Notes under the pieces: generated by a model | The model's database searches: none | What the model saw: the letters and a program-made list of their open reading frames with translations, nothing else | What the model was told of the DNA's origin: nothing | In this document: in pieces, positions 1 to 64,000 of the stretch | How the letters are laid out: each line of letters opens with the position of its first letter | Position numbering within the stretch: the first letter of the stretch is position 1 | Program-made: the position numbers and the translations under genes | Assembly: GCA_028286825.1 (NCBI GenBank) | Contig: JAQBQV010000002.1 | Location: forward strand, 66,157-130,156 | Origin: Parcubacteria group bacterium | GTDB taxonomy: Bacteria > Patescibacteriota > Minisyncoccia > Phycocordibacterales > Phycocordibacteraceae | Direction of reading: 5' to 3' | Length of the DNA: 64,000 nucleotides

Positions 1-747
1 CTGCGCACACCGCTTTCGGGGATACAGAAAGCAAGCGAGCTCCTGAAGATGCCGCGTAAGCCTGCCGCAGCGTCAAAACAATACGTTGATATCATCTACC
101 AAAACTCTTCCTCGATGCTCGATATGGTGAACGATATCTTGGATGCCGCCAAGCTTCAGGCTGGCAAGTTTGAAATTAACGCTGAACCAGCCAGTATCGC
201 CGAAGTGGTGAGCAATCGAGTTGATTTTTTTAACCTCTCTGCCGGTGATAAAAAGATCAAACTCAAAGTCACGATCGATAAAGCGGTACCAGGCGCCGTG
301 CCTTTTGACGTCCAGCGTATTAAACAAGTGCTTAATAACCTGATCTCGAACGCGCTCAAGTTTACTCCTGAGGCTGGTGCGATTTCAGTCGTCGCCTTTC
401 TCCACGAGGCTGGTGGGCTCGTAAATAAGGAATTACATAAGACAGGCGTCGTACCGCCAGAGCCGCTTCCGGAGGATCAGTTTGCCAAACTCCCACCCTC
501 ACTTGTGGTTGCCGTAACAGACTCAGGGGTAGGAATACCGCTGGAGCACCGGGGTGAGCTTTTTAGTAAATTCAAGCAATTGAGCAATACAACGCTTGTA
601 ACAAATATCAAGGGCACGGGACTAGGTCTCGCGATCGCTCGTGGTATCATTACCGAACACGGAGGCATTATCGACGTTGTTTCAAAAGCAGATATCGGAA
701 GCACTTTTTACTTCGCGTTACCCGTAGAAAAATCACCTTTACCATAA
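1..747 (+). CDS. sensor histidine kinase, C-terminal part (5' end outside window)
   Basis: Frame open from nt 1. LRTPLSG (H-box tail) at nt 1-21, then N-box LNNLISNALKFT, G1 DSGVGIP and G2 GTGLGLAIARG (HisKA/HATPase_c). Confidence 0.9.
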   Translation: MRTPLSGIQKASELLKMPRKPAAASKQYVDIIYQNSSSMLDMVNDILDAAKLQAGKFEINAEPASIAEVVSNRVDFFNLSAGDKKIKLKVTIDKAVPGAVPFDVQRIKQVLNNLISNALKFTPEAGAISVVAFLHEAGGLVNKELHKTGVVPPEPLPEDQFAKLPPSLVVAVTDSGVGIPLEHRGELFSKFKQLSNTTLVTNIKGTGLGLAIARGIITEHGGIIDVVSKADIGSTFYFALPVEKSPLP

Positions 748-755
748 TAGAATCT

Positions 756-1124
756 ATGAAAAAAATACTGATCGTGGACGACGATATGACATTTGTCGCG
801 ATGATGAAGGCAGCGCTCGATCCTAAGAAGTACGAGGTGACATCAGCTGGAAACGGGATTGAGGCCTTAAGTACGCTTGAAGAGTCGATGCCTGACCTGA
901 TCCTGCTAGATATCATGATGCCAAAGATGGATGGGATCGAGTTTCTTACAGAAATGAATAAGAAGTACGGCGAGCACAAAACGTCGGTCCTCATTACTTC
1001 CAACAACTCATCCTTGGACAAGATTAGCGAGGGAGTCGCTCTCGGGATCAAGGGATATTTTATTAAATCAAACGAGTCGCTCCACGGGATTATCGCAATG
1101 ATCGAAAGCGCCTTGCCTAAATAA
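756..1124 (+). CDS. response regulator, receiver domain only (CheY-like)
   Basis: 122 aa. Acidic pocket VDDD, phospho-acceptor Asp in LILLDIMMPKMDG, conserved Lys in IKGYFIKS. No output domain; 8 nt after the kinase stop. Confidence 0.9.
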   Translation: MKKILIVDDDMTFVAMMKAALDPKKYEVTSAGNGIEALSTLEESMPDLILLDIMMPKMDGIEFLTEMNKKYGEHKTSVLITSNNSSLDKISEGVALGIKGYFIKSNESLHGIIAMIESALPK

Positions 1125-1150
1125 CGGCTCGAAATGAGTTAGAAACAAAC

Positions 1151-1170
1151 GAGGAGCCGAAAGGCTCCTC
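1151..1170. terminator. hairpin between convergent genes
   Basis: GAGGAGCC-gaaa-GGCTCCTC perfect 8-bp stem. T-rich only on the minus-strand side. Confidence 0.55.
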
Positions 1171-1432
1171 ACGTGTTTGCAGACGGTGTAACTGATACGG
1201 GTCGCGGCTCTACATAAATGGGCTCACTTACTTTGCCAAGAATGATGAATCGAATGATCTGAATAGCGATCGCATTTACTTTACACACCTCAACACGGAT
1301 GATGACATCTTCTCCGTCGAAGTACGTCTCGACTAAGGGCTGGTGCTCAGTGCCATTTTGGCGGATTTGTTCTGCGTACTTTTTCGCTCGTCTAAATCGA
1401 AACTCTTTTTCTTGCATGATCGTTGCGGTCAT
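1169..1432 (-). CDS. hypothetical small protein (87 aa)
   Basis: ATG preceded by GGAAGGA with 5-nt spacing (SD). No family recognised. Confidence 0.5.
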   Translation of the reverse strand: MTATIMQEKEFRFRRAKKYAEQIRQNGTEHQPLVETYFDGEDVIIRVEVCKVNAIAIQIIRFIILGKVSEPIYVEPRPVSVTPSANT

Positions 1433-1508
1433 GACAGTCCTTCCGTATGTTCGAAGCCGAAGTAGCTTCTAGAGTAAGTATACAGCTGAGCAAGGGTGAA
1501 ATATGTTC

Positions 1509-2240
1509 TTACTTGATACCTATGTGAGAGAGGAACTCGGAAAGCTCTTCGCCTTCGATGGGGCGCGACTCGCCTGAAGCTAGGCCATCGAGGCGGACAT
1601 TCAGAACGCGCGATCGCTCAAGTTCAACGACGGTGTTGTGCATTGCTGAGACCATGCGGCGGATCTGGTGCTTCTTACCTTCTGTGAGCGTGATCATAAA
1701 ACTCTTAGGACCGGTCTTTCGCACGACGCACTTTTTGGTCATGTAGCCTTCGATGTTGACGCCTGCTTCCATGTGCTTTTTAAAACTGTCTCGAAGTGGT
1801 TCACTTGTCTTCACTCGGTATTCTTTATCGTGATCGAAGCGAGGCGAGAGAAGACGATCCGTTACACGGCCGTCGTTAGTGAGGATCAGGAGTCCGCTTG
1901 AGTCCTTGTCGAGGCGACCAACAGGGAAGACGTCCTTAGGTAGCGAGGCGGCCTGCTTAACATCCTTCTCGCCGAGTTGAGGCGAGTGCGTGATCACTCC
2001 GACAGGTTTGTTAAAGGCGTAATAGAGATACTTTTTATTTGTATGAGCCTTGCCCTTCATTTCAACCTTGTCGTCTTCATATACCTTATCGCCCAAGACC
2101 GCGACGCGACCGTTGAGAAGTACGCTTCCACGCGTGATAAGCTCATCCGCGCCACGACGAGTTGAGATACCCTCACGGGCGAGGTATTTATTGATCCGCA
2201 TCGGGTATTCCGGTACGGCTTCTGGAGTCGTTTTGTCCAT
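1509..2240 (-). CDS. pseudouridine synthase, RsuA/RluB family (S4 + PseudoU_synth_2)
   Basis: S4 domain MRINKYLAREGISTRRGADELI; catalytic motif VGRLDKDSSGLLILTNDG. ORF track starts at 2291; ATG 2240 preferred because TATAGT lies 6 nt upstream. Confidence 0.85.
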   Translation of the reverse strand: MDKTTPEAVPEYPMRINKYLAREGISTRRGADELITRGSVLLNGRVAVLGDKVYEDDKVEMKGKAHTNKKYLYYAFNKPVGVITHSPQLGEKDVKQAASLPKDVFPVGRLDKDSSGLLILTNDGRVTDRLLSPRFDHDKEYRVKTSEPLRDSFKKHMEAGVNIEGYMTKKCVVRKTGPKSFMITLTEGKKHQIRRMVSAMHNTVVELERSRVLNVRLDGLASGESRPIEGEELSEFLSHIGIK

Positions 2241-2316
2241 GCGGGCACTATACGCTAGAATTGCTTTTTTTGCTAAGTAATGTACGGTCACATCCCGTTC
2301 CTCATGACGGATGGGC

Positions 2317-2322
2317 TATACT
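2317..2322 (+). promoter_or_regulatory. -10 box (TATACT) 7 nt upstream of ATG 2330; leaderless-type promoter
   Basis: gggcTATACTttgtcttATG; no SD. Confidence 0.5.
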
Positions 2323-2329
2323 TTGTCTT

Positions 2330-2824
2330 ATGACACCACGAATCACTTTTGTGCTAACTGGAGGGACGATTGATAAAGAATACGATGCGCTCGATAAGGC
2401 GTTTACCATCGGGAGCGGCGCAGTCAGTCGGATCCTGGGCTATGTGAGACCCAACTTCGAAGCTACGATAATTCCGGTTGTCCAAAAAGTAAGCGTCAAC
2501 ATACTCCCTGAAGAGAAGGAGGCTGTTCGTATGGCGTGTGCGAGTGCAGCAGATGACAAAATCATTGTTACTTATGGCACCGACGCAATGACTGAAATTG
2601 GCGAGATATTGAAAGACATCCGCAGCAAGACAATTGTTATCGTTGGAGCGCTTAAGTCACAACTGATCAAGGAGACAGATGCAGAGTTTAATTTAGGGTT
2701 TGCTGTTGCAGCTGTGCAGACACTTCCGACTGGGGTGTACGTCGCCATGAGCGGGCGCGTCTATCCTTGGGACAAATGTAAAAAGAATATGACCACTGGT
2801 CAGTTCGAAGAATTTGAGAATTAA
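2330..2824 (+). CDS. asparaginase-family protein, N-terminal domain only (164 aa)
   Basis: Asparaginase signatures TGGTIDK, TYGTDAMTE and IVGALKSQ..TDAEFNL. No C-terminal domain. ORF track starts at 2261. Confidence 0.65.
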   Translation: MTPRITFVLTGGTIDKEYDALDKAFTIGSGAVSRILGYVRPNFEATIIPVVQKVSVNILPEEKEAVRMACASAADDKIIVTYGTDAMTEIGEILKDIRSKTIVIVGALKSQLIKETDAEFNLGFAVAAVQTLPTGVYVAMSGRVYPWDKCKKNMTTGQFEEFEN

Positions 2825-2861
2825 TTTTTCTTTTTTTCGCGAAATAAGGTACGGTAGAGAG

Positions 2862-4322
2862 ATGGGAAGAGAAGATGCATTAATACGATTTGAAGGAGTC
2901 TCCTTCGGCTACGGCCACAACAAACCAATCCTCGAGGAGGTGGATTTTCCTATTCGCCGCGGGATGAAGATGGCAATTATGGGTCAAAACGGTGCCGGTA
3001 AGTCAACACTCTTTGCGCTCATGACAGGAGCGTTGAAGCCTGAGAGTGGTGAGATTAATGTCTCACGAGGTATGAAGGTCGCCACTGCGCCACAGGTGAT
3101 TCCACGTGAGGACATGACCCTTACGGTGCGAGAGTACTTCCAAAAGTGTTTTGCGGAGCCTATTTACGATATCGACCCGAGAATCGACGAGGTACTGGAA
3201 GTTGTGAATTTGAAGCATCACGAAAAACTGCATGATCGCATAATAAAAAGCTTCTCTGGCGGCCAGCAAGCGCGACTCCTGCTGGCTTCTGCGCTGATAC
3301 AGAACCCCGACCTCCTCCTCCTCGACGAGCCGACCAATAATTTGGACACTGGGGGCATTGAACACCTCACCAAATACTTAGTCGACTACGACAAGACAGT
3401 GATCGTCATTTCTCACGACGCAGCATTCCTTAATGCGTTTACAACCGGCGTGCTCTATCTCGACGTCTTCACACGAAAGATCGAGCAGTACCCTGGTAAC
3501 TTTAATGACGTACAACGTGACATTTTGGCGCGCATCGATCGCGAAAATCGTAAGAATGCTCAACTAGAGAAAAAGATTCAAGAAAATAAAGACAAGGCAA
3601 ACTTCTTTGCACAGAAGGGAGGCAAGATGCGTCTCGTCGCTAAGAAAATGCGTACTGAAGTTGAAGAGATGGAGGAAGAGAAAGTCGATGTCCGCAAAGA
3701 AGATCGCACCATTCGACCATTTATAATTCCCGCTCAGCCTGAATTAAGCGGCACGGTGCTCGCGCTCACCTCATATAGCGTACTTAAAAAGGGAGAGCCG
3801 ATAGAAAAGAAGGCAAATATAAACGTCCGTAAGAATAACCACTTGCTTCTTAAGGGTCCAAACGGAATCGGTAAGAGCACACTTCTCGAGAGTATTGCAA
3901 AAGGAACAGCCGCAGGTGCGACTATCGCAAAAGATGTAAAAGTTGGGTATTACCGACAAGACTTCTCGACGCTCGACTTTGACTCAACCGTTCTAGCGGC
4001 CCTTCGAACCGCAATGGGTCAGCCTGACGAGCAAAAGCTTCGTGCGATCGCAGCAGGATTTCTCATTACGTCTGATGTAATGGAGACGAAGATTGGCAGC
4101 CTTTCAGAAGGGCAGAAAGGATTGGTGGCGTTCTGCTCCCTGGTACTCGAGCGGCCCGGACTCCTGATTCTCGATGAGCCGACCAACCACATTAACTTTC
4201 GCCATTTGCCGATTATCGCCAAAGCGCTGAGCGCGTATGAGGGCGCAATGGTTCTCGTTTCCCACGTGCCTGAATTTGTCGAGCAAATCCGCATTGATGA
4301 CATCCTCGATCTTGAAAAATGA
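2862..4322 (+). CDS. ABC-F family ATPase (two ABC cassettes, no TM domain)
   Basis: Walker A GQNGAGKST and GPNGIGKST; signatures FSGGQQARL and LSEGQKGLV; charged linker between the cassettes. ORF track TTG start at 2814. Confidence 0.9.
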   Translation: MGREDALIRFEGVSFGYGHNKPILEEVDFPIRRGMKMAIMGQNGAGKSTLFALMTGALKPESGEINVSRGMKVATAPQVIPREDMTLTVREYFQKCFAEPIYDIDPRIDEVLEVVNLKHHEKLHDRIIKSFSGGQQARLLLASALIQNPDLLLLDEPTNNLDTGGIEHLTKYLVDYDKTVIVISHDAAFLNAFTTGVLYLDVFTRKIEQYPGNFNDVQRDILARIDRENRKNAQLEKKIQENKDKANFFAQKGGKMRLVAKKMRTEVEEMEEEKVDVRKEDRTIRPFIIPAQPELSGTVLALTSYSVLKKGEPIEKKANINVRKNNHLLLKGPNGIGKSTLLESIAKGTAAGATIAKDVKVGYYRQDFSTLDFDSTVLAALRTAMGQPDEQKLRAIAAGFLITSDVMETKIGSLSEGQKGLVAFCSLVLERPGLLILDEPTNHINFRHLPIIAKALSAYEGAMVLVSHVPEFVEQIRIDDILDLEK

Positions 4323-5167
4323 ATCCACGAACTATCTCGGCAACGTTCAAAATGAAAGACGTCATGGAGGGCGCGGGCGTCCTCTTAAAGCGCGGCTTTT
4401 CAAACGTAGAAGCCGGGCTCTTTGACCCGTTCCTGCTCTTCGATGACTTCAGTTCAAACATTCCTGAGCACTATCAGGCCGGGTTCCCGTGGCATCCGCA
4501 TCGTGGGATGGAAACAGTGACGTACATCCTCGATGGAGCAGTGCGCCACAAGGACAGTCTCGGGAACGAAGGCGTGATCGAGTCGGGTGCCTTGCAGTGG
4601 ATGACGGCCGGAAGTGGGATTATCCACGAAGAGATGCCGGAGAGCGTGCACGGCATTCGCGGCTTCCAGTTGTGGGTGAACTTGCCTAAAGCTAATAAAA
4701 TGGACAAACCGCGCTATCAAGATTTGGTCGGCAAGTCTGTCCCTGAGACCTCGCTCGGTTCAAACGCAAGAGTGAAGATTGTGGCAGGAAGTTTGGCTAA
4801 CGTGACTGGCCCCCTAGAGTCGATCGCGGGCAGTCCTTTGTACGCTGATATTACTCTTGAGGCGTATGGTAGCGTGTCGATCCCGGTGCCAGACGGGCAC
4901 ACGGTATTCGCCTATGTGATCGAGGGTGCGCTCGGTCTTGATGATGGTAAAGATGTGTTCTACGCCCCTGGTACGATTCTCCTTTTTAATAAAAACGGTA
5001 CGGAGGCAAACTTGCGTGCGCCGATAGCTGGCGCGCGCTTCCTCCTCATCGCAGGAGCTCCGCTTAATGAGCCAATCGCCTGGCACGGGCCAATTGTTAT
5101 GAATACTAACGAAGAACTGCAAGAAGCTTTTTCGGATTTAGACCGCGGGACTTTTATCCGCCCTTAG
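4319..5167 (+). CDS. pirin family protein
   Basis: HPHRGMETVTYILDG...H cupin metal motif. ATGA start/stop overlap with the ABC-F gene. Confidence 0.85.
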   Translation: MNPRTISATFKMKDVMEGAGVLLKRGFSNVEAGLFDPFLLFDDFSSNIPEHYQAGFPWHPHRGMETVTYILDGAVRHKDSLGNEGVIESGALQWMTAGSGIIHEEMPESVHGIRGFQLWVNLPKANKMDKPRYQDLVGKSVPETSLGSNARVKIVAGSLANVTGPLESIAGSPLYADITLEAYGSVSIPVPDGHTVFAYVIEGALGLDDGKDVFYAPGTILLFNKNGTEANLRAPIAGARFLLIAGAPLNEPIAWHGPIVMNTNEELQEAFSDLDRGTFIRP

Positions 5168-5565
5168 CGGCGAGCCTCAAGTAAGCTAATAATTTTATCG
5201 AGTTTGTCGTTTTCAATACGCGCAAGACGAGTCTGGAGCTCTTCAATCTCAGCTTTAGCTTTAAGATTAGTTTCATAGTCTGCCTCGGCTTGGTCACGGT
5301 CGCGCGCGGACTGACGATTCTGGCTCATCATAATGATTGGCGCAGCGTAGGCGGCCTGCGTTGAGAAGATCAAGTTGAGGAGAATAAATGGAAACGGGTC
5401 CCACTGATTCATAATTCCCACAATATTAAGCACCATCCACACGATCACAAAGAGCGTTTGAATGATGATAAACGCCCATGAGCCCATTGCTCCAGCTACC
5501 GTATCTGCAATTCGCTCTCCAAACGAGCGCTCGGACTCATCCTTCTTATGCCAGTTAGTTGTCAT
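5164..5565 (-). CDS. DUF1003-type membrane protein
   Basis: FGERIADTVAGAMGSW, two TM helices, SQNRQSARDR and a C-terminal coiled coil. TACAAT lies 7 nt upstream of ATG 5565 (ORF track start 5631). Confidence 0.7.
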   Translation of the reverse strand: MTTNWHKKDESERSFGERIADTVAGAMGSWAFIIIQTLFVIVWMVLNIVGIMNQWDPFPFILLNLIFSTQAAYAAPIIMMSQNRQSARDRDQAEADYETNLKAKAEIEELQTRLARIENDKLDKIISLLEARR

Positions 5566-5642
5566 GATGCGAATTGTATCACTGCAGAGAAGCAGAAAAC
5601 CCACTATGCTACAATGCCTGTTCTTAACCATAAATTATTTTT

Positions 5643-6158
5643 ATGAACGATATTTACACCTACACCGTACCGCTTTTTATAAAGACGCTTGGCGGATTGA
5701 AGAATGTGCTCGCTAAAGCGGAAGCATTTGCGAAGGAAAAGGGAATGAGTGAAGAGACGCTGCTTGCTGATCAGCTAGCGCCCGATATGTTCCCGCTTTC
5801 ACGGCAAGTACAGATGGCTTGTGATAACGCTAAGGGAGCGACTGCTCGGCTCGCGGGCGTCGAAGCGCCAAAATTTGAAGATACAGAAAAGACATTCGCT
5901 GAGCTACAGACTCGTATCGATAAAACCCTCGAGTTTGTACAGTCAGTGCCTGAATCAGCATTTGCACATGCAGCAGATCGTAAAATTGTCTTGCCGTACT
6001 TCGCCGATAAGTACCTCACCGGCTTTGACTACACGCGTGAGTACGTGCTGCCGAACTTCTTCTTCCACACGGTGACTGCTTACGCGCTTATTCGCAAGAA
6101 TGGCGTCAATATCGGCAAAGCAGACTACACTAACAACGTTAACTTCAGGGACCTTTAA
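5643..6158 (+). CDS. DUF1993 (DinB-like) protein
   Basis: N-terminus MNDIYTYTVPLFIKTLGGLKNVL and overall pattern typical of DUF1993. Confidence 0.65.
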   Translation: MNDIYTYTVPLFIKTLGGLKNVLAKAEAFAKEKGMSEETLLADQLAPDMFPLSRQVQMACDNAKGATARLAGVEAPKFEDTEKTFAELQTRIDKTLEFVQSVPESAFAHAADRKIVLPYFADKYLTGFDYTREYVLPNFFFHTVTAYALIRKNGVNIGKADYTNNVNFRDL

Positions 6159-6184
6159 TCGCTTAAGTATAGTATTACGCACAT

Positions 6185-6964
6185 ATGGCTGACGCAGCAC
6201 TTATTGTCAAAGATCTCGAAAAGACCTACGCCAGCCAAGAGGGGCGACCTGGCTCACAGGCCTTAAAAGGAGTGTCGCTTACTGTCGAGCAAGGGGACTT
6301 CTTTGCGCTCCTCGGCCCTAACGGAGCCGGTAAATCGACGCTCATTGGTATCGTCACGGGGCTCGTGAACAAGACAGGAGGCGAGGTACACGTTCATGGC
6401 GTCAATATCGATGAATCGCCTGAGAAGGCTCGCACCTTTATTGGTGTCGTTCCGCAGAATATGAACCTCGACTATTTCGGTAAAATTAACGATATCGTTA
6501 TTAACCAGGCGGGGTACTACGGTATTCCTCGAGCCGTGGCGATCCCGCGCACAGATCAACTCTTCAAGGATCTTGGTCTATACGAGAAGCGCAATGACCA
6601 GGCGCGAACGCTTTCGGGCGGCATGATGAGACGCCTCATGATTGCGCGAGCGCTCATTCACCAGCCACAATTTTTGATTCTCGACGAGCCAACTGCAGGA
6701 GTCGACGTCGAGCTCCGTCGCAGTATGTGGGACTACCTCACGAAGCTCACAAAAGCGGGGGTGACGATTTTGCTCACCACGCACTATCTCGAGGAGGCTG
6801 AACAGTTGGCGAATAAGGTTGCGATTATTAACAAGGGCGAAATCGTTCTGAACGACACGATGCAGAATGTCCTTGCCATGCACAACGAAGAGTTAGCCGC
6901 AAAAGAAGGATTCCGCGGCGGTAAGCTCGAAGAGATATTCATCCAGATGACTAAAGAAAAATAA
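6185..6964 (+). CDS. ABC transporter ATP-binding protein (ABC-2 type exporter)
   Basis: Walker A GPNGAGKST, signature LSGGMMRRL, Walker B ILDEPTAGVD. Confidence 0.9.
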   Translation: MADAALIVKDLEKTYASQEGRPGSQALKGVSLTVEQGDFFALLGPNGAGKSTLIGIVTGLVNKTGGEVHVHGVNIDESPEKARTFIGVVPQNMNLDYFGKINDIVINQAGYYGIPRAVAIPRTDQLFKDLGLYEKRNDQARTLSGGMMRRLMIARALIHQPQFLILDEPTAGVDVELRRSMWDYLTKLTKAGVTILLTTHYLEEAEQLANKVAIINKGEIVLNDTMQNVLAMHNEELAAKEGFRGGKLEEIFIQMTKEK

Positions 6965-6966
6965 TT

Positions 6967-7743
6967 ATGAATGCGTATCAAACATGGGTCTCGTTCTACA
7001 CGATTGTTCGCAAAGACGTCGTCCGTATTTTCCGCATTTGGGCGCAGACGTTCCTCCCGTCGGTTGTGACCTCGGTGCTCTACTTCGTCATCTTCGGCGC
7101 TTTTCTCGGTTCGCGAATTGGTGAAGTGCAGGGGGTCCCATATATCAGCTTCGTGGTGCCGGGCCTCGTAATGCTCGCGGTGGTGACCAACTCCTACATG
7201 AATACATCGTTTACCATGTTTATGTCGAAGTTCTTCGGGCGGAACATTGACGAGATCTTGGTCTCACCAACACCCCCTTGGGTGATTGTTGCCGGCTACA
7301 TCGCCGGGGGCATGGTACGCGGCGTGATCATTGGGGTACTCGTTCTCGCAGTCTCACTCTTCTTTACGCATCTGGCGATTTACAATATCTTCGCCGTGAT
7401 CGGCTTCCTCCTCCTCACGAGCCTCGTCTTCTCAGTCGCAGGCCTTGTAAATGGTGTATATGCGAAGTCGATCGACTCTATTAATATCGTCCCGACGTTT
7501 GTTCTCACTCCACTCGTTTATCTGGGTGGCGTCTTCTATAGCGCAGAAGCCTTGCCCGGCTTCTGGGGCTCACTCACCAAGTTCGACCCGGTCTTCTATA
7601 TCATTAACGGCTTCCGCTACGGTCTCCTTGGTATCGCTGACGTCTCGATCTGGTTCTCCGTTGGAATTCTTGTTGGCCTCTCGGTACTCTTCTTGGCTAT
7701 CGCGATCTACCTCATCAAAACAGGCCTCGGCTTGCGACAATAA
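6967..7743 (+). CDS. ABC-2 type transporter permease
   Basis: 258 aa with about 6 hydrophobic helices. Starts 3 nt after the ATPase gene. Confidence 0.8.
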   Translation: MNAYQTWVSFYTIVRKDVVRIFRIWAQTFLPSVVTSVLYFVIFGAFLGSRIGEVQGVPYISFVVPGLVMLAVVTNSYMNTSFTMFMSKFFGRNIDEILVSPTPPWVIVAGYIAGGMVRGVIIGVLVLAVSLFFTHLAIYNIFAVIGFLLLTSLVFSVAGLVNGVYAKSIDSINIVPTFVLTPLVYLGGVFYSAEALPGFWGSLTKFDPVFYIINGFRYGLLGIADVSIWFSVGILVGLSVLFLAIAIYLIKTGLGLRQ

Positions 7744-7747
7744 ACTA

Positions 7748-7776
7748 TTGACTATAGTTGAATGAAGTGCTTTAAT
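7748..7776 (+). promoter_or_regulatory. candidate sigma-70 promoter (TTGACT-17 nt-TTTAAT) for 7820 operon
   Basis: -35 at 7748-7753 and -10 at 7771-7776, directly after the permease stop. Confidence 0.4.
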
Positions 7777-7819
7777 CTTTCTTAAGAAGGTCTTTGATTA
7801 CCTATAGAAAGGGAGCAAA

Positions 7820-8362
7820 ATGGGCGTACTGAACCTCACTCCGGAGTGTTTTGTGGACTTGGTCCTACTTGGTTTGTACTGGGAGCACTGGCCGCCAAAA
7901 ATCCGTGCCAGCAGTAAGGGGATGCCATTTCTTCAGGATGGTTGGACAACGATTGATCACGTACTGAAACTTGCGGTTCGCATGGAAGTTGTTACACAAC
8001 AACAGGTCATCGGACTCGTTCAGCATAAGATCTACGGCGTCCCGCATCAAAGAAAACTTGCCTACCACTGTGGTAGTACTGCAGGGGGTGAGGAAGGGCG
8101 TTTTCTGTTTCTGCTGCGAGAGTCGACATTCACTGGCTCGACCAACAGGACGCGGTTGGTGCGGAATATGCGCATACAATTGACGTCTCTCGGTGCAGAA
8201 ATTGCTCAGACTCGCGAACAGAAATATGAACAATTTTCCCGAGAACGGTATCTGCAAGAGGCGAAAACGGTGAACGATATGTTCACTACTGAAAAAGCGT
8301 CTGCCTGTGCGAGTAACGTTTACCGCAGGAGAGTTGCTTCCGACTTGGGAGAAAAGCAATGA
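7820..8362 (+). CDS. hypothetical protein (180 aa)
   Basis: SD AAAGGGAG 4 nt upstream of the ATG; ATGA overlap with the next ORF. No family recognised. Confidence 0.55.
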   Translation: MGVLNLTPECFVDLVLLGLYWEHWPPKIRASSKGMPFLQDGWTTIDHVLKLAVRMEVVTQQQVIGLVQHKIYGVPHQRKLAYHCGSTAGGEEGRFLFLLRESTFTGSTNRTRLVRNMRIQLTSLGAEIAQTREQKYEQFSRERYLQEAKTVNDMFTTEKASACASNVYRRRVASDLGEKQ

Positions 8363-8826
8363 GTAATGAGTACTATGTGCAACCACAGGGGGAATTTCAA
8401 ATTCCAAAGACGACACTAGCCGACGGAACTGAAGTTCTTCCCTTTACTGCCGTTATTCTCTGGTACCGAGATGTTCGGCCAGAGAAGAGGTTTGAAACAA
8501 TGGCAAACAAAATCTTTCAAACGCAAAAGACAAAGGCAGAATGTGTTCTGGAGGATTTGAAAGCACGCGGTCTGAATCCGGCAACAGGGGTGCAACTCCT
8601 GGCTGTTTTTCAGAATGTTCCGGAACGTGAAAGGTATTTCCCGATCGCGGCGCTTGGCACGAGGCGCTATCCGGCAGAAGTTAAGGTGGTCAATCGGTGG
8701 CAGGAAAAAGAACCGAATGGCTGGACCGGTCTAGGGCATCCAGCCGGCAAGGTAAAGGATTTGCGCTTGAGGTATTGGACGGATATTCGTCCGTCATCAG
8801 TGCGGGTACTTGCGGTTGATTCTTAA
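8359..8826 (+). CDS. hypothetical protein (155 aa)
   Basis: SD GGGAG 7 nt upstream; translationally coupled to 7820..8362; followed by a terminator. Confidence 0.55.
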   Translation: MSNEYYVQPQGEFQIPKTTLADGTEVLPFTAVILWYRDVRPEKRFETMANKIFQTQKTKAECVLEDLKARGLNPATGVQLLAVFQNVPERERYFPIAALGTRRYPAEVKVVNRWQEKEPNGWTGLGHPAGKVKDLRLRYWTDIRPSSVRVLAVDS

Positions 8827-8840
8827 GAGAGTACAAATGG

Positions 8841-8870
8841 GGCGGCCTGAAGCTAGGCCGCCTTTTACTT
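8841..8870 (+). terminator. rho-independent terminator
   Basis: GGCGGCCT-gaagct-AGGCCGCC followed by TTTTACTT. Confidence 0.75.
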
Positions 8871-8898
8871 TGCATAAGGTAACGATTCGTTGTATATT
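8870..8898 (+). promoter_or_regulatory. candidate sigma-70 promoter of typA (TTGCAT-17 nt-TATATT)
   Basis: -35 at 8870-8875 and -10 at 8893-8898. Leader of about 27 nt without SD. Confidence 0.5.
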
Positions 8899-8931
8899 TA
8901 AATCAACGGCCCGAGCCGCTTTTTTAATTCT

Positions 8932-10749
8932 ATGGAAATCCGTAATATCGCTATCATTGCGCACGTGGACCACGGGAAAACCGCGCTCACTGACGCTATT
9001 CTCAGGCAAACTGGTGCAGCGCCAGAGGGTACCACCATGGACACGAACGCGATTGAACATGAGCGCGGGATCACCATTTATGCTAAGAACGCAGCAGTTG
9101 AATACAAGGGTACTAAAATCAACATCGTCGATACCCCAGGTCACGCCGACTTCGGCAGTGAAGTCGAGCGCGTTTTGCGCTCGATCGACTCAGTGCTCCT
9201 CATTGTCGATGCGCAGGAGGGTCCGATGCCACAGACACGCTTTGTGCTCAAGAAGTCACTTGAGCTGGGCCTCAAGCCAATCGTTGTTCTCAATAAAATT
9301 GATAAACCAGCGGCAGACGCTGCACGTTCTGAAGAGCAGGTGCTCGAGCTCTTCCTCGAACTCGGTGCGTCAGACGAGCAGTCGAGCTTCCCAGTCATTT
9401 ATTCTATCGGGCGTGAGGGTCGCGCAGCGATGAATGTCGAAGACTTGAAGAACGATTCGCCAGCTGGGAAGGATCTTACACCGCTTCTCGATCTCATCCT
9501 CGACAAGGTGCCAGCGGCAAACGCAATGGCGGACGCTAGTGCACCGCTTTTGCTTCAGCCGTTTAACCTTGCCTACGACAACTTCATGGGTCGCCTCGCG
9601 GTCGGTCGTATCTACGAGGGAACTGTGCGCCCTAATCAAAATGTTTTTATAAAAAAAGTTGACCCGGTTACCGGAGAAGTACAAACGCGCACCGGCCGTA
9701 CTACCAAAGTCTTCTGTTTCAAGGGACTCGAGCGAGTAGAGGTAGAAGAAGCAAAGGCGGGGGACATCGCACTTATTGCTGGGCTACCTGATATCTACAT
9801 TGGTGAGACGGTGGCGACCGATGAGTCAGCAGCCGCGCTTCCCGCTATTGCTGTTGACGAGCCGACCATTGTGCTCAACTTCCTCGTGAACAATTCGCCT
9901 TTCGCAGGTAAAGAAGGTAAGTTTGTCACCAGCCGCCAAATTCGCGATCGACTCACGAAAGAGCTCGAGATCAACGTCGGGCTTAAGGTCGATTTTTCAA
10001 GCTCGGACTCCTTTAAAGTGTCGGGCCGTGGTGAACTCCACATTGCGATTCTCATCGAGAACATGCGCCGCGAGGGTTACGAGCTCCAGGTGTCTCAGCC
10101 GCAGGTAATCATCCGCGAGGAGAGTGGTAAAAAGCTGGAACCGTTTGAAGAGGTGATTATCGATACTCCATCCGAATTCCAGGGTGCGATTATCGAGAAG
10201 CTCGGTACGCGTGCATTCGTACTTCAAAATTTGGAGCAAAATGGCAATATCGTTCGGCTTACTCTTAAGGGCCCAACTCGTGGACTCTTGGGATACAAAA
10301 ACATGTTCGTTATTGATACAAAAGGCGAAGGTATCCTCTCCTCACGCGTGCTTGGGTTTGAGCCATATGCAGGTGAGATCAAGAAGCGTCAGGTAGGCTC
10401 GATGATCTCAATGGCGAGCGGCAAGTCGCTTGGGTATGCGCTCTGGTACCTCCAGGATCGTGGTCAGCTCTATATTAAGCCTGCTACAGAAGTGTACGAA
10501 GGGATGGTAATAGGTAACACCGCCAAGGGTGAAGAGATGATGGCTAATCCAACTAAAGGTAAGAACCAATCGAATGTCCGCTCGTCAGGTACTGACGAAG
10601 CGCTAACGCTTGTACCAATATTTGACCTTACTATTGAACGAGCCATGGAGATCATGTCAGGCGACGAGTACCTCGAAGTCACTCCGAAGTCGGTCAGACT
10701 CCGTAAGCAATACCTTACCGAAAACGATCGCGCTAAAGCACGACGATAA
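8932..10749 (+). CDS. typA: translational GTPase TypA/BipA
   Basis: G1 AHVDHGKTALTD, G3 DTPGHADF, G4 NKID; EF-G-like domains; 605 aa. Confidence 0.93.
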   Translation: MEIRNIAIIAHVDHGKTALTDAILRQTGAAPEGTTMDTNAIEHERGITIYAKNAAVEYKGTKINIVDTPGHADFGSEVERVLRSIDSVLLIVDAQEGPMPQTRFVLKKSLELGLKPIVVLNKIDKPAADAARSEEQVLELFLELGASDEQSSFPVIYSIGREGRAAMNVEDLKNDSPAGKDLTPLLDLILDKVPAANAMADASAPLLLQPFNLAYDNFMGRLAVGRIYEGTVRPNQNVFIKKVDPVTGEVQTRTGRTTKVFCFKGLERVEVEEAKAGDIALIAGLPDIYIGETVATDESAAALPAIAVDEPTIVLNFLVNNSPFAGKEGKFVTSRQIRDRLTKELEINVGLKVDFSSSDSFKVSGRGELHIAILIENMRREGYELQVSQPQVIIREESGKKLEPFEEVIIDTPSEFQGAIIEKLGTRAFVLQNLEQNGNIVRLTLKGPTRGLLGYKNMFVIDTKGEGILSSRVLGFEPYAGEIKKRQVGSMISMASGKSLGYALWYLQDRGQLYIKPATEVYEGMVIGNTAKGEEMMANPTKGKNQSNVRSSGTDEALTLVPIFDLTIERAMEIMSGDEYLEVTPKSVRLRKQYLTENDRAKARR

Positions 10750-10754
10750 TTGTA

Positions 10755-10789
10755 AAGCCCCGGAGCGAACTCCGGGGCTTGTCGTTTTT
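10755..10789 (+). terminator. rho-independent terminator
   Basis: AAGCCCCGGA-gcgaac-TCCGGGGCTT followed by GTCGTTTTT. Confidence 0.8.
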
Positions 10790-10796
10790 GACCGAG

Positions 10797-11195
10797 CTAA
10801 ATCGCCACAATTGGTCGATAGGTGTCGAGGTCTCTTGCGCTCAATGTTGAATGGTATGGGCGAGAAACGAGCGCTGCGCTCATTTCGAGCAGTGCTGCGT
10901 ACGCAGCGTCTCTTTCTTCCAGTATCAGTGTGAAAGTCTCCACCTGAGTCCTGATCTCTTCGCAAAAAATGTGCAGTTTCTGCAGGAGGGGGCGTAGCCC
11001 GGGCTGAGGAAAGTCATTGCTTTGGCTGATCCAGAACGAGCGATGCGACATCATTCTGAAGCAGAAGAGGTGGAACACCTGTTGGACGATTATTGGATTG
11101 TTTCCTTGGTCGTAGCGCAAAACTTTTCGACGAATATCGTCAACAATCGCTTTGCGTGCATTTCTGCGTGAGTCGTACTTTGATTCGGTGCTCAT
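10797..11195 (-). CDS. hypothetical protein (132 aa)
   Basis: ATG 11195 preceded by GAAAGAGG (SD). The longer ORF to 11333 would overlap the cfa start. No family recognised. Confidence 0.5.
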   Translation of the reverse strand: MSTESKYDSRRNARKAIVDDIRRKVLRYDQGNNPIIVQQVFHLFCFRMMSHRSFWISQSNDFPQPGLRPLLQKLHIFCEEIRTQVETFTLILEERDAAYAALLEMSAALVSRPYHSTLSARDLDTYRPIVAI

Positions 11196-11280
11196 GGTAC
11201 CTCTTTCGGGTTGTAGATCCACGCGGACTCTACCACGATCGTATTGCTTTGCAAGCTCGACCATGGTACATAGGGTATAT

Positions 11281-12396
11281 ATGGCTTCTGCACGAATGTT
11301 TATCGAAGGACTGCTCAAAAAAGCCGACGTCACTATTGGCGGAGATCGACCGCAAGATATTGCGGTCCACGATGATCGCTTGTATGGCAGAATAATTCGC
11401 TACGGGACACTCGGCCTCGGCGAGGCCTATATGGACGGTTGGTGGGAGGCGAACAATATCGATACATTTATCGCTTCTATCATTGGTGCGCGTTTAGAAA
11501 AAGAAGTGAAAGTAAACATTGCGTCAGCTCTCGCTGTCGCGAAAGCGTTTTTTCTTAATCTTCAGTCGAGCGCGCGAGCCTTCACTGTTGGGGAGGTGCA
11601 TTACGACCTCGGTAATGATCTCTACGAGGCAATGCTCGATACACGTATGGTCTACACGTGTGGCTATTGGAAGGACGCGACCACCCTCGACCAGGCGCAG
11701 GAGGCTAAGCTTGATTTGGTCTGCCGAAAGATTGGTTTAAAAAAGGGTGACCGCATTCTTGATATCGGTTGTGGATGGGGAAGTTTTGCAAAGTTTGCAG
11801 CTGAGAAATACGGCGCATCGGTAGTCGGCATCACTATTTCTAAGGAGCAGGCAGCGCTGGCGCGTGAGCGCTGCAAAGGACTCCCCGTCGAGATTCGCGT
11901 TCAGGACTATCGCGAAGTACACGAGAAGTTCGATCACATCATCTCTCTCGGGATGTTTGAGCACGTGGGTGTGAAGAACTACGACTCGTATTTTGAAATG
12001 GCAAATCGCTGCCTTAAGGATGACGGTATCTTCCTACTTCACACGATTGGCTACAAGTTGTCACAACTTACGAGTGACCCTTGGATCCAGAAATATATCT
12101 TTCCGGGCGGTCAGCTTCCATCAGTTGCGCAGATAGGGAAGGCAATTGAAGGTCTCTTCGTGATGGAGGACTGGCATAACTTCGGTCCCGATTACGACAA
12201 GACGCTTATGGAGTGGTTCAAGAACTTTGATGCAGCTTGGCCAACACTTAAAACAACGTACGGGGAACGCTTTTATCGAATGTGGAAGTACTACTTACTC
12301 ACCTGCGCAGGCAGTTTCCGCGCTCGCGAGATTCAGCTCTGGCAGATCGTGCTTACTAAAAACGGCATCCCGGGCGGCTACACGAGTGTGCGATGA
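11281..12396 (+). CDS. cfa: cyclopropane-fatty-acyl-phospholipid synthase family (CMAS) SAM methyltransferase
   Basis: GTLGLGEAYMDGWW, SAM motif ILDIGCGWG, C-terminal YYLLTCAGSFR. ORF track start 11152. Confidence 0.8.
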   Translation: MASARMFIEGLLKKADVTIGGDRPQDIAVHDDRLYGRIIRYGTLGLGEAYMDGWWEANNIDTFIASIIGARLEKEVKVNIASALAVAKAFFLNLQSSARAFTVGEVHYDLGNDLYEAMLDTRMVYTCGYWKDATTLDQAQEAKLDLVCRKIGLKKGDRILDIGCGWGSFAKFAAEKYGASVVGITISKEQAALARERCKGLPVEIRVQDYREVHEKFDHIISLGMFEHVGVKNYDSYFEMANRCLKDDGIFLLHTIGYKLSQLTSDPWIQKYIFPGGQLPSVAQIGKAIEGLFVMEDWHNFGPDYDKTLMEWFKNFDAAWPTLKTTYGERFYRMWKYYLLTCAGSFRAREIQLWQIVLTKNGIPGGYTSVR

Positions 12397-12434
12397 GGCG
12401 AGTCTAAGGTCGAACGACGCGTGAGGAGCTAAGG

Positions 12435-12440
12435 TATACT
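12435..12440 (+). promoter_or_regulatory. -10 box (TATACT) 6 nt upstream of smpB ATG
   Basis: taagGTATACTttccccATG; no SD. Confidence 0.5.
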
Positions 12441-12446
12441 TTCCCC

Positions 12447-12887
12447 ATGACCTTGATTGAGTATAAGAAGGCATTTCTTAAGTTTGCACCCGTTGAGAGT
12501 TTCTCCGCGGGCTTAGAGCTTTTGGGCACTGAAGTAAAGGCATTACGCGGTAAACTAGGCTCACTCGACGGCTCGCGAGTCGTTGTTCGCGGTGGGGAAG
12601 CCTATATCGTTGGGATGACGATCCCCCCATTTCAGACGGCGAACACTGATAAAGGATATGACCCCGAGCGTCCTCGCCGGCTACTCCTCACGAAGAAAGA
12701 GATTAATACGCTCTTCATTGAAGAGGCTAAGAAAGGGTTGACAATTGTTCCACTTGAGGTATATACTAGTGGTAGATTAGTGAAAGCGCGCATCGCAATT
12801 GTTCGCGGAAAGGGAAAAGAAGACCGCCGCGAAGACTTAAAGAAGCGCGATGCCGAGCGAGAGACCGAGCGTGCTCTCAAGCGGTAG
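12447..12887 (+). CDS. smpB: SsrA-binding protein SmpB
   Basis: 146 aa; AGLELLGTEVKALR, basic C-terminal tail; directly upstream of the tmRNA. Confidence 0.92.
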   Translation: MTLIEYKKAFLKFAPVESFSAGLELLGTEVKALRGKLGSLDGSRVVVRGGEAYIVGMTIPPFQTANTDKGYDPERPRRLLLTKKEINTLFIEEAKKGLTIVPLEVYTSGRLVKARIAIVRGKGKEDRREDLKKRDAERETERALKR

Positions 12888-12978
12888 CAACAAAAAATGA
12901 GAGCGCTCGGGCCGCTAGGCCAATTCAACTCTCATTTTTCGTCACTACCGCTTTCGATCAGTCGCGGAGACGACAGAA

Positions 12979-12987
12979 TGGTATTCT
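12979..12987 (+). promoter_or_regulatory. extended -10 (TGGTATTCT) for tmRNA
   Basis: Ends 9 nt upstream of the mature tmRNA 5' end. Confidence 0.45.
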
Positions 12988-12996
12988 GTATTCTCC

Positions 12997-13403
12997 GGGG
13001 GTGACCGGCTTTGACGGTCTGTACCTTGAAAGACGTGCGACGCAGTGCACGCTCGGTAACACTTAAATCTGTTCGAGCACAAATACTTGCTAAGAATACT
13101 CTTACAAGCGTGAAGTCCCCATACTTTGCTATGAAGGACTTCTCGTTCGCTTACGCGGCAGCCTAACGGCTCCTTCGCCTAAGCGACATCTAACCAGTTC
13201 GGTTCTCGTAGCGACTGGCTTAGGTGGAATCACCTACGAAATCGGCAATTGTTCTCCCGTACGTATTGCTTAAATTAGGGATCGGGTAGGAGTGGTTTCG
13301 TGAGCGTTCCTCGCACCCTACCTTAGACACTAACGCTAACTACGCGTCGTAGACTCGCTTTCAGGGCCAGATTCGGACCGGAGTTCAACTCTCCGCACCT
13401 CCA
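12997..13403 (+). ncRNA. ssrA: tmRNA (SsrA)
   Basis: 5' GGGGGTG pairs with 3' CACCTCC, including the G3:U70 alanine identity pair. T arm CGGAG-TTCAACT-CTCCG at 13379-13395. Tag ORF ends ...FAYAAA-TAA (stop 13164-13166). CCA is not encoded. Confidence 0.9.
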
Positions 13404-13420
13404 CAAAATAAAAACAAAAA

Positions 13421-13446
13421 GCCGCCTAAGGGCGGCTTTTTGTTTT
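13421..13446. terminator. bidirectional rho-independent terminator
   Basis: GCCGCC-taag-GGCGGC flanked by an A-tract upstream and TTTTTGTTTT downstream. Confidence 0.8.
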
Positions 13447-13454
13447 AGTTGTTT

Positions 13455-13775
13455 TTACTGAATTGGTTTAATCGGGTCGAACTTAGGAGTTGCTGGAGTG
13501 AAATTCATCTTCTGTACTGGAATAGCAACAGGTGCTCCTATCTCTTTCTTACTCTCAATTGTGATTGTGTTGGTATCTTTGTCGTATCGTGCTCCGCCAA
13601 GTCTCATTTCCTGTGACCCGCCCTCTGCTTTCTTTTGAGTCACGTTTGCCTGAGCTAGATCGAGACTGGCCTCAGGCGCTGCCTCAACACCACCTGCTGC
13701 GGTCGCCGCGACGACACCGGCCAGAGCCGCGCCAGTGAGGGCCTTCGGAGCTTTATTAAAGTTAAAAAATCCCAT
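13455..13775 (-). CDS. small secreted/exported hypothetical protein (106 aa)
   Basis: N-terminal Ala-rich hydrophobic segment LTGAALAGVVAATAAGGVEAAP. No family recognised. Confidence 0.5.
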   Translation of the reverse strand: MGFFNFNKAPKALTGAALAGVVAATAAGGVEAAPEASLDLAQANVTQKKAEGGSQEMRLGGARYDKDTNTITIESKKEIGAPVAIPVQKMNFTPATPKFDPIKPIQ

Positions 13776-13897
13776 AGGTAATTTCGAATTAATGGATAGA
13801 CCGCTTTCATAGAGAAGTATACAGCGGTTCGCGAGTGCGCAATGGCTGGGTGTGTACTACGTCTCTATCTATATGAACTTACGAAAAGAAGTCTAAA

Positions 13898-13906
13898 TGC
13901 TATAAT
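13898..13906 (+). promoter_or_regulatory. extended -10 (TGCTATAAT) 8 nt upstream of ftsH ATG
   Basis: aaaTGCTATAATcatcacctATG; no SD. Confidence 0.55.
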
Positions 13907-13914
13907 CATCACCT

Positions 13915-15876
13915 ATGCCATTTACTCCAACTAGAAAGCCGAGGCGAAAGACAGATCCGCCGCTGCCGCCTTCTCCCTCTAAGAATGGGTGGCGCGGACT
14001 CTTTGGTGGACCGTCCTTTTTCAGTAATCTCGTAACGACGATTTTGATTTTCTTGCTACTGATGAGCGCGTACTCGCTCGTGCAGAGCTTTATGCAGCCG
14101 AGCACTGAGATCCCACTTTCACAAGTAGCAGCAGATGTAGCTGTTGGTAGCATCAGTACCATAACAGTGAATGGTGATTCTCTCGATCTTACTTACACCG
14201 ATCAGACGGTTAAGCATTCACGCAAGGACCCATCCGCTGGACTCCCAGAAACTCTTGCTACCTACGGCGTGACGCCGGAACAGCTCGCAAAGGTTGCGAT
14301 AACCATCCAAGGCCAGTCGGGCTTTGAGTTCTGGTTCCTTACGCTTGCGCCAATACTGTTGCCGCTTCTATTCATTGCCTTTATCTTCTGGTTCCTCTCG
14401 AGACAAGTGAAAGGGGCGGGAATGCAGGCATTCACCTTTGGACAATCCAAGGCCCGCATTATCGACCCAGCAGATTCAAGTCAGCGCGTCACGTTTAAAG
14501 ACGTTGCGGGCGCGCGTGAGGCTAAAGAAGAACTCCTCGAAATTGTCGACTTCTTAAAAACACCTAAGAAGTTTCTCGACATTGGCGCGCGTATTCCAAA
14601 GGGAATTATCCTCATGGGTGCTCCCGGCACTGGTAAGACACTCCTTGCTCGGGCAGTCGCTGGCGAAGCGGGTGTGCCGTTTTTCTCAATCTCGGGCTCT
14701 GAATTCGTTGAGATGTTCGTAGGAGTCGGCGCCTCGAGAGTGCGTGACCTCTTCCAAATGGCAAAAAAAGCGGCACCGGCGATAATTTTCGTTGATGAGA
14801 TTGATGCGGTTGGTCGCGTGCGCGGGACAGGTGTAGGCGGCGGCAACGACGAGCGCGAACAGACGCTTAATCAGATTCTCGTTGAAATGGACGGCTTCGA
14901 GCCTACGGAGAAAGTGGTTGTCATGGCAGCGACGAACCGCCCGGACGTGCTTGATCCAGCGCTCCTGCGACCAGGGCGTTTCGATAGGCGAGTCACGATT
15001 GACCTCCCGGATCGTCGCGATCGCGAAGAGATCCTTAAGATCCACGCGCGAAGTAAACCACTTGGTCCTGACGTTGCGCTTTCAGTGATCGCAGAGCGCA
15101 CGCCTGGCTTCTCAGGCGCTGAGCTCTACTCGCTCATGAATGAAGGAGCGATCCTCGCAGCCCGCGAGGATAGAAAAGAGATCACCCAATACGACTTGAT
15201 CCGCTCGATCGAGAAGGTGATGCTCGGTCCCGAACGAAAAAGTCACCTACTGTCTAAAAAGGAGAAGGAACTTACGGCCTACCACGAAGCTGGTCATGCT
15301 CTAGTCTCATCAGTGCTCCCAAATGCCGATCCAGTTCATAAAATCTCTATCATTAGCCGTGGGCGCGCTGCTGGATATACGCTTAAACTACCGTTTGAAG
15401 ACAAGAAAATGCAGTCAAAGAAACAGTTCCTCGATGACATTGCTGCAACCTTGGGTGGGTACGTTGCTGAAGAAATGCTTTTCAACGACGTAACGACGGG
15501 GCCATCAAACGACCTTGTCGTGATCACGGCGCTCGCGCGAGACATGGTTTCTCGCTATGGGATGAGCGATAAACTCGGGCCTATCGCCTTTGGCGAACGA
15601 CAAATGGGCAACGAACCGTACTCTGAAAATGTGGCAATGATGATTGACGAAGAGGTCTCGCGCATTATTGAGGTAGCGAAAGAGCGTGCAAAACAAGTGA
15701 TCACTGATCATCGCGGAGCACTCGATGCAATTGCTAAAGAGCTCGTAGAGAAAGAGACTATTGAACGAACTGAGTTTGAAAAGATTTTAATCGCAAACGG
15801 TATTACGCCTAAATCACGTGAAGAGGAGGGGATTCTCATTGCTCCTACTCCTAAGGGCGACATAACGATCGGGTAA
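13915..15876 (+). CDS. ftsH: ATP-dependent zinc metalloprotease FtsH
   Basis: Two N-terminal TM segments, Walker [14 protein letters not shown], Walker B IIFVDEID, zinc site HEAGHA. Confidence 0.95.
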
Positions 15877-15901
15877 TACATTAGGGTGTACTAAAAACGG
15901 A

Positions 15902-15934
15902 ATCGCGACGCCTTATCCTCATAAGGGCCGCGAT
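15902..15934. terminator. bidirectional hairpin terminator
   Basis: ATCGCG..CCTTAT-cctc-ATAAGG..CGCGAT between convergent ftsH and 15941..16279. Confidence 0.6.
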
Positions 15935-15940
15935 CTGTTT

Positions 15941-16279
15941 CTAGTGCTGTGTTGCAGTGCTGATAACTTTGCGAACGATGGCCAAGTGCGCCGACTCGCT
16001 TTTCAACATGTCGAGCCAGAAGACCGTGGCATACTGGGCTCCGGGGTCAAGCACCCTGCATGTTAACGTCTGTCTTGCGTTGTGTGGGGTACGTATCGTT
16101 GCCTGGGTTTCGGCAATCCTCGTTCCTTGCGGACTAACGAGGACTGCGCCGTTTGCCATTTCGTAACAGGCGGTTGCCAAGGATAAGGCGATGATTCGCT
16201 TTCCCTTTTTTACGCACACCAAGCTTCCGTTTGCGAAACCCGGGTCCCTCTCGTTCACGGCTACTACTTTTTTGACCAT
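15941..16279 (-). CDS. hypothetical protein (112 aa)
   Basis: SD GGAGA 6 nt upstream of the ATG; ends at the shared hairpin. No family recognised. Confidence 0.5.
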   Translation of the reverse strand: MVKKVVAVNERDPGFANGSLVCVKKGKRIIALSLATACYEMANGAVLVSPQGTRIAETQATIRTPHNARQTLTCRVLDPGAQYATVFWLDMLKSESAHLAIVRKVISTATQH

Positions 16280-16467
16280 AGCATTCTCCGGCGTGATTTA
16301 CAGCGTTGAGAAAAGCAGTCACAAGGACTGCGTACATCAGACCGCATATTACCACTCTTCATTTATTCTTCAAGTAGGTTATGAACTCATCTGCTGTGTA
16401 TTGTGCGTCCATACTCCTGAGTCGGTGCTTTAATGACAGCAGGTGATGTTTGATACGAGGAGGTGGT

Positions 16468-16746
16468 ATGCCGTACGAAAAGCATGGTTTTGATGAGGGG
16501 AGGGAGTTGATGCCGAGCAAGGAAAGTCGACGGCGGTGGAATGCCATAAAAAACGGTGCGCACATTTGGATCATGTATCAAGATGTGTACTATCGGCCAA
16601 AAATAATAGTGGGGCGCGCAATGCGCAACGCTCACTCGTATAGGCACCACTGTCGCATCGAGGAGATCTGTATCAGCGTAGACAATCAGGGATATCTGAA
16701 TGTCATCCCGTTTGAATTCGTTTTCGCCATCGAAACTCGCGACTAG
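16468..16746 (+). CDS. hypothetical protein (92 aa); strand assignment uncertain
   Basis: ATG preceded by GAGGAGG (4-nt spacing), with a hairpin right after the stop. A 121-aa ORF on the opposite strand (16387..16752) is the alternative. Confidence 0.4.
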   Translation: MPYEKHGFDEGRELMPSKESRRRWNAIKNGAHIWIMYQDVYYRPKIIVGRAMRNAHSYRHHCRIEEICISVDNQGYLNVIPFEFVFAIETRD

Positions 16747-16775
16747 CCGCACGCCCTCTGGACGTGCGGTGTTTG
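16747..16775 (+). terminator. hairpin terminator after 16468..16746
   Basis: CCGCACG-ccctctgga-CGTGCGG followed by TGTTTG. Confidence 0.5.
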
Positions 16776-16834
16776 CATATAAAACGACCCTGCTAGAAAC
16801 CTGACAGCGATGCCTCAGCGCTAAGCTATTTTAG

Positions 16835-16908
16835 TCCATCCGCTTGGATTCGAACCAAGGACCCTCGAGGTATAAGCTCGATGCTCTAACCAACTGAGCT
16901 ACGGATGG
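16835..16908 (-). tRNA. tRNA-Ile (anticodon UAU)
   Basis: 74 nt. Acceptor CCATCCG/CGGATGG, D stem GCTC/GAGC, anticodon stem TCGAG/CTCGA, loop CTTATAC, T arm CTTGG-TTCGAAT-CCAAG. CCA not encoded. Confidence 0.85.
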
Positions 16909-16931
16909 ATATCGTTTACTGTAGCTCACCT

Positions 16932-19097
16932 CTACTCCAAATGCATCTGCTTATCGGCGGCTAGGGCTCGCTCGGCAAGAATCGGATGCTTCTTGAGGTC
17001 AGGATCTTTTTCAACAAGGCGCGCAGCCTCGGTGCGCGCAGCTTCGACCAGTTTAATATTCTTTAGTGCCTCCATCGCGATATCAGAGACGCCCCATTGG
17101 CGACCCCCGATGAGTTCTCCTGCTCCCCGCAGCGCTAGATCGTATTCAGCAAGTTCAAAGCCGTTCTTTGCGTTCATAAACGCTTTCATGCGCTCTTTGG
17201 TGGCTGGACCAAATGTCTCAGGGAGCGCGAAGCAGTATGACTGGTGTGTTGAGCGGATCACGCGTCCACGTAGCTGGTGGAGCTGCGCAAGACCAAAGCG
17301 CTCCGCGCCCTCAATCAAAATGACGGTGGCGTTCGGTACATTCACGCCTACCTCAACGACCGACGTTGCAACGAGGATGTTAATCGTACCCGTTTCAAAG
17401 TCGTGCATCACCTCTTCTTTCTCAGCGGGTCGCATCTTGCTATGGAGAATGCCGATTGTTGCGCTCGGGAAGACATCTCTCTGCAAGCGTGCAGCCTCAG
17501 CCTTGACTGACTTTGCTTGTATCGCCATTTCTTTAAGGGGGTCCGGTTCATCAATGCGCGGGCAAATCACGTACGCTTGATGGCCAGCCTTAAGTTCGGT
17601 GCGTACGCGCACATACGCCTCTTCTCGCTTCTCGGGGCCAAGCACCTCAGTAATGATCGGTTTACGTCCGACAGGCATTTGGTCGAGAATGCTGAGGTCG
17701 AGGTCGCCATAAATAGTGAGCGCAAGCGTGCGAGGGATTGGTGTAGCCGTCATTGAAAGCAGGTGTGGGGCGATCTCACCTTTGTTCGCAAGCTTTTGCC
17801 GATGGACGGTACCAAAACGGTGCTGCTCGTCGATAATCGCGTAGGCAAAATATTTAAATGAAAGTGACTTCTCAATGAGGGCGTGTGTACCGATCACGAT
17901 CGGGATTTCACCATTCGCAACCATTTTCTTAAATGCGAGTTTAGAGAGCTTAGCTGACTCCTCATAGCGTATTTTAGAAGGGAACTTGCGGCACTCGCTC
18001 CCGGTGATAAGTCCAATCGGGATTGGGTGGTCTTTAAAATATGAAACAAAGGTTGAAAAATGCTGCTTCGCCAGTATTTCAGTCGGGCACAGATAGGCAA
18101 CCTGGAGCGTACCGGCAATGCGACCCTTAGGAAGTGACGTTGCGACGAGGTACGCGGTTGCGGCAGCGACTGCAGTCTTTCCGCTACCGACGTCTCCCTC
18201 AAGAAGACGCAGCATCGGGTGTGTCTTCTCAAAATCACTCACGATCGTCTCGATAGCACCGAGCTGGGCCTCTGTCGCCGGAAACGGAAACGATTTCACA
18301 AAATCATGTAGCATAGCGCGGTCGACCGACACAGGGAGCGCCTCTTCCTTGAGTAAGGCGCGGCGTCTCTGCTGCATCACGATCTGGAGCGCAAAGACCT
18401 CCTCAAATGCAAATCTCTTGCGCGCCGCCTCAGCGTCTGGCAGCTTTCTCGGTGCGTGCACAAACACGAGCGCAGAGGCCAGACTGGGTAAGTTGTAACG
18501 CTCTAAAATTTCTGGCGGAATCGGATCCTCAAGCTCTTCATGCGCCTGTGCCTCAAAGACTCTCTTAAGCGCATGAAAGAACCAGAGCGATGAGACTCCC
18601 TTACTTTCTGAATAGATAGGATAGAGTGGAGTCTCGACACCCTCGACACCTTGTACGAAGAGGGAATCATGCACCTCTTCAGGAGCAATAGGTGATTTAT
18701 CGATTTCAGGATTTGCCAAGTACATTTTTGCGCCCTCGCCCGCCACACGTCCGCTCACTTTTACCACCATTCCGTCGTGGAGCGTCTTCGCGATATACGG
18801 CTGAGAGAACCACATCATTTTTATTTTCCCTGAGTTGTCGTGAAGCCAGGCCTCAGCTACGGGACGTCGGCTCTTCCAGGTTTTCCTGATATCGGGCTTG
18901 CGAATCGTACCGTAGAGTGTCACTTCGCTACCAGCTGTGACTCCAGTAATCGTACCGGTCGGTCCCGCGTTCTCGTATCGAGCTGGGAAGTGGTAGAGAA
19001 GGTCGCGAATTGTCCTGATGCCAAGCTTATGCAGCGCGCGCGTTTGGTCGCTCTTCAGTCGTGTAAAGTGTTTTTCAATCAAATCTCCCGAGTGCAT
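16932..19097 (-). CDS. recG: ATP-dependent DNA helicase RecG
   Basis: Wedge/OB N-terminus, helicase motif I GDVGSGKT, motif II DEQHRFG. TATACT lies 7 nt upstream of the ATG. Confidence 0.93.
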   Translation of the reverse strand: MHSGDLIEKHFTRLKSDQTRALHKLGIRTIRDLLYHFPARYENAGPTGTITGVTAGSEVTLYGTIRKPDIRKTWKSRRPVAEAWLHDNSGKIKMMWFSQPYIAKTLHDGMVVKVSGRVAGEGAKMYLANPEIDKSPIAPEEVHDSLFVQGVEGVETPLYPIYSESKGVSSLWFFHALKRVFEAQAHEELEDPIPPEILERYNLPSLASALVFVHAPRKLPDAEAARKRFAFEEVFALQIVMQQRRRALLKEEALPVSVDRAMLHDFVKSFPFPATEAQLGAIETIVSDFEKTHPMLRLLEGDVGSGKTAVAAATAYLVATSLPKGRIAGTLQVAYLCPTEILAKQHFSTFVSYFKDHPIPIGLITGSECRKFPSKIRYEESAKLSKLAFKKMVANGEIPIVIGTHALIEKSLSFKYFAYAIIDEQHRFGTVHRQKLANKGEIAPHLLSMTATPIPRTLALTIYGDLDLSILDQMPVGRKPIITEVLGPEKREEAYVRVRTELKAGHQAYVICPRIDEPDPLKEMAIQAKSVKAEAARLQRDVFPSATIGILHSKMRPAEKEEVMHDFETGTINILVATSVVEVGVNVPNATVILIEGAERFGLAQLHQLRGRVIRSTHQSYCFALPETFGPATKERMKAFMNAKNGFELAEYDLALRGAGELIGGRQWGVSDIAMEALKNIKLVEAARTEAARLVEKDPDLKKHPILAERALAADKQMHLE

Positions 19098-19150
19098 GCT
19101 TAGTAGTATAGTCCGTTGCGTGAGATGTGTCGTGGTGTATGATTTTTAGT

Positions 19151-19729
19151 ATGAATACCACCACCGTGCGAAGTTGGTTTACCTGGCCTGTCGTCATAAT
19201 TGTCGTTCTCGTCGTCGTAGCGCTTATTATTGGAGGCAAATACAACAGTTTAGTTCGCCAAAATGAAGCGGTCGACACACAATGGGCGCAAGTTGAGTCG
19301 CAGTACCAGCGACGCTTCGACTTGATCCCCAACCTCGTGGCTTCGGTCCAGGGTGCAATGAAGCAAGAGAGCGCAATCTTCCTCTCGCTCGCAGATGCTC
19401 GCTCGAATTACGCTGGTGCCCGGACGCCTGATGAAAAAGCGGCAGCGGCTACGCAAGTCGAGACGTCATTTGGTCGGCTTCTGGCTGTCGTCGAGAATTA
19501 CCCTCAGCTTAAGTCAATCGATACCGTCCAGTCACTGATGTCAGAACTCGCCGGTACGGAAAACCGCGTTGCAGTCGAGCGGATGCGCTACAACGAGAGT
19601 GTGCGAGATTACAACATAAGCGTGAAGACCTTCCCCGGCTCATTTGTCGCTAGCCTGTTCGGCTTTACGCCGAGGACCATGTTTGACGCACAGACGGGAG
19701 CCGAGAATGCGCCGAAAGTAAATCTCTAA
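19151..19729 (+). CDS. lemA: LemA family protein
   Basis: N-terminal TM helix, then YNSLV...QYQRRFDLIPNLV...ENYPQLK (LemA pattern). ORF track start 19127. Confidence 0.88.
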   Translation: MNTTTVRSWFTWPVVIIVVLVVVALIIGGKYNSLVRQNEAVDTQWAQVESQYQRRFDLIPNLVASVQGAMKQESAIFLSLADARSNYAGARTPDEKAAAATQVETSFGRLLAVVENYPQLKSIDTVQSLMSELAGTENRVAVERMRYNESVRDYNISVKTFPGSFVASLFGFTPRTMFDAQTGAENAPKVNL

Positions 19730-20598
19730 TGAAGAATGCGGTTGTATTCGGTCTCCTTCTAGGAGCTGCGGCCATTTCTCAAACGGCATTTGCCTACACT
19801 TCTCCTGGATCTCCTGACGGATATGTAAACGACTTCGCTCATGTGCTCTCAGTGGGGTCGTCGCAATCGCTTGAGAACGAGCTCACTCTCTATGAACGTT
19901 CAAGTTCAAACGAGATTACGGTCGTCACTATTCCAAATATGGGTGGCGATTATATCGAAAATTATGCGGTGAAGTTATTTGAGGAGTGGGGTATTGGTAA
20001 AAAGGCAAAAGATAACGGTATTTTGCTCCTCCTCTCAATCGAGGAACGCAAAATGCGCATTGAGGTAGGGTATGGGCTTGAAGGAATCCTGCCAGATTCA
20101 ATGGCGCAACGCATTTTAGTCAATGAAATGACCCCTCGTCTTAAGGCAGGCGACTATGACGGAGCCATTTCCGCTGGGGTAACAGCTATTGAGCTGGTGA
20201 TCCAAGGGGAATACATGCCGACAGAAACATCGACTGCTCCTGATGCATTTATGAATGCGCTGCAGAACGGCGCGGGTATCTTTGCTGCGTTTGTCTTTAT
20301 TTTTCAATTCATCATTTCGTTTCTCGCACGCAGTAAGTCATGGTGGGCCGGTGGAGTAATTGGATTCGTCGGTTCAGTAGCGATCAGCTGGGTTTTTGCT
20401 CCAGGCATTTGGGCAACAGTCGCCTTCATAGGCTTGTTCACGGGACTCGGACTCCTCTTTGATTTTGCTGTTTCGTCAGGGTACGAGCGCGTTAGCTCGC
20501 GAGGAATTCGTGGCTCTGGCTGGTTTGGAGGATCGGGTAGAGGTGGCGGCTTTGGCGGTGGTTCTTCTGGTGGTGGTGGTGCGTCAGGAGGGTGGTAA
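19729..20598 (+). CDS. TPM-domain protein (YgcG-like) with C-terminal TM segments and a Gly-rich tail
   Basis: Signal peptide, TPM core YVNDFAHVLS...EITVVTIP...RIEVGYGLEG, tail GGSGRGGGFGGGSSGGGGASGGW. TAATG overlap with lemA. Confidence 0.85.
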   Translation: MKNAVVFGLLLGAAAISQTAFAYTSPGSPDGYVNDFAHVLSVGSSQSLENELTLYERSSSNEITVVTIPNMGGDYIENYAVKLFEEWGIGKKAKDNGILLLLSIEERKMRIEVGYGLEGILPDSMAQRILVNEMTPRLKAGDYDGAISAGVTAIELVIQGEYMPTETSTAPDAFMNALQNGAGIFAAFVFIFQFIISFLARSKSWWAGGVIGFVGSVAISWVFAPGIWATVAFIGLFTGLGLLFDFAVSSGYERVSSRGIRGSGWFGGSGRGGGFGGGSSGGGGASGGW

Positions 20599-20637
20599 CA
20601 GCAAAGACTACTTACAGAATCTAGTAGAATAGTAGCT

Positions 20638-21060
20638 ATGAAGCGAAGACATACCGGCCTATATCACTCACTGGTACTTATTCCGGATCGACTCTATCCC
20701 TTTAAAACTCAGGTCGCCGGACAGTGGGTGCGTGGTATTCGCTCGTACAATGCGACACTCGCGCAGTATCAGCGCACGTATGGTGCCGGCCACTATGGCT
20801 TTAAATTGAGCTTTTATCGGCAAGTAAACCATCTTATCGGATCGATCCTCTTTCTCGGTTTCTCGGCCTATCTTTCGCAGAAATATTTGGGTGGAGAACA
20901 CGCCATGTATGCCTTTCTAGGCGCAGCCGTTTTTCTAATCTCATTTCAAGAGTTTTATCTTCACCGACGTATGTACCAGCAGCTTTGGCGTAAAGGTGTA
21001 GTTGATTGGCTCGCCTGGTGCGTGCCAATGGGGATCTATTTCTTTACACACTTCCACTAA
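20638..21060 (+). CDS. hypothetical membrane protein (140 aa)
   Basis: Three predicted TM helices. TAGAAT lies 7 nt upstream of the ATG. Confidence 0.55.
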   Translation: MKRRHTGLYHSLVLIPDRLYPFKTQVAGQWVRGIRSYNATLAQYQRTYGAGHYGFKLSFYRQVNHLIGSILFLGFSAYLSQKYLGGEHAMYAFLGAAVFLISFQEFYLHRRMYQQLWRKGVVDWLAWCVPMGIYFFTHFH

Positions 21061-21087
21061 CAAGCGGGGGTAGTATACTAGGGGTAT

Positions 21088-21648
21088 ATGACTACCATAC
21101 TTCTTGCGATCGTTGGGGTGCTCGTGCTCTGGGTGATCTTCGCCTACAACCGGTTTGTCAGCCTCGTGAATAAAGCGAAAGAAGCCCTTTCAGACATCTC
21201 GGTTCAGCTGAAGCGTCGCTACGACCTCATTCCTAACCTCGTCGAGACAGTTAAGGGCTACGCCGCACACGAGTCGAGTGCTTTTGAAAATGTGACCAAA
21301 GCACGCGCCGCGGCCATGGGCGCAAGTGGAGCAGTACCAGCAGTACAGGCAGCAGCTGAGAATCAGCTCTCAGGAGCTCTAAAGACCTTGTTTGCAGTCT
21401 CCGAGGCGTATCCAGACCTCAAAGCGAACCAGAACTTCCTCCAGCTCCAGAAGGAGCTTGGTGACACCGAGGACAAGATCCAGGCGTCACGCCGTTTTTA
21501 CAACTCGACTGTAATGGCGCTTAACACTGCACTCCAAGTATTCCCAGGCAACTTGATCTCAAGTATGTTTGGCTTTAAATCAATGGATCTCTTTGAACTT
21601 TCCGCCGCTGATGCGGCAGCCGCTGAGCCAGTGAAAGTACAGTTCTAA
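21088..21648 (+). CDS. lemA: LemA family protein (second copy)
   Basis: TM helix plus YNRFV...LKRRYDLIPNLV...EAYPDLKAN. TATACT lies 8 nt upstream. Confidence 0.88.
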   Translation: MTTILLAIVGVLVLWVIFAYNRFVSLVNKAKEALSDISVQLKRRYDLIPNLVETVKGYAAHESSAFENVTKARAAAMGASGAVPAVQAAAENQLSGALKTLFAVSEAYPDLKANQNFLQLQKELGDTEDKIQASRRFYNSTVMALNTALQVFPGNLISSMFGFKSMDLFELSAADAAAAEPVKVQF

Positions 21649-21649
21649 T

Positions 21650-22354
21650 ATGGGACCGGAAGGACTCCGTAAACCTACCCGCGACGAAGTTGCCGATGCT
21701 GAGAAAGGTCTTCTTAACTGGGGGCTGGAAGCGAAGAGGGGGGACGCGGATGCCCAGATTGGTCTTCACGAATGGCAGCATCAGGTGAGAGAGAATGAAG
21801 CTTCGGCAGAGAAAGAGTTGTACCACTGGGACAAGGAAATCCAGGAGAAGGAGAAAGGCTATGATTTTCTAACTGGCGCGCGAAATCTTGAGTTCTTCAC
21901 ACACGCTCTTGAGAAATCACTCATAAAAATGCGCGAGCACCACCGCAAGGGGGAAGGAGCCTCTGCCGAGGTATCTCTTATTGCCCTTGATATTGATCAC
22001 TTCAAGAGTATTAATGATGCGTTTGGTCATGGCGCCGGCGATACGGTACTACAGAGAATCGTTGCGCTCATGCAAAGCTCAGTCCGTGAAGACGACATTG
22101 TTGCGCGGCTTAGTGGAGAAGAGTTTGCCGTACTTTTGCCAGGCTCAAATGGTCACGGACCAACAAAAGCGGAAGAGCTACGTAAGAAAATCAGTGAGTT
22201 GGTTTTCGATGAGTATCCGTCACTCGAAGTCAGAGCAAGTTTTGGAGTCCTCTCACTTGATCCATCGTTCAGTGTGGTAGTAGCACGAAAACGAGTCGAC
22301 GATGCTCTCTATGTCGCAAAAAATACTGGGCGAAATCGAGTGATAATTGCATAA
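21650..22354 (+). CDS. GGDEF-domain protein (putative diguanylate cyclase; motif SGEEF)
   Basis: DIDHFKSINDAFGHGAGD, RxxD I-site (REDD) 5 residues before SGEEF, C-terminal YVAKNTGRNRV. Starts 2 nt after the lemA stop. Confidence 0.85.
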   Translation: MGPEGLRKPTRDEVADAEKGLLNWGLEAKRGDADAQIGLHEWQHQVRENEASAEKELYHWDKEIQEKEKGYDFLTGARNLEFFTHALEKSLIKMREHHRKGEGASAEVSLIALDIDHFKSINDAFGHGAGDTVLQRIVALMQSSVREDDIVARLSGEEFAVLLPGSNGHGPTKAEELRKKISELVFDEYPSLEVRASFGVLSLDPSFSVVVARKRVDDALYVAKNTGRNRVIIA

Positions 22355-22356
22355 CT

Positions 22357-23250
22357 ATGAACCTCTACCAGCAACAATCTGCGAATGTGCGTCGAACATG
22401 GTTCCTTATACTAGGGTTCTTAGTAATTGTGACGGGCATTGGGTACGTCATCTCCTGGTATTACGGTAATCCGGCCATTCTGGGTATCGCTTTTGTCTTT
22501 GCGGTAGCAACTAATTTTTACGCCTATTGGGCGTCAGACAAGCTGGTTCTATCGATGAATCGTGCGCGGCCAGCCACCCGGGAGGAATTTTTCGATCTTT
22601 ACACGGTCACTGAAAATCTCGCGATCACGGCTGGGCTCCCAATGCCAAAGCTCTATGTGATTGATGATCCTGCGCCAAACGCGTTTGCGACCGGTCGCGA
22701 CGAGAAGCATGCGGTTGTCTGTGCGACGACCGGCCTTCTTGCTCTTTTGACTCGCCCAGAGCTCGAAGGAGTGATCAGTCACGAACTATCACATGTTAAG
22801 AATCGGGACATTCTCGTAATGACGGTCGCCGTTGTGCTGACAGGGTTTGTCGCAATGGTCGCTGATATCTTTCTTCGAATGGCGTTTTATGGAGGCGGAG
22901 ACCGCGACAATAAGGGTAACGCGATTGTGCTCGCGCTCGGCATTGTTGGCATTATACTTGCCCCAATAGCTGCGCAGCTGTTGCAGTTCGCCATCTCTCG
23001 CAAAAGAGAGTATCTGGCTGACGCCTCCGGGGCGCTCCTCACCCGCTATCCTGAAGGGCTCGCGTCAGCGCTCCAGAAAATTAGTAGTAGCAACGTTCCC
23101 ATGCGACACGCGAACCACGCTACGGCCCACCTCTTCATTGATGAGCCGTTCGGAAAGCCCGAAGGGAAGCTCGGTTGGATCCAAGGGCTCTTTGCAACGC
23201 ATCCACCGGTGGCAGAGCGCATTCAAGCACTGCTTGGAGAGAAAGCGTAA
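22357..23250 (+). CDS. htpX: HtpX-like M48 zinc metalloprotease
   Basis: HELSHVKNRD zinc motif, 4 TM helices, C-terminal THPPVAERI. Starts 3 nt after the GGDEF stop. Confidence 0.92.
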   Translation: MNLYQQQSANVRRTWFLILGFLVIVTGIGYVISWYYGNPAILGIAFVFAVATNFYAYWASDKLVLSMNRARPATREEFFDLYTVTENLAITAGLPMPKLYVIDDPAPNAFATGRDEKHAVVCATTGLLALLTRPELEGVISHELSHVKNRDILVMTVAVVLTGFVAMVADIFLRMAFYGGGDRDNKGNAIVLALGIVGIILAPIAAQLLQFAISRKREYLADASGALLTRYPEGLASALQKISSSNVPMRHANHATAHLFIDEPFGKPEGKLGWIQGLFATHPPVAERIQALLGEKA

Positions 23251-23286
23251 GTGCGGTATTTCTGGTATAAAAAGATAACAACGCTA

Positions 23287-23373
23287 GGAGGCGTCGCATA
23301 GTGGTCTAGTGCACCGCCTTGGAAAGGCGGCAGGCTCGAAAGGGTCTCGAGAGTTCAAATCTCTCCGCCTCCG
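23287..23373 (+). tRNA. tRNA-Ser (anticodon GGA)
   Basis: 87 nt. Acceptor GGAGGCG/CGCCTCC, anticodon stem CCGCC/GGCGG, loop TTGGAAA, long variable arm, T arm GAGAG-TTCAAAT-CTCTC. Confidence 0.9.
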
Positions 23374-23551
23374 CAATATTAACCCCGCGAGGGTTTTTAA
23401 TTTTACGAAGGCGAATCCTGCTAGGAAGCAAGATATGGATTCTAAGACCTTATAAGTATTTTAAGGAGCGCTGCAATCGGAAATTCCACAAGTGTACTGA
23501 AACTGTCAGATTAAAATCTCTCCATCGGTTTTTGTACGTTATACTTTTTGC

Positions 23552-24163
23552 ATGCTCAACTGGTACAATCGCGTACTTTTACCTCGGTTTATTGAGCGTG
23601 ATATGGATTCGGGGGAGTTAATAGAGATTCGCCGCACTATACTTAAAGATGTAACCGGTACGGTTCTTGAGCTTGGTATCGGCGCTGGGTACAGTCTTCC
23701 GCTCTATCCCGCGCTTAAGAGGCTCTATGCTCTTGAGCCCTCAGAAGGACTCATCAAGTTGGCAAGCACTCGGGTGCTTGGACTTGCGTTCCCTGTCGAG
23801 TTTTTGCATGCAAAAGCGGAGGCGATCCCGTTACCAGATGCTTCAGTCGACTTAGTCGTCTCGACCTGGTCACTCTGCAGTGTAGATGATCCGCGTCAGG
23901 TACTTTTAGAGGTGAATCGCGTGCTTCGCACCGGTGGCCGCTTTCTTTTTGTCGAGCACGGAGCTTCACCCTATCCATTCGTTCGCGCAGTTCAGAAATT
24001 ATTGACTCTTTTCACAAAGGATTTTACCGGGAATTGCCACTGGGATCGGAAAATCGACGATTTAATAACGTCCTCGCCGCTCACAACCCAAGTGATGAAG
24101 CATTGTCCTGAACCAGGTATGCCGCTCACGTATAACTTTGAAGGGTGTGCCACTCGTGTTTAG
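23552..24163 (+). CDS. class I SAM-dependent methyltransferase
   Basis: Motif I VLELGIGAGY, post-I YALEPS, DLVVSTWSLC (Methyltransf_11-like). TATACT lies 6 nt upstream of the ATG. Confidence 0.8.
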   Translation: MLNWYNRVLLPRFIERDMDSGELIEIRRTILKDVTGTVLELGIGAGYSLPLYPALKRLYALEPSEGLIKLASTRVLGLAFPVEFLHAKAEAIPLPDASVDLVVSTWSLCSVDDPRQVLLEVNRVLRTGGRFLFVEHGASPYPFVRAVQKLLTLFTKDFTGNCHWDRKIDDLITSSPLTTQVMKHCPEPGMPLTYNFEGCATRV

Positions 24164-24179
24164 CGCTATACTTTTTTGT

Positions 24180-24668
24180 ATGCATCTAACTCGAGACGAT
24201 CGATTTGAGAGAACTGATATCTGGAAAGAGGGGAAGTGGCTTGATCTCTGGAGTGTGGTCCACTTCCTTTCAGGGGTGTCCATAGGCTTTGTGTTTTATC
24301 TCTTCCCCTTTGGCCAGCTTGCATCAGTGATTATTGTGTTTCTCAGCCTTACGGCGTATGAGATGTGGGAAAAAATTGTGGGAATAGAAGAGACTCCCGC
24401 AAATCGCGTTCTCGACGTTGTAGTGGGAATGGCTAGTTTTTTACCAACCTTTCTCCTATTCGCACCCTCGCTTTCTTTTACCCTGTATATTTTAGTTTTC
24501 GGACTCATTCTCACAGCAAACATTGTGATGAGCGTCTTTGGGTGGATTGCTTCTCAAAAGGCTGCTGCGCTCAAGGTTCGCGCATCAGCGCGGTATTTAA
24601 AACAGCGCGCTCGACTCCTCCAAAGAGCCGAGCGCCTGCGCGTCCGCATGAAGTCGAAGGATATTTAG
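24180..24668 (+). CDS. hypothetical membrane protein (162 aa)
   Basis: Four TM helices and a basic C-terminal tail. TATACT lies 7 nt upstream of ATG 24180 (ORF track start 24138). Confidence 0.55.
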   Translation: MHLTRDDRFERTDIWKEGKWLDLWSVVHFLSGVSIGFVFYLFPFGQLASVIIVFLSLTAYEMWEKIVGIEETPANRVLDVVVGMASFLPTFLLFAPSLSFTLYILVFGLILTANIVMSVFGWIASQKAAALKVRASARYLKQRARLLQRAERLRVRMKSKDI

Positions 24669-24889
24669 GGAGTTGTGCCAGTGTCGGCTGAACCTGATCC
24701 ACCCGTAGGAGGAGCGGGGAGCGTGACATTGATGTTTGCACCAGAAGCTGGCGCCGCTGCGCGATGGTGAGTCCAGTAATATGCTCCGAAGCCGATCACC
24801 GCGATAAGGACGATAACGGCGACTGCCCATCCGGCGCCGCTGTCAGTGTTGGTCCCGCCATTTCCTGGGTTATTTACAATTGTTGCCAT
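24665..24889 (-). CDS. hypothetical single-pass membrane protein (74 aa)
   Basis: Central TM helix WAVAVIVLIAVIGFGAYYW with Gly/Pro/Thr-rich flanks. No SD. Confidence 0.4.
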   Translation of the reverse strand: MATIVNNPGNGGTNTDSGAGWAVAVIVLIAVIGFGAYYWTHHRAAAPASGANINVTLPAPPTGGSGSADTGTTP

Positions 24890-24974
24890 ACAGATGTGTT
24901 ACAAACAAATTATTCAATAATGCGCACCTATACTCTAGATGACGATAGGCATCGACATCCGTTACAATAGGGTT

Positions 24975-25499
24975 ATGAGGGAATATTCACATCATGTCTG
25001 GGTGGGAGCTCTAGTGGCAGCGATCGTTGTTGTCCTTCTTGTAGGGCACTTCACACAGCCGCAAAAGGCAGCCTTAGAAATCTCGACTGTTACGCCCCCT
25101 GTGATCGTCGCCCCTCATGAGGGATTCGCTGATGCAACGTTTGCGGGTGTGTCCTTAAGGCTAGAACTAGCTACTACCACCCAAATGCGGGAGCGAGGGC
25201 TTGGAGGCCGATCAATGATCGATAGCGATTACGGCATGCTTTTCGCGTTCCCAAAAGAGGATAGATACGGCTTCTGGATGAAGGATACGCTTATCCCGCT
25301 CGATATTTTCTGGCTTGATAGTAAAGGACAAGTCGTTTCAGTTGCTCGTGAAGTTTCTCCCTCAAGTTATCCCAATGTCTTTTATCCGTCGGGCCCCTCT
25401 CGTTATGTCCTAGAGACGCTTTCAGGCTTTGCTCTTGCAAACGGAATCGCGACAGGTACGCCGCTCTTATTGAAAAATTTTCCAACTGTTTCAGAGTGA
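24975..25499 (+). CDS. DUF192 domain protein
   Basis: TM anchor plus RERGLGGR...GMLFAF...FWMKDTLIPLDIFWLD (DUF192 pattern). TACAAT lies 6 nt upstream of the ATG. Confidence 0.75.
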   Translation: MREYSHHVWVGALVAAIVVVLLVGHFTQPQKAALEISTVTPPVIVAPHEGFADATFAGVSLRLELATTTQMRERGLGGRSMIDSDYGMLFAFPKEDRYGFWMKDTLIPLDIFWLDSKGQVVSVAREVSPSSYPNVFYPSGPSRYVLETLSGFALANGIATGTPLLLKNFPTVSE

Positions 25500-25582
25500 C
25501 GCTATCCCCATACGGTTTCCGGCAAGCAGGAGTAAACTAAAGATATTAAGAATTGTTATTAACTGTTTGTAACCATTTCCTC

Positions 25583-27961
25583 ATGCCTAAAACTGCAAAA
25601 TCTCCTGTTCGCGCAAAGGCTGTCACTGCGAGTCCAGCACTCAAAGTCGTCACGCCACCACTATCAAAAGAAACACTTCGTTACCGCGAAATGATCACTC
25701 AAGTTGAGAAGCGGGACGGCAGACTGGTCGCCTTTGATTTCGACAAAATCGCAAACGCTATCTGGAAGGCGATGGCAGCGGCGGAGGAAGGCAGTCTTGA
25801 AGATGCAACGCTCGTTGCACATCAGGTCGCAGGGGAACTCGCGCGTTTTGCAAAGAAGTACAAGAATTTCCTCCCAACCGTTGAGGGGATGCAGGATTCA
25901 GTTGAGAAATACCTAATTCTGAACGACTACGTGAAAACAGCAAAATCGTATATTCTTTACCGTGACAAGCGTGCTCAACTTCGTTCGCAGCAAATTGAGA
26001 TCCCCGAGCGTGTCCGCACCCTGGCGGAGGAGAGTGCTAAGTATTTCAAAGGAAATTCCCTAGGTGAATTTGTGTATCTCAGGTCATATTCGAAATGGGT
26101 TCCGGAAGAAGGTCGTCGCGAAACGTGGGTTGAGACTGTCGATCGTTACATTAGCTTCATGCGCGAGAATCTTGGTACAAAACTTACCGACAAGGAGTAT
26201 AGCGAGGTGCGTATGGCGATCCTTAATCAGGAGGTGATGGGTTCCATGCGCCTCATGCAGTTTGCTGGTGACGCTGCACGACGGTCGAATGTTTGTGGAT
26301 ATAACTGTTCGTATATTGCTCCCTCCAAGCTCGAGGATTTTGCTGAGATCATGTATATCTCTATGCGCGGAACAGGTGTAGGATTTTCAGTTGAAAGCCA
26401 AAACATCCAGGCGCTTCCACAAATTAAATATCAGCGTGGGGGGAAGGTGGGATCGTTTGTAGTCGAAGACTCAGCAGAAGGCTGGTGCGATGCGCTCACG
26501 GCCGGATTGAAGACATGGTATGACGGAGGAGATGTTGTTTTTGATTACTCTCAGGTGCGTCCGGCTGGTGCGCGACTTAAAACGATGGGAGGGAAAGCCT
26601 CTGGTCCTGAGCCGTTAAAGAACCTGCTTGATTTTACTCGCGCTCGCGTACTTGCTCGCCAGGGTCGCCGTCTACGCAATATCGATGCGCACGACGTTAT
26701 CTGTAATATAGGTGCCTGCGTGGTGGCTGGCGGAGTTCGACGTTCGGCAATGATCTCACTCTCAGATATTGACGACTCTGATGTGCGCGACGCAAAGAAG
26801 GGTCAATTCTATATGTCTGAGCCGCAGCGATCAATTGCGAACAACTCAGCAGTCTATTTGGAGAAACCAAGTAACGAGGATTTTGTCGATGAATGGATTG
26901 CACTCATGAAGAGTAGGGCAGGCGAACGAGGAATTTTCAATCGCGGAGGGCTCATGACTCAACTCCCGTCACGTCGCATCAAGAATTGGGAGAAGACCGG
27001 GTATATCAGTGACGGTCGAATTGTTGAACAGCCAGGCACTAATCCCTGCGGAGAGATTATTCTCAAGTCGAAGCAGTTCTGTAACCTTTCAGAAATCATT
27101 GCACGCGCAGATGACACGAAAGAATCGCTGGTTCGGAAAGCACGGGTCGCGGCGCTCCTTGGTACGTACCAATCAACGCTTACTACGCTCCCGTATCTTT
27201 CCAAGGAGTGGAAGGAGAACTGTGAGAATGAGCGTCTACTGGGTGTTTCGATCACTGGACAATGGGATTGCCCAGTCGTGCGTAATGCTGAGGTGCTTGA
27301 GGCGATTCGAGCTGAAACGATTGCTACGAACAAGAAGTACGCAAAGCGTTTCGGGGTAAATGAATCGACAGCGATTACGTGCACAAAGCCTTCTGGCACC
27401 GTCTCTCAAACCTTCGATGTGGCAAGCGGTATGCATCCGCGACACTCGCCATACTATATTCGTCGAATTCGTATTAGCGCTACGGACTCACTCTTTAAGA
27501 TGATGCGCGATCAGGGTGTGCCGTATCATCCTGAGGTTGGACAGAATATCGAAGACGCTAATACGTTCGTACTCGAGTTTGCGGTACAAGCTCCGGAAAA
27601 CGCCGTCTGTAAGGATGACCTTACTGCGATCGACCAGCTCGAACACTGGAAATTGGTTAAGGAGCACTTCACTGAGCACAATCCGTCAGTGACGATCTCC
27701 GTCGGGGACGATGAGTGGATCGCTGTTGCTAACTGGGTGTATGCGAACTGGAGCATTGTTGGCGGCCTCTCATTCCTACCGCGTTCCAACCACGTCTACC
27801 GTTTGGCGCCCTACGAGACGATAACCAAAGCGCAGTATGAAGACTTCACCTCGCGTTTTCCGAAAATCGATTATGCGAAACTGTATACGTACGAGCGCCA
27901 GGATGAGACTGAAATGAAAAAAGAGCTTGCGTGTGCTGGTGGTACGTGCGAAATAATGTAA
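25583..27961 (+). CDS. nrdJ: adenosylcobalamin-dependent (class II) ribonucleotide reductase with N-terminal ATP-cone
   Basis: ATP-cone VEKRDGRLVAFDFDKIANAIWKA, active-site loop TNPCGEI, C-terminal Cys pair CAGGTCEIM. ORF track TTG start 25553. Confidence 0.85.
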   Translation: MPKTAKSPVRAKAVTASPALKVVTPPLSKETLRYREMITQVEKRDGRLVAFDFDKIANAIWKAMAAAEEGSLEDATLVAHQVAGELARFAKKYKNFLPTVEGMQDSVEKYLILNDYVKTAKSYILYRDKRAQLRSQQIEIPERVRTLAEESAKYFKGNSLGEFVYLRSYSKWVPEEGRRETWVETVDRYISFMRENLGTKLTDKEYSEVRMAILNQEVMGSMRLMQFAGDAARRSNVCGYNCSYIAPSKLEDFAEIMYISMRGTGVGFSVESQNIQALPQIKYQRGGKVGSFVVEDSAEGWCDALTAGLKTWYDGGDVVFDYSQVRPAGARLKTMGGKASGPEPLKNLLDFTRARVLARQGRRLRNIDAHDVICNIGACVVAGGVRRSAMISLSDIDDSDVRDAKKGQFYMSEPQRSIANNSAVYLEKPSNEDFVDEWIALMKSRAGERGIFNRGGLMTQLPSRRIKNWEKTGYISDGRIVEQPGTNPCGEIILKSKQFCNLSEIIARADDTKESLVRKARVAALLGTYQSTLTTLPYLSKEWKENCENERLLGVSITGQWDCPVVRNAEVLEAIRAETIATNKKYAKRFGVNESTAITCTKPSGTVSQTFDVASGMHPRHSPYYIRRIRISATDSLFKMMRDQGVPYHPEVGQNIEDANTFVLEFAVQAPENAVCKDDLTAIDQLEHWKLVKEHFTEHNPSVTISVGDDEWIAVANWVYANWSIVGGLSFLPRSNHVYRLAPYETITKAQYEDFTSRFPKIDYAKLYTYERQDETEMKKELACAGGTCEIM

Positions 27962-27973
27962 AGCGGTCAGAAG

Positions 27974-28013
27974 AAATGAGAAACCCCTCGCAGGAGCGTG
28001 GGGTTTCTCATTT
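27974..28013. terminator. 14-bp perfect hairpin shared by convergent nrdJ and rnpB
   Basis: AAATGAGAAACCCC-12 nt-GGGGTTTCTCATTT. The A/T tracts give a U-run on both strands. Confidence 0.8.
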
Positions 28014-28015
28014 AG

Positions 28016-28341
28016 TAGACCAGGTCGATAAGCCGAGTTCTGTCGCGGACAATCATTTATCTGGGCCTGTCATTACTGACAAGCTCGAGCGGCACTCCCT
28101 CGATTACTCAAGGGCACGGCCTTGCATGCGGGTAAGGATTTGTTCGTTGCATCCTGTTCTTTCAAACAGGCTCTCCCCGAAGGGAGTCGCCGGCTTTCGC
28201 CTTTGACGTTTCTGTAGTCACCTCTATCCTCGCGGACGACGGGCGTTACCCGCTACCTTTCTCAAAGCGCTCGCGCGCTTTGGCATGCTCGGACTTTCCT
28301 CCCTCTACATTACATAGAGAGCGATCGCCTAACCTGGTCCT
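28016..28341 (-). ncRNA. rnpB: RNase P RNA (bacterial type A)
   Basis: Minus strand carries GAGGAAAGTCCGAGC, GGGTAACGCCC, AGATAAATGATTGTCC and ACAGAACTCGGCTTATCG. P1 pairs AGGACCAGGT with ACCTGGTCT. Ends are approximate. Confidence 0.88.
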
Positions 28342-28346
28342 AGGCG

Positions 28347-28355
28347 ACTATACCA
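28347..28355 (-). promoter_or_regulatory. extended -10 (TGGTATAGT) for rnpB
   Basis: On the minus strand, about 6-7 nt upstream of the P1 5' strand. Confidence 0.5.
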
Positions 28356-28357
28356 CA

Positions 28358-28391
28358 CCCTACCTGTGGACGAGAAGCTCGACAGGTAGGG
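28358..28391. repeat. perfect 10-bp inverted repeat (CCCTACCTGT-14 nt-ACAGGTAGGG)
   Basis: Lies between the divergent -10 boxes of rnpB (28347-28352) and the 28443 gene (TATACT 28400-28405). The spacer contains an inner CGAG/CTCG pairing. Confidence 0.6.
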
Positions 28392-28442
28392 TTTACGAGT
28401 ATACTAACTATATTAATAGTTAGCGTCATATTTTATTTCATT

Positions 28443-30818
28443 ATGCCTCCGCAACAGTCAGCAGTGGTTCAGTCGCGCCGTTCTATTGAAGCGATAAGTA
28501 TCTGGGCACTTTTTGCGACAATCATCGTAAGTTTATTCGTATTTCTACCATCAAGCGTAGTGCCGACTAATGCTACTAAAGCATTTGTACTTGCTTCAGG
28601 CACCCTGATTACGCTCGCGCTTTTTATCCTCGCTAGACTGTCTCGAGGCAATGTTATTCTCCCGCCACTTCTCTTAGTTGGTGCCCTTTGGCTTCCAGCA
28701 ATTGCATACGCTCTTTCTACCGTTTTTTCTGGAGCCCCGTTCTCAATGACGCTCTGGGGAGTCGCGTTTGAGCCTGACACACTTGGGGTTATGCTCACTG
28801 CAGCTGTGCTTGGCACATTAGCAGCGTTCATGCTTCGTCGTCCTGAGCAGTACAAGACGTTCCTGAAGGTAAGTGCCTACGCGCTTGGCGTCTTTGCGAT
28901 TCTTGAAGTCTTGGTCATCATCATCGGACAAATTTCACCTACTACGATTTCGCCTGCGTTCTCACTGGTTGGATCAATCGATGATCAGGCATATCTTCTC
29001 GGTCTTGGTGTGATTGCACTACTCATCACATTCAGATTTATTGAGGTCACGAAGAAGATGTATCGCGCACTCCTTATTAGCGGTGTGCTTGCGCTTTTTC
29101 TCCTGGCGATCGCTAACTCGTCGGTGGTATGGATCCTCATCGCACTTGTTGCGCTCGGGCTCTTTGTCGAAGCCGTAATGCAGCGTGGTCCTAAGTCAGG
29201 AGAAAGTGATATGGGTGACACCGTTGTGGTAATGGAGACTGCTCTTGAGGGTGACGAAGGTACGCACTCGCTCGTGCTTCCACTCGTTGTTCTTGCGATC
29301 TCGTTGTTCTTCCTTATTAGCGGTACCTTAGGCGGTGCGCTCGCTAATGCGCTTCATGTAAATGTGGTCAATGTCCGTCCGTCCTGGCAGTCGACCTTCG
29401 GCGTCACGCGCGGCGCGTACTCAGCGACACCAATCTTCGGCAGTGGTCCTGCAACCTTTGGATCCGAGTGGCTCAAATATCGTGATGCTTCTCTTAACAC
29501 AACGGTCTTCTGGAACACTGACTTCTCATCAGGCATTGGCTTTGTTCCGACCTCGCTTGTGACGACCGGTATTGTCGGAGGACTTGCTTGGCTCGCATTT
29601 CTGGCGCTTCTCATCATATTTGGACTTCGGATGATTGTCCTGCGAGCGCCAGTTGATCCTTTTATTCGGTATGTTGCCATGCTTTCGTTTATCGGAGCAA
29701 TATACCTCTTCGTAAATGCGATCTTCGGTCTACCAAATGTAGTGATCTTGGTGCTTGGTTTTGTGTTTGCCGGTCTGTTTATCTCGACAATGCGCTTTGC
29801 AAGCGGCGCTGAGCAACGCGGTATCGTCTTTTCGAAGAGCCCTCGCCTCGGCTTTGTGATTGTCTTCCTGCTCACCATCCTTCTCTTGGGATCAGTGGTA
29901 GCAGGTTATACAGTCGTTGAGCGCTATGTTGCAACCTCGCAGCTCGCAAGTGCAAGTGCAAGTTATGCCGCGGGTAATCTTGATGCTGCGGAACAGGCAG
30001 CACAAAGTTCGATTGCCTTTGCTCCAACCGCCTCGGCCTATCAGATACAGGCTGTCGTTGCGAGCGGCAGATTGGCTAAAATTGTTTCATCAACCACGAT
30101 GACAACTGCTACGGCGCAAAAGGACTTCCAAACTGCGCTCTCGGCAGGCATCAACGCTGGGCTCACTGCTACTAAGCTCAATCCGTCTGATTATCAGAAT
30201 TGGATCATTCTCGGCAACTTGTATGCTCAGGCAGTGCCGCTAAACGTCGCACAGGCCTATGAAAGCGCAAAAACCGCGTACCAAAAAGCGATGGCCCTGA
30301 ACCCAACAAATCCTCAAATCCCGTATGTCATGGCACAGCTCGACATTGCCCATAAAGATAACAAGGCAGCTGAAGCAGATCTCAAGCAAGCAATTGCCCT
30401 GAAGCAGGACTACACTGCTGCAATCTTTCTCCTTTCGCAGCTTGAAGTACAGGACGGCAATGTAAAAGATGCGCTCGCAGCCTCACTTGCCGCGGCTTAC
30501 TTTCAACCGAATGATCCGAATATCCTCTTCCAAGTTGGTATTCTCGCCGCAGCGCAGAACGATCTCGCAACGGCAGGCGCAGCGTTAAAGCAAGCGGTTG
30601 AGGTAAATCCACAGTTTGCTAACGCACGCTACTTCCTCGCGGCAGTCTATGCAAAGCAAGGGGATCTTGCTGGCGCAGTGAAAGAGATGCAGGCAATTGC
30701 CGACATATCAGCTGAGAACGCGACAGCAGTTGCTAGTCAGCTCACCACACTAAAGGCAGGAAAGAACCCGTTCCCAGCAAATCTTCTTTCACTTCCCGGA
30801 ACACCTGTAACCCCATAA
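28443..30818 (+). CDS. polytopic membrane protein (O-antigen ligase/Wzy-like) with C-terminal TPR repeats
   Basis: At least 10 TM helices in the first ~480 aa. The C-terminal ~300 aa carry TPR-like repeats (YQKAMALNPTNPQ, AIALKQDYTAA, AVEVNPQFANARYFLAAVYAKQGD). Confidence 0.7.
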   Translation: MPPQQSAVVQSRRSIEAISIWALFATIIVSLFVFLPSSVVPTNATKAFVLASGTLITLALFILARLSRGNVILPPLLLVGALWLPAIAYALSTVFSGAPFSMTLWGVAFEPDTLGVMLTAAVLGTLAAFMLRRPEQYKTFLKVSAYALGVFAILEVLVIIIGQISPTTISPAFSLVGSIDDQAYLLGLGVIALLITFRFIEVTKKMYRALLISGVLALFLLAIANSSVVWILIALVALGLFVEAVMQRGPKSGESDMGDTVVVMETALEGDEGTHSLVLPLVVLAISLFFLISGTLGGALANALHVNVVNVRPSWQSTFGVTRGAYSATPIFGSGPATFGSEWLKYRDASLNTTVFWNTDFSSGIGFVPTSLVTTGIVGGLAWLAFLALLIIFGLRMIVLRAPVDPFIRYVAMLSFIGAIYLFVNAIFGLPNVVILVLGFVFAGLFISTMRFASGAEQRGIVFSKSPRLGFVIVFLLTILLLGSVVAGYTVVERYVATSQLASASASYAAGNLDAAEQAAQSSIAFAPTASAYQIQAVVASGRLAKIVSSTTMTTATAQKDFQTALSAGINAGLTATKLNPSDYQNWIILGNLYAQAVPLNVAQAYESAKTAYQKAMALNPTNPQIPYVMAQLDIAHKDNKAAEADLKQAIALKQDYTAAIFLLSQLEVQDGNVKDALAASLAAAYFQPNDPNILFQVGILAAAQNDLATAGAALKQAVEVNPQFANARYFLAAVYAKQGDLAGAVKEMQAIADISAENATAVASQLTTLKAGKNPFPANLLSLPGTPVTP

Positions 30819-30841
30819 CGATTCATATCGTTATAGTTTAA

Positions 30842-30869
30842 AACGGCGGGGGATTCCTCCGCCGTTTTT
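30842..30869 (+). terminator. rho-independent terminator
   Basis: ACGGCGG..ggattcct..CCGCCGT followed by TTTTTA. Confidence 0.75.
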
Positions 30870-30901
30870 AACTATAGACCGCTATAGAGTATGATAAGAC
30901 A

Positions 30902-32584
30902 ATGGTTCGAGGGATATTAGAGAGGATCGCAGCCCCTGTACGCGGCCTTCACCAGGCCGCGTACTTGCTGGCGGCGCTCACTTTAGCTTCGCAAGCGCTG
31001 GCTTTACTTCGGGACCGCACCTTTGCGCACACCTTTGGCGCCGGTCAGATTCTCGACCTCTATTATGCGGGATTTCGCGTGCCGGATCTCGTTTTTGCCT
31101 TGGTTTCTTCTCTGGTGAGTGCGTATGTGCTCATCCCGCGCATTACGGGCATGAAGCGCGAAGAGGTCCAACAACTTCTCTCCGAATGCTGTACTTTTCT
31201 CATCGTCGTGGGCGGACTCATTTGTGCTGTGCTTGCAGTTTGGATGCCGCAGTTTCTCGCCGTACTCTACCCAGACCTTCTCCACTCGGATTACCGCGAC
31301 TCGTTTATACTATTGTCGCGTTTGCTCCTCATTCAGCCGATCCTTTTAGGACTCTCGGGTGTACTTGCGAGCGTGACGCAGGTGCACCGACGCTTTATGC
31401 TCTTCGCTCTCTCTCCTGTTTTTTATAATCTCGGTATTATTCTCGGTACGACGGTATTCTATCCGCGGTGGGGTCTTGTTGGGATTGGCGTTGGGGTACT
31501 TATCGGTGCTGTTGCATACTTGGCGGTAAATATTCCCGTTCTCATGAGGGCAGGCGTATTCCCTCAATTCCGTTTCCCGACTCGGGCGAGAATGCAGAGC
31601 ATCGTGAAAGACTCTGTTCCGCGTTCGTTGGCGCTTGGCATGGGCTCAATCACACTCCTCGCGCTCACAGCCTTTGCCTCAAGACTCGGGACAGGTGCGG
31701 TGTCGCTCTTCTCTCTTGCTTCCAATTTGGAGTCGGTGCCTCTTGGGCTTATCGGCGCTTCGTATGCGGTCGCAGCATTTCCGGCACTCTCCGAAACCGC
31801 TGCGCCAGAAAAACGCAGCGAATTCACGGCGATACTCGGAGCAGGCGCACGTCATGTGATCCTTTGGTCGATCGTCGCGCTCGGCCTCATTGCGGTATTG
31901 CGTGCGTACCTGGTCCGCGTGATCCTTGGTACCGGTGCATTTGATTGGGACGCAACTCGACTTACCGCAGCTCTACTGGTGATTCTTGCGATTGGCCTTG
32001 TTGCGCAAGGACTTATTCTCCTGTTTTCGCGGGCACTGTATGCCATCAAAAAGTCGTGGGGGCCACTTCTGTATCAAATCCTTGCAGGCGCGCTCACGGT
32101 TGCACTTGCGGCCTATTTTCTCGCATTTCCAAATGCTGCGCTGCTCACCTGGTTTGCTGCCTTCCTTAAGGTGAGTGATGTACAGGGTACAGCAGTGCTC
32201 GTCATTGCCGCCGCTGCGACCGTTGGTCAGCTGGTTCTGGTTTGTCTCTGCCTCTTCGCGCTTCGCAAAGAAACACCAGATTTAAATCGTACTCTCGTGA
32301 AGCCGTTCCTCCACGGCATCATTGCGGCTATAAGTGCCGGTGCAGCTGCATATGTCGTGCTTATGCTCCTCGGTGAGATCGCGCCGCTCACTACGCTACT
32401 CACCGTCTTTACTGATGGTCTTATTGCGGGTATCGTGGGCTTACTCGCTGCGGCGCTTGCATTATATCTTCTCGAAAACGAAGAGTTTCGCATCGTCACC
32501 TCCGCGCTTACGCGACTAGTGCGTCCGAATCGTGGAGACACGCCCGTTTCAGTCCCGTCAGCCGAGCAACCTATACAACCGTGA
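30902..32584 (+). CDS. murJ: lipid II flippase MurJ/MviN
   Basis: 560 aa, about 14 TM helices. N-terminal SQALALLRDRTFAHTFGAG..LDLYYAGFRVPDL. TATGAT lies 6 nt upstream. Confidence 0.88.
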   Translation: MVRGILERIAAPVRGLHQAAYLLAALTLASQALALLRDRTFAHTFGAGQILDLYYAGFRVPDLVFALVSSLVSAYVLIPRITGMKREEVQQLLSECCTFLIVVGGLICAVLAVWMPQFLAVLYPDLLHSDYRDSFILLSRLLLIQPILLGLSGVLASVTQVHRRFMLFALSPVFYNLGIILGTTVFYPRWGLVGIGVGVLIGAVAYLAVNIPVLMRAGVFPQFRFPTRARMQSIVKDSVPRSLALGMGSITLLALTAFASRLGTGAVSLFSLASNLESVPLGLIGASYAVAAFPALSETAAPEKRSEFTAILGAGARHVILWSIVALGLIAVLRAYLVRVILGTGAFDWDATRLTAALLVILAIGLVAQGLILLFSRALYAIKKSWGPLLYQILAGALTVALAAYFLAFPNAALLTWFAAFLKVSDVQGTAVLVIAAAATVGQLVLVCLCLFALRKETPDLNRTLVKPFLHGIIAAISAGAAAYVVLMLLGEIAPLTTLLTVFTDGLIAGIVGLLAAALALYLLENEEFRIVTSALTRLVRPNRGDTPVSVPSAEQPIQP

Positions 32585-34368
32585 ACCCTTCTCATATTCG
32601 AAACTTTTCTATCATCGCCCACATCGACCACGGCAAGTCGACCTTGGCTGATCGCTTACTTGAACGCACGGGGACGATTCCCGAGCGCATGATGCGTGAT
32701 CAGTTCCTCGACCGTATGGATCTCGAGCGCGAGCGTGGCATCACCATCAAGATGCAGCCCGTACGAATGAAGTACAAGGACTACACGCTTAACTTAATTG
32801 ACACTCCTGGGCATATCGATTTCTCCTACGAGGTGTCGCGCGCGCTCCATGCCGTTGAGGGCGTACTTCTCTTAGTCGATTCCACACAAGGGATTCAAGC
32901 GCAAACGTTAACGACACTAGCGATGGCACAAGCGCAAGGATGCGTCGTGATTCCCATTGTCTCTAAGATCGATTCCCCAGCAGCACGAGTAAGCGAAGTA
33001 AGGGACGAGCTTGCGCGACTGGTGCATGTATCGCCAGACGAAGTTCTGGCAGTCTCAGGTAAGACCGGTGCGGGAGTCGAAGAACTACTAGAAGCGATCG
33101 TCGCGCGGGTCCCGGCACCAACTGCTGGAGGAGGTGAGGCGCGGGGATTAATTTTTGACTTTTCATATTCAAGTCATCGCGGTATAGCGGTTTATTTGCG
33201 CGTCTTCGATGGCACCTTTAAAAAAGGGCAGCCGCTCACCTTCCATGCAGCAGGAAAGGACTTTATTGCACTTGAAACAGGTATTTTTATGCCGGGCGAA
33301 ACACCGGCGGAGTCTCTTTCAGCTGGAGAGATTGGTTACATTGTTACCGGTATTAAAGAGCCTGGTATCGTGGGCGTCGGGGATACGGTAGGAGCCGCGA
33401 AGGGGGCGTTGCCGGCTCTTCCCGGCTACGGCAAGCCACGACCAGTCGTATGGGCGTCGGTCTATCCCGAAAGCCAAGACGATCTGCCAAATTTGCGTAA
33501 AGCCCTTGGGCAATTACGTCTGTCAGATTCATCGCTCTCCTTTGAGGAGGAGTCGTCAGGGGTTCTTGGGCGCGGCTTTCGCTGTGGCTTTTTGGGCCTT
33601 CTCCATCTTGAAATCATTACGGAGCGACTGCGTCGCGAGTTTGATCTCACGCTCATCGTGACGATCCCGACGATTTCGTATGTGGTCACAAGAAACAATG
33701 GCGAGCGTGAAGTGATCTATACGCCTGCGAAGTTCCCTGAGCACGGTGAGATCAAAATGATCGAAGAGCCATGGGTAAAGGTAATCATCATTACTCCTGC
33801 AGACGTGGTGAGCTCGTTAATACAGCTCCTTTACGATCATGAAGCACAGACGATGGCGACTGAGACGTATCACGATGGACGTATTGAAATGATCGTGGAG
33901 ATGCCGCTCCGTGAACTCATGCGTGGTTTTTTTGATACCCTCAAAAATATTTCTTCAGGCTACGCGTCACTCTCTTATGAGATGCTACCCGAGCGAGTAG
34001 CTGACGTAGCGCGTCTCGATATTCTCGTCGCTGACGAGGCCGTACCAGCCTTTGCGCGTGTGGTAGCGCGTAGGCGTGTTGAAGAAGAGGGAGAGAAAAT
34101 GGTTGAGAAGCTGCACGCCGTAATGCCAAAGCAGCTATTTGTGACTAAGATTCAGGCTCGAGTCCAGGGTCGTATCATCGCCTCGCGCTCCCTCTCGGCG
34201 ATGCGTAAAGACGTGACGGGTTACCTCTACGGCGGCGACGTCTCGCGTAAAAATAAGCTCCTTGATAAGCAGAAGAAGGGTAAAAAGCATCGCGCTCAGT
34301 TCGATAAAAATCGAGTCCAGATCCCCGAAGAAGTGTTTATGAAAATGGTGCAGTCTTCTGCCGAATAA
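32581..34368 (+). CDS. lepA: elongation factor 4 (LepA)
   Basis: GTG start overlapping the murJ stop (GTGA). G1 AHIDHGKSTLADR, G3 DTPGHIDF. LepA C-terminal domain with YGGDVSRKNKLL. Confidence 0.94.
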   Translation: MNPSHIRNFSIIAHIDHGKSTLADRLLERTGTIPERMMRDQFLDRMDLERERGITIKMQPVRMKYKDYTLNLIDTPGHIDFSYEVSRALHAVEGVLLLVDSTQGIQAQTLTTLAMAQAQGCVVIPIVSKIDSPAARVSEVRDELARLVHVSPDEVLAVSGKTGAGVEELLEAIVARVPAPTAGGGEARGLIFDFSYSSHRGIAVYLRVFDGTFKKGQPLTFHAAGKDFIALETGIFMPGETPAESLSAGEIGYIVTGIKEPGIVGVGDTVGAAKGALPALPGYGKPRPVVWASVYPESQDDLPNLRKALGQLRLSDSSLSFEEESSGVLGRGFRCGFLGLLHLEIITERLRREFDLTLIVTIPTISYVVTRNNGEREVIYTPAKFPEHGEIKMIEEPWVKVIIITPADVVSSLIQLLYDHEAQTMATETYHDGRIEMIVEMPLRELMRGFFDTLKNISSGYASLSYEMLPERVADVARLDILVADEAVPAFARVVARRRVEEEGEKMVEKLHAVMPKQLFVTKIQARVQGRIIASRSLSAMRKDVTGYLYGGDVSRKNKLLDKQKKGKKHRAQFDKNRVQIPEEVFMKMVQSSAE

Positions 34369-34458
34369 GCCAGAGGACTGGCTTCCTCCCGGCACTTGTC
34401 TCGAACGAATGCTCATACGCACTCGTTACTCGACTCGTTTGGTTGTAAACGGCTGAGG

Positions 34459-34464
34459 TATACT
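34459..34464 (+). promoter_or_regulatory. -10 box (TATACT) 6 nt upstream of ATG 34471
   Basis: ctgagGTATACTattttcATG; no SD. Confidence 0.5.
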
Positions 34465-34470
34465 ATTTTC

Positions 34471-34809
34471 ATGCGCGCGAAACAGTGGCGACAAGGGTTG
34501 ATTATCGGTATTCTTCTCCTGGTCGCTTTCTGGCTTGTGACGCTGATCTGGAGCCTGGGGGCTAAGGCTCATATAGCTATTTCAGAGGCTCAGCAGGCTA
34601 AAGCACACTATGAGGCTATCGAGGTGCGGAAAGCGGCTCTAGAGGCCAATATAGCCGCTATAGCGAGCGATAGAGGCAAGGATGCGGCTATTCGGACGGC
34701 CTTTGGAGTGGCCCGTCCTGGGGAAGAGGTGATTGTGGTGGTCCCGCCACAGGCAGCCACTACCACTCCAAAAAAGTCGTGGTGGCAGAAGCTGTTTGGA
34801 TGGTTTTAG
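34471..34809 (+). CDS. FtsB/DivIC-like septum formation initiator (weak call)
   Basis: 112 aa: a single TM helix, then a coiled coil (AISEAQQAKAHYEAIEVRKAALEANIAAI). ORF track start 34396. Confidence 0.45.
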   Translation: MRAKQWRQGLIIGILLLVAFWLVTLIWSLGAKAHIAISEAQQAKAHYEAIEVRKAALEANIAAIASDRGKDAAIRTAFGVARPGEEVIVVVPPQAATTTPKKSWWQKLFGWF

Positions 34810-34819
34810 AGCAGCACAA

Positions 34820-34843
34820 GCGGGTATGGTTCAGTGGTAGAAC
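34820..34843 (+). pseudogene. tRNA-Gly 5' fragment (acceptor + D arm only)
   Basis: GCGGGTATGGTTCAGTGGTAGAAC matches 21/24 positions of the 5' end of the intact tRNA-Gly 39 nt downstream. No anticodon or T arm follows. Confidence 0.6.
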
Positions 34844-34858
34844 CGTTTTCGCTTTTGT

Positions 34859-34929
34859 GCGGGATTGGTTTAGTGGTAGAACGCGACCTTCCCAAGGTTG
34901 AGACACGAGTTCGATTCTCGTATCCCGCA
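34859..34929 (+). tRNA. tRNA-Gly (anticodon CCC)
   Basis: 71 nt. Acceptor GCGGGAT/ATCCCGC, anticodon stem CGACC/GGTTG, loop TTCCCAA, T arm ACGAG-TTCGATT-CTCGT. Confidence 0.9.
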
Positions 34930-35095
34930 CAAAGCACGAAAACCGATGAAATTCGCATCCGAATTTCATGCCCTTAGCTATGATTTGAGCCAGACGTTCA
35001 AACGAGCGAAGACGAGTGCAGTGCCCAGCGCCAGTAGGCGGGCGGGTACTGGGGATAACTCAAAGTGGTATACTATACCTATAACTTCAATAATC

Positions 35096-35338
35096 ATGGA
35101 TAAAACAGTCACCATTTACAGCACGCCAACTTGCCACTTTTGCCAAATGACCAAGGATTTTCTTAAAGAAAAGGGAATTGGGTATACCGAATTCGACGTC
35201 GCACATGACCTCGAAAAGCGTCAGGAAATGATTCAAAAATCTGGACAGATGGGCGTACCGGTTATCTTTGTGGGCGAAGAACTCATCGTCGGTTTTGACA
35301 AGGAGAGGCTCGTCTCGACTCTTGGCATAACCGCATAA
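35096..35338 (+). CDS. glutaredoxin-like protein (NrdH/YruB type, 80 aa)
   Basis: Active site CHFC in TIYSTPTCHFCQMTKDFL, plus GVPVIFVGEELIVGFD. The upstream part of ORF 34898.. runs through tRNA-Gly and is discarded. Confidence 0.85.
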   Translation: MDKTVTIYSTPTCHFCQMTKDFLKEKGIGYTEFDVAHDLEKRQEMIQKSGQMGVPVIFVGEELIVGFDKERLVSTLGITA

Positions 35339-35429
35339 GTCCGGTTCAAATAACTTCGAAGACTGCGATACGCAGGCATACGTAGTGCAAAAGGATGTCA
35401 GCTTTCTGGCATTCTCTTTGCCTCGTCGC

Positions 35430-35501
35430 GCCCTTGTAGTTCAATGGATAGAACGGCTCACTCCTAACGAGCTGATTCAGGTTCGACTCCTGACAAGGGC
35501 A
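35430..35501 (+). tRNA. tRNA-Arg (anticodon CCU)
   Basis: 72 nt. Acceptor GCCCTTG/CAAGGGC, anticodon loop CTCCTAA, T arm TCAGG-TTCGACT-CCTGA. One A31-C39 mismatch. Confidence 0.85.
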
Positions 35502-35524
35502 CTGTTTTGATATACTAAACATAC

Positions 35525-35809
35525 ATGGATCCAGAGCTTAAAAAATTGCTTGAAGAGAATTTAGTGCTTGCTAAGGACAATAACCGGATGCTTCATAACA
35601 TCCGGCGTAACCAAGTGCTGAGTACAGTCTGGACGGTCCTCGTTTGGGTCGTAGCACTCGCAATCCCTGTCTATCTCTATCAGCATTTTGTACAACCGGT
35701 TGTCCATAACTTCTTCTCTCCTACGGCTACCTCGACGCCGAGCGTCTTCGTATTCCCAGCTTCCGCTGAGGTGCAAAAACTGATAAACTCGTATAAAGTT
35801 CAGAAGTAG
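35525..35809 (+). CDS. hypothetical single-pass membrane protein (94 aa)
   Basis: TM helix VLSTVWTVLVWVVALAIPVYLY. TATACT lies 8 nt upstream of the ATG. Confidence 0.5.
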   Translation: MDPELKKLLEENLVLAKDNNRMLHNIRRNQVLSTVWTVLVWVVALAIPVYLYQHFVQPVVHNFFSPTATSTPSVFVFPASAEVQKLINSYKVQK

Positions 35810-35811
35810 AA

Positions 35812-35884
35812 GCTTGGATAGCTCAGTTGGTAGAGCATTCCCCTGAAGAGGGAAGGGTCCCCAGTTCGAATCTGGGTCCAAGCA
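35812..35884 (+). tRNA. tRNA-Phe (anticodon GAA)
   Basis: 73 nt. Acceptor GCTTGGA/TCCAAGC, anticodon stem TTCCC/GGGAA, loop CTGAAGA, T arm CCCAG-TTCGAAT-CTGGG. Confidence 0.92.
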
Positions 35885-35959
35885 CAAAAGATAGTAAAAT
35901 GCGCGACAGAAGATGTTTTCTAGTGAGTCGCAACTAATGCGGAAACAAACGTCGTCAAC

Positions 35960-35988
35960 TTGACAAGTATTGATTTATACAGTATCAT
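35960..35988 (+). promoter_or_regulatory. canonical sigma-70 promoter (TTGACA-17 nt-TATCAT)
   Basis: -35 at 35960-35965 and -10 at 35983-35988. Leader of about 57 nt to the SD-led ORF at 36052. Confidence 0.6.
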
Positions 35989-36051
35989 GTATCACACTGC
36001 GTTCGATCAATATCTGGTCGAAAGGCGGTTAGTACATTACAGGAGATCAAG

Positions 36052-36393
36052 ATGAATCGTTTCCCCTTAGCTGTTCGCATTGTGATGTTCGTCACCTGCT
36101 TTATCGCGCTGTACTTGGCCGTTTGGGCGTTCGTCGAGCCATCGCAGTTCGTGAACACCGAGCTGATTCTTTTGACGTTGGGCGCCGCCGCTGTGCTTAG
36201 CGGCTCCTGTGCGTTCTGGCCAACGGAGCGCCAAAAGGAAAAAGGGCTTCATTTCAAGATCGTCTTCCTCTCTGCCGCCGTATTCCTTTACGGGGCTGCG
36301 GGGCTTGTTGGGCCGACATACTTGGCGTACGCAGCGATCTTGCTGAGCATCGCCGTCGTTGTCACGCCGCGACACCATTTCGCGCCGAACTGA
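36052..36393 (+). CDS. hypothetical membrane protein (113 aa)
   Basis: SD AGGAGA 6 nt upstream, four TM helices, terminator downstream. Confidence 0.55.
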   Translation: MNRFPLAVRIVMFVTCFIALYLAVWAFVEPSQFVNTELILLTLGAAAVLSGSCAFWPTERQKEKGLHFKIVFLSAAVFLYGAAGLVGPTYLAYAAILLSIAVVVTPRHHFAPN

Positions 36394-36415
36394 CATAACG
36401 CGGCAAATTAGCACA

Positions 36416-36439
36416 AACGCCCCCAATTTTGGGGGCGTT
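36416..36439. terminator. bidirectional rho-independent terminator
   Basis: AACGCCCCC-aatttt-GGGGGCGTT between convergent 36052..36393 and hsp20. Confidence 0.75.
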
Positions 36440-36459
36440 CATTTACATAACGATAAATC

Positions 36460-36969
36460 TTATCCTGCCTTCACTCGCAATTTTGTCTGCTTCGCCTTAT
36501 CAAGTCGTGGGAGAACGATAGTCAGAAGACCATCTTTAGCGCTTGCTGAAGAGGCCTCGACATCAATTTCTTGGGGGAGGAGAATTTTACGCGCAAACGA
36601 ACCCCAGAAAAGTTCACGAGTGAAGTAGTCAGCTGCCGCAACCTGCTCACGCTCGGCCCTTGCGCCTCCTATTTCGACCATGTCGCGGCTAATGGAAATG
36701 CTGAGTTCGTCCGGACGCACTCCTGCCACAAAGGCTCGAATCACAATGTCAGTCTGAGTCTGGTGCACGTCTACTGGGAGTTGGCCTTCGCCACCCGCAG
36801 CGGAGTCATCATCAGTGATCGGAGTTCGGCTTGAAGGAGTGATCATCCGCAGTGGATTATCTTTACGAGAAATAGACGCTGCGGGAAGTTCATCATCAAA
36901 AGAATCGAAGCCGTCATTATTTGACGAGCTGCCAGACAATCGATCGAAGAACGAAGACTTCATATTCAT
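36460..36969 (-). CDS. Hsp20/alpha-crystallin family small heat-shock protein
   Basis: ACD core LPVDVHQTQTDIVIRAFVAGV...FWGSFARKILLPQEIDVE...AKDGLLTIVLPR. Confidence 0.85.
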   Translation of the reverse strand: MNMKSSFFDRLSGSSSNNDGFDSFDDELPAASISRKDNPLRMITPSSRTPITDDDSAAGGEGQLPVDVHQTQTDIVIRAFVAGVRPDELSISISRDMVEIGGARAEREQVAAADYFTRELFWGSFARKILLPQEIDVEASSASAKDGLLTIVLPRLDKAKQTKLRVKAG

Positions 36970-36978
36970 AGATAGTAA

Positions 36979-37680
36979 TTAGTTCAAAGTTGGGCTTGGG
37001 CGAGACTGAAAATATTTTAATACTTCAAAGGTGGCGAAAAATATTACGGCAACCAGCCAGACGAGGAAGAATGCGATGAGGGTTGTCGAAGCGCCTTCTG
37101 TAATAATAAGCGCGTTGAAGGCAGTATGCAACGCGATGGCGAGGATAAGTCCGAATGCTGATGCTAAAAAACGTGTTGCAGGCCGTGACCCTGCTGAGAA
37201 TGCGAGCGAGAAACCGATAGCAGCTGAGGCAATAACGTGAAGTAAGGTTGAGCCAAGGAAGCGAACATTCCCTGTGAACACGCTTGTAGCGAAGTGGCCA
37301 TCGATGAGTGGCGCAAGGAGGAAGAGCATATTCTCCGCTGCAGCAAACCCGAGTGCGACTGTAAACATATAGATCACGTAGTCAGGCGCCTCGTCAACGG
37401 CTCCTCTCCAGAGGATAAAGGTGGCGGCCATTGCATACTTAAGCACTTCCTCAACGAGCGCCCAGAAGGTTAGTATTGAAAACGAGTCAGTGAGGTGCGA
37501 CTTTGCGTATTGCTCGAAGGGAAGCGCTAGGGGCACAGCGATCATTCCCGCGACAAAGGCGAGCGCAATAAGCCGCTTAGGCTCAGGGTGAGTTGCGTCT
37601 TCTTTGAGCAGAAAGTAGAGCCAAATGCCTGAAGGCAGAAGACCGCCGAGAAATGCGTACCCGAGAAGCGTGAGGTTCAC
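36979..37680 (-). CDS. PrsW family intramembrane metalloprotease
   Basis: Polytopic. EEVLKY, AAAENMLF and HVIASAAIG motifs typical of PrsW. Confidence 0.8.
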   Translation of the reverse strand: MNLTLLGYAFLGGLLPSGIWLYFLLKEDATHPEPKRLIALAFVAGMIAVPLALPFEQYAKSHLTDSFSILTFWALVEEVLKYAMAATFILWRGAVDEAPDYVIYMFTVALGFAAAENMLFLLAPLIDGHFATSVFTGNVRFLGSTLLHVIASAAIGFSLAFSAGSRPATRFLASAFGLILAIALHTAFNALIITEGASTTLIAFFLVWLVAVIFFATFEVLKYFQSRPSPTLN

Positions 37681-37714
37681 TCTGTAATTATAGCAGCCTG
37701 TCCTATGGAGAGCT

Positions 37715-39892
37715 TTAGTGGAGTAGGGGCCACTTAGCGACCATCAGGAACTTAGCGTCTTTTGTCGGCATCGACTGCCATATCTCTTCAGTCACAAAAG
37801 GCATGAACGGGTGCAGCATTCGAAGCGAATTATCGAGGAGATAGATTAAGAGCGTCTTCTTTGAGTTCTTTGCTTCCGCGCTTGCGTCTGATGGCGTGCG
37901 TACGGTACCAAGTATGGCCTTCGACTCTTCGAGGATAACGTCAGCAAGTTGGTGCCATACATAGTGGTACAGTTTCTCGGCCGCAAGGTATACGCGGTAC
38001 GCCTCCATATCGGCAGTAACGTCAGCAATGATGATTTCGTATTCAGTTTTTCGTGCGGCATCTTCTGAGTTCAATTCAGTTTGACTTGAACGGTCGAAGT
38101 TCTCCGTATTCTCAAGCACGAAGCGCGCAATGTTCCAGAGTTTATTGGCAAAGTGTTTATAGCCCTTAATCTTATCTTCGCTAATGCGCGAGTCTGTGCC
38201 GGGCGCATTACCAACAATAAGCGCCATGCGGGCAGCGTCCGCACCAAATCTTGAAGTGATCTCGAGGGGGTCGAGATTATTCCCAAGAGATTTACTCATT
38301 TTACGACCCTGAGCATCCCGCACGATCCCATGCAGATAGACGGTTTTAAATGGAATCGTGTTAAGAGCAAACTCACTCATGAGAATCATTCGAGCAACCC
38401 AAAAAAAGAGAATATCAGGACCTGTTTCAAGTACATCAGTCGGATGGTAGGTTCTTAAGTCCTCAGTAGCTTCAGGCCAACCGAGCGTTGAAAAAGTCCA
38501 CAATCCTGATGAGAACCAAGTATCAAGCGTGTCTTCGTCTTGTATCCACCCCTCTTCAGCAGGAGGCGTTCCGACAATAATGGCCTCACCTTTGTACCAG
38601 ACTGGTATACGATGTCCGTACCATATCTGCCGACTGATGCACCAATCTCGTAAATTTTCTATCCAGTGGAAATATGTCTTCTCGTAATGGGTGGGAATAA
38701 TCTGTATTGCACCCGACTGTACGGGTTCGAGCATGAGTTCCTTTAGGGATTTGCCGCGACCAGGAATTTCTCGGGTCACATCGATAAACCATTGTAGTTT
38801 GGGTAGCGGTTCTATAACCCCTCCCGTTCGTTCAGCTGTTGAGACGTTTTGGGTTATATCCTCCTCTTTTTCCAATAGACCCTCGCTCTTCAGCCATTCG
38901 ACTACCGTATCTCGTGCGTCCAAGACCTTTTTACCTTCGAGGCGGCCGTTAACAGTCATTTTCGCAAATTCATTAATTACGATTATTTCTTGAGACAGTT
39001 CATGACGACTGGCGATATCCCAGTCAACATGACTGTGAGCAGGAGTTACTCCTATTGCGCCCGTACCAAACGCAGGGTCTACTTCTTTGTCAGAGACTAC
39101 TTTAATATGGATCGGTACGTCACAAAAAATGGCGTCGTATTCCTTACCAATAAACGCGGTATACCGAGCGTCATCGGGATGCACGGCGACAGCAACATCG
39201 CCAACCTTTGTCTCTGGGCGCGTGGTTGCAACGGGGATAGGGAAATCTTTGCTGTAGCGAAAGGTATACAGCTTCGCAGCACGCTCTTCATAGACAATTT
39301 CATCATCGGAGATTGTCGTTTGGCCTTTTGGGTCCCAGTTAACGATCCGTAGTCCGCGGTAAATAAGTCCGGCATCATACATGAGTTTGAAGATGGTGCG
39401 AACAGCTCGGGTACGAGTTTCGTCTAACGTGAACGCTTCGCGCGTCCAGTCGAGCGATGCCCCCATAGTCTTTACCTGTTTAACAATAGTATCGTGACTT
39501 TCGTTCGCAAATTTCTCAATTCGTTTCAATAGCTGCTCACGGCCAAGATCATGCCGACTGAGGTTCTCATCCTTTTTAATTTGTTTTTCAACAACGGACT
39601 GTGTTGCGATTGCTGCGTGGTCAGTCCCCGGGATCCAAAGCGTACGAAAGCCTCGCATCCGCTTATAGCGGATAAACGTATCTTGAATTGCCAACATAAG
39701 TGCATGGCCCATATGGAGCCTTCCGGTCACATTAGGCGGAGGAAGCACAATCGAATAGGCTGGCGCATCAGCGGAAGTTATTCCTTGTTTGGCCGACTCG
39801 TCAGGGTTAAAGAGACCGCTCTGTTCCCACTCTTCGTAGATGCGAGATTCAGTAGCAGAGGGGTCGTACGGCTGGAGAAACTTCTCAGGCAT
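37715..39892 (-). CDS. valS: valine--tRNA ligase (short form, 725 aa)
   Basis: PPPNVTGRLHMGHAL (HIGH), TTRPETKVGD (editing domain), KMSKSLGN. No long C-terminal coiled coil. Confidence 0.92.
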   Translation of the reverse strand: MPEKFLQPYDPSATESRIYEEWEQSGLFNPDESAKQGITSADAPAYSIVLPPPNVTGRLHMGHALMLAIQDTFIRYKRMRGFRTLWIPGTDHAAIATQSVVEKQIKKDENLSRHDLGREQLLKRIEKFANESHDTIVKQVKTMGASLDWTREAFTLDETRTRAVRTIFKLMYDAGLIYRGLRIVNWDPKGQTTISDDEIVYEERAAKLYTFRYSKDFPIPVATTRPETKVGDVAVAVHPDDARYTAFIGKEYDAIFCDVPIHIKVVSDKEVDPAFGTGAIGVTPAHSHVDWDIASRHELSQEIIVINEFAKMTVNGRLEGKKVLDARDTVVEWLKSEGLLEKEEDITQNVSTAERTGGVIEPLPKLQWFIDVTREIPGRGKSLKELMLEPVQSGAIQIIPTHYEKTYFHWIENLRDWCISRQIWYGHRIPVWYKGEAIIVGTPPAEEGWIQDEDTLDTWFSSGLWTFSTLGWPEATEDLRTYHPTDVLETGPDILFFWVARMILMSEFALNTIPFKTVYLHGIVRDAQGRKMSKSLGNNLDPLEITSRFGADAARMALIVGNAPGTDSRISEDKIKGYKHFANKLWNIARFVLENTENFDRSSQTELNSEDAARKTEYEIIIADVTADMEAYRVYLAAEKLYHYVWHQLADVILEESKAILGTVRTPSDASAEAKNSKKTLLIYLLDNSLRMLHPFMPFVTEEIWQSMPTKDAKFLMVAKWPLLH

Positions 39893-39994
39893 TAATCCAA
39901 ACTATACCATCACTTGAATGATTAGACGAATTGGGCCATAGTGATGTTCGGTAGTGTGTTTCGCCACGGTTCGTGGCAATGTGTGGAGAGTTCA

Positions 39995-40204
39995 ATGTAT
40001 AAAACAAGTGCTGACGACATTAAACATATCGAAGACGTGGTGCGAGGCGCTCAAGACGAAAAAGAAATAAGGAGAAGAATCGCGCACGCGTTTCCTCTCA
40101 GTAGAGTAGGGCCCGTCAAACAACAGCCCTCGGGATGGGCACTGCTTATGTACCCAGTGTATCCTTTGGGGGAAGAGATCGAAATTCGTTGGAATGATTC
40201 GTAA
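39995..40204 (+). CDS. hypothetical protein (69 aa)
   Basis: ATG preceded by GGAGAG (5-nt spacing). ORF track GTG start at 39941. No family recognised. Confidence 0.4.
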   Translation: MYKTSADDIKHIEDVVRGAQDEKEIRRRIAHAFPLSRVGPVKQQPSGWALLMYPVYPLGEEIEIRWNDS

Positions 40205-40236
40205 TTCCGGTCGTGGCGGCAGACGCGAGTCTGTCG

Positions 40237-41418
40237 CTACTTATTATCAGCAAGTGCTAGATTGCCGTTCGCACTAATGCTTATCGTAAATTCTTCACGG
40301 GTTGCACGATAGAAGCCGGCGATTGCAATCATAATGGCGTTATCGGTCGTGAGCGCTGCTGTTGGAATACGCAGATCAACGTGTGCAAAATTGCTACTCA
40401 TTTTATCTGTGAAGACTCGGCGTATGTGCGTATTGGCCGAAACACCTCCACCAATAACTAGTGTTCGTGCGTCCGTATTTTCGATTGCCATTGCCGTCTT
40501 CTTCCAGAGCACATCCGCGACTGCGTCTTCAAATTCGTGGGCCATGTGCTTCTTTTCCTGATCATTCAAATCACTTCGATTTTTGAGTACGTAGAGCACC
40601 GATGTCTTCAGTCCAGCAAATGAGAAGTCGCATGTATTTGAATCGATCATAGGGCGTGGGAGCGTGAACGGGTTTTCGCCATTTTGTTCTTCACGCGCAC
40701 GTTCTGCCAGTCTCGAAATTTCTGGGCCGCCTGGGTAGGGGAGTGCTAACATACGCGCGACTTTATCGAAGGCTTCACCGACCGCATCGTCTCGCGTTTG
40801 ACCAATGAGCTCATATTCGAGCCATTCTTTCATTACAACGAGCTCAGTATGACCGCCTGAGATAAGGAGAGCCAGCACAGGCATCTCTACGTTTTTGATC
40901 TCAAGATTTTGACCAGCGGCCTTAGCGAGGGCTGCTACGATGTGTCCCTCCATGTGGTTTACGGCCACGATTGGTTTATCCCAGACAGCGCTCAGCGCGC
41001 GAGCGAAATTAATACCGACCCAAAGCGCTGGCTCAAGGCCCGGGCCCGCGGTAACCGCGATCGCATCGATCTCTGGCGGCTCGCACTCAGATATAAATTC
41101 AAAAAAGGCTTCGGCGAGCCCGGGCTCCCGGGCTAAAATCTCACTAACTATATTGTGTGTCTCATTACTCATTATCTGTGCGTCTTCATGGAGGAGTTCA
41201 GCCTCCTCAAGCGCAGCCTCTAAAACCGGCACAAGGTTTTTCGCATGCTCGCGTTTAGCCAGAGCAGGGAAGACGCCGCCATAGGGCTTATGGACCTCAA
41301 TTTGGGTAAGGAGCGCATTGCCGAGAATTGTAAATTCGGCGGCGTGCACATCACCGGTACATTCGAGAATGGCGACCGCAGTTTCGTCGCAGGACGTTTC
41401 AATGGCGAGGATTCTCAT
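40237..41418 (-). CDS. tsaD: tRNA N6-adenosine threonylcarbamoyltransferase TsaD
   Basis: ILAIETSCDETAVA, HMEGHI metal site, ISGGHTELV, GGVSANTHIR. Confidence 0.92.
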   Translation of the reverse strand: MRILAIETSCDETAVAILECTGDVHAAEFTILGNALLTQIEVHKPYGGVFPALAKREHAKNLVPVLEAALEEAELLHEDAQIMSNETHNIVSEILAREPGLAEAFFEFISECEPPEIDAIAVTAGPGLEPALWVGINFARALSAVWDKPIVAVNHMEGHIVAALAKAAGQNLEIKNVEMPVLALLISGGHTELVVMKEWLEYELIGQTRDDAVGEAFDKVARMLALPYPGGPEISRLAERAREEQNGENPFTLPRPMIDSNTCDFSFAGLKTSVLYVLKNRSDLNDQEKKHMAHEFEDAVADVLWKKTAMAIENTDARTLVIGGGVSANTHIRRVFTDKMSSNFAHVDLRIPTAALTTDNAIMIAIAGFYRATREEFTISISANGNLALADNK

Positions 41419-41427
41419 GATGTGTAG

Positions 41428-41434
41428 TAGTATA
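41428..41434. promoter_or_regulatory. overlapping face-to-face -10 boxes for divergent tsaD and orn
   Basis: The 22-nt intergenic region is gatgtgTAGTATAacgtgt. TAGTAT on plus lies 7 nt from the orn ATG; TATACT on minus lies 10 nt from the tsaD ATG. Confidence 0.4.
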
Positions 41435-41440
41435 ACGTGT

Positions 41441-42028
41441 ATGCAGCGAAATGACCTCCTCGTCTGGGTTGATCTTGAAATGACCTCGATTGAGGACGTA
41501 CTGGTGGATCAAATCACCGAAATCGCAGTCGTCCTTACCGATAAAGATTTGAATGTGGTTGCTGAAGGTCCCGATATTATTATCCACGCCGATCGGGATC
41601 TCATTGAAGCAAGGCGATGGGCGCCCGAAGGGCAGTTTCCCGAGTCAGATCAGCTCAAAGAACTTTCAGCTCTAAGTACTGTCAGTACGCGCGAAGCAGA
41701 AGAAGAGGTTCTCGCTTTTATACAGAAACACGTTGCGCCGAACTCCTCGCCGCTCTGCGGTAACTCGATTCATGCAGATCGACATTTTCTGAAGATCCAC
41801 ATGCCTCAATTCGAGAAACATCTTTTCTACCGCTGCATCGATGTTTCAACTCTTAAAGAGCTTGCTCGGCGCTGGGCGCCAGAAGTCTATATTGAAGCAG
41901 AGCGCCGCAAAGAGCATAAGTCACACCGCGCGAAGGCAGATATTATCCAATCAATCGAGGAGTTGCAGTTTTATCGAGAACACTTCTTTAATTCTCAGGA
42001 TTTGCTTGGAGAGCAATCCAAGGGATAG
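41441..42028 (+). CDS. orn: oligoribonuclease Orn (DEDDh 3'-5' exonuclease)
   Basis: LVWVDLEMT (Exo I), GNSIHADRHFL (Exo II), HRAKADI (Exo III). ORF track start 41318 overlaps tsaD. Confidence 0.88.
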   Translation: MQRNDLLVWVDLEMTSIEDVLVDQITEIAVVLTDKDLNVVAEGPDIIIHADRDLIEARRWAPEGQFPESDQLKELSALSTVSTREAEEEVLAFIQKHVAPNSSPLCGNSIHADRHFLKIHMPQFEKHLFYRCIDVSTLKELARRWAPEVYIEAERRKEHKSHRAKADIIQSIEELQFYREHFFNSQDLLGEQSKG

Positions 42029-42848
42029 GAGCGCCCCAGGGAAGCGAGAAAGCTGCAGAGCCCGGGTGGCCGCCTCCACCATGGCGCTGTGCAAGCTCGG
42101 CCGCATTTACAGAGCCGTCGCTACGAATGGATACACGAAGGCCACTTGCGCCGGCACGTACCACGAGCGAGATCGGCGGACGTTGCTTAACCAGTTCCGC
42201 GCCTAGGTCGGTGATAAACATCCGCACCCCGTTAACAATGTGGCAGGTGTAGCCTTCAAACTCGACAAGTTCGGCACCATTCGCTAACTGCTTCGATAAG
42301 AGCTTGAAGTACTCCTGATAGACAGTGCCGCGCTCGATCATCCTCGCTCGCTCAACAGGATCGTCTGTATTGCGAACATGAGCGTCCCATATATCAAAAT
42401 GCCACACCTGCGCATATGCGTATCGCATGAGCGCCCGCTCCTCTTCAGGGATCATACGAAAAAGATCGACGTCTTCGACGTATTTGAGAAAAGTTGGAAG
42501 TGGGGTAGTCGGATGAAAATAACCCCATGCTATTGAAGCGCCCGAACGGCTCGTGTCGTACACATGGTTCGGCATAGACTCGACAACTGCCTGAATACCT
42601 TCATGGTGATCGAGTACCGTAAGCGACTTGGCCATTTTCAGTAGCTCATTCATCTGCACCTGGTCATAGCAGAAGTCGATCATATAGATTTCTTTCCCCT
42701 CAAGATTTTGAGTGAGCGGCTGCTGGTATCGAACCGGGATATAATCAGCAGCGTCTCCGTACTTCTTCCATGCGGCATAAGCGCTACCAAAGCCATCAGG
42801 ACACCCGCCGTGGTAGAGAATGACTATATCTTTGTGCGCAGCGGGCAT
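41988..42848 (-). CDS. DHH/DHHA1 family phosphoesterase (NrnA/NrnB-like)
   Basis: N-terminal ILYHGGCPDG, DHH-like LDHHEG, DHHA1 motif GGGGHPGSAAF. The 3' end overlaps the orn 3' end by 41 nt. Confidence 0.75.
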   Translation of the reverse strand: MPAAHKDIVILYHGGCPDGFGSAYAAWKKYGDAADYIPVRYQQPLTQNLEGKEIYMIDFCYDQVQMNELLKMAKSLTVLDHHEGIQAVVESMPNHVYDTSRSGASIAWGYFHPTTPLPTFLKYVEDVDLFRMIPEEERALMRYAYAQVWHFDIWDAHVRNTDDPVERARMIERGTVYQEYFKLLSKQLANGAELVEFEGYTCHIVNGVRMFITDLGAELVKQRPPISLVVRAGASGLRVSIRSDGSVNAAELAQRHGGGGHPGSAAFSLPWGAPIPWIALQANPEN

Positions 42849-42907
42849 AACCTCAATATTCTACTCGCTCTAGCCCAAAACGCACGCGGTGGATAGGCAG
42901 TGGATAA

Positions 42908-43693
42908 CTACCCAAGCTGCTCGGGATGTTTCTTAGACCATTCGTAGAAAACAACAGCAGCAGAAACAGCTGCATTTAGCGACTCAGTGCGCGAATGCAT
43001 AGGAATCGAGAGTACCACATCGCACGAAGAAAGGGTTTTCTCGCGAATGCCCGCACCCTCATTGCCGATCACAAAAGCTGCAGGCGCTTCAAACGTATCG
43101 CCGCCAAGTTTTGCAGTACCGTCCATTGCAAGTCCGTAGATCCAAAAACCCCTCTTCTTAAGCGCGGCGAGTGTTGTATTCACGTTACCGATCGAAACGA
43201 GCGGGATACGGAAGGTCATTCCCGCAGAACTCTTCACCACGGCGCCTGTGATTGGTGCCTGATTATGTTCAGGAATAAGAACGGCAGAGAGTCCGAAGCC
43301 CGCTGCAGAGCGAATGATCGCCCCAACGTTATGTGGGTCCTGCACTTCGCCAAGCACGGCAACCGCAGGATTCTTCGAGAGATCAAGCGTTTCGAGGAAT
43401 TGATCAAAGGTAATGACGAGGCGCGAAGGGTCCATTACGGCGATGACGCCTTGGTGTGCGGTGTCTTTACCGACATACGTTTTGCCCGAATTTTTTGCAA
43501 GTTCTAAAACAGGAATGGAATGCTGCTCAAGGAGCGAACGAAGTTCCCCGTCCTTCATATCGGGAGCCAAATAGGCCTTTCGTATAATACGAGGGTGGCT
43601 TACAAGCGCCTCCATAAGGGCGTGCTTGCCGTAGATATAGATCTTATCTTGGACCGGAGCCTTAGGCTGGCGGCGTGATCGAAGGGGTCTCAT
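42908..43693 (-). CDS. rlmB: SpoU/TrmH family RNA 2'-O-methyltransferase (RlmB-like)
   Basis: N-terminal substrate-binding domain IYGKHALMEAL, SpoU motifs DPHNVGAIIRSA, VIGNEGAGI, IPMHSRTESLNAAVSAAV. ORF track GTG start 43711. Confidence 0.82.
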   Translation of the reverse strand: MRPLRSRRQPKAPVQDKIYIYGKHALMEALVSHPRIIRKAYLAPDMKDGELRSLLEQHSIPVLELAKNSGKTYVGKDTAHQGVIAVMDPSRLVITFDQFLETLDLSKNPAVAVLGEVQDPHNVGAIIRSAAGFGLSAVLIPEHNQAPITGAVVKSSAGMTFRIPLVSIGNVNTTLAALKKRGFWIYGLAMDGTAKLGGDTFEAPAAFVIGNEGAGIREKTLSSCDVVLSIPMHSRTESLNAAVSAAVVFYEWSKKHPEQLG

Positions 43694-43726
43694 TACGAAA
43701 TACTCTAGCACAAAATCAAGAATTTG

Positions 43727-43798
43727 TGACCCTACGGGGAATCGAACCCCGATTTACGCCGTGAAAGGGCGCCGTCCTAGCCGTTAGACGATAGGGCC
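43727..43798 (-). tRNA. tRNA-Glu (anticodon UUC)
   Basis: 72 nt. Acceptor GGCCCTA/TAGGGTC, anticodon stem GCGCC/GGCGT, loop CTTTCAC, T arm CGGGG-TTCGATT-CCCCG. Confidence 0.9.
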
Positions 43799-43853
43799 AT
43801 CTCTAAAACTTAGCATTTTCGCGCTGAAATGCTAGGATATTTTTAAGACGCAT

Positions 43854-43940
43854 GGAGAGGTGGCAGAGTGGTCGAATGCACTGGTTTCGAAAACCAGCAG
43901 GGGCGAAAGCTCCTCGTGGGTTCAAATCCCACCCTCTCCG
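43854..43940 (+). tRNA. tRNA-Ser (anticodon CGA)
   Basis: 87 nt. Acceptor GGAGAGG/CCTCTCC, anticodon stem CTGGT/ACCAG, loop TTCGAAA, long variable arm, T arm GTGGG-TTCAAAT-CCCAC. Confidence 0.9.
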
Positions 43941-43947
43941 CAGTTTT

Positions 43948-44077
43948 GAGCGCAGCGAAAAACTGCGAGCGAGGAGTACAGTCCGAGGGACTGTACGTGT
44001 AGGATTTGAAGACCTTGCGAGTATGATTCGTAATTTTCTGAAACGAATCATCCGCAAGGTGTACTGAAGCTGTAAGC
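43948..44077 (+). other. 130-nt four-hairpin cassette in the tRNA-Ser 3' trailer
   Basis: Hairpins at 43951-43967 (CGCAG/CTGCG), 43976-43996 (GTACAGTCC/GGACTGTAC), 44013-44059 (7+9 bp composite stem) and 44065-44081 (TGAAGCT/AGCTTCA). No terminator before 44107. Confidence 0.6.
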
Positions 44078-44104
44078 TTCAAATGCCACCCTCTCCGCAG
44101 TTTT
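44078..44104 (+). repeat. direct repeat of tRNA-Ser(CGA) 3' end plus 7 nt of flank
   Basis: TTCAAATgCCACCCTCTCCGCAGTTTT matches 43921-43947 (TTCAAATcCCACCCTCTCCGCAGTTTT) at 26/27 positions. Confidence 0.85.
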
Positions 44105-44106
44105 CA

Positions 44107-44134
44107 GCCGCCATATGGCGGCATTGTGTTTATT
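44107..44134 (+). terminator. rho-independent terminator after the tRNA-Ser cassette
   Basis: GCCGCC-atat-GGCGGC followed by ATTGTGTTTATT. Confidence 0.65.
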
Positions 44135-44152
44135 CCTCAATAATTAAAGGCG

Positions 44153-44161
44153 TGGTATATT
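44153..44161 (+). promoter_or_regulatory. extended -10 (TGGTATATT) for tRNA-Val
   Basis: Ends 9 nt upstream of tRNA-Val position 1. Confidence 0.5.
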
Positions 44162-44170
44162 CTCATCAAC

Positions 44171-44243
44171 GCGCGGTTAGCTCAGTTGGTAGAGCATCTC
44201 ATTGACGTTGAGAGGGTCGTAGGTTCGAATCCTGCACCGCGCA
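44171..44243 (+). tRNA. tRNA-Val (anticodon GAC)
   Basis: 73 nt. Acceptor GCGCGGT/ACCGCGC, anticodon stem TCTCA/TGAGA, loop TTGACGT, T arm GTAGG-TTCGAAT-CCTGC. Confidence 0.9.
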
Positions 44244-44284
44244 CATCGAATGTGCCAAATTGGCACGAAATCACCCCGTAAAAA

Positions 44285-44309
44285 AGCCCAGTATTTGCTG
44301 GGCTTTTTT
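44285..44309 (+). terminator. rho-independent terminator
   Basis: AGCCCAG-tatttg-CTGGGCT followed by TTTTTT. Confidence 0.8.
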
Positions 44310-44344
44310 ACTTCATTCTCGCGTTTCTAAATCTGTCCTGTCAG

Positions 44345-44375
44345 AACCAGTACAGGATTCGAACCTGTGCGAGGC
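44345..44375 (-). pseudogene. orphan tRNA 3' fragment (T arm + acceptor 3' strand)
   Basis: Minus strand reads ACAGG-TTCGAAT-CCTGT-ACTGGTT-C. No complementary AACCAGT 5' acceptor, D arm or anticodon arm upstream. Confidence 0.5.
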
Positions 44376-44690
44376 AATTGCTTGGTATTTTCTGCGCCCA
44401 AACGTATCAGCTGACACAATTCATCGCTTTGCGCGTCTATGTGTGATATGGCACGGACATTCCGCCATATGAGGATCAGTGTGAAATACATCGGTTGAAC
44501 CCGACCGTGTTACGACTTTCCTAGAAAGAAGCGAGTGCGATGGGCAATAGCAAACCTTCCGACAACGCGAAGTCGGACATACCATAAGCTGGCAAGAAGA
44601 AGTAGATGAGCAGCACAGATATGAGCGCCCGTGGGAAATCCTGAGCGCAGCGAACGTTCAGAAGTTTACTAGCCGCTAATCTTTCCATGC

Positions 44691-45023
44691 ATGCCAATCA
44701 ATTCCTGGAGCGGTTCGGAACGAGCCCTCGTACGGGAGGCGAGCGTACGACTCTCTGCACGAGAACAACTAAGGGAAGCAGTATTAGCTCACGTGATCCA
44801 GGCGGCAAAAGCGTTCATGCAATCGCGAGGTATCTCCGAAGCGCGTGAATCAGAGTTGATCGAGGTTGGAATGGAACCCTTCGATCGAGTCTTCAATATC
44901 TACCTAAAGAATGCCCACGCGCAGAACGAAGAGGAGGGTCACTTTTTCTCCTATTACACCTGGTGGATGCGAAAGGCGATAGCTGAGTATTTATTTGAGG
45001 ATCAACATAGTCGCCAAACTTAG
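44691..45023 (+). CDS. sigma-70 region-2-only protein (110 aa)
   Basis: LAHVIQAAKAF..ELIEVGMEPFDRVF..FFSYYTWWMRKAIAEYL parallels sigma-70 regions 2.1-2.3 (DLIQEG...FSTYATWWIRQAI). No region 3 or 4 in any downstream frame. No SD. Confidence 0.5.
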   Translation: MPINSWSGSERALVREASVRLSAREQLREAVLAHVIQAAKAFMQSRGISEARESELIEVGMEPFDRVFNIYLKNAHAQNEEEGHFFSYYTWWMRKAIAEYLFEDQHSRQT

Positions 45024-45186
45024 AGACTTCCAGGGACGTGCTAGCGAACATCATGCCGCCATCGGGAGATCGTCCTTCTCCTGATGCTGCTTCTCCAAGA
45101 GTCGAATAATCGCCAGCGTTTGAATCAAATCAGGGTCGCGCGCGTTATATAAAGTTCTAATTCTGTCCAGAGCAGTGCACAATAGT

Positions 45187-45216
45187 AAACGTCCGGACGT
45201 GAGCGTCCGGACGTTT
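45187..45216. terminator. 13-bp perfect hairpin between convergent genes
   Basis: AAACGTCCGGACG-tgag-CGTCCGGACGTTT. Confidence 0.75.
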
Positions 45217-45232
45217 GCATTGCGTGCTACAA

Positions 45233-45667
45233 CTATTGAATCAAAGGAGGTGAAGCAATAACGTTATAAATTGATGCGCCGTCTTCATCCATTGCCACTG
45301 CATGCACCGTCCCAAATGGAACTTCGGTTTGTAACTCGGTCAGATCATAGCCTTTCGTGTCGAGGACACCGCACATATCGTCGCGAGACAGATACCCACG
45401 AATGATTACGTTACCTGGCTCAGCTTCCTGAATGCGACGCAGATCGTCGGGTTGTAAACCTTCCTCAATTAGGTCGTCCCACCCCGTGCCATATTTGACG
45501 CAATACAGCGCAATCTCTTCGTAAGCAAAGCCGTCATTATGCTTTGCCTTGTAAGCAAGGTGCGATAACAGCCTCCCGTTCTCATCCATCAACCGACGTC
45601 TTGATTCGATCGAACGGTCGATCTGAGCGTTTAAATCCGCGTCCTCGGCCCATTCCTTTCGTCCCAT
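45233..45667 (-). CDS. hypothetical protein (144 aa)
   Basis: Strong SD AAAGGAGG 5 nt upstream of the ATG; ends at the 45187-45216 hairpin. No family recognised. Confidence 0.6.
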   Translation of the reverse strand: MGRKEWAEDADLNAQIDRSIESRRRLMDENGRLLSHLAYKAKHNDGFAYEEIALYCVKYGTGWDDLIEEGLQPDDLRRIQEAEPGNVIIRGYLSRDDMCGVLDTKGYDLTELQTEVPFGTVHAVAMDEDGASIYNVIASPPLIQ

Positions 45668-45763
45668 GCCATCCTCCTTTAGTATTGTGTGCCCAAAAGA
45701 GCAAATGATCAGTTCCTGATGCCGAAATCACTTTGACATATGGGGATGTAAAAGGGAAGGAGT

Positions 45764-45810
45764 ATAAAAACAAAAGGCCCGCGATCTATCTAACTGTAGA
45801 TCTGCGAGCC
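45764..45810 (-). terminator. rho-independent terminator after the GGDEF gene
   Basis: Imperfect stem GGCTCGCAGATCTA/TAGATCGCGGGCC on minus, followed by TTTTGTTTTTAT. Confidence 0.6.
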
Positions 45811-45850
45811 TAGCTTCTGTGGATGAGTAACATAGGTTAACGTTCCTCGA

Positions 45851-46606
45851 TTAGTAGTTGCAAATGACGACGGTATTTCTTCCGGCACCTTTTGCTTCGT
45901 ACAGTTTAGCGTCGGCCGCCTTGATCAAATCTTCGGCCGGGACGTAGGTTCGCGTTATGACGCCCCCAACGCTCACAGTAAGTCTGAAGCCGGGAATTTT
46001 CCTAAATCGATGTCTGCGAACACTGTTACGGATCTTCTGCGCTGCTTCGTGTGGGTTGGGGAAGTTTTTCACAGCAGCTACAAACTCGTCACCATATTGC
46101 CTCCCGACTATTGAGAGATCATCTTGTCGCCGTCCACCCTCGCCGGTATGAAATAAGGGGTTCTTATGGCCTAGCGATCCACGATAAAACTTGGTCTGGA
46201 GCTGTTGAATTACTGCTCCCAACTCAGATAACAGGCGATCGCCTTCGTCGTGTCCATGACCGTCGTTAACCTGCTTGAACTTGTCAATGTCGAAGTAGAA
46301 GAGGACAAGTTCATCTCCGGGGCGGAGACCGGTCAACATTCCCTGCAATTTTTCCAAAAATTGTTTTTTGTTTGGAAGACCAGTCAGGCTGTCATACCCG
46401 AATTGCTCCACCTGTTTCTTGAGCGCTGCATTTTCCTCAACTAACTCATCGCGATTCTTGCGAATTGCCTCGATTTGTAGGTTAGCTGCTGCTAACCGTG
46501 TTTCGAGTAGCTTTTCGACAGGAGACAGGTTCTTTCCCGCCAGTGATTCCGGCTCGATCCGATGCATATAGCGACGGTCCGCAGACAGTTCTCGATTTGC
46601 CATCAT
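45851..46606 (-). CDS. GGDEF-domain protein with N-terminal coiled coil (motif YGDEF)
   Basis: DSLTGLPN, DIDKFKQVNDGHGHDEGD, GRQYGDEF, C-terminal YEAKGAGRNTV. SD GGTGAGGTG upstream. Confidence 0.82.
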   Translation of the reverse strand: MMANRELSADRRYMHRIEPESLAGKNLSPVEKLLETRLAAANLQIEAIRKNRDELVEENAALKKQVEQFGYDSLTGLPNKKQFLEKLQGMLTGLRPGDELVLFYFDIDKFKQVNDGHGHDEGDRLLSELGAVIQQLQTKFYRGSLGHKNPLFHTGEGGRRQDDLSIVGRQYGDEFVAAVKNFPNPHEAAQKIRNSVRRHRFRKIPGFRLTVSVGGVITRTYVPAEDLIKAADAKLYEAKGAGRNTVVICNY

Positions 46607-46749
46607 TTCACCTCACCTTTCCAATGTTAAAGGGCCACTATCTAAATACTTACACATCTTAACTTCACCAGCAAGCTCAGACGGCGACTAATGGCTCTTG
46701 CACTAGGTCAGCTAGTCTGAGACTTGAGCGTCAAAAGCTGTAACGAATG

Positions 46750-47280
46750 CTACTGAGCAAGTTTTGAGTTAATAAGGTCCCTTGTGTATTGTCCCACAAA
46801 ACCGGTAGGCGCGTTATAGCCGGCTTTCTGATAGGTTAGAGTAGAATATTTGCTTTGCAATTGTTTCGTAGCAGCAAGAGTCAAGGGACCGAAAAATCCA
46901 GTTAAGGGCAGGCTTGTGCCTAATTCTTTATTCAAGAAACGCTGCAGAATCTGAACTTGATCAGCCGGATTATAGTCGCCAGGCCACATATTAACCGTTA
47001 GGGTAGTAGATGGAATGTTTGTGGTACCCGTGCCTGACGTGGATGAGCCGCCTTGACCCAAAATCGCGCAGGCAGAAGGAGCCGGACTAAAGCCGCACGA
47101 TTGCCAGAACTCTCCATTACAGATCAGGAAAAATCCATCTACTCCTTTTACAGGGTTGGCCGGCAGAGTGCAGGCCGCACTGTCTACTACGGGCGTTATG
47201 GCTAGGGCAGGGGTAGCCGCGACGAAAAGTGGGGTAACGAGTGTCGTAGCCGCGGCGAATGTAATGTAGAGTTTTTTCAT
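46750..47280 (-). CDS. secreted protein with Cys-rich N-terminal motif and PG_binding_1-like domain (176 aa)
   Basis: Signal peptide ...PLFVAATPALA. C-terminal GDYNPADQVQILQRFLN..LPLTGFFGPLTLAATKQLQ resembles a peptidoglycan-binding domain. Paralog of part of the next gene. Confidence 0.7.
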   Translation of the reverse strand: MKKLYITFAAATTLVTPLFVAATPALAITPVVDSAACTLPANPVKGVDGFFLICNGEFWQSCGFSPAPSACAILGQGGSSTSGTGTTNIPSTTLTVNMWPGDYNPADQVQILQRFLNKELGTSLPLTGFFGPLTLAATKQLQSKYSTLTYQKAGYNAPTGFVGQYTRDLINSKLAQ

Positions 47281-47283
47281 AGG

Positions 47284-49695
47284 TTAATAGCGATTAGGGG
47301 TAGCGAAATCAAAGAGTACGTCGCAGATGTACGGAACACACTTACTGGTTTTAGGACTGCAGTATCCAGAGGCACAGACGCTTGTCCCTGGCGCCTCAGA
47401 ACCTACACAGGCTTGTCCATTTTCAATCGACCCCAGATTTGTAATCGGAGTACGACAGGTGGGATGGCCGCTGATTTGATTGCGAACGTTAACGTACAGC
47501 GTATCTCCGGCGTTAATATTTAGGTTTGCTTGGTGAGCTTGAACACTATTGGGATTATTAACCGTAAAGTTGAACCCTGGCTCAATACCAGCTGATGCAC
47601 CAAGCGAGCTAGTGATGTAGTTGCCAGTCTGGAAGTCACACGCATTTTTTGAGATCGTTACTTCTTCACCAGCAACAGGACCCTCCACTTCCGCAATGTG
47701 GATGAAGCCTAGGTGGTTGATGTTGAGTGGAGGGGTGAAGGTTGAGGGTACGGTGATTTTGAATGCGAGAGTCTGGTCTAAGAAACCACTTGTAGTGGGT
47801 CTCACTTGTCCGGAAGCAGGCCAGGGGACCGAGATGATCTGGTCGCTACCCGTACAAAAGTTCTGCGAAGTGGAAACAGTTGGGGTGGTTCCAGTGGTGT
47901 TTGCAGTTAGTCCCAACTTTGAATTAATTAACTCGCGCGTATATGGGCCGACGAATCCAGTTGGGGCCGATAACCCCGCTTTAAGATATGTTTGCGAAGC
48001 GTACTTTGTTTGTAATGTTTTCACTGACGTCAGTGTTTGATCTCCAAAGAATCCCGTAATAGGCAGATTGATCTGCAGCTCTCGATTGAGAAATGTCTGT
48101 AACGTTGTTACTTGGTCGGCGGGATTGTAGTCGCCGGGAGCGAGATTTGATGTCAGCGCGCTAAGAGCGTTAGATGCGTTGTTTATGATCGTGTTGATTG
48201 CGCCTGAGCTAACTGTCTGTTGTGATACCAGATAGGCGAGATATTTTGCTGCTAAATCAGCATTACTCGTCCCAGTGAATGTCTGCCCGCCTATGGTTGC
48301 GCTCGTACCGGCATTGCCTTGCTGAATTGTGAGACCACTTGATACGCCCGCATTTTGTGCAAGTGATTGAATAATGCCTATAGCTGCCTCGTTAGTAAGT
48401 CGGATTGTTTGACCTCCGAAGGTAAAGCTTAAGCCTGTTGATGTGGTACCGCCGCTCGCTATAGGAACTGTTCCTATGGGTGTTCCTCCTAAGGTGTTTC
48501 CGCCAGTAAAGCCGACCGCTGCTTTTTGTCGAGCGATTTCAGCAAGAAGAGAATCAAGGTAACACTTTGAGGAGAGAATATTGTCACCCGTAGTTGTGTG
48601 CTGTCCTTGGTCAATAGCGCCAATGGTAGCGTGTCCAGCATTATCGACACCATAACGGATGGAGCATGTGCCGACGGGGTGAGCTCTGTTATAGGCTTCT
48701 GAAAATATCGGCCATCCTGGTGCTTTCGAGTCCTCAGGCCATTGGCTACCGTTTGGTTGAACGTCAGGAGCGTAGGTTCCCGCCTGGGGAATTGCAAAAT
48801 CAAAGAGAATGTCGCAGCCACCACCGTCACAGGTTCTCATGTTGGTGATACTTTGATAGCTAGGCTGGATTGGGATTGTGCCGTACCCAGTTGTATCGTG
48901 AGTAACGTTTACATAAAGCACCTCTCCAGGGTGGAACATGAGAGGGAAATTTGAGGCTTGCGTACCATAGCCAGGTCGATCCCAAAGGCCGAAATTCAAG
49001 CTAGGGGCGGTCCCTCCCTCGCCGGCTGCGGTGATAGCTGAGTGATACAGATCACACGGTATTTTTGAAATATTTGTAATATGCATCGTCGTTTGAGATC
49101 CTGGCGTCTCAGCGATATGAATAAATCCACTTTTTTCTCCTCTGAGAAAGGTTTCACCGCTGCTAACGAGAGCGTCTTTTGGAAGCTGATACTTCGCCGC
49201 GGGGATCGTGCTGCTGAGAGGCGGCACTACGATTCGGAAAGATATCGTCGAGTTATTGAAACCATTTGTGAGAGGTCGAACCTGAGATCGATACCCAAAG
49301 CCCGGCCAAGGCATATCGACAATAGCGTCTTTCCCAGGCCGACAGTAGCCCGTAACCGGATTAGGAGTTGCTGGAGCTTGAGCGACAACGGTAACTACAC
49401 TCCCAGGTACCACCGGTGTTGCCACTCCTGGGCAGCCTGGCGTTAAGCCGAAACTGCATGACTCATACCAATGCATCATTACGCCTTGATAGAGGACACC
49501 TTGATTGCATACAAGTGTGGTTGTTCCTCCATTCCCATCACTAACAGTGACAACCTGACCGGCAGTTGTGCAAGGACTACCGTCTGCTGCTGTGGTTGCC
49601 GAGGCGTATTGAGGTGTAAGTGATAGTATCGAAAAAAATACTGAGAAAGTAATTAGTGTGAGAGATTTATGAAGCATATAGCTCAATCGTAGCAT
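47284..49695 (-). CDS. large secreted protein (803 aa) with duplicated unrecognised domain and central PG_binding_1-like module
   Basis: Signal peptide ...SLTPQYASA. Residues ~117-303 and ~613-800 are homologous, both ending CD[IV]LFDFA[IT]P. PG-binding-like residues 519-595. The start could be Met7 (49677). Confidence 0.7.
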   Translation of the reverse strand: MLRLSYMLHKSLTLITFSVFFSILSLTPQYASATTAADGSPCTTAGQVVTVSDGNGGTTTLVCNQGVLYQGVMMHWYESCSFGLTPGCPGVATPVVPGSVVTVVAQAPATPNPVTGYCRPGKDAIVDMPWPGFGYRSQVRPLTNGFNNSTISFRIVVPPLSSTIPAAKYQLPKDALVSSGETFLRGEKSGFIHIAETPGSQTTMHITNISKIPCDLYHSAITAAGEGGTAPSLNFGLWDRPGYGTQASNFPLMFHPGEVLYVNVTHDTTGYGTIPIQPSYQSITNMRTCDGGGCDILFDFAIPQAGTYAPDVQPNGSQWPEDSKAPGWPIFSEAYNRAHPVGTCSIRYGVDNAGHATIGAIDQGQHTTTGDNILSSKCYLDSLLAEIARQKAAVGFTGGNTLGGTPIGTVPIASGGTTSTGLSFTFGGQTIRLTNEAAIGIIQSLAQNAGVSSGLTIQQGNAGTSATIGGQTFTGTSNADLAAKYLAYLVSQQTVSSGAINTIINNASNALSALTSNLAPGDYNPADQVTTLQTFLNRELQINLPITGFFGDQTLTSVKTLQTKYASQTYLKAGLSAPTGFVGPYTRELINSKLGLTANTTGTTPTVSTSQNFCTGSDQIISVPWPASGQVRPTTSGFLDQTLAFKITVPSTFTPPLNINHLGFIHIAEVEGPVAGEEVTISKNACDFQTGNYITSSLGASAGIEPGFNFTVNNPNSVQAHQANLNINAGDTLYVNVRNQISGHPTCRTPITNLGSIENGQACVGSEAPGTSVCASGYCSPKTSKCVPYICDVLFDFATPNRY

Positions 49696-49747
49696 GCGTA
49701 AGGTCAGCGGAACTTCATTTGTGCATAAGGTATACTTTCCCTACGCA

Positions 49748-50383
49748 ATGTCGATCGACTTTATTACACAACTCATCCTCCAGTACCGCTACTGGATCAT
49801 TATTCCACTCTCCCTTCTTGAGGGGCCGGTCGTCGCTTTTGTGGGTGGTACGCTTGCTGCGGCCGGGTACTTCAACGTGTTCTTGTTGGCGTTTATTTTC
49901 TTTTTGCGTGACATAGGTCTTGACGGAGTGTATTACGCGATAGGGTACTACGGCGGTCATACGCGGTTTGCGCGGCACATGCTTGCTAAAATCGGCGTTA
50001 CAGAGGATCACCTGGAGAAAGTCCGCGCGCTGTGGGACAAGAAGCCTGGTATGACAATGCTTATCGGCAAGCTCTCGTACGGGATTGCCTCGGCATTTAT
50101 TGTCGTTGCGGGTACGGTGCGAATGCCGCTCTCGAAATTCTTTGGTTACGGCTCAATTGTCGCGGTATTGCAGTACGGAACGCTCGTCTTTCTCGGGTAC
50201 TTTCTCGGGGCGAGCCTTGGTGGCGGTATTGCCCAGATTATCAACAAAGTGCAGTACGTGATCGCTATTGCCGCGATCGCAATAGCAGGGTACTACTTCC
50301 TCAGTTGGAAAATGCGCAAGAAGTTTCTTGCCGAAGACGAGCAAATAGAGAAGGAGTCTCTTGGTGATACGTCACAGATATGA
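49748..50383 (+). CDS. DedA family membrane protein
   Basis: YRYWIIIPLSLLEGPVVAFVGGTLAAAG (DedA signature). TATACT at 49731-49736 lies 11 nt upstream of the ATG. ORF track start 49694. Confidence 0.8.
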   Translation: MSIDFITQLILQYRYWIIIPLSLLEGPVVAFVGGTLAAAGYFNVFLLAFIFFLRDIGLDGVYYAIGYYGGHTRFARHMLAKIGVTEDHLEKVRALWDKKPGMTMLIGKLSYGIASAFIVVAGTVRMPLSKFFGYGSIVAVLQYGTLVFLGYFLGASLGGGIAQIINKVQYVIAIAAIAIAGYYFLSWKMRKKFLAEDEQIEKESLGDTSQI

Positions 50384-51384
50384 AAATCTTGTTCGTGACC
50401 GATGCCTGGGCGCCGCAGGTTAACGGTGTCGTACGTGTTCTAGAGGCGCTTATTCCGATTTTAGAGTCACGCGGGCACGAAGTGAGGGTGATTGAGCCGT
50501 CGCAATTCCGCACAGTCCCACTTCCGTTGTACCCTGAGATCCGGCTCGCGGTGTTTCCACGCAAACGCGTCAGACAGATCATTTCAGAATTTGAACCGGA
50601 TGCGATCTGTCTCATTACTGAATGGTCGTTGGGTTGGGCCGCGCGATCGGTCTGCCGTGAGCTTGAACTGCCGTTTACGACGTGGTATCACAGCCACTTC
50701 CAGCTCTATGTTGATCTCCGTCTCCACGGTCTGTTGCTGCCTATTTTCGTGCTTATTCGGCAGTTCCATAAGGCAGCTGCGCAAACCATAGTTTCGACAG
50801 AGAGCTTAAAAAAGGAACTCGCGTTGAGTGGGTTTAGAAATCTGGCAGTCGTGCCGCTTGGAATAAATACAGAGCTTTTCAAACGCAGCCTGTCTCCGAC
50901 ACTCCCCGCACTCCCAAAGCCCGTCTTTGTATACTTTAGCCGCCTGGCGCCTGAGAAAAGTCCAGAAGAATTTATGAAATTAAAATTGCCAGGCACGAAG
51001 CTCGTTATTGGAGATGGTCCGTATCGAAAGCGTTTAGAAAAAGTGTATGGCAAAACGCATCTGTTTGTTGGATATAAGAAGGGGCAAGCGCTTGTCGATT
51101 GGCTCTCCTTAGCGGACGTGTTCGTCTTCCCGTCGCGGACCGAGACCTTCGGTCTGGTAGTACTCGAAGCGCTCGCGGTTGGGATTCCGGTAGCTGCTCA
51201 CAACGTTATGGGTCCACGCGATATTATTGAGCACGGTAAGCACGGTTATTTAAGCGACGACCTTGCTGAGGCAGCTCTTAAGGCACTCGAACTCTCGCGA
51301 GACGCCTGCCGCGCGCTCGCCGTCGAATATACCTGGGAGCACTGCGCCGATGCATTTATAAAAAATGTAGTTCGGGCGCGCTAA
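50380..51384 (+). CDS. glycosyltransferase family 4 (GT-B)
   Basis: MKILFVTDAWAPQVNGV; C-terminal VFVFPSRTETFGLVVLEALAVGIPVAA (EX7E). ATGA overlap with dedA. Confidence 0.85.
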   Translation: MKILFVTDAWAPQVNGVVRVLEALIPILESRGHEVRVIEPSQFRTVPLPLYPEIRLAVFPRKRVRQIISEFEPDAICLITEWSLGWAARSVCRELELPFTTWYHSHFQLYVDLRLHGLLLPIFVLIRQFHKAAAQTIVSTESLKKELALSGFRNLAVVPLGINTELFKRSLSPTLPALPKPVFVYFSRLAPEKSPEEFMKLKLPGTKLVIGDGPYRKRLEKVYGKTHLFVGYKKGQALVDWLSLADVFVFPSRTETFGLVVLEALAVGIPVAAHNVMGPRDIIEHGKHGYLSDDLAEAALKALELSRDACRALAVEYTWEHCADAFIKNVVRAR

Positions 51385-51405
51385 TGCGATGTATTAAAAA
51401 CAAAA

Positions 51406-51429
51406 GTCCGTCGCGCAAGCGCGACGGAC
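51406..51429 (-). terminator. hairpin terminator (U-run on minus strand)
   Basis: GTCCGTCGCGC/GCGCGACGGAC stem. Minus-strand side followed by TTTTGTTTTT. Confidence 0.65.
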
Positions 51430-51449
51430 CGAAGAACATCAGGCTGTCT

Positions 51450-52211
51450 TTACCGTCGGATAGGTCCAGGGCCAAACATCAAGGTTGCTTGTGCCATGCC
51501 GAGCAGACAGAGGGCTGTCATTCCAACTAGGATTGCAGCCCATACGCCTCCCGCATACATCGCGAATCCGGTGAGCACTGCCCACAGGCCAACAAGCATC
51601 AACGGTAGTGTCGGGCTGGCAATCAAGTCAGGGCACCAGCTCCATCGCTTCCATCGATTAACGATACCGAGAAACACGTGCGTCCCGGCCATCATGTGGA
51701 CGCCGACGACAATACTGCCCAGAGCGACGTCGTGCGGGTCAGTTCCCGGAGTGAAATACATGAGTGCGATGAACATCACTGCAATCCACATATACAAGAA
51801 GTGGAAGAAAATGGTCAGAGACCATCTCTCGCCCTTCCATCCGAACGGGTCAGGGACTGTTTGCGTAAAGATTAAGAGTAGATGATTGGCGAATGTCACG
51901 GTAAACCCGATCTTAATCGCAAAACCGACCATCTCACTACTCCATTCACTCCCATACTTCGCGGTGAGATACCAGAAAAGCGCGGGCAGAACAAATAAAT
52001 CTCCATAGAAACCACCGTGAATGCCGACCGCGATTCCTGGTCGCGCCCATTTTTCCTGTACCTGGCGCGGCCAAAAATTCTGATCGACCAGGTATGATGA
52101 CGTCCCGTAGGCAATTGCCCACAGCACTGCAAACAGTATCAGCTTAAAGCAGAAATCCGTTATGCTCACAATTTCCTCCCAATTGAGCCGCGGACGCGGC
52201 GATTGAAACAA
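51450..52211 (-). CDS. hypothetical polytopic membrane protein
   Basis: About 8 TM helices. The ORF track TTG start (52211) sits inside hairpin 52209-52227. An alternative GTG at 52169 is preceded by GGGAGGAA. Confidence 0.55.
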   Translation of the reverse strand: MFQSPRPRLNWEEIVSITDFCFKLILFAVLWAIAYGTSSYLVDQNFWPRQVQEKWARPGIAVGIHGGFYGDLFVLPALFWYLTAKYGSEWSSEMVGFAIKIGFTVTFANHLLLIFTQTVPDPFGWKGERWSLTIFFHFLYMWIAVMFIALMYFTPGTDPHDVALGSIVVGVHMMAGTHVFLGIVNRWKRWSWCPDLIASPTLPLMLVGLWAVLTGFAMYAGGVWAAILVGMTALCLLGMAQATLMFGPGPIRR

Positions 52212-52291
52212 CAGGCACCCTGTTGTTAGGATATCACGTTATATAGTAAAAGTCAAGTGCAACAACCTATCACCCAGGCGATGGTTTAGAC

Positions 52292-53017
52292 TTAGCGAAC
52301 AACTGACCACTCCTTGTAGGCTGCTTTGCCGCGAAGCGCGACGTGGATGCCGTTTTTGATCCAAATGCCGTAGGTGCGGAACCACCCGAGCTTATGAGGG
52401 CGGCGAAGCGAGTGGCGGACGCAGAGCTTGTAGTATGAGCGTGTAGCGCCGATGTTAGCCAAATTGCGAAAGAGCTCATTGTCTTCACCAGCGGCGAGGT
52501 GCTCTGTAAAGCCGCCAATCTTGCGGAAGGCCTCAGCACGCATCATTTGGAACTCACCTGATGAGTTCCCTGAGTGAAAAATGTTATTTGAGATCACATA
52601 AAACCAGTTGAGAGGAGCACTAAAGAGGGCGTCTATTATCGAGCTATTTTCAGCATACGGTTTGAGCGGCACAGTCATAGCTACGAGCTTCGGGTTCTGG
52701 TCAAACGCAGAGAGCATTTCGGTAAAAAAGTTTTGAGGCTCTGGGATTATCACATCTGCATCGATACAGACAATATAGGTGCCAGTCGAAAGCGCTGCGC
52801 CAGCGTTCTTGGCTTCGCCAAAGGTTTGACGACGAGCCTGGTCCCACACAACCACCTTATCTGTATATGTGCGAGCTATGTCGAGCGTTCCGTCAGTACT
52901 CCCTCCGTCAGTAATAATGATCTCGTGCGGGATCTGTAGCGTGTCAAAGTTGGCAAGTGTGCGCTCTAGAAACTGTATTTCTTTAAAGGTAGGAATAACG
53001 ATCGATAATATTGGCAT
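52292..53017 (-). CDS. glycosyltransferase family 2
   Basis: LSIVIPTFKE, TDGGSTDGT, IDADV (DxD). Starts 3 nt after the trxB stop. Confidence 0.85.
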   Translation of the reverse strand: MPILSIVIPTFKEIQFLERTLANFDTLQIPHEIIITDGGSTDGTLDIARTYTDKVVVWDQARRQTFGEAKNAGAALSTGTYIVCIDADVIIPEPQNFFTEMLSAFDQNPKLVAMTVPLKPYAENSSIIDALFSAPLNWFYVISNNIFHSGNSSGEFQMMRAEAFRKIGGFTEHLAAGEDNELFRNLANIGATRSYYKLCVRHSLRRPHKLGWFRTYGIWIKNGIHVALRGKAAYKEWSVVR

Positions 53018-53020
53018 ACG

Positions 53021-53947
53021 TTAGGAGTGCGTCTTGATCCAAATATAGATGTCTTCAAGCGCCTTTACGCCGTCACCGGCGGCGATGTTGTTTTGGTGAT
53101 ACAACTCATCAGTACAATCTCCCGCTGCCCAAACACCGTCAACCGGCGTGCGCTGATTTCGCGCATCCACTTTAACGCGGCCGAACTGGTCAACGTCAAC
53201 GAGTGCCTTGGCGTAGTCAGTATTCGGGATCACGCCAATCTCGACGAAGACGCCGGAGACGGGGAGTGTCGTCTCTTCGCCCGTGTTCTTGTCTTTATAG
53301 GTGAGGCCGGTAACAAACTGTTCGCCGAGGACGGCAGTTGGCTCAGTATTTGTGAGAATGCGCATGTTCGGGTGCGCGCGAGCCTTCTCGACTGTGACGG
53401 GGTCTGCCTTGAATTCGCTGCTTCTATGTACGAGCGTAACTGATTTTGAGTAGGCGAGGAGTTGGAGTGCGCTCTCAAAGCCGGCGTTACCGCCTCCGAT
53501 TACCGCGACATCCATCCCGCCAAAAAGCGGACCATCGCATGAGGCACAGTAGGTCACGCCCTTGTTCTCAAATTTGTCTGCGCCAGGCACCTCAAGCTTA
53601 CGTCGACCGGCACCTGAGGCGATAAGAACAGTCTTCGCGGTGAACTCGGTGCCGGTTTTCGTTACGGCTTTAAAACCACCAGCAACCTTTTCAAGTGAAG
53701 TTACGTATTCACCAATAGCGAGTGTGACAAAGTCACTCTTGACTGCTTCGAGGTGCTTGGCAAAAGCTTTGCCTAGGTCTATACCAGTGATCTTTGGCGT
53801 ACCGATCCAGTTCTCAATTCCCTCAGAGACCGTCGATTGACCTCCAATTTCTCCCGCAATGAGTACTGTCTTAAGTTGCTTGCGAGCGGCATAGACTGCA
53901 GCTGCTACTCCGGCAGGGCCTCCGCCGATAATCATGAGATCGTACAT
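53021..53947 (-). CDS. trxB: thioredoxin-disulfide reductase
   Basis: FAD site IIGGGPAGVAAAVYAAR, redox centre CASCDG, NADPH site VIGGGNAG. TATACT lies 8 nt upstream of the ATG. Confidence 0.92.
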   Translation of the reverse strand: MYDLMIIGGGPAGVAAAVYAARKQLKTVLIAGEIGGQSTVSEGIENWIGTPKITGIDLGKAFAKHLEAVKSDFVTLAIGEYVTSLEKVAGGFKAVTKTGTEFTAKTVLIASGAGRRKLEVPGADKFENKGVTYCASCDGPLFGGMDVAVIGGGNAGFESALQLLAYSKSVTLVHRSSEFKADPVTVEKARAHPNMRILTNTEPTAVLGEQFVTGLTYKDKNTGEETTLPVSGVFVEIGVIPNTDYAKALVDVDQFGRVKVDARNQRTPVDGVWAAGDCTDELYHQNNIAAGDGVKALEDIYIWIKTHS

Positions 53948-53963
53948 ATAAGCTTAGTATAAC

Positions 53964-53990
53964 AGAACCGGCGCCAAGGGCGCCGGTTCT
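53964..53990. terminator. 12-bp hairpin between ftsZ 3' end and trxB promoter
   Basis: AGAACCGGCGCC-aag-GGCGCCGGTTCT. Abuts the trxB -10 box. The T-run (GACTTTTG) is on the plus side only. Confidence 0.45.
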
Positions 53991-54091
53991 GACTTTTGTA
54001 TCATTCTACTATCAAGCGAGCTGAGTAATAAAATATATACCTATGTTTCTTATTCGAGGCAGGCGCAGGGAGGAATCCCAGCTTTGCGAGC

Positions 54092-55351
54092 TTATTTCTT
54101 GTGTCTACGGAGGAAACTCGGGATTGCTCCCCAGGCCTCGTCGTCCTCAGGTACTACTGGAGTGTCCTCGCGCTTTTGCGGTTGTGCGGTGACAATAGGC
54201 TCCTCCTTCTCAATAGGGAGTAGCACTTCCTCTTTTTTCATTTCCCTTCTTTCTATTTTTTCCTCAGCAGGTTTGTCATCGCGGCGGAGGATCTCATGGT
54301 AGATGCGACCACGCTCTTCGTCCCGTTTCTCTACTGGTGCTGAGAAGAGGGATGGTTCAAAGCCGGTGCCGATTGGTGTTGCGTGAGAAGCACTTTCAGG
54401 GAATCCAGTTGCGATAACGATAATGCGGATCTGACCCTTCTTGAGTTTCTCGTCTTTCATCATACCGAAGATCACCTTGGCGTTCTTATCTACTGATTCG
54501 TTGATCACCTTAGCGGCTTCCTGAACCTCGATGATGCCCAGGTCGTCTGAGCCAGCAACGACGAAGAGAATTCCCTTAGCGCCGCTAATCGATACGTCGA
54601 GAAGTGGTGAATTGACCGCCTGGATAGCTGCCTCTTTTGCACGCTCATCGCCTTCAGCGATGCCGATACCCATGAGAGCAGGGCCCGCATTTTCCATAAT
54701 TGCCTTGATGTCGTTGAAGTCAGTGTTGATGTCTCCTGGAGTTGTGATGATGTCTGAGACACCCTCAACGGCTTGACGGAGGATCTCATCACAGAGCGCA
54801 AAGGCACTCTTGGCTGACATATTCTTGTCGACGATGGCAAGTAGCTTGTCGTTGGGGATGACGATAAACGCATCGACTTCCTTCTTAAGTTCGGCGAGAC
54901 CGCGTTCGGCGATTTCTTTACGCTGGGCGCCTTCAAACGAAAACGGCTTAGTGACGACCGCAATGACGAGTGCTCCGACTTCCTTGGCAATTTTTGCGAC
55001 AATCGCTGAAGCTCCTGTACCAGTACCACCACCCATACCACAGGTGATGAATACCATATCGCTCCCCGATACTGCTTCTTGAATTTCCTGTCGCGTTTCT
55101 TCAGCGGCACGGCGACCAAGCTCTGGATTCATGCCTGCACCGAGGCCGCGAGTGAGGTTTTTGCCAATGTGGATCTTGCGTTTAGCGAGCGAGCGGTGAA
55201 GGTCCTGGGCGTCAGTGTTAACGGCGACGAATTCGACGCCCTGCACCTTGGAGGTGATCATGTGGTTAATCGCGTTTTTACCAGAACCACCGACGCCAAC
55301 CACACGAATTCGTGCAAAGGTCTCAACTTCGGGTTCAACGCGTTTAGACAT
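54092..55351 (-). CDS. ftsZ: cell division protein FtsZ
   Basis: GVGGSGKNAINHM, tubulin signature GMGGGTGTGA, long acidic/basic C-terminal linker. ORF track TTG start 55390. Confidence 0.94.
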   Translation of the reverse strand: MSKRVEPEVETFARIRVVGVGGSGKNAINHMITSKVQGVEFVAVNTDAQDLHRSLAKRKIHIGKNLTRGLGAGMNPELGRRAAEETRQEIQEAVSGSDMVFITCGMGGGTGTGASAIVAKIAKEVGALVIAVVTKPFSFEGAQRKEIAERGLAELKKEVDAFIVIPNDKLLAIVDKNMSAKSAFALCDEILRQAVEGVSDIITTPGDINTDFNDIKAIMENAGPALMGIGIAEGDERAKEAAIQAVNSPLLDVSISGAKGILFVVAGSDDLGIIEVQEAAKVINESVDKNAKVIFGMMKDEKLKKGQIRIIVIATGFPESASHATPIGTGFEPSLFSAPVEKRDEERGRIYHEILRRDDKPAEEKIERREMKKEEVLLPIEKEEPIVTAQPQKREDTPVVPEDDEAWGAIPSFLRRHKK

Positions 55352-55393
55352 ACTCGTAGGGCAATGATAGCAGAATATCGAGTAATGCAAACC

Positions 55394-55421
55394 TTGACGG
55401 AAGAGTCAAAATTGTTATAAC
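55394..55421 (+). promoter_or_regulatory. canonical sigma-70 promoter (TTGACG-16 nt-TATAAC)
   Basis: -35 at 55394-55399 and -10 at 55416-55421. Leader of about 40 nt to the SD-led ORF at 55467. Confidence 0.55.
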
Positions 55422-55466
55422 TATCTGCGGAACTAACTGTCTTACCGGGCTTTGGAGGGCCTCGCA

Positions 55467-55943
55467 ATGATCATCATTTTTCTTGTCATGTTGTGCACTC
55501 AAGCTCCGCGTATTCTTACGGGATTATGGCGTGAAGTTGTTACAAAAAACGTTGAGGCTGTTGTAGCGGCGTGGCAGCGAGCTAGTAGAACTCAAGCATT
55601 ACCGCTTGTCGTAACCCAGACACTCGATGAGTTCATCTCCGTAGCGCTCAACGACGGGTGTCTGCGCGCTCGTGTCGATCTTGTGCGCGAGAAACCGTAT
55701 GGGTCGATGGTCACCGGGGATTGGGTGTATGTGACCGCATCGACGATAACGTACGCGCATCGAAAGATCGTGTATCGCTCGACGAAAACGGGAGTATTGC
55801 TCTCCACAACTGCGCACGCATGTGAACGAACGTGGGTCGAGAATCAGGCAAAAGGTATGGCGCATGAACTGCGCAGTAAAGGCATAACGGCCTGCTGGGT
55901 CCGCGATGAGTTCGAGAGAGTTATCGACCCACCTGCTCGATGA
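55467..55943 (+). CDS. hypothetical protein (158 aa) with hydrophobic N-terminus
   Basis: SD GGAGGG 7 nt upstream of the ATG; own promoter and terminator; antisense to the fts genes. No family recognised. Confidence 0.55.
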   Translation: MIIIFLVMLCTQAPRILTGLWREVVTKNVEAVVAAWQRASRTQALPLVVTQTLDEFISVALNDGCLRARVDLVREKPYGSMVTGDWVYVTASTITYAHRKIVYRSTKTGVLLSTTAHACERTWVENQAKGMAHELRSKGITACWVRDEFERVIDPPAR

Positions 55944-55958
55944 AAAATAAAAAGCCTC

Positions 55959-55987
55959 ACTACCTGGAACACGGGTAGTTCTTTTTT
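55959..55987 (+). terminator. rho-independent terminator
   Basis: ACTACC-tggaacacg-GGTAGT followed by TCTTTTTT. Confidence 0.7.
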
Positions 55988-56022
55988 AAAAGAAACCGCC
56001 CAAACCTAGAAAGGTTGGGCGG
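55988..56022 (-). terminator. rho-independent terminator (minus strand)
   Basis: CCGCCCAACC/GGTTTGGGCGG stem, followed on minus by TTTCTTTT. Back-to-back with 55959-55987. Confidence 0.7.
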
Positions 56023-56045
56023 AGTGAAAGAGCGGGTATGGCGAC

Positions 56046-56492
56046 TTAGGTCTTCGCGATTGCGGCCTCTGTGCGCTGCGCTTGCGGCTTGTGCTGATAT
56101 TGCATTTGCTTCGCGGCGGCTGAGGTGGGCACTGTCTCGACAGAAAGGGCGACGCCTTCGCCAAACTTATTCAGGCGGCCGAGTTCCTGCAGGAGAAAGA
56201 ACTGGCGCTCCGAATCGGCGAACCGGAAACCATCGTGGTGCGCTTCGGGCTCGTGAAGGCGCACCTGCTCAAAGGTTGCTGTGGTAACCGACGGAAGACC
56301 GCACGCATGTGCCACTTCCTTCGAGAGGGAAGCAATGACGGTCGTTCCCGGCTGCATGCACACTGCCTCCAGCTTGTTGAGCGGGTCCACCAGGGCATGC
56401 GAATGCCGTGTAACGGGGTAGATGATCAGCTGGTCGCCAGGTCGCGCAGGATCAGAACGAACAGTTGCTGCCTTGAGGCTGAAGTCGCACAT
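56046..56492 (-). CDS. hypothetical protein (148 aa) with MCDFSL N-terminus
   Basis: SD AGGAGA 8 nt upstream of the ATG; terminator downstream. The N-terminus resembles uncharacterised MCDYSL... proteins; this is from memory only and unverified. Confidence 0.55.
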   Translation of the reverse strand: MCDFSLKAATVRSDPARPGDQLIIYPVTRHSHALVDPLNKLEAVCMQPGTTVIASLSKEVAHACGLPSVTTATFEQVRLHEPEAHHDGFRFADSERQFFLLQELGRLNKFGEGVALSVETVPTSAAAKQMQYQHKPQAQRTEAAIAKT

Positions 56493-56514
56493 CAGAAGTC
56501 TCTCCTGTGGTTGT

Positions 56515-56540
56515 CAAACAAAAACCGCGGCATTCCGCAG
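56515..56540 (-). terminator. rho-independent terminator after ftsA
   Basis: Minus strand: CTGCGG-aatg-CCGCGG (one G-U pair) followed by TTTTTGTTTG. Confidence 0.55.
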
Positions 56541-56573
56541 TGGAAATACAATAACATGAGACTATTAATATGT

Positions 56574-57731
56574 CTAGGGCAGGAACTGCTGGAAAAACTT
56601 TCTAACGCTCGTGCCTACGTTCTTTTTTGGGGCTGCTGTGTCGCCCGTAAGTCCCCAAAGGGCGAGGCCGTACGCAACGGCCCAGGTAGCGTCACGGATT
56701 TTGGTGTCTGCAGATATCCGCAGTTCGGCAAGACGCGCAGGGAGCTTGAGTGAGCCTTTGGCAATGTCGCTAATTGAGCCGACACCTGAGCCACCTCCTG
56801 AAATGATGATGCCCGCAGGAAGGGGACCCCTGCGGCCAAGCGACTTCAAGTGCTTGTCGATAAGTGCAAACATATTATTTAAACGGTTGGCAATAAAGTC
56901 GTCTATCTTTTTCCTGGGGTACATTGCGCCCGTGAGTTTACCAACTTTCACGCGCTCTGCTTCGTCAAGAGAGATGCGCAGACCAAGGGCAATGTCATCG
57001 GTAATGTGGCTTGAACCCATCGGGAATACTTTGACTGAAACAGGAATTCCTTCATCATAGACAACGATTGAAACCGTTTCTGCACCAATGTTTGCCAGAA
57101 CGCAACCTTTCATTTTCTGGTCGCCTTCAAGAAGTACGTAAGAGCCTGCAAGCGGAGAAGCCATCTGGTCAATGATTTCTATGTCAGCGTCTTCTATCGC
57201 TGCGGCAAGCGCCTCTTCGTGTTGTGCGAGACAGGTAACAAAGAGATAGTCCACCTCGAGGCGGACCCCTTTCATCCCAAGGGGGTCACCAAGCACTTTG
57301 TTACCGTCAATTCGATACTCGACCGGGATGCTGTGGAGCACGTGACGATTTAGGAATCCTGGGGCAGCAGCTTCGCGGGCAGCCTTGCCGGCTTTTTCAA
57401 TATCAAGCGCGGTGATTTCTTGATCAGCACGCGAGATAATGGCGAAGCCGCTTGCGCGCGCTTCATCCAATGAGATTCCACCTACCGCAAGAAAGCCTGC
57501 ACGGATAGGGACGCGGGAGACCGACTCGGCTTGTCGCTTTGCTTCGCGAATACTTGCGGTCACCTCCTCTTTATTGACGATGTAGCCGTGGCGTAGTCCT
57601 CTCGATTCTGACAGCCCGGTCCCGATGATACGAATTTGCCGCCCGCCGTGTTTATCGGTGAGTTCCTCGACGACTACCATTTTGACTTGGTACGTGCCGA
57701 TGTCGATTCCGGTTGCGATTCGTCGTGACAT
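56574..57731 (-). CDS. ftsA: cell division protein FtsA
   Basis: Actin-fold phosphate-1 motif IATGIDIGTYQVKMVV, ANIGAETVSIVVY, IISGGGSGV. ORF track start 57857; Met 57731 fits the family N-terminus. Confidence 0.88.
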   Translation of the reverse strand: MSRRIATGIDIGTYQVKMVVVEELTDKHGGRQIRIIGTGLSESRGLRHGYIVNKEEVTASIREAKRQAESVSRVPIRAGFLAVGGISLDEARASGFAIISRADQEITALDIEKAGKAAREAAAPGFLNRHVLHSIPVEYRIDGNKVLGDPLGMKGVRLEVDYLFVTCLAQHEEALAAAIEDADIEIIDQMASPLAGSYVLLEGDQKMKGCVLANIGAETVSIVVYDEGIPVSVKVFPMGSSHITDDIALGLRISLDEAERVKVGKLTGAMYPRKKIDDFIANRLNNMFALIDKHLKSLGRRGPLPAGIIISGGGSGVGSISDIAKGSLKLPARLAELRISADTKIRDATWAVAYGLALWGLTGDTAAPKKNVGTSVRKFFQQFLP

Positions 57732-58128
57732 GAGGTAATGGGCGCATAGAACTCTGGGCATATTTTGCCAAGAGTTTTTGTTCGCTATTCTCCATCGTAG
57801 CACCATGGGCCCTCCCTTGTACGTGCAGTAGACCGTGGATAAACAAATACGTGACAAATGTGCGTTCGCTCATTTCATAACTCGCGCACTGCCGATGAGC
57901 TTCTTCTAGACAGATAAATATTTCCCCACTCTTCGCGCCTAGGGCATACGAGAGCACGTTCGGTACGTAACTTTTGTTTCGTAACTTTTGGTTGAGTGTT
58001 CGGGCTCGCTTTGCCCCCACAAACACAAGCGAGATCTCCCAGGAGGGGAGTACATCGTTTGCAATTCTGGTAAAAAGCGCACGCGACGCCACGGGGCGTC
58101 GCGTAAAGTTTTGTATTGAGACTGACAT
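57652..58128 (-). CDS. ybeY: rRNA maturation endoribonuclease YbeY
   Basis: Zinc motif HGLLHVQGRAH. An N/R-rich tail of about 35 aa overlaps the ftsA start by 80 nt. Confidence 0.8.
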   Translation of the reverse strand: MSVSIQNFTRRPVASRALFTRIANDVLPSWEISLVFVGAKRARTLNQKLRNKSYVPNVLSYALGAKSGEIFICLEEAHRQCASYEMSERTFVTYLFIHGLLHVQGRAHGATMENSEQKLLAKYAQSSMRPLPHVTTNRNRNRHRHVPSQNGSRRGTHR

Positions 58129-58135
58129 TTGCGGC

Positions 58136-58393
58136 CTACTTTCGACGCGTCCTCTTCGCGGCTGGATCGATCTTACCGAGCTTCACAAGCTCGTTGTAGT
58201 TCTCGCGGCGGACCTTCGAGATGATGGCGCGCTTATGATCGACGTTCTTACTCTTTGAGCGTTCAAAATAGCGGCCGTCGCGAACTTCGCGTACGAGACC
58301 AAGGGTCTGTGCGCGACGGGTAAAACGTCGAATAAGCGCAGCTGAACTTTCGTTCTTTCCGCGCTTCACCTCCACTCGTGTGCCTGCTGTCAT
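58136..58393 (-). CDS. rpsU: 30S ribosomal protein S21
   Basis: 85 aa, basic. ALIRRFTRRAQTLGLVREVRDGRYFERSKSK fits S21. TGGTAGAGT lies 9 nt upstream. Confidence 0.85.
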   Translation of the reverse strand: MTAGTRVEVKRGKNESSAALIRRFTRRAQTLGLVREVRDGRYFERSKSKNVDHKRAIISKVRRENYNELVKLGKIDPAAKRTRRK

Positions 58394-58487
58394 AGTGATA
58401 AGACTCTACCACATCCACAGCCAAATTGTCTATCAGCGGAGCTGTGGGTGTAGGATAGGGAAGGATCAACAACTGAAGGATGATGTG

Positions 58488-59018
58488 ATGAAAATATCTG
58501 TTCCCCCAGGAAGGCTTGGCGCACTCAACGCGGACGTCGAAGAATGCTATGCGTTCAATGATTGGCGTCCGACAGCGGTTGCCGTGCTGGAGGCTCCTGA
58601 CGGACGCATCTTGCGCGCGTGTACGAAGGGCGGCTGGTGGGGATTCCCACAGGGTAGAATCGAGCAAGGTGAAGACATTCTTGCTGGCTGCTGTCGAGAA
58701 GTGCATGAAGAGCTTGGATTCGAGCACTCGATCTTCGATGAAGCTCGGGGCTTCGTCTACCAGGGCGATCTTCAGGTGCCGAACAATCCCGACGGGTTTA
58801 AGCATGGCAAGCGACTGTATTACTTTCATTTTATCCTGCACGGGACCCCATTCATTACTCTAAACACGGGCGAGCTCAGTGCCTGCGAGTGGGATCAACC
58901 CGATCGGGTGTACCAATTCTTTAGCGGCTTACGGCGCGTCTATACGGAGAAGCGTAGACAGCTCCTTCAGGTGATTTCGCTTCTGCCGAGCATGCCTCAA
59001 GGCGCACTTCCGTTCTGA
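58488..59018 (+). CDS. NUDIX hydrolase
   Basis: Nudix box GRIEQGEDILAGCCREVHEELGF. SD GAAGGA upstream. ORF track start 58380 would overlap rpsU. Confidence 0.8.
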   Translation: MKISVPPGRLGALNADVEECYAFNDWRPTAVAVLEAPDGRILRACTKGGWWGFPQGRIEQGEDILAGCCREVHEELGFEHSIFDEARGFVYQGDLQVPNNPDGFKHGKRLYYFHFILHGTPFITLNTGELSACEWDQPDRVYQFFSGLRRVYTEKRRQLLQVISLLPSMPQGALPF

Positions 59019-59023
59019 CCATT

Positions 59024-59053
59024 CTTCGGCGACCGACCAGCTCAATGCTGGTC
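59024..59053 (+). terminator. rho-independent terminator
   Basis: CGACCAGC-tcaat-GCTGGTCG followed by TCATTTTTT. Confidence 0.8.
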
Positions 59054-59061
59054 GTCATTTT

Positions 59062-59976
59062 TTAATCAAACAGTGAGATCAGATAGGTATCGATCTTGCG
59101 CTGATCCATTTGATAGAAAAAGGTCCCTGATTTGTGCAGGCTCGTAGCGAGCTTCACTCCCACAAAGCGCCAGTGCCATGGCTCATAGATGTAATACCCA
59201 TTGCCCGGCGGATAGGACTGCACGAAGCCGTAGCGATAAGCATTTTGCACCATCCACTGATACGCAGGTTTTTTATCAAATCCCTCAAGGATGCCACCGG
59301 TCCCGGTTGTAATGAAGTCGATTGTCGTGCCGAGCTGGTGCTCTGAATACCCTTGATCAGCAGAGAATGAATTGGCAGTCCCGGCACCATAGGTAACTTT
59401 ATACTGACCCTTCAAGGCGCTTTGGGTATTAAATGAGCGATAGGCGCTTGATGCATAGATATCGACACCATCGTCTTTTGCCGCGTCGAGCATCTTCTCT
59501 ACGTAGGGAAGCACTTCGGGAATGATCTGGAGGGGTGCGTTCTCAATATATTTATAGGTTGCTGGGATCTCGACGAGACGCGCCGGAGCGTATGTATCGC
59601 TCAAGAAAAAGACTTTTGAATATTTTGCCAAGAGCTGAGAGTCGATCGAGCTCAGTTTCTGAAGATCATCGACCGTCCCAGTTACCGATCCCACCTGATC
59701 TTGGACTTCGCCGAGTTTGTCTTGAATATTTTGCCGCTCAGTGGCGAGAGCAATGTCAATTGTACTAGTCGCTTCGCTTAGTGCTATTTGAAAGATTGCC
59801 GTCGTTGACGCAAGCGCAAGCGCAAGCGTGTTTACTTGGGTTGAGAGTTTCTCCACGCGGTAAAAGCCATAGCCTGAGACAAGGAGGAGGATGCCTATGG
59901 TCATGGCGAGAGTGCTAACTACCATTTCTTTGCTAATTGGCATACGACGGCCTAGTTTTTCAATAGTTGCTTGCAT
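59062..59976 (-). CDS. D-alanyl-D-alanine carboxypeptidase, peptidase M15B (VanY-like)
   Basis: TM anchor, SAYRSFNTQ, SEHQLGTTIDF, EPWHWRFVG. Confidence 0.85.
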   Translation of the reverse strand: MQATIEKLGRRMPISKEMVVSTLAMTIGILLLVSGYGFYRVEKLSTQVNTLALALASTTAIFQIALSEATSTIDIALATERQNIQDKLGEVQDQVGSVTGTVDDLQKLSSIDSQLLAKYSKVFFLSDTYAPARLVEIPATYKYIENAPLQIIPEVLPYVEKMLDAAKDDGVDIYASSAYRSFNTQSALKGQYKVTYGAGTANSFSADQGYSEHQLGTTIDFITTGTGGILEGFDKKPAYQWMVQNAYRYGFVQSYPPGNGYYIYEPWHWRFVGVKLATSLHKSGTFFYQMDQRKIDTYLISLFD

Positions 59977-59980
59977 AGTC

Positions 59981-61126
59981 TTATGCTACCGCTTTCAACC
60001 GTTCGATAATACCCAGGAGGGGGACAATGGTCTCTTGTTGTGTTTGTCGATTGCGCAAAATTGCTGAGCCCTCAAGCGCCTCTTTACGTCCCATGATGAG
60101 AAGGTACGGGCTATTGCGTATCTCAGCCAAGTGGAGCTGCTCGGTGAGAGACTCGATACCAATGTCCTGAGAAAGCGCCACACGTGCTTTGCGAAATTCT
60201 TCTGTGAGCGAGATTGAGACGCGCTTCGCCTCGTCGCCGATGTGTACAAATGAAAAGCGCAGACGCGGATTCACGGGCTTCTTTACGATGTCTCCTTCGC
60301 TGGGGACTTGGAGCACAGCGCCAGTCGCACTCACACCAGCTCCTGGGAAGAAATGTTTCGTGAGATCGGTATATCGTGAACCCCAGGCAACACGTTTGCC
60401 GCCCGCCAAGACCTCGAAACACGTATCACTCCATAGGGGCCCTCGACTAATTAAGTCACGCGCAAGCTCGTAGGGCGTCTCGGTCATCTCCATATATTCA
60501 AGCAGGTCTTCAAATCGCTTGCGGCTCGCGTCCGAGAGGTGTTCGGTAGGAGCAGGGAGGTCCTCGGCGTAGGCTTGCGCGATCATTAGCTCGGCTGCTT
60601 CAAATGCATCACGCTTTGCACAATTGACGCAGTCCTCAGGGAGTGAGTTCGCGCGCTTCTTGAAGAAATTGCCGAGCTCGCGCGCGTAGCGCGCGCGGGT
60701 CTCCTTATCGCCCATTGAGTTGATCCGCACCACTGGCTCTTCGTGGTATAGGTCGCGCGCGAGAGCAATAAGGGCGCGGATGATGATCACTTCGGAAAGT
60801 GCGCGGTCTGTACCAAGCGCGTGGAACTGCACCGTTGCCTTCTTGGGTGCTGCGCGCCCAGCGGCAATGTTCGTGTGCCAGACAAATAGCGGTTGTCGTG
60901 GCGTCGTAGAGTATTCGACGTTTTGAAATTGCTTTAAGAATCCTGCAACTGTTTCAGCTACCGGATCGAGTGTTAGCTGAGCGAGCGCTTCAGGGTAGCC
61001 CGCATGCTTCAGGCCTTTGCCGCGAGCCTTAAGGGTAAGTGTTGAAAGGGGGGTAAATCCGTAATACTGACCCACTGCCGTCGCCTTATGGAGCAGTTCT
61101 TCAGCTGGGATCACGTCGCGTATCAT
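59981..61126 (-). CDS. histidyl-tRNA synthetase-like protein with degenerate catalytic motifs (HisZ-like)
   Basis: Collinear with HisRS (VQFHALGTD.., NSMGDKETRARY, WGSRYTDL, anticodon-binding LLIMGRKEALEG). LRPEGT, the motif 2 arginines and GGRYD are not conserved. Confidence 0.6.
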   Translation of the reverse strand: MIRDVIPAEELLHKATAVGQYYGFTPLSTLTLKARGKGLKHAGYPEALAQLTLDPVAETVAGFLKQFQNVEYSTTPRQPLFVWHTNIAAGRAAPKKATVQFHALGTDRALSEVIIIRALIALARDLYHEEPVVRINSMGDKETRARYARELGNFFKKRANSLPEDCVNCAKRDAFEAAELMIAQAYAEDLPAPTEHLSDASRKRFEDLLEYMEMTETPYELARDLISRGPLWSDTCFEVLAGGKRVAWGSRYTDLTKHFFPGAGVSATGAVLQVPSEGDIVKKPVNPRLRFSFVHIGDEAKRVSISLTEEFRKARVALSQDIGIESLTEQLHLAEIRNSPYLLIMGRKEALEGSAILRNRQTQQETIVPLLGIIERLKAVA

Positions 61127-61695
61127 GGTGAGGTTGTGGTCGCGAGCGAATAATTTGCGCTGCCGGGGAAGAATCCAAGGTTGCCGACCGGCAGGAGTCG
61201 GACGTCAACGCGACCGATAATGTTTTTCCTTGGGAGAGGGCCCCAGACGCGTGAGTCAGAGCTGTTAGGGCGATTGTCGCCCATAACGAAGTATTCGCCA
61301 GCGTTTAGGGTGACGTCTCTCGTGTAGGTGGCGTCCTCGTTCACGATATATGGTTCTGAGAGTGTCTCCTCTTTCCCCGTGATGGTGGTAACCGATACTA
61401 CACCGTGATTGATCGAGACCGTCTCGCCCGGCAACCCTATGATGCGTTTGATATAGAAGACTGACGGATTGCCTGGGTAGCGAAACACGATGACGTCGCC
61501 ACGCACAGGAGACTTTAGTGTGTAAACTATTTCATCAACAATGAGATAGTCCAAATTTTCGAACGTGGGATGCATCGATTCGCCATCAACCACAAACGGA
61601 GAGACAACGAAAAGGCGAATAGGGATAACAACAATAACGATGAGAAACGCAAGAGTGAAAAGATCCTTCAGAAGACCCTTTCCAGTGTCAGACAT
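61123..61695 (-). CDS. lepB: signal peptidase I
   Basis: TM anchor, catalytic Ser GESMHPT, Lys box YIKRIIGLPGE, GDNRPNSSDSR. TACAAT lies 6 nt upstream. Confidence 0.92.
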   Translation of the reverse strand: MSDTGKGLLKDLFTLAFLIVIVVIPIRLFVVSPFVVDGESMHPTFENLDYLIVDEIVYTLKSPVRGDVIVFRYPGNPSVFYIKRIIGLPGETVSINHGVVSVTTITGKEETLSEPYIVNEDATYTRDVTLNAGEYFVMGDNRPNSSDSRVWGPLPRKNIIGRVDVRLLPVGNLGFFPGSANYSLATTTSP

Positions 61696-61854
61696 GCACG
61701 CATTGTACTCTAGCGTTTGTGGCGCGCAAGCTTTTCTACCACAGATCGCTCCGAGTCAACTATTTTTCAGAGCGTTTCGTTTTACTGCACTTGGCACACT
61801 CTGAAAAATCGTTACCTCGTCGCTTGAGTGAAGCTGCTATGCTACGATTCTCGC

Positions 61855-62451
61855 ATGGCACTCGTCATAGTTGGTCTCGGGAATCCCGGAACAGAGTACG
61901 AAAAGACGCGTCACAACGCCGGTAGGACGGCAGTTGAGCTAATCGCGTCAAAAGAAGGATTGGAAGAGTTCGTTTTCAATAAAACGGCGAAAGCCTTGGT
62001 TACAAAGGGTAGTGTTGGAGGTGAGAATGCTACGCTTGTACTTCCTGAGACAATGATGAACCTCTCTGGCAAGGCCGTAATGGCATTTGTGAAGAGTCCA
62101 AAGGCTGCAAAAAACTTGCTCGTGATCCACGACGATCTCGATCTGCCTCTTGGCACGGTCAAAATGGTATTTGGCCGCGGGAGCGGGGGACATAAAGGTG
62201 TTGAGAGCATCATGCGCGCGATTAAGACCAAAGACTTCGCTCGAATTCGCATAGGTATCAGTGCAGTAGGGAAGCAGAATCAGGCAAAGAAAGTCTCGGG
62301 CGAAGAGAAGGTGATCAAAATGGTGATTGGTAAATTTAAACCGACCGAAGAAGCCTCACTTAAGAAGGTATTAAAAAAAGTCGTAGAAGCATCGCAGCTT
62401 TTCGCTTCTGAGGGCATCGAAGCTGCAACTATGTTTGCAAATACCCGCTAA
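61855..62451 (+). CDS. pth: peptidyl-tRNA hydrolase
   Basis: VGLGNPGTEYEKTRHNAG, HDDLDLPLG, GGHKGV. ORF track start 61828. Confidence 0.9.
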   Translation: MALVIVGLGNPGTEYEKTRHNAGRTAVELIASKEGLEEFVFNKTAKALVTKGSVGGENATLVLPETMMNLSGKAVMAFVKSPKAAKNLLVIHDDLDLPLGTVKMVFGRGSGGHKGVESIMRAIKTKDFARIRIGISAVGKQNQAKKVSGEEKVIKMVIGKFKPTEEASLKKVLKKVVEASQLFASEGIEAATMFANTR

Positions 62452-62467
62452 GTCATACTATTTCCGC

Positions 62468-62560
62468 ATGAAAAATAATGAAATGAAATTGCGTATTCTC
62501 GGAGGCTTGATAATTTTCGTTATTCTTTTAGGTCTTTTTGCTATGTCGATGGTCAGTTAA
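62468..62560 (+). CDS. possible small membrane peptide (30 aa)
   Basis: MKNNEMKLRILGGLIIFVILLGLFAMSMVS; lies between pth and the terminator. No SD. Below the ORF-track length cutoff. Confidence 0.3.
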   Translation: MKNNEMKLRILGGLIIFVILLGLFAMSMVS

Positions 62561-62572
62561 CCACAACAAATC

Positions 62573-62605
62573 AAAACACCCGGTGCCTTTGGCACCGGGT
62601 GTTTT
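62573..62605. terminator. 15-bp perfect bidirectional terminator
   Basis: AAAACACCCGGTGCC-ttt-GGCACCGGGTGTTTT between convergent pth and rpsA. Confidence 0.85.
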
Positions 62606-62625
62606 GATTTCGACTTCTTAAAGGG

Positions 62626-63762
62626 TTATTTCTTCTTCGCCGTGTAGGTCAGCGTCATGCGCTGATCCTTTGGTTCAAAGAGGGCAATTGAGAATGGGTA
62701 GGTCTTACCGAGCTCAAGAGTTTCTCGGAGAGCTACAGGAGATTCAAACTCACTTACGTGTACGAGACCAGCAACACCCTCCTCAATAGAGGCGAGAGCA
62801 CCGTGCTTGTTGTACTTAATAATGACACCCGGCACTTCCATACCCTTAGTGTAGCGCTCACTTGCGGTGTGCCACGGGTTATCCTTAAGGGCTTTGATCG
62901 AGAGGGAAATCTTCCCGTCTTTGATTTCGATTACTTTCACGCGAACCTTCTCACCGACATTGAAGAGTGAGCGTGGGTCCTCAACAAGGCCCCAGTCGAG
63001 CTCGCTGATGTGCACAAGACCTTCGAGACCTGGTTCGAGCTTCACGAAGACGCCGAAGTCAACAACACCGGTGACTTCGCCTTCTGCGGCATCGCCCACC
63101 TGGTACTTGTCGATAAGGGAAGCCTTTTCTTCAGCCTCGTTACCGGTGCGCTCTGAGAAGATAAGCTTACCTTCTTTAGGGTCAGCGGTGATAATACGCA
63201 CTGAGAGCGGGTGGCCGACAAGCGCATTGAGTTCTCCAAGGATCTTGTCCTTGTCGCCTTCAGGCACTCGTGGATAGTGCTCCTTAGAAAGCTGGGAAGC
63301 AGGGAGGAATCCTTGAATACCTTGCCACGTGAGGATGAGCCCGCCCTTGTTTGCTTCTTCTACGGTAATTGAGTACGCAGTCTCAGAGAGAATAGCTGCC
63401 TCAGCTTCGCCCCAGATCGCCGCTTGGCGAGCCTCCTTAAGCGAGAGTTCGATGTAACCGTCGCGACCGGCAGCGTCGATAACTTTTGCAGAAATGATGT
63501 CGCCTGAGTTTGCCTTACGGAGCACGTCAGCAGCGTTGAGGTATTCGCGACCGTAAATGAGGCCTGTACCAAATGGCGGCAGGTCGATATAGACGCGACC
63601 GCGATTCATCGCGATGATCGTACCCTCGACAAGGTCTCCGTTGTTTGGAGGAGTCGGGATACCGTCAATAAGACCGAACATCGGATGGTCGGCTGAAACG
63701 TGGATGGTTGGTAGCGGGATAGCCTTAGGCTTCGCCACTACCGAAGTGGTCTCTTCAGACAT
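62626..63762 (-). CDS. rpsA: 30S ribosomal protein S1 (four S1 domains)
   Basis: Repeated S1/OB motifs (GDLVEGTIIAM, GDIISAKVIDA, GDAAEGEVTGVVDFGVFVKL, GMEVPGVIIKYNKHGA). Confidence 0.9.
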   Translation of the reverse strand: MSEETTSVVAKPKAIPLPTIHVSADHPMFGLIDGIPTPPNNGDLVEGTIIAMNRGRVYIDLPPFGTGLIYGREYLNAADVLRKANSGDIISAKVIDAAGRDGYIELSLKEARQAAIWGEAEAAILSETAYSITVEEANKGGLILTWQGIQGFLPASQLSKEHYPRVPEGDKDKILGELNALVGHPLSVRIITADPKEGKLIFSERTGNEAEEKASLIDKYQVGDAAEGEVTGVVDFGVFVKLEPGLEGLVHISELDWGLVEDPRSLFNVGEKVRVKVIEIKDGKISLSIKALKDNPWHTASERYTKGMEVPGVIIKYNKHGALASIEEGVAGLVHVSEFESPVALRETLELGKTYPFSIALFEPKDQRMTLTYTAKKK

Positions 63763-63871
63763 GTGTGTAAAGCGGTGCGGATTTTCGTAAAGGGTGCTGT
63801 AGCCTTGCGGCTATCAGGGTTAACACCTCACTACTTCTTCGACACTCGTTAGAGAGGACTGTAGCACAAGA

Positions 63872-63901
63872 GCTAAAGTATGAAAAGAGTGACCCCGCAT
63901 T
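63872..63901 (-). terminator. rho-independent terminator of an upstream minus-strand gene
   Basis: GACCCCGCA-caa-TGCGGGGTC on minus, followed by ACTCTTTTCAT. Confidence 0.6.
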
Positions 63902-64000
63902 GTGCGGGGTCAGGATTGGCTGAGGCAGGATTGCCTATGGCCGCGTGCGGTTCTTCAGGTCGACTGGAAGCCGATCTGCGGCATTGCATCGCCATGCGAG

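Follow-up and report, generated by a model that had tools for sequence, protein, structure and literature searches.

The locus raises the question of whether the genes of a single bacterial genome begin in one way or in two. The window, which is the whole stretch of 64,000 nt that was analysed, comes from an ultrasmall Kaiserbacteria-like Parcubacteria (CPR) MAG, and its FtsH shares 74–89% identity with those of Kaiserbacteria/Paceibacteria MAGs. An earlier note had proposed that core genes start close behind a −10-like hexamer and orphan genes behind a Shine-Dalgarno (SD) motif. Evidence for two initiation regimes came from the window and also from 80 related loci, whose genes were called with a simple home-made caller. 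With moderate confidence, we consider that the genome carries two gene-expression architectures, a leaderless one for native genes and an SD-led one for the flexible genome.

Start codons close behind a −10 hexamer

At all 17 starts of the leaderless type listed earlier, a TAnnnT hexamer ends 6–8 nt ahead of the ATG, and the hexamer is TATACT at nine of them. Among all 4096 hexamers, TATACT ranked first in the window for position 5–9 nt before the ATG of an ORF with 60 codons or more (9 of 29 occurrences vs 2% background, P = 4 × 10−9). An N-terminal homology method blind to upstream sequence recovered 7 of the 17 starts, and the deposited NCBI annotation had the identical start for 5 of the 8 looked up. 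The list was incomplete. About 18 further starts fit the geometry, including those at 41441, 37680 (GTG), 39892, 43693, 61855 and 49677, so that the total is 35 of 68 window genes vs 6.5% of random ATGs. Judged from this hexamer-ATG geometry, about half of the genes may begin directly after their promoter, which would give mRNA without a leader. The starts are given below with the hexamer, its distance to the start codon, and the codon.

2238..2252 (−), pseudouridine synthase: TATAGT, 6 nt, ATG 2240; homology and NCBI agree
2317..2332 (+), Asparaginase-N: TATACT, 7 nt, ATG; PWM 12.3 bits; divergent from 2240(−)
2850..2864 (+), ABC-F: weak −10 TACGGT, 6 nt, ATG; orthologues keep TAnGGT
5563..5578 (−), DUF1003: TACAAT, 7 nt, ATG; homologues align from residue 1
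12435..12449 (+), SmpB: TATACT, 6 nt, ATG
13901..13917 (+), FtsH: TGC-TATAAT, 8 nt, ATG
19095..19110 (−), RecG: TATACT, 7 nt, ATG
19138..19153 (+), LemA: TATGAT, 7 nt, ATG
20625..20640 (+), hyp140: TAGAAT, 7 nt, ATG; Pfam-negative, yet conserved in 11 loci
21074..21090 (+), LemA2: TATACT, 8 nt, ATG
23540..23554 (+), methyltransferase: TATACT, 6 nt, ATG
24167..24182 (+), hyp162: TATACT, 7 nt, ATG; orphan of leaderless type
24963..24977 (+), DUF192: TACAAT, 6 nt, ATG
30890..30904 (+), MurJ: TATGAT, 6 nt, ATG
34459..34473 (+), hyp112b: TATACT, 6 nt, ATG; orphan of leaderless type
35511..35527 (+), hyp94: TATACT, 8 nt, ATG; orphan of leaderless type
37678..37692 (−), PrsW, not listed earlier: TATAAT, 6 nt, GTG
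39890..39906 (−), class-I aminoacyl-tRNA synthetase, not listed earlier: TGG-TATAGT, 8 nt, ATG
41416..41434 (−), TsaD: TATACT, 10 nt, ATG; leader ~3 nt
41428..41443 (+), oligoribonuclease (Orn, 41441-42028), newly listed: TAGTAT, 7 nt, ATG
42846..42863 (−), DHHA1 protein: TAGAAT, 9 nt, ATG
43691..43707 (−), SpoU methylase: TAGAGT, 8 nt, ATG
49675..49691 (−), hyp797: TACGAT, 8 nt, ATG; large orphan, leaderless type
49731..49750 (+), VTT-domain protein: TATACT, 11 nt, ATG; leader ~4 nt
53945..53961 (−), thioredoxin-reductase-like: TATACT, 8 nt, ATG
61693..61707 (−), signal peptidase: TACAAT, 6 nt, ATG
61843..61857 (+), peptidyl-tRNA hydrolase (Pth): TACGAT, 6 nt, ATG; divergent from 61695(−)

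For DUF1003, the homology-column method favoured start 5631 instead. The −10 of RecG overlaps a TATAGT on the + strand (19107-19112). The oligoribonuclease was identified by a match to solved Orn chains (E = 1 × 10−46) whose alignment begins at the N-terminus. The remark that TGG or TGC often precedes the hexamer was weakly true, since TGn was found at 4 and TGG/TGC at 1 of the 17 listed starts; yet this extension is the clade consensus.

Tightly packed downstream genes of the window lack an SD, and most of them overlap or adjoin the upstream stop codon. The five operon-internal starts noted earlier as lacking SD had dG from −0.4 to −5.8 kcal/mol, and they meet the preceding stop through ATGA, GTGA, TAATG or gaps of 1–2 nt. 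Among operon-internal genes of the clade, SD frequency was 4–5%, equal to background, and the modal overlap was −4. Short A/U-rich leaders without SD were found in a few native genes (bipA, glutaredoxin and a TPR protein), and the arrangement at bipA is kept in relatives.

4319..4322 (+), ABC-F/pirin junction: ATGA overlap
19725..19731 (+), LemA/TPM junction: TAATG overlap, SD absent
32581..32584 (+), MurJ/LepA junction: GTGA overlap, SD absent
50380..50383 (+), VTT/GT4 junction: ATGA overlap
61123..61126 (−), signal peptidase/HisRS-like junction: ATGA overlap
8890..8934 (+), BipA leader: TTGTATATT −10, then a small GC hairpin and a U-run, ATG 8932; SD absent
35069..35098 (+), glutaredoxin leader: TGG-TATACT, 21 nt, ATG 35096

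The hexamer as a promoter

The TATACT-type motif is a promoter, namely an extended −10 (tRtGG-TATAcT) with no −35. The same motif stands ahead of untranslated RNA genes, and its presence before RNase P RNA marks it as a transcription signal.

12979..12996 (+), tmRNA promoter: TGG-TATTCT (12982-12987), 9 nt ahead of the 5' end (12997)
28341..28352 (−), RNase P RNA promoter: TGG-TATAGT (28347-28352), 6 nt ahead of the 5' end (28340)
44153..44170 (+), tRNA-Val promoter: TGG-TATATT, 9 nt ahead of the 5' end

The promoter logo of the clade displays the extended −10 and lacks a −35; a −35 at 16–18 bp from the −10 was found at just 4 of 497 such promoters. The related loci (1.3 Mb) hold 550 copies of TATACT, and 179 of these are located 6–9 nt ahead of the ATG of an ORF with 100 codons or more. 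We set 592 starts in the 80 related loci by N-terminal homology alone and scored them for TAnnnT at a gap of 5–9; 56% carried it vs 2.4–3.9% of decoys, and 16 of 43 families were majority leaderless-type. The leaderless-type fraction was 22–88% (median 46%) across all 64 loci having at least 8 genes. An unbiased 5-mer screen placed −10 words at the top and GGAGG/AGGAG second. The gap between hexamer and ATG is at least 6 nt in 96% of cases (mode 6), and gaps of 8–12 nt would mean leaders of 1–5 nt. A pyrimidine occupies −1 at 83% of starts, but it is equally common where no −10 is present and has no discriminating value for leaderless starts.

Genes led by an SD

Thirteen ORFs had been described as SD-led. 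The motif is present at all of them but is strong (dG ≤ −8) at just four (16468, 45667, 46606 and 55467); the remaining nine have dG from −5.5 to −7.6, a range reached by 9–15% of random ATGs. SD-led ORFs are fewer and individually weaker, but real as a class. The statement that eleven of the 13 have unknown function was borne out, with no Pfam or PHROG match. Four (11195−, 16279−, 36052 and 39995) are not recorded as called genes at those starts, have the lowest codon scores of the 13, and may not be genes.

1430..1445 (−), hyp87: weak SD GGAAGGA, dG −5.7, ATG 1432; TATACT at 1477-1482, 44 nt upstream
7748..7776 (+), hyp180 candidate promoter: TTGACT-17-TTTAAT, or TATAGT at 7753-7758; leader ~45-55 nt
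7809..7822 (+), hyp180: SD AAGGGAG, ATG 7820, dG −7.6; NCBI JWN18_134
8346..8361 (+), hyp155: SD GGGAGA, ATG 8359; also ATGA overlap with hyp180
11193..11204 (−), hyp132, doubtful gene: weak SD AGAGGT, dG −6.7, ATG 11195; codon score 0.013, unrecorded
16277..16290 (−), hyp112, doubtful gene: weak SD GGAGA, dG −6.6, ATG 16279; unrecorded
16456..16470 (+), hyp92: SD GAGGAGGT, ATG 16468, dG −12.7; called in Logan assembly
35959..35988 (+), hyp113 candidate promoter: perfect TTGACA-17-TATCAT; leader ~57 nt
36040..36054 (+), hyp113: SD AGGAGA, ATG 36052, dG −7.4; start not recorded as called gene
39984..39997 (+), hyp69, doubtful gene: weak SD GGAGA, dG −6.4, ATG 39995; fifth candidate start, unrecorded
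45665..45680 (−), hyp144: SD AAAGGAGGA, ATG 45667, dG −11.6; near-ORFan
46604..46619 (−), GGDEF2: SD AAGGTGAGGT, ATG 46606, dG −8.4
52167..52181 (−), hyp239, not listed earlier: SD GGGAGGA, GTG 52169, dG −10.2
52228..52256 (−), hyp239 candidate promoter: TTGACT-17-TATCCT
55394..55421 (+), hyp158 candidate promoter: TTGACG-16-TATAAC; leader ~39 nt
55453..55469 (+), hyp158: SD GGAGGG, ATG 55467, dG −9.8
56490..56507 (−), hyp148: SD AGGAGA, ATG 56492, dG −7.4; ORFan between ftsA and ftsZ
57804..57818 (−), FtsA, possible core-gene exception: SD AAGGGAGGG 3 nt before ATG 57806; start uncertain
58475..58490 (+), NUDIX: weak SD GAAGGAT, dG −5.5, ATG 58488

In NCBI, FtsA is a 368-aa version with the conserved N-terminus cut off. 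The three −35/−10 promoters proposed earlier, at hyp180, hyp113 and hyp158, are present as sequence and fit a clade-wide pattern, in which SD-led genes often have a canonical −35/−10 promoter and a leader of 30–80 nt. A full −35/−10 promoter was found at 18 of 103 SD-led genes in the clade vs 1.2 expected from shuffles; the rate was 17.5% among SD-led genes, compared with 1.6% among leaderless genes and 4.2% where neither signal was present. SD-led genes of the clade are first in their unit, not operon-internal, and they are mildly clustered (18 adjacent pairs vs 12 expected, P = 0.03).

Conservation and origin of the two classes

According to the earlier note, the split separates core and orphan genes. 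SD was indeed associated with non-core genes, but the separation was too strong a claim: SD leaders are mostly on poorly conserved accessory genes, which is a strong tendency and not a rule. With the SD-led class defined by dG ≤ −6.4 and no −10 hexamer, 11 of 22 Pfam-negative vs 2 of 46 Pfam-positive window genes belonged to it (Fisher, P = 2 × 10−5). Codon usage of the SD-led class was also atypical in the window (median score 0.073 for SD vs 0.201 for leaderless, P = 7 × 10−5). The phyletic comparison pointed the same way: the five SD ORFs that lie less than 10 kb from ftsH had 0–1 matches in the 80 related loci, and most of their Pfam-domain neighbours had 3 to 80. Across the clade (any candidate start, dG ≤ −8), SD frequency was at the background level in the 15 families shared most widely, each with at least 10 members (7.8% vs 12% in decoys) and about twice background in singletons (24% vs 10%); the conserved set is pseudo-replicated, comprising 43 families of which 15 are large, and a family-level Fisher test gave only P = 0.03.

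On the other side, 8 of the 22 Pfam-negative window genes are of the leaderless type, and among clade singletons leaderless starts (35%) outnumber SD starts (24%). Among genes drawn at random from other genomes, the Pfam-match rate was not significantly different (7 of 20 for SD vs 9–11 of 20 for leaderless), and codon scores of singletons in other genomes did not separate the classes (P = 0.45). In favour of the association, GC3 was higher in SD singletons (0.63 vs 0.52), and SD use in other genomes was enriched among variable genes.

It had been suggested that the SD-led genes were recently acquired from SD-using donors. In one related locus (L082), the homologue of hyp180 lies next to a serine recombinase, with many small SD-led ORFs around it, and the randomly sampled SD-led genes included one serine recombinase. 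Within the window, neither an integrase nor att repeats nor a viral relative pointed to mobility. In its simple form the suggestion fits poorly, because hardly any homologues were found anywhere for the three orphans tested and the SD is conserved between diverged orthologues. Hyp180 has four distant homologues, and its SD is kept in homologues; orthologues of families 19 and 27 and of hyp180 keep the SD although their flanks have diverged. The other suggestion, that of a dedicated expression class, is strengthened by the −35 promoters that accompany the SD.

Our preferred explanation of the partition is as follows. For native genes, a sigma-70-type RNA polymerase would read the extended −10 without a −35 and begin transcription at the A of the start codon or 1–3 nt before it. 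A promoter so placed at the start codon would leave the mRNA without leader and SD, and the ribosome with initiator tRNA would bind the 5'-terminal AUG or GUG directly. Tightly packed downstream cistrons would be translated by termination-reinitiation, as suggested by start codons that overlap or abut the preceding stop. A minority of genes, mostly poorly conserved, often ORFan, of atypical composition and sometimes adjoining recombinases in related contigs, instead carry a self-contained cassette: frequently a canonical −35 (TTGACn), a 16–18 bp spacer and a weaker −10, and then, after a leader of 30–80 nt, a canonical SD (AGGAGG) 5–7 nt ahead of the ATG. A mobile or fast-evolving gene presumably cannot count on landing 7 nt after a host promoter, and would thus need a promoter, leader and RBS of its own. 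Genes long resident in the genome may have been streamlined into the promoter-fused, leaderless form.

The combination of leaderless and SD-led genes ("group C" architecture) is already known, and here it is found in a CPR lineage. What is unusual here is the division of labour, with SD almost restricted to the flexible genome. Of the Parcubacteria, only 48% had the anti-SD motif in the study of Tsurumaki et al. (2022, PMC9297842), so the function of the SD in this lineage is putative. No 16S rRNA gene was found in the window or in the related loci. The conservation of the SD in diverged orthologues, together with its canonical consensus and spacing, suggests that a functional anti-SD has been retained in the ribosome.

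Extended -10 boxes and SD-free starts

The GC content is about 0.50 across the whole window, which contains about 68 protein genes together with tmRNA, RNase P RNA and 8 tRNAs. FtsH (13915-15876) is 74-89% identical to the FtsH of 80 MAGs labelled Kaiserbacteria, Paceibacteria, Parcubacteria or Patescibacteria. Clade-wide figures refer to 80 related loci (1.3 Mb) of Kaiserbacteria-like relatives.

Features of the window referred to in the text

8890-8934 (+), leader of bipA/typA, also present in the related loci L005, L010, L011, L012, L016, L020, L021, L025 and L075
16834-16908 (-), tRNA-Ile with UAU anticodon
28013-28340 (-), RNase P RNA, bacterial class A (Rfam, 123 bits)
41441-42028 (+), oligoribonuclease (E=1e-46 to solved Orn structures)
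62626-63762 (-), ribosomal protein S1 homologue, short (378 aa, few S1 domains detected)

The ORF at 27931-28206 (+) overlaps the RNase P RNA; it was discarded on that ground and is almost certainly spurious. The oligoribonuclease gene converges on a DHHA1-domain gene (41988-42848, -), and the two 3' ends share 41 nt. Judging by its accession numbering, the deposited annotation would contain one more gene in the interval from RNR to the TPR protein.

We investigated the sequence before the start codons. All 17 starts that the earlier note had singled out as preceded by a -10-like TAnnnT hexamer do carry one; its end is 6-8 nt from the ATG in every case, and at nine of the starts the hexamer is TATACT. 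As a list of leaderless-type starts it was incomplete, however: TAnnnT at a gap of 5-9 nt is found at 35 of the 68 window genes, compared with 6.5% of all ATGs. The added starts include those of oligoribonuclease (41441), PrsW (GTG, 37680), a class-I aaRS (39892), SpoU (43693), Pth (61855) and a 797-aa orphan (49677). In TsaD, a VTT protein and FtsZ the box lies 10-12 nt from the start, which would give leaders of a few nucleotides. When all 4096 hexamers were ranked for standing 5-9 nt before the ATG of an ORF with 60 or more codons, TATACT came first: 9 of its 29 copies do so, the background being 2% (P=4e-9). The same preference was seen in the 1.3 Mb of related loci. There, 179 of the 550 TATACT copies precede the ATG of an ORF with 100 or more codons by 6-9 nt, and the distances peak sharply at 6-7 nt.

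Several of these starts are recovered in other ways. N-terminal alignment of orthologues alone recovers 2240, 12447, 13915, 19097, 19151, 20638 and 24975, and the deposited annotation gives identical proteins for 7 of the 10 starts tested and different ones for the other 3. For the related loci, 1163 called genes were clustered into families and aligned, and the start was placed at the most upstream column with a start codon in at least 60% of the members. This homology-based rule ignores the upstream sequence and yields 592 starts. TAnnnT at a gap of 5-9 nt precedes 56% of them, most often at 6-7 nt, compared with 2.4-3.9% of internal ATG decoys. The leaderless-type start is the majority type in 16 of 43 families, and the signal exists in all 64 loci with at least eight genes (median 46% of genes).

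The hexamer-aligned logo reads tRtGG-TATAcT. Its -35 region has no information, and a TTGACA-like element at 16-18 bp was found for only 4 of 497 promoters. It might be supposed that the motif is a non-SD ribosome-binding or translation-enhancer element of leadered mRNAs, as in the Bacteroidetes-type "group B" genomes, since it stands at an RBS-like distance from the start. We consider this very improbable. The extended motif also stands 6-9 nt before the mature 5' ends of untranslated RNAs, namely RNase P RNA (TGG-TATAGT, 6 nt), tmRNA (TGG-TATTCT, 9 nt) and tRNA-Val (TGG-TATATT, 9 nt). Because the same extended -10 precedes these RNAs at the same distance, the box is a promoter and not a ribosome-binding site. 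Moreover, the motif fits the sigma-70 -10 consensus TAnnnT with an extended TG(G), and in conserved families it is about twice as common at first-in-unit genes as at internal ones (63% vs 28%). Its high-scoring copies are below the shuffled level, gene starts excepted: the promoter matrix gave 37 high scorers in the window against about 52 in shuffled sequence, and 17 of the 37 are located 6-11 nt before a gene start. Judged from sequence, the TATACT-type motif is a sigma-70 extended -10 promoter, and its distance from the ATG would place the start of transcription there. A pyrimidine at -1, present at 83% of starts, was dropped as a signature of transcription start because it is equally frequent at starts without a -10 box.

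Many boxes score on both strands, since the -10 consensus reads almost as a palindrome (AGTATACT; 6166-6173, 19105-19112, 21069-21079, 28398-28405, 35067-35074). Divergent pairs with very short intergenic regions and back-to-back boxes occur at 2240/2330, 5565/5643, 19097/19151, 49677/49748 and 61695/61855. Strong TATACT or TATAGT copies within coding regions, in smpB (12762-12767, +), a methyltransferase gene (23638-23643, +), GT4 (50930-50935, +) and tsaD (41147-41152, -), are possible internal or antisense promoters.

Operon-internal starts had been described as lacking an SD. This was borne out for all five listed, whose dG ranges from -0.4 to -5.8 and which overlap or abut the upstream stop. 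Window starts that overlap an upstream same-strand stop are 4319, 8359, 19729, 32581, 50380 and 61126; those 1-4 nt from one are 6967, 21650, 22357, 47280, 53017 and 59976. Clade-wide, genes at most 25 nt behind a co-directional gene have an SD (dG <= -8) in 4-5% of cases, which equals background, and their modal distance is -4. As in termination-reinitiation systems, internal genes mostly overlap the stop (ATGA, GTGA, TAATG) or start a few nucleotides later, and termination-reinitiation at the overlapping stop and start would be the natural reading for them. Translational coupling in model bacteria usually involves an SD inside the upstream gene, whereas the related loci show no SD enrichment at such junctions.

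Some native genes have SD-free leaders. TGG-TATACT lies 21 nt upstream of the glutaredoxin start (35096), and TATACT lies 37 nt upstream of the start of the TPR protein. The bipA leader, conserved in many species, has no SD and is ordered as a TTGTATATT box, a small GC hairpin of 4-5 bp, a AUUUUUAUUU run (a U-run in the RNA) and, directly after it, the ATG. The hairpin arms vary in a compensatory-looking way, and the leader looks like an attenuator or terminator-like element right before the start codon. RNAalifold on a crude alignment of this leader gave no consensus structure, the short hairpin probably being misaligned. The hypothetical gene hyp106 (putative start and frame, 13775, -) has TATACT 40 nt upstream (13816-13821) and no SD; an out-of-frame ATG lies 5 nt past this TATACT (region 13776-13914). 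The start of the S1 homologue has neither a -10 box nor an SD. Its short length agrees with the 3-4 domains reported for bS1 of CPR bacteria.

Signals of the SD-led ORFs

Thirteen ORFs had been reported to carry an SD. The motifs are present in all of them, but they are mostly modest: 4 of the 13 reach dG <= -8, and the others lie between -5.5 and -7.6, values also reached by 9-15% of random window ATGs. Four of the ORFs, 11195(-), 16279(-), 36052 and 39995, are on record nowhere as called genes with those starts, and they have the lowest codon scores. The other nine are called with identical starts by independent pipelines. When the window SD class was defined by dG <= -6.4 and no -10 box, it took in 11 of the 22 genes without a Pfam match and 2 of the 46 with one (Fisher P=2e-5), with 9% for random ATGs. 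One hypothetical gene, hyp239 (GTG at 52169, -, preceded by GGGAGGA), was added to the class. FtsA is a possible addition, with AAGGGAGGG before the ATG at 57806, its start being uncertain. What looks like an SD before ABC-F belongs to a conserved TAnGGT -10 region.

In the related loci, GGAGG peaks at 5 nt and AGGAG at 6-7 nt before the ATGs of long ORFs, and an unbiased 5-mer screen ranked these two words as the most enriched next after the -10 words. The consensus is therefore the canonical AGGAGG at canonical spacing.

The promoters of these genes were then compared, with TTGACA (at most one mismatch), a 16-18 bp spacer and TAnnnT being searched for within 120 nt upstream. A full -35/-10 promoter was found for 18 of 103 SD-led first-in-unit genes, while shuffles gave a mean of 1.2 and a maximum of 6 in 200 trials. 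The three -35/-10 candidates proposed earlier for the window fit this clade-wide pattern. Leaderless genes had such a promoter in 1.6% of cases and genes with neither signal in 4.2%, compared with 17.5% of SD-led genes. In these -35/-10 promoters the -10 element is weaker (for example TACGCT, TAAGGT or TAGGGT), and the leader measures 23-81 nt. The two classes are thus set apart by promoter type, leader and ribosome-binding site at once. The idea that SD simply serves operon-internal genes was rejected, because SD-led genes are first-in-unit and internal ones are at SD background.

We also considered that the class is an artefact, made of chance purine runs before spurious or mis-started intergenic ORFs that were picked for such runs. 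The modest dG of 9 of the 13 ORFs, the four that are not on record, the several whose start is not the first candidate and the low codon scores would all agree with this. Nevertheless, it seems quite improbable. An SD stands before 50% of Pfam-negative genes and only 4% of Pfam-positive ones, the GGAGG/AGGAG spacing peak is sharp over 1.3 Mb, and the excess over matched decoys is confined to variable genes. Co-occurrence with a -35 promoter is 15-fold over shuffles, nine ORFs have the same start in independent annotations, and the hypothetical gene hyp180 (7820) has real homologues in which the SD is conserved. At the class level, the SD signal is real.

Gene content and origin of the SD class

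According to the earlier note, the two kinds of start separate core from orphan genes. Our results agree with this only partly. SD is enriched in Pfam-negative and variable genes, but many orphans are leaderless, and the Pfam test in other genomes was not significant: among random singletons, 7 of 20 SD-led and 9-11 of 20 leaderless genes had a Pfam match, a small difference. In the window, eight Pfam-negative genes have leaderless-type starts (hyp140, hyp162, hyp112b, hyp94, hyp110, hyp797, VTT and hyp85). The median leave-one-out codon score is 0.073 for SD-led genes, 0.201 for leaderless genes and 0.214 for genes with neither signal (P about 1e-4; 7e-5 for SD vs leaderless). All five SD ORFs lying at most 10 kb from ftsH have no more than one match in the 80 loci, and most of their Pfam-bearing neighbours have 3 to 80.

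Clade-wide, every gene was scored for SD under one "any candidate start" rule, and the matched decoys were taken from within these genes. SD was found in 24% of singletons (decoys 10%), in 22% of families of 2-3 members and in 21% of families of 4-9 members. For the 15 families with at least 10 members it was 7.8%, compared with 12% in decoys. Among the conserved starts overall, a separate count, SD stood at 12.5%, compared with 15% in decoys. The family-level test gave P=0.03 only, because the conserved set consists of the same few dozen families repeated. Leaderless starts outnumber SD starts even in singletons (35% vs 24%). In the related loci GC3 is higher in SD singletons, and SD-led genes are mildly clustered (18 adjacent pairs vs 12 expected, P=0.03).

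We explored whether the signal is kept in orthologues. In gene families 19 and 27 the SD is kept in 4 of 5 members each despite divergence of the flanks, and in the hyp180 family (35-49% identity) it occurs in all 4 contigs, in one of them (L082) only if the upstream GTG and not the called ATG is the true start. At least 80% of the members are SD-led in 2 of 43 families, where about 0.1 would be expected at a chance rate of 10-15% by a hand estimate. A conserved SD at the right distance in diverged orthologues indirectly favours its use by the ribosome. No 16S rRNA gene or 3' tail was found in the window and the 80 loci, searched with four universal motifs (at most 2 mismatches) and, on the window, with Rfam. 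Tsurumaki et al. 2022 (RNA 28:1041, PMC9297842) reported that the anti-SD motif occurs in only 48% of Parcubacteria.

Homologues of the SD-led orphans are few. None was found for hyp148 (56492, -); hyp144 (45667, -) has two marginal relatives, with E about 1e-5 to 1e-4, in a set of about 1.8 billion representatives, and hyp180 has four distant relatives on CPR-like contigs. One hyp180 homologue (L082) lies beside a serine recombinase within a run of small SD-led ORFs. The SD-led genes sampled from related loci include a serine recombinase and an outer-membrane beta-barrel protein. The latter, an SD-led singleton of one related MAG (PF13505), is unexpected in a CPR cell; it could have been transferred from a Gram-negative bacterium, or it could be a chimera produced in binning or assembly. 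The genes ftsA and ftsZ are usually neighbours and co-transcribed. Here two SD-led ORFans, hyp158 (+) and hyp148 (-), lie between them (55467-56492), and a -10-like box of its own precedes the ftsZ ATG (55351) by 12 nt.

Two routes of entry were tried and rejected. For tRNA-targeted integration, three SD islands lie just 3' of tRNA genes and have no att-like direct repeats. For a phage origin, 10 orphans gave no PHROG match, and viral contigs yielded no real relative of the 3 orphans compared with them. Mobility hallmarks were also absent from the window as a whole, with no integrase or recombinase Pfam or PHROG match, no tRNA-derived repeats and no viral relatives. Since the window lacks an integrase, PHROG and viral relatives, and an att repeat beside any of the three tRNA-adjacent islands, we describe the SD class as a "flexible genome with self-contained expression cassettes", whose mobility is inferred.

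Another explanation is that the SD motifs are relics of recent transfer from SD-using donors, unused by a ribosome that may lack the anti-SD. The loss of anti-SD in a subgroup of Parcubacteria described by Tsurumaki et al. 2022 would fit this, as would conserved genes without any SD enrichment, the atypical codon usage and higher GC3 of SD-led genes, and the one sampled beta-barrel gene that is odd for a CPR cell. However, orthologues with only 35-49% identity and diverged flanks keep a correctly spaced SD, and the promoters of hyp87 (1432, -) and hyp180 use the native TATACT/TATAGT -10. Furthermore, about 5.8 billion protein clusters gave no homologue for the tested orphans, so no donor is visible. 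Such a relic state is therefore improbable in our judgement.

The SD/-35 class may also be a native regulated class, in which conditional genes keep a -35 promoter and a leader as room for regulators, and constitutive housekeeping genes have a strong extended -10 fused to the ATG. The SD and promoter are conserved across species (families 19 and 27; the related loci L005 and L026 share TTGACC...TAnGCT), the tested orphans have no outside donors, and neither mobility genes nor att repeats occur in the window. Among singletons, SD-led and leaderless genes show no difference in codon score (P=0.45), which also agrees with a native origin. On the other hand, SD-led genes are missing at syntenic positions in relatives, those of the window are compositionally atypical, and some accompany recombinases. 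We regard this explanation as rather unlikely on the whole, and it overlaps with our main explanation, native leaderless extended -10 genes plus flexible-genome genes with -35/-10, leader and SD, instead of excluding it.

A stronger form of the main explanation is possible, if still doubtful. Here the conserved CPR genome would be without any SD-dependent initiation, relying on -35-less leaderless starts and SD-free reinitiation, and an SD-competent ribosome would serve almost only a flexible, largely ORFan pool with -35/-10 promoters, leaders and SD. If this is true, initiation signals mark the residence time of a gene, and translation mode is a near-separate channel for accessory genes. If the link of SD and -35 to the flexible genome holds genome-wide, upstream signals would be an inexpensive indicator of gene flux in streamlined symbionts, and these genomes would be a natural system for the "domestication" of incoming genes.

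Relation to known systems

Lomsadze et al. 2018 (PMC6028130) defined group C of GeneMarkS-2 by a Pribnow box 6-8 nt before first-in-operon genes and an SD on others. They assigned 1028 of 4769 bacteria to it, mainly Actinobacteria and Deinococcus-Thermus, with Mycobacterium, Streptomyces, Corynebacterium and Deinococcus as examples; CPR is not mentioned. [quoted passage not shown] Because the same architecture defines group C, the two-regime picture itself is of an already-known kind, and leaderless genes in a streamlined bacterium will not surprise a specialist.

There are also differences. In group C the remaining genes, internal and leadered ones with core genes among them, are described as having an SD-type ribosome-binding site, whereas here internal and leadered core genes are at SD background. 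SD is instead concentrated in variable first-in-unit genes and coupled with -35-containing promoters. Here TATACT/TATAGT, extended by TGG, is the -10 consensus. Of the conserved first-in-unit genes 63% have a -10 box, a leaderless share above the 25-50% quoted for bacteria.

The searched full texts, which omit most subscription journals, contained no description of leaderless initiation in CPR/Patescibacteria. On SD and anti-SD in CPR/Parcubacteria, the searched literature gave only the rRNA observation of Tsurumaki et al. (PMC9297842). Their paper deals with rRNA and ribosomal-protein features only; what replaces SD is not stated, and the word "leaderless" does not occur. So far as this literature goes, the architecture is new to the CPR lineage, and an SD that would be confined near-exclusively to the flexible genome sets it apart from group C.

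The Parcubacteria of Tsurumaki et al. belong to the same superphylum, and their predicted SD-free initiation matches the conserved genes here. Leaderless initiation and reinitiation would be a concrete answer to what replaces SD in anti-SD-less Parcubacteria (PMC9297842). In the present lineage, however, there is still an SD class, apparently under selection, so the anti-SD has probably been kept. As a horizontally acquired class would, the SD-led genes have atypical codon usage and GC3, syntenic absence, mild clustering and an occasional recombinase. They differ from such a class in that no donor lineage is visible and that the window has no att sites, integrase or phage relatives.

These signals also matter for annotation. 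Gene callers that expect a ribosome-binding site misplace starts in such genomes. A promoter-to-ATG rule would better annotate thousands of CPR MAGs and would provide a promoter model for organisms without genetics. In the deposited annotation FtsA (56574-57857, -) appears truncated, being recorded as 368 aa and losing its conserved N-terminal IATGIDIG motif. The deposited starts for DUF1003 (5164-5631, -), LemA (19127-19729, +) and DUF192 (24939-25499, +) conflict with starts supported by homology or motif.

Two further observations concern translation. The normal reader of AUA in bacteria is a lysidine-modified CAU tRNA; because the tRNA-Ile of the window has a UAU anticodon, it hints at a reading of AUA that may be independent of tilS. 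The tmRNA lies 110 nt downstream of smpB (region 12447-13406, +) under its own promoter, and its predicted tag peptide is unusually long (AKNTLTSVKSPYFAMKDFSFAYAAA).
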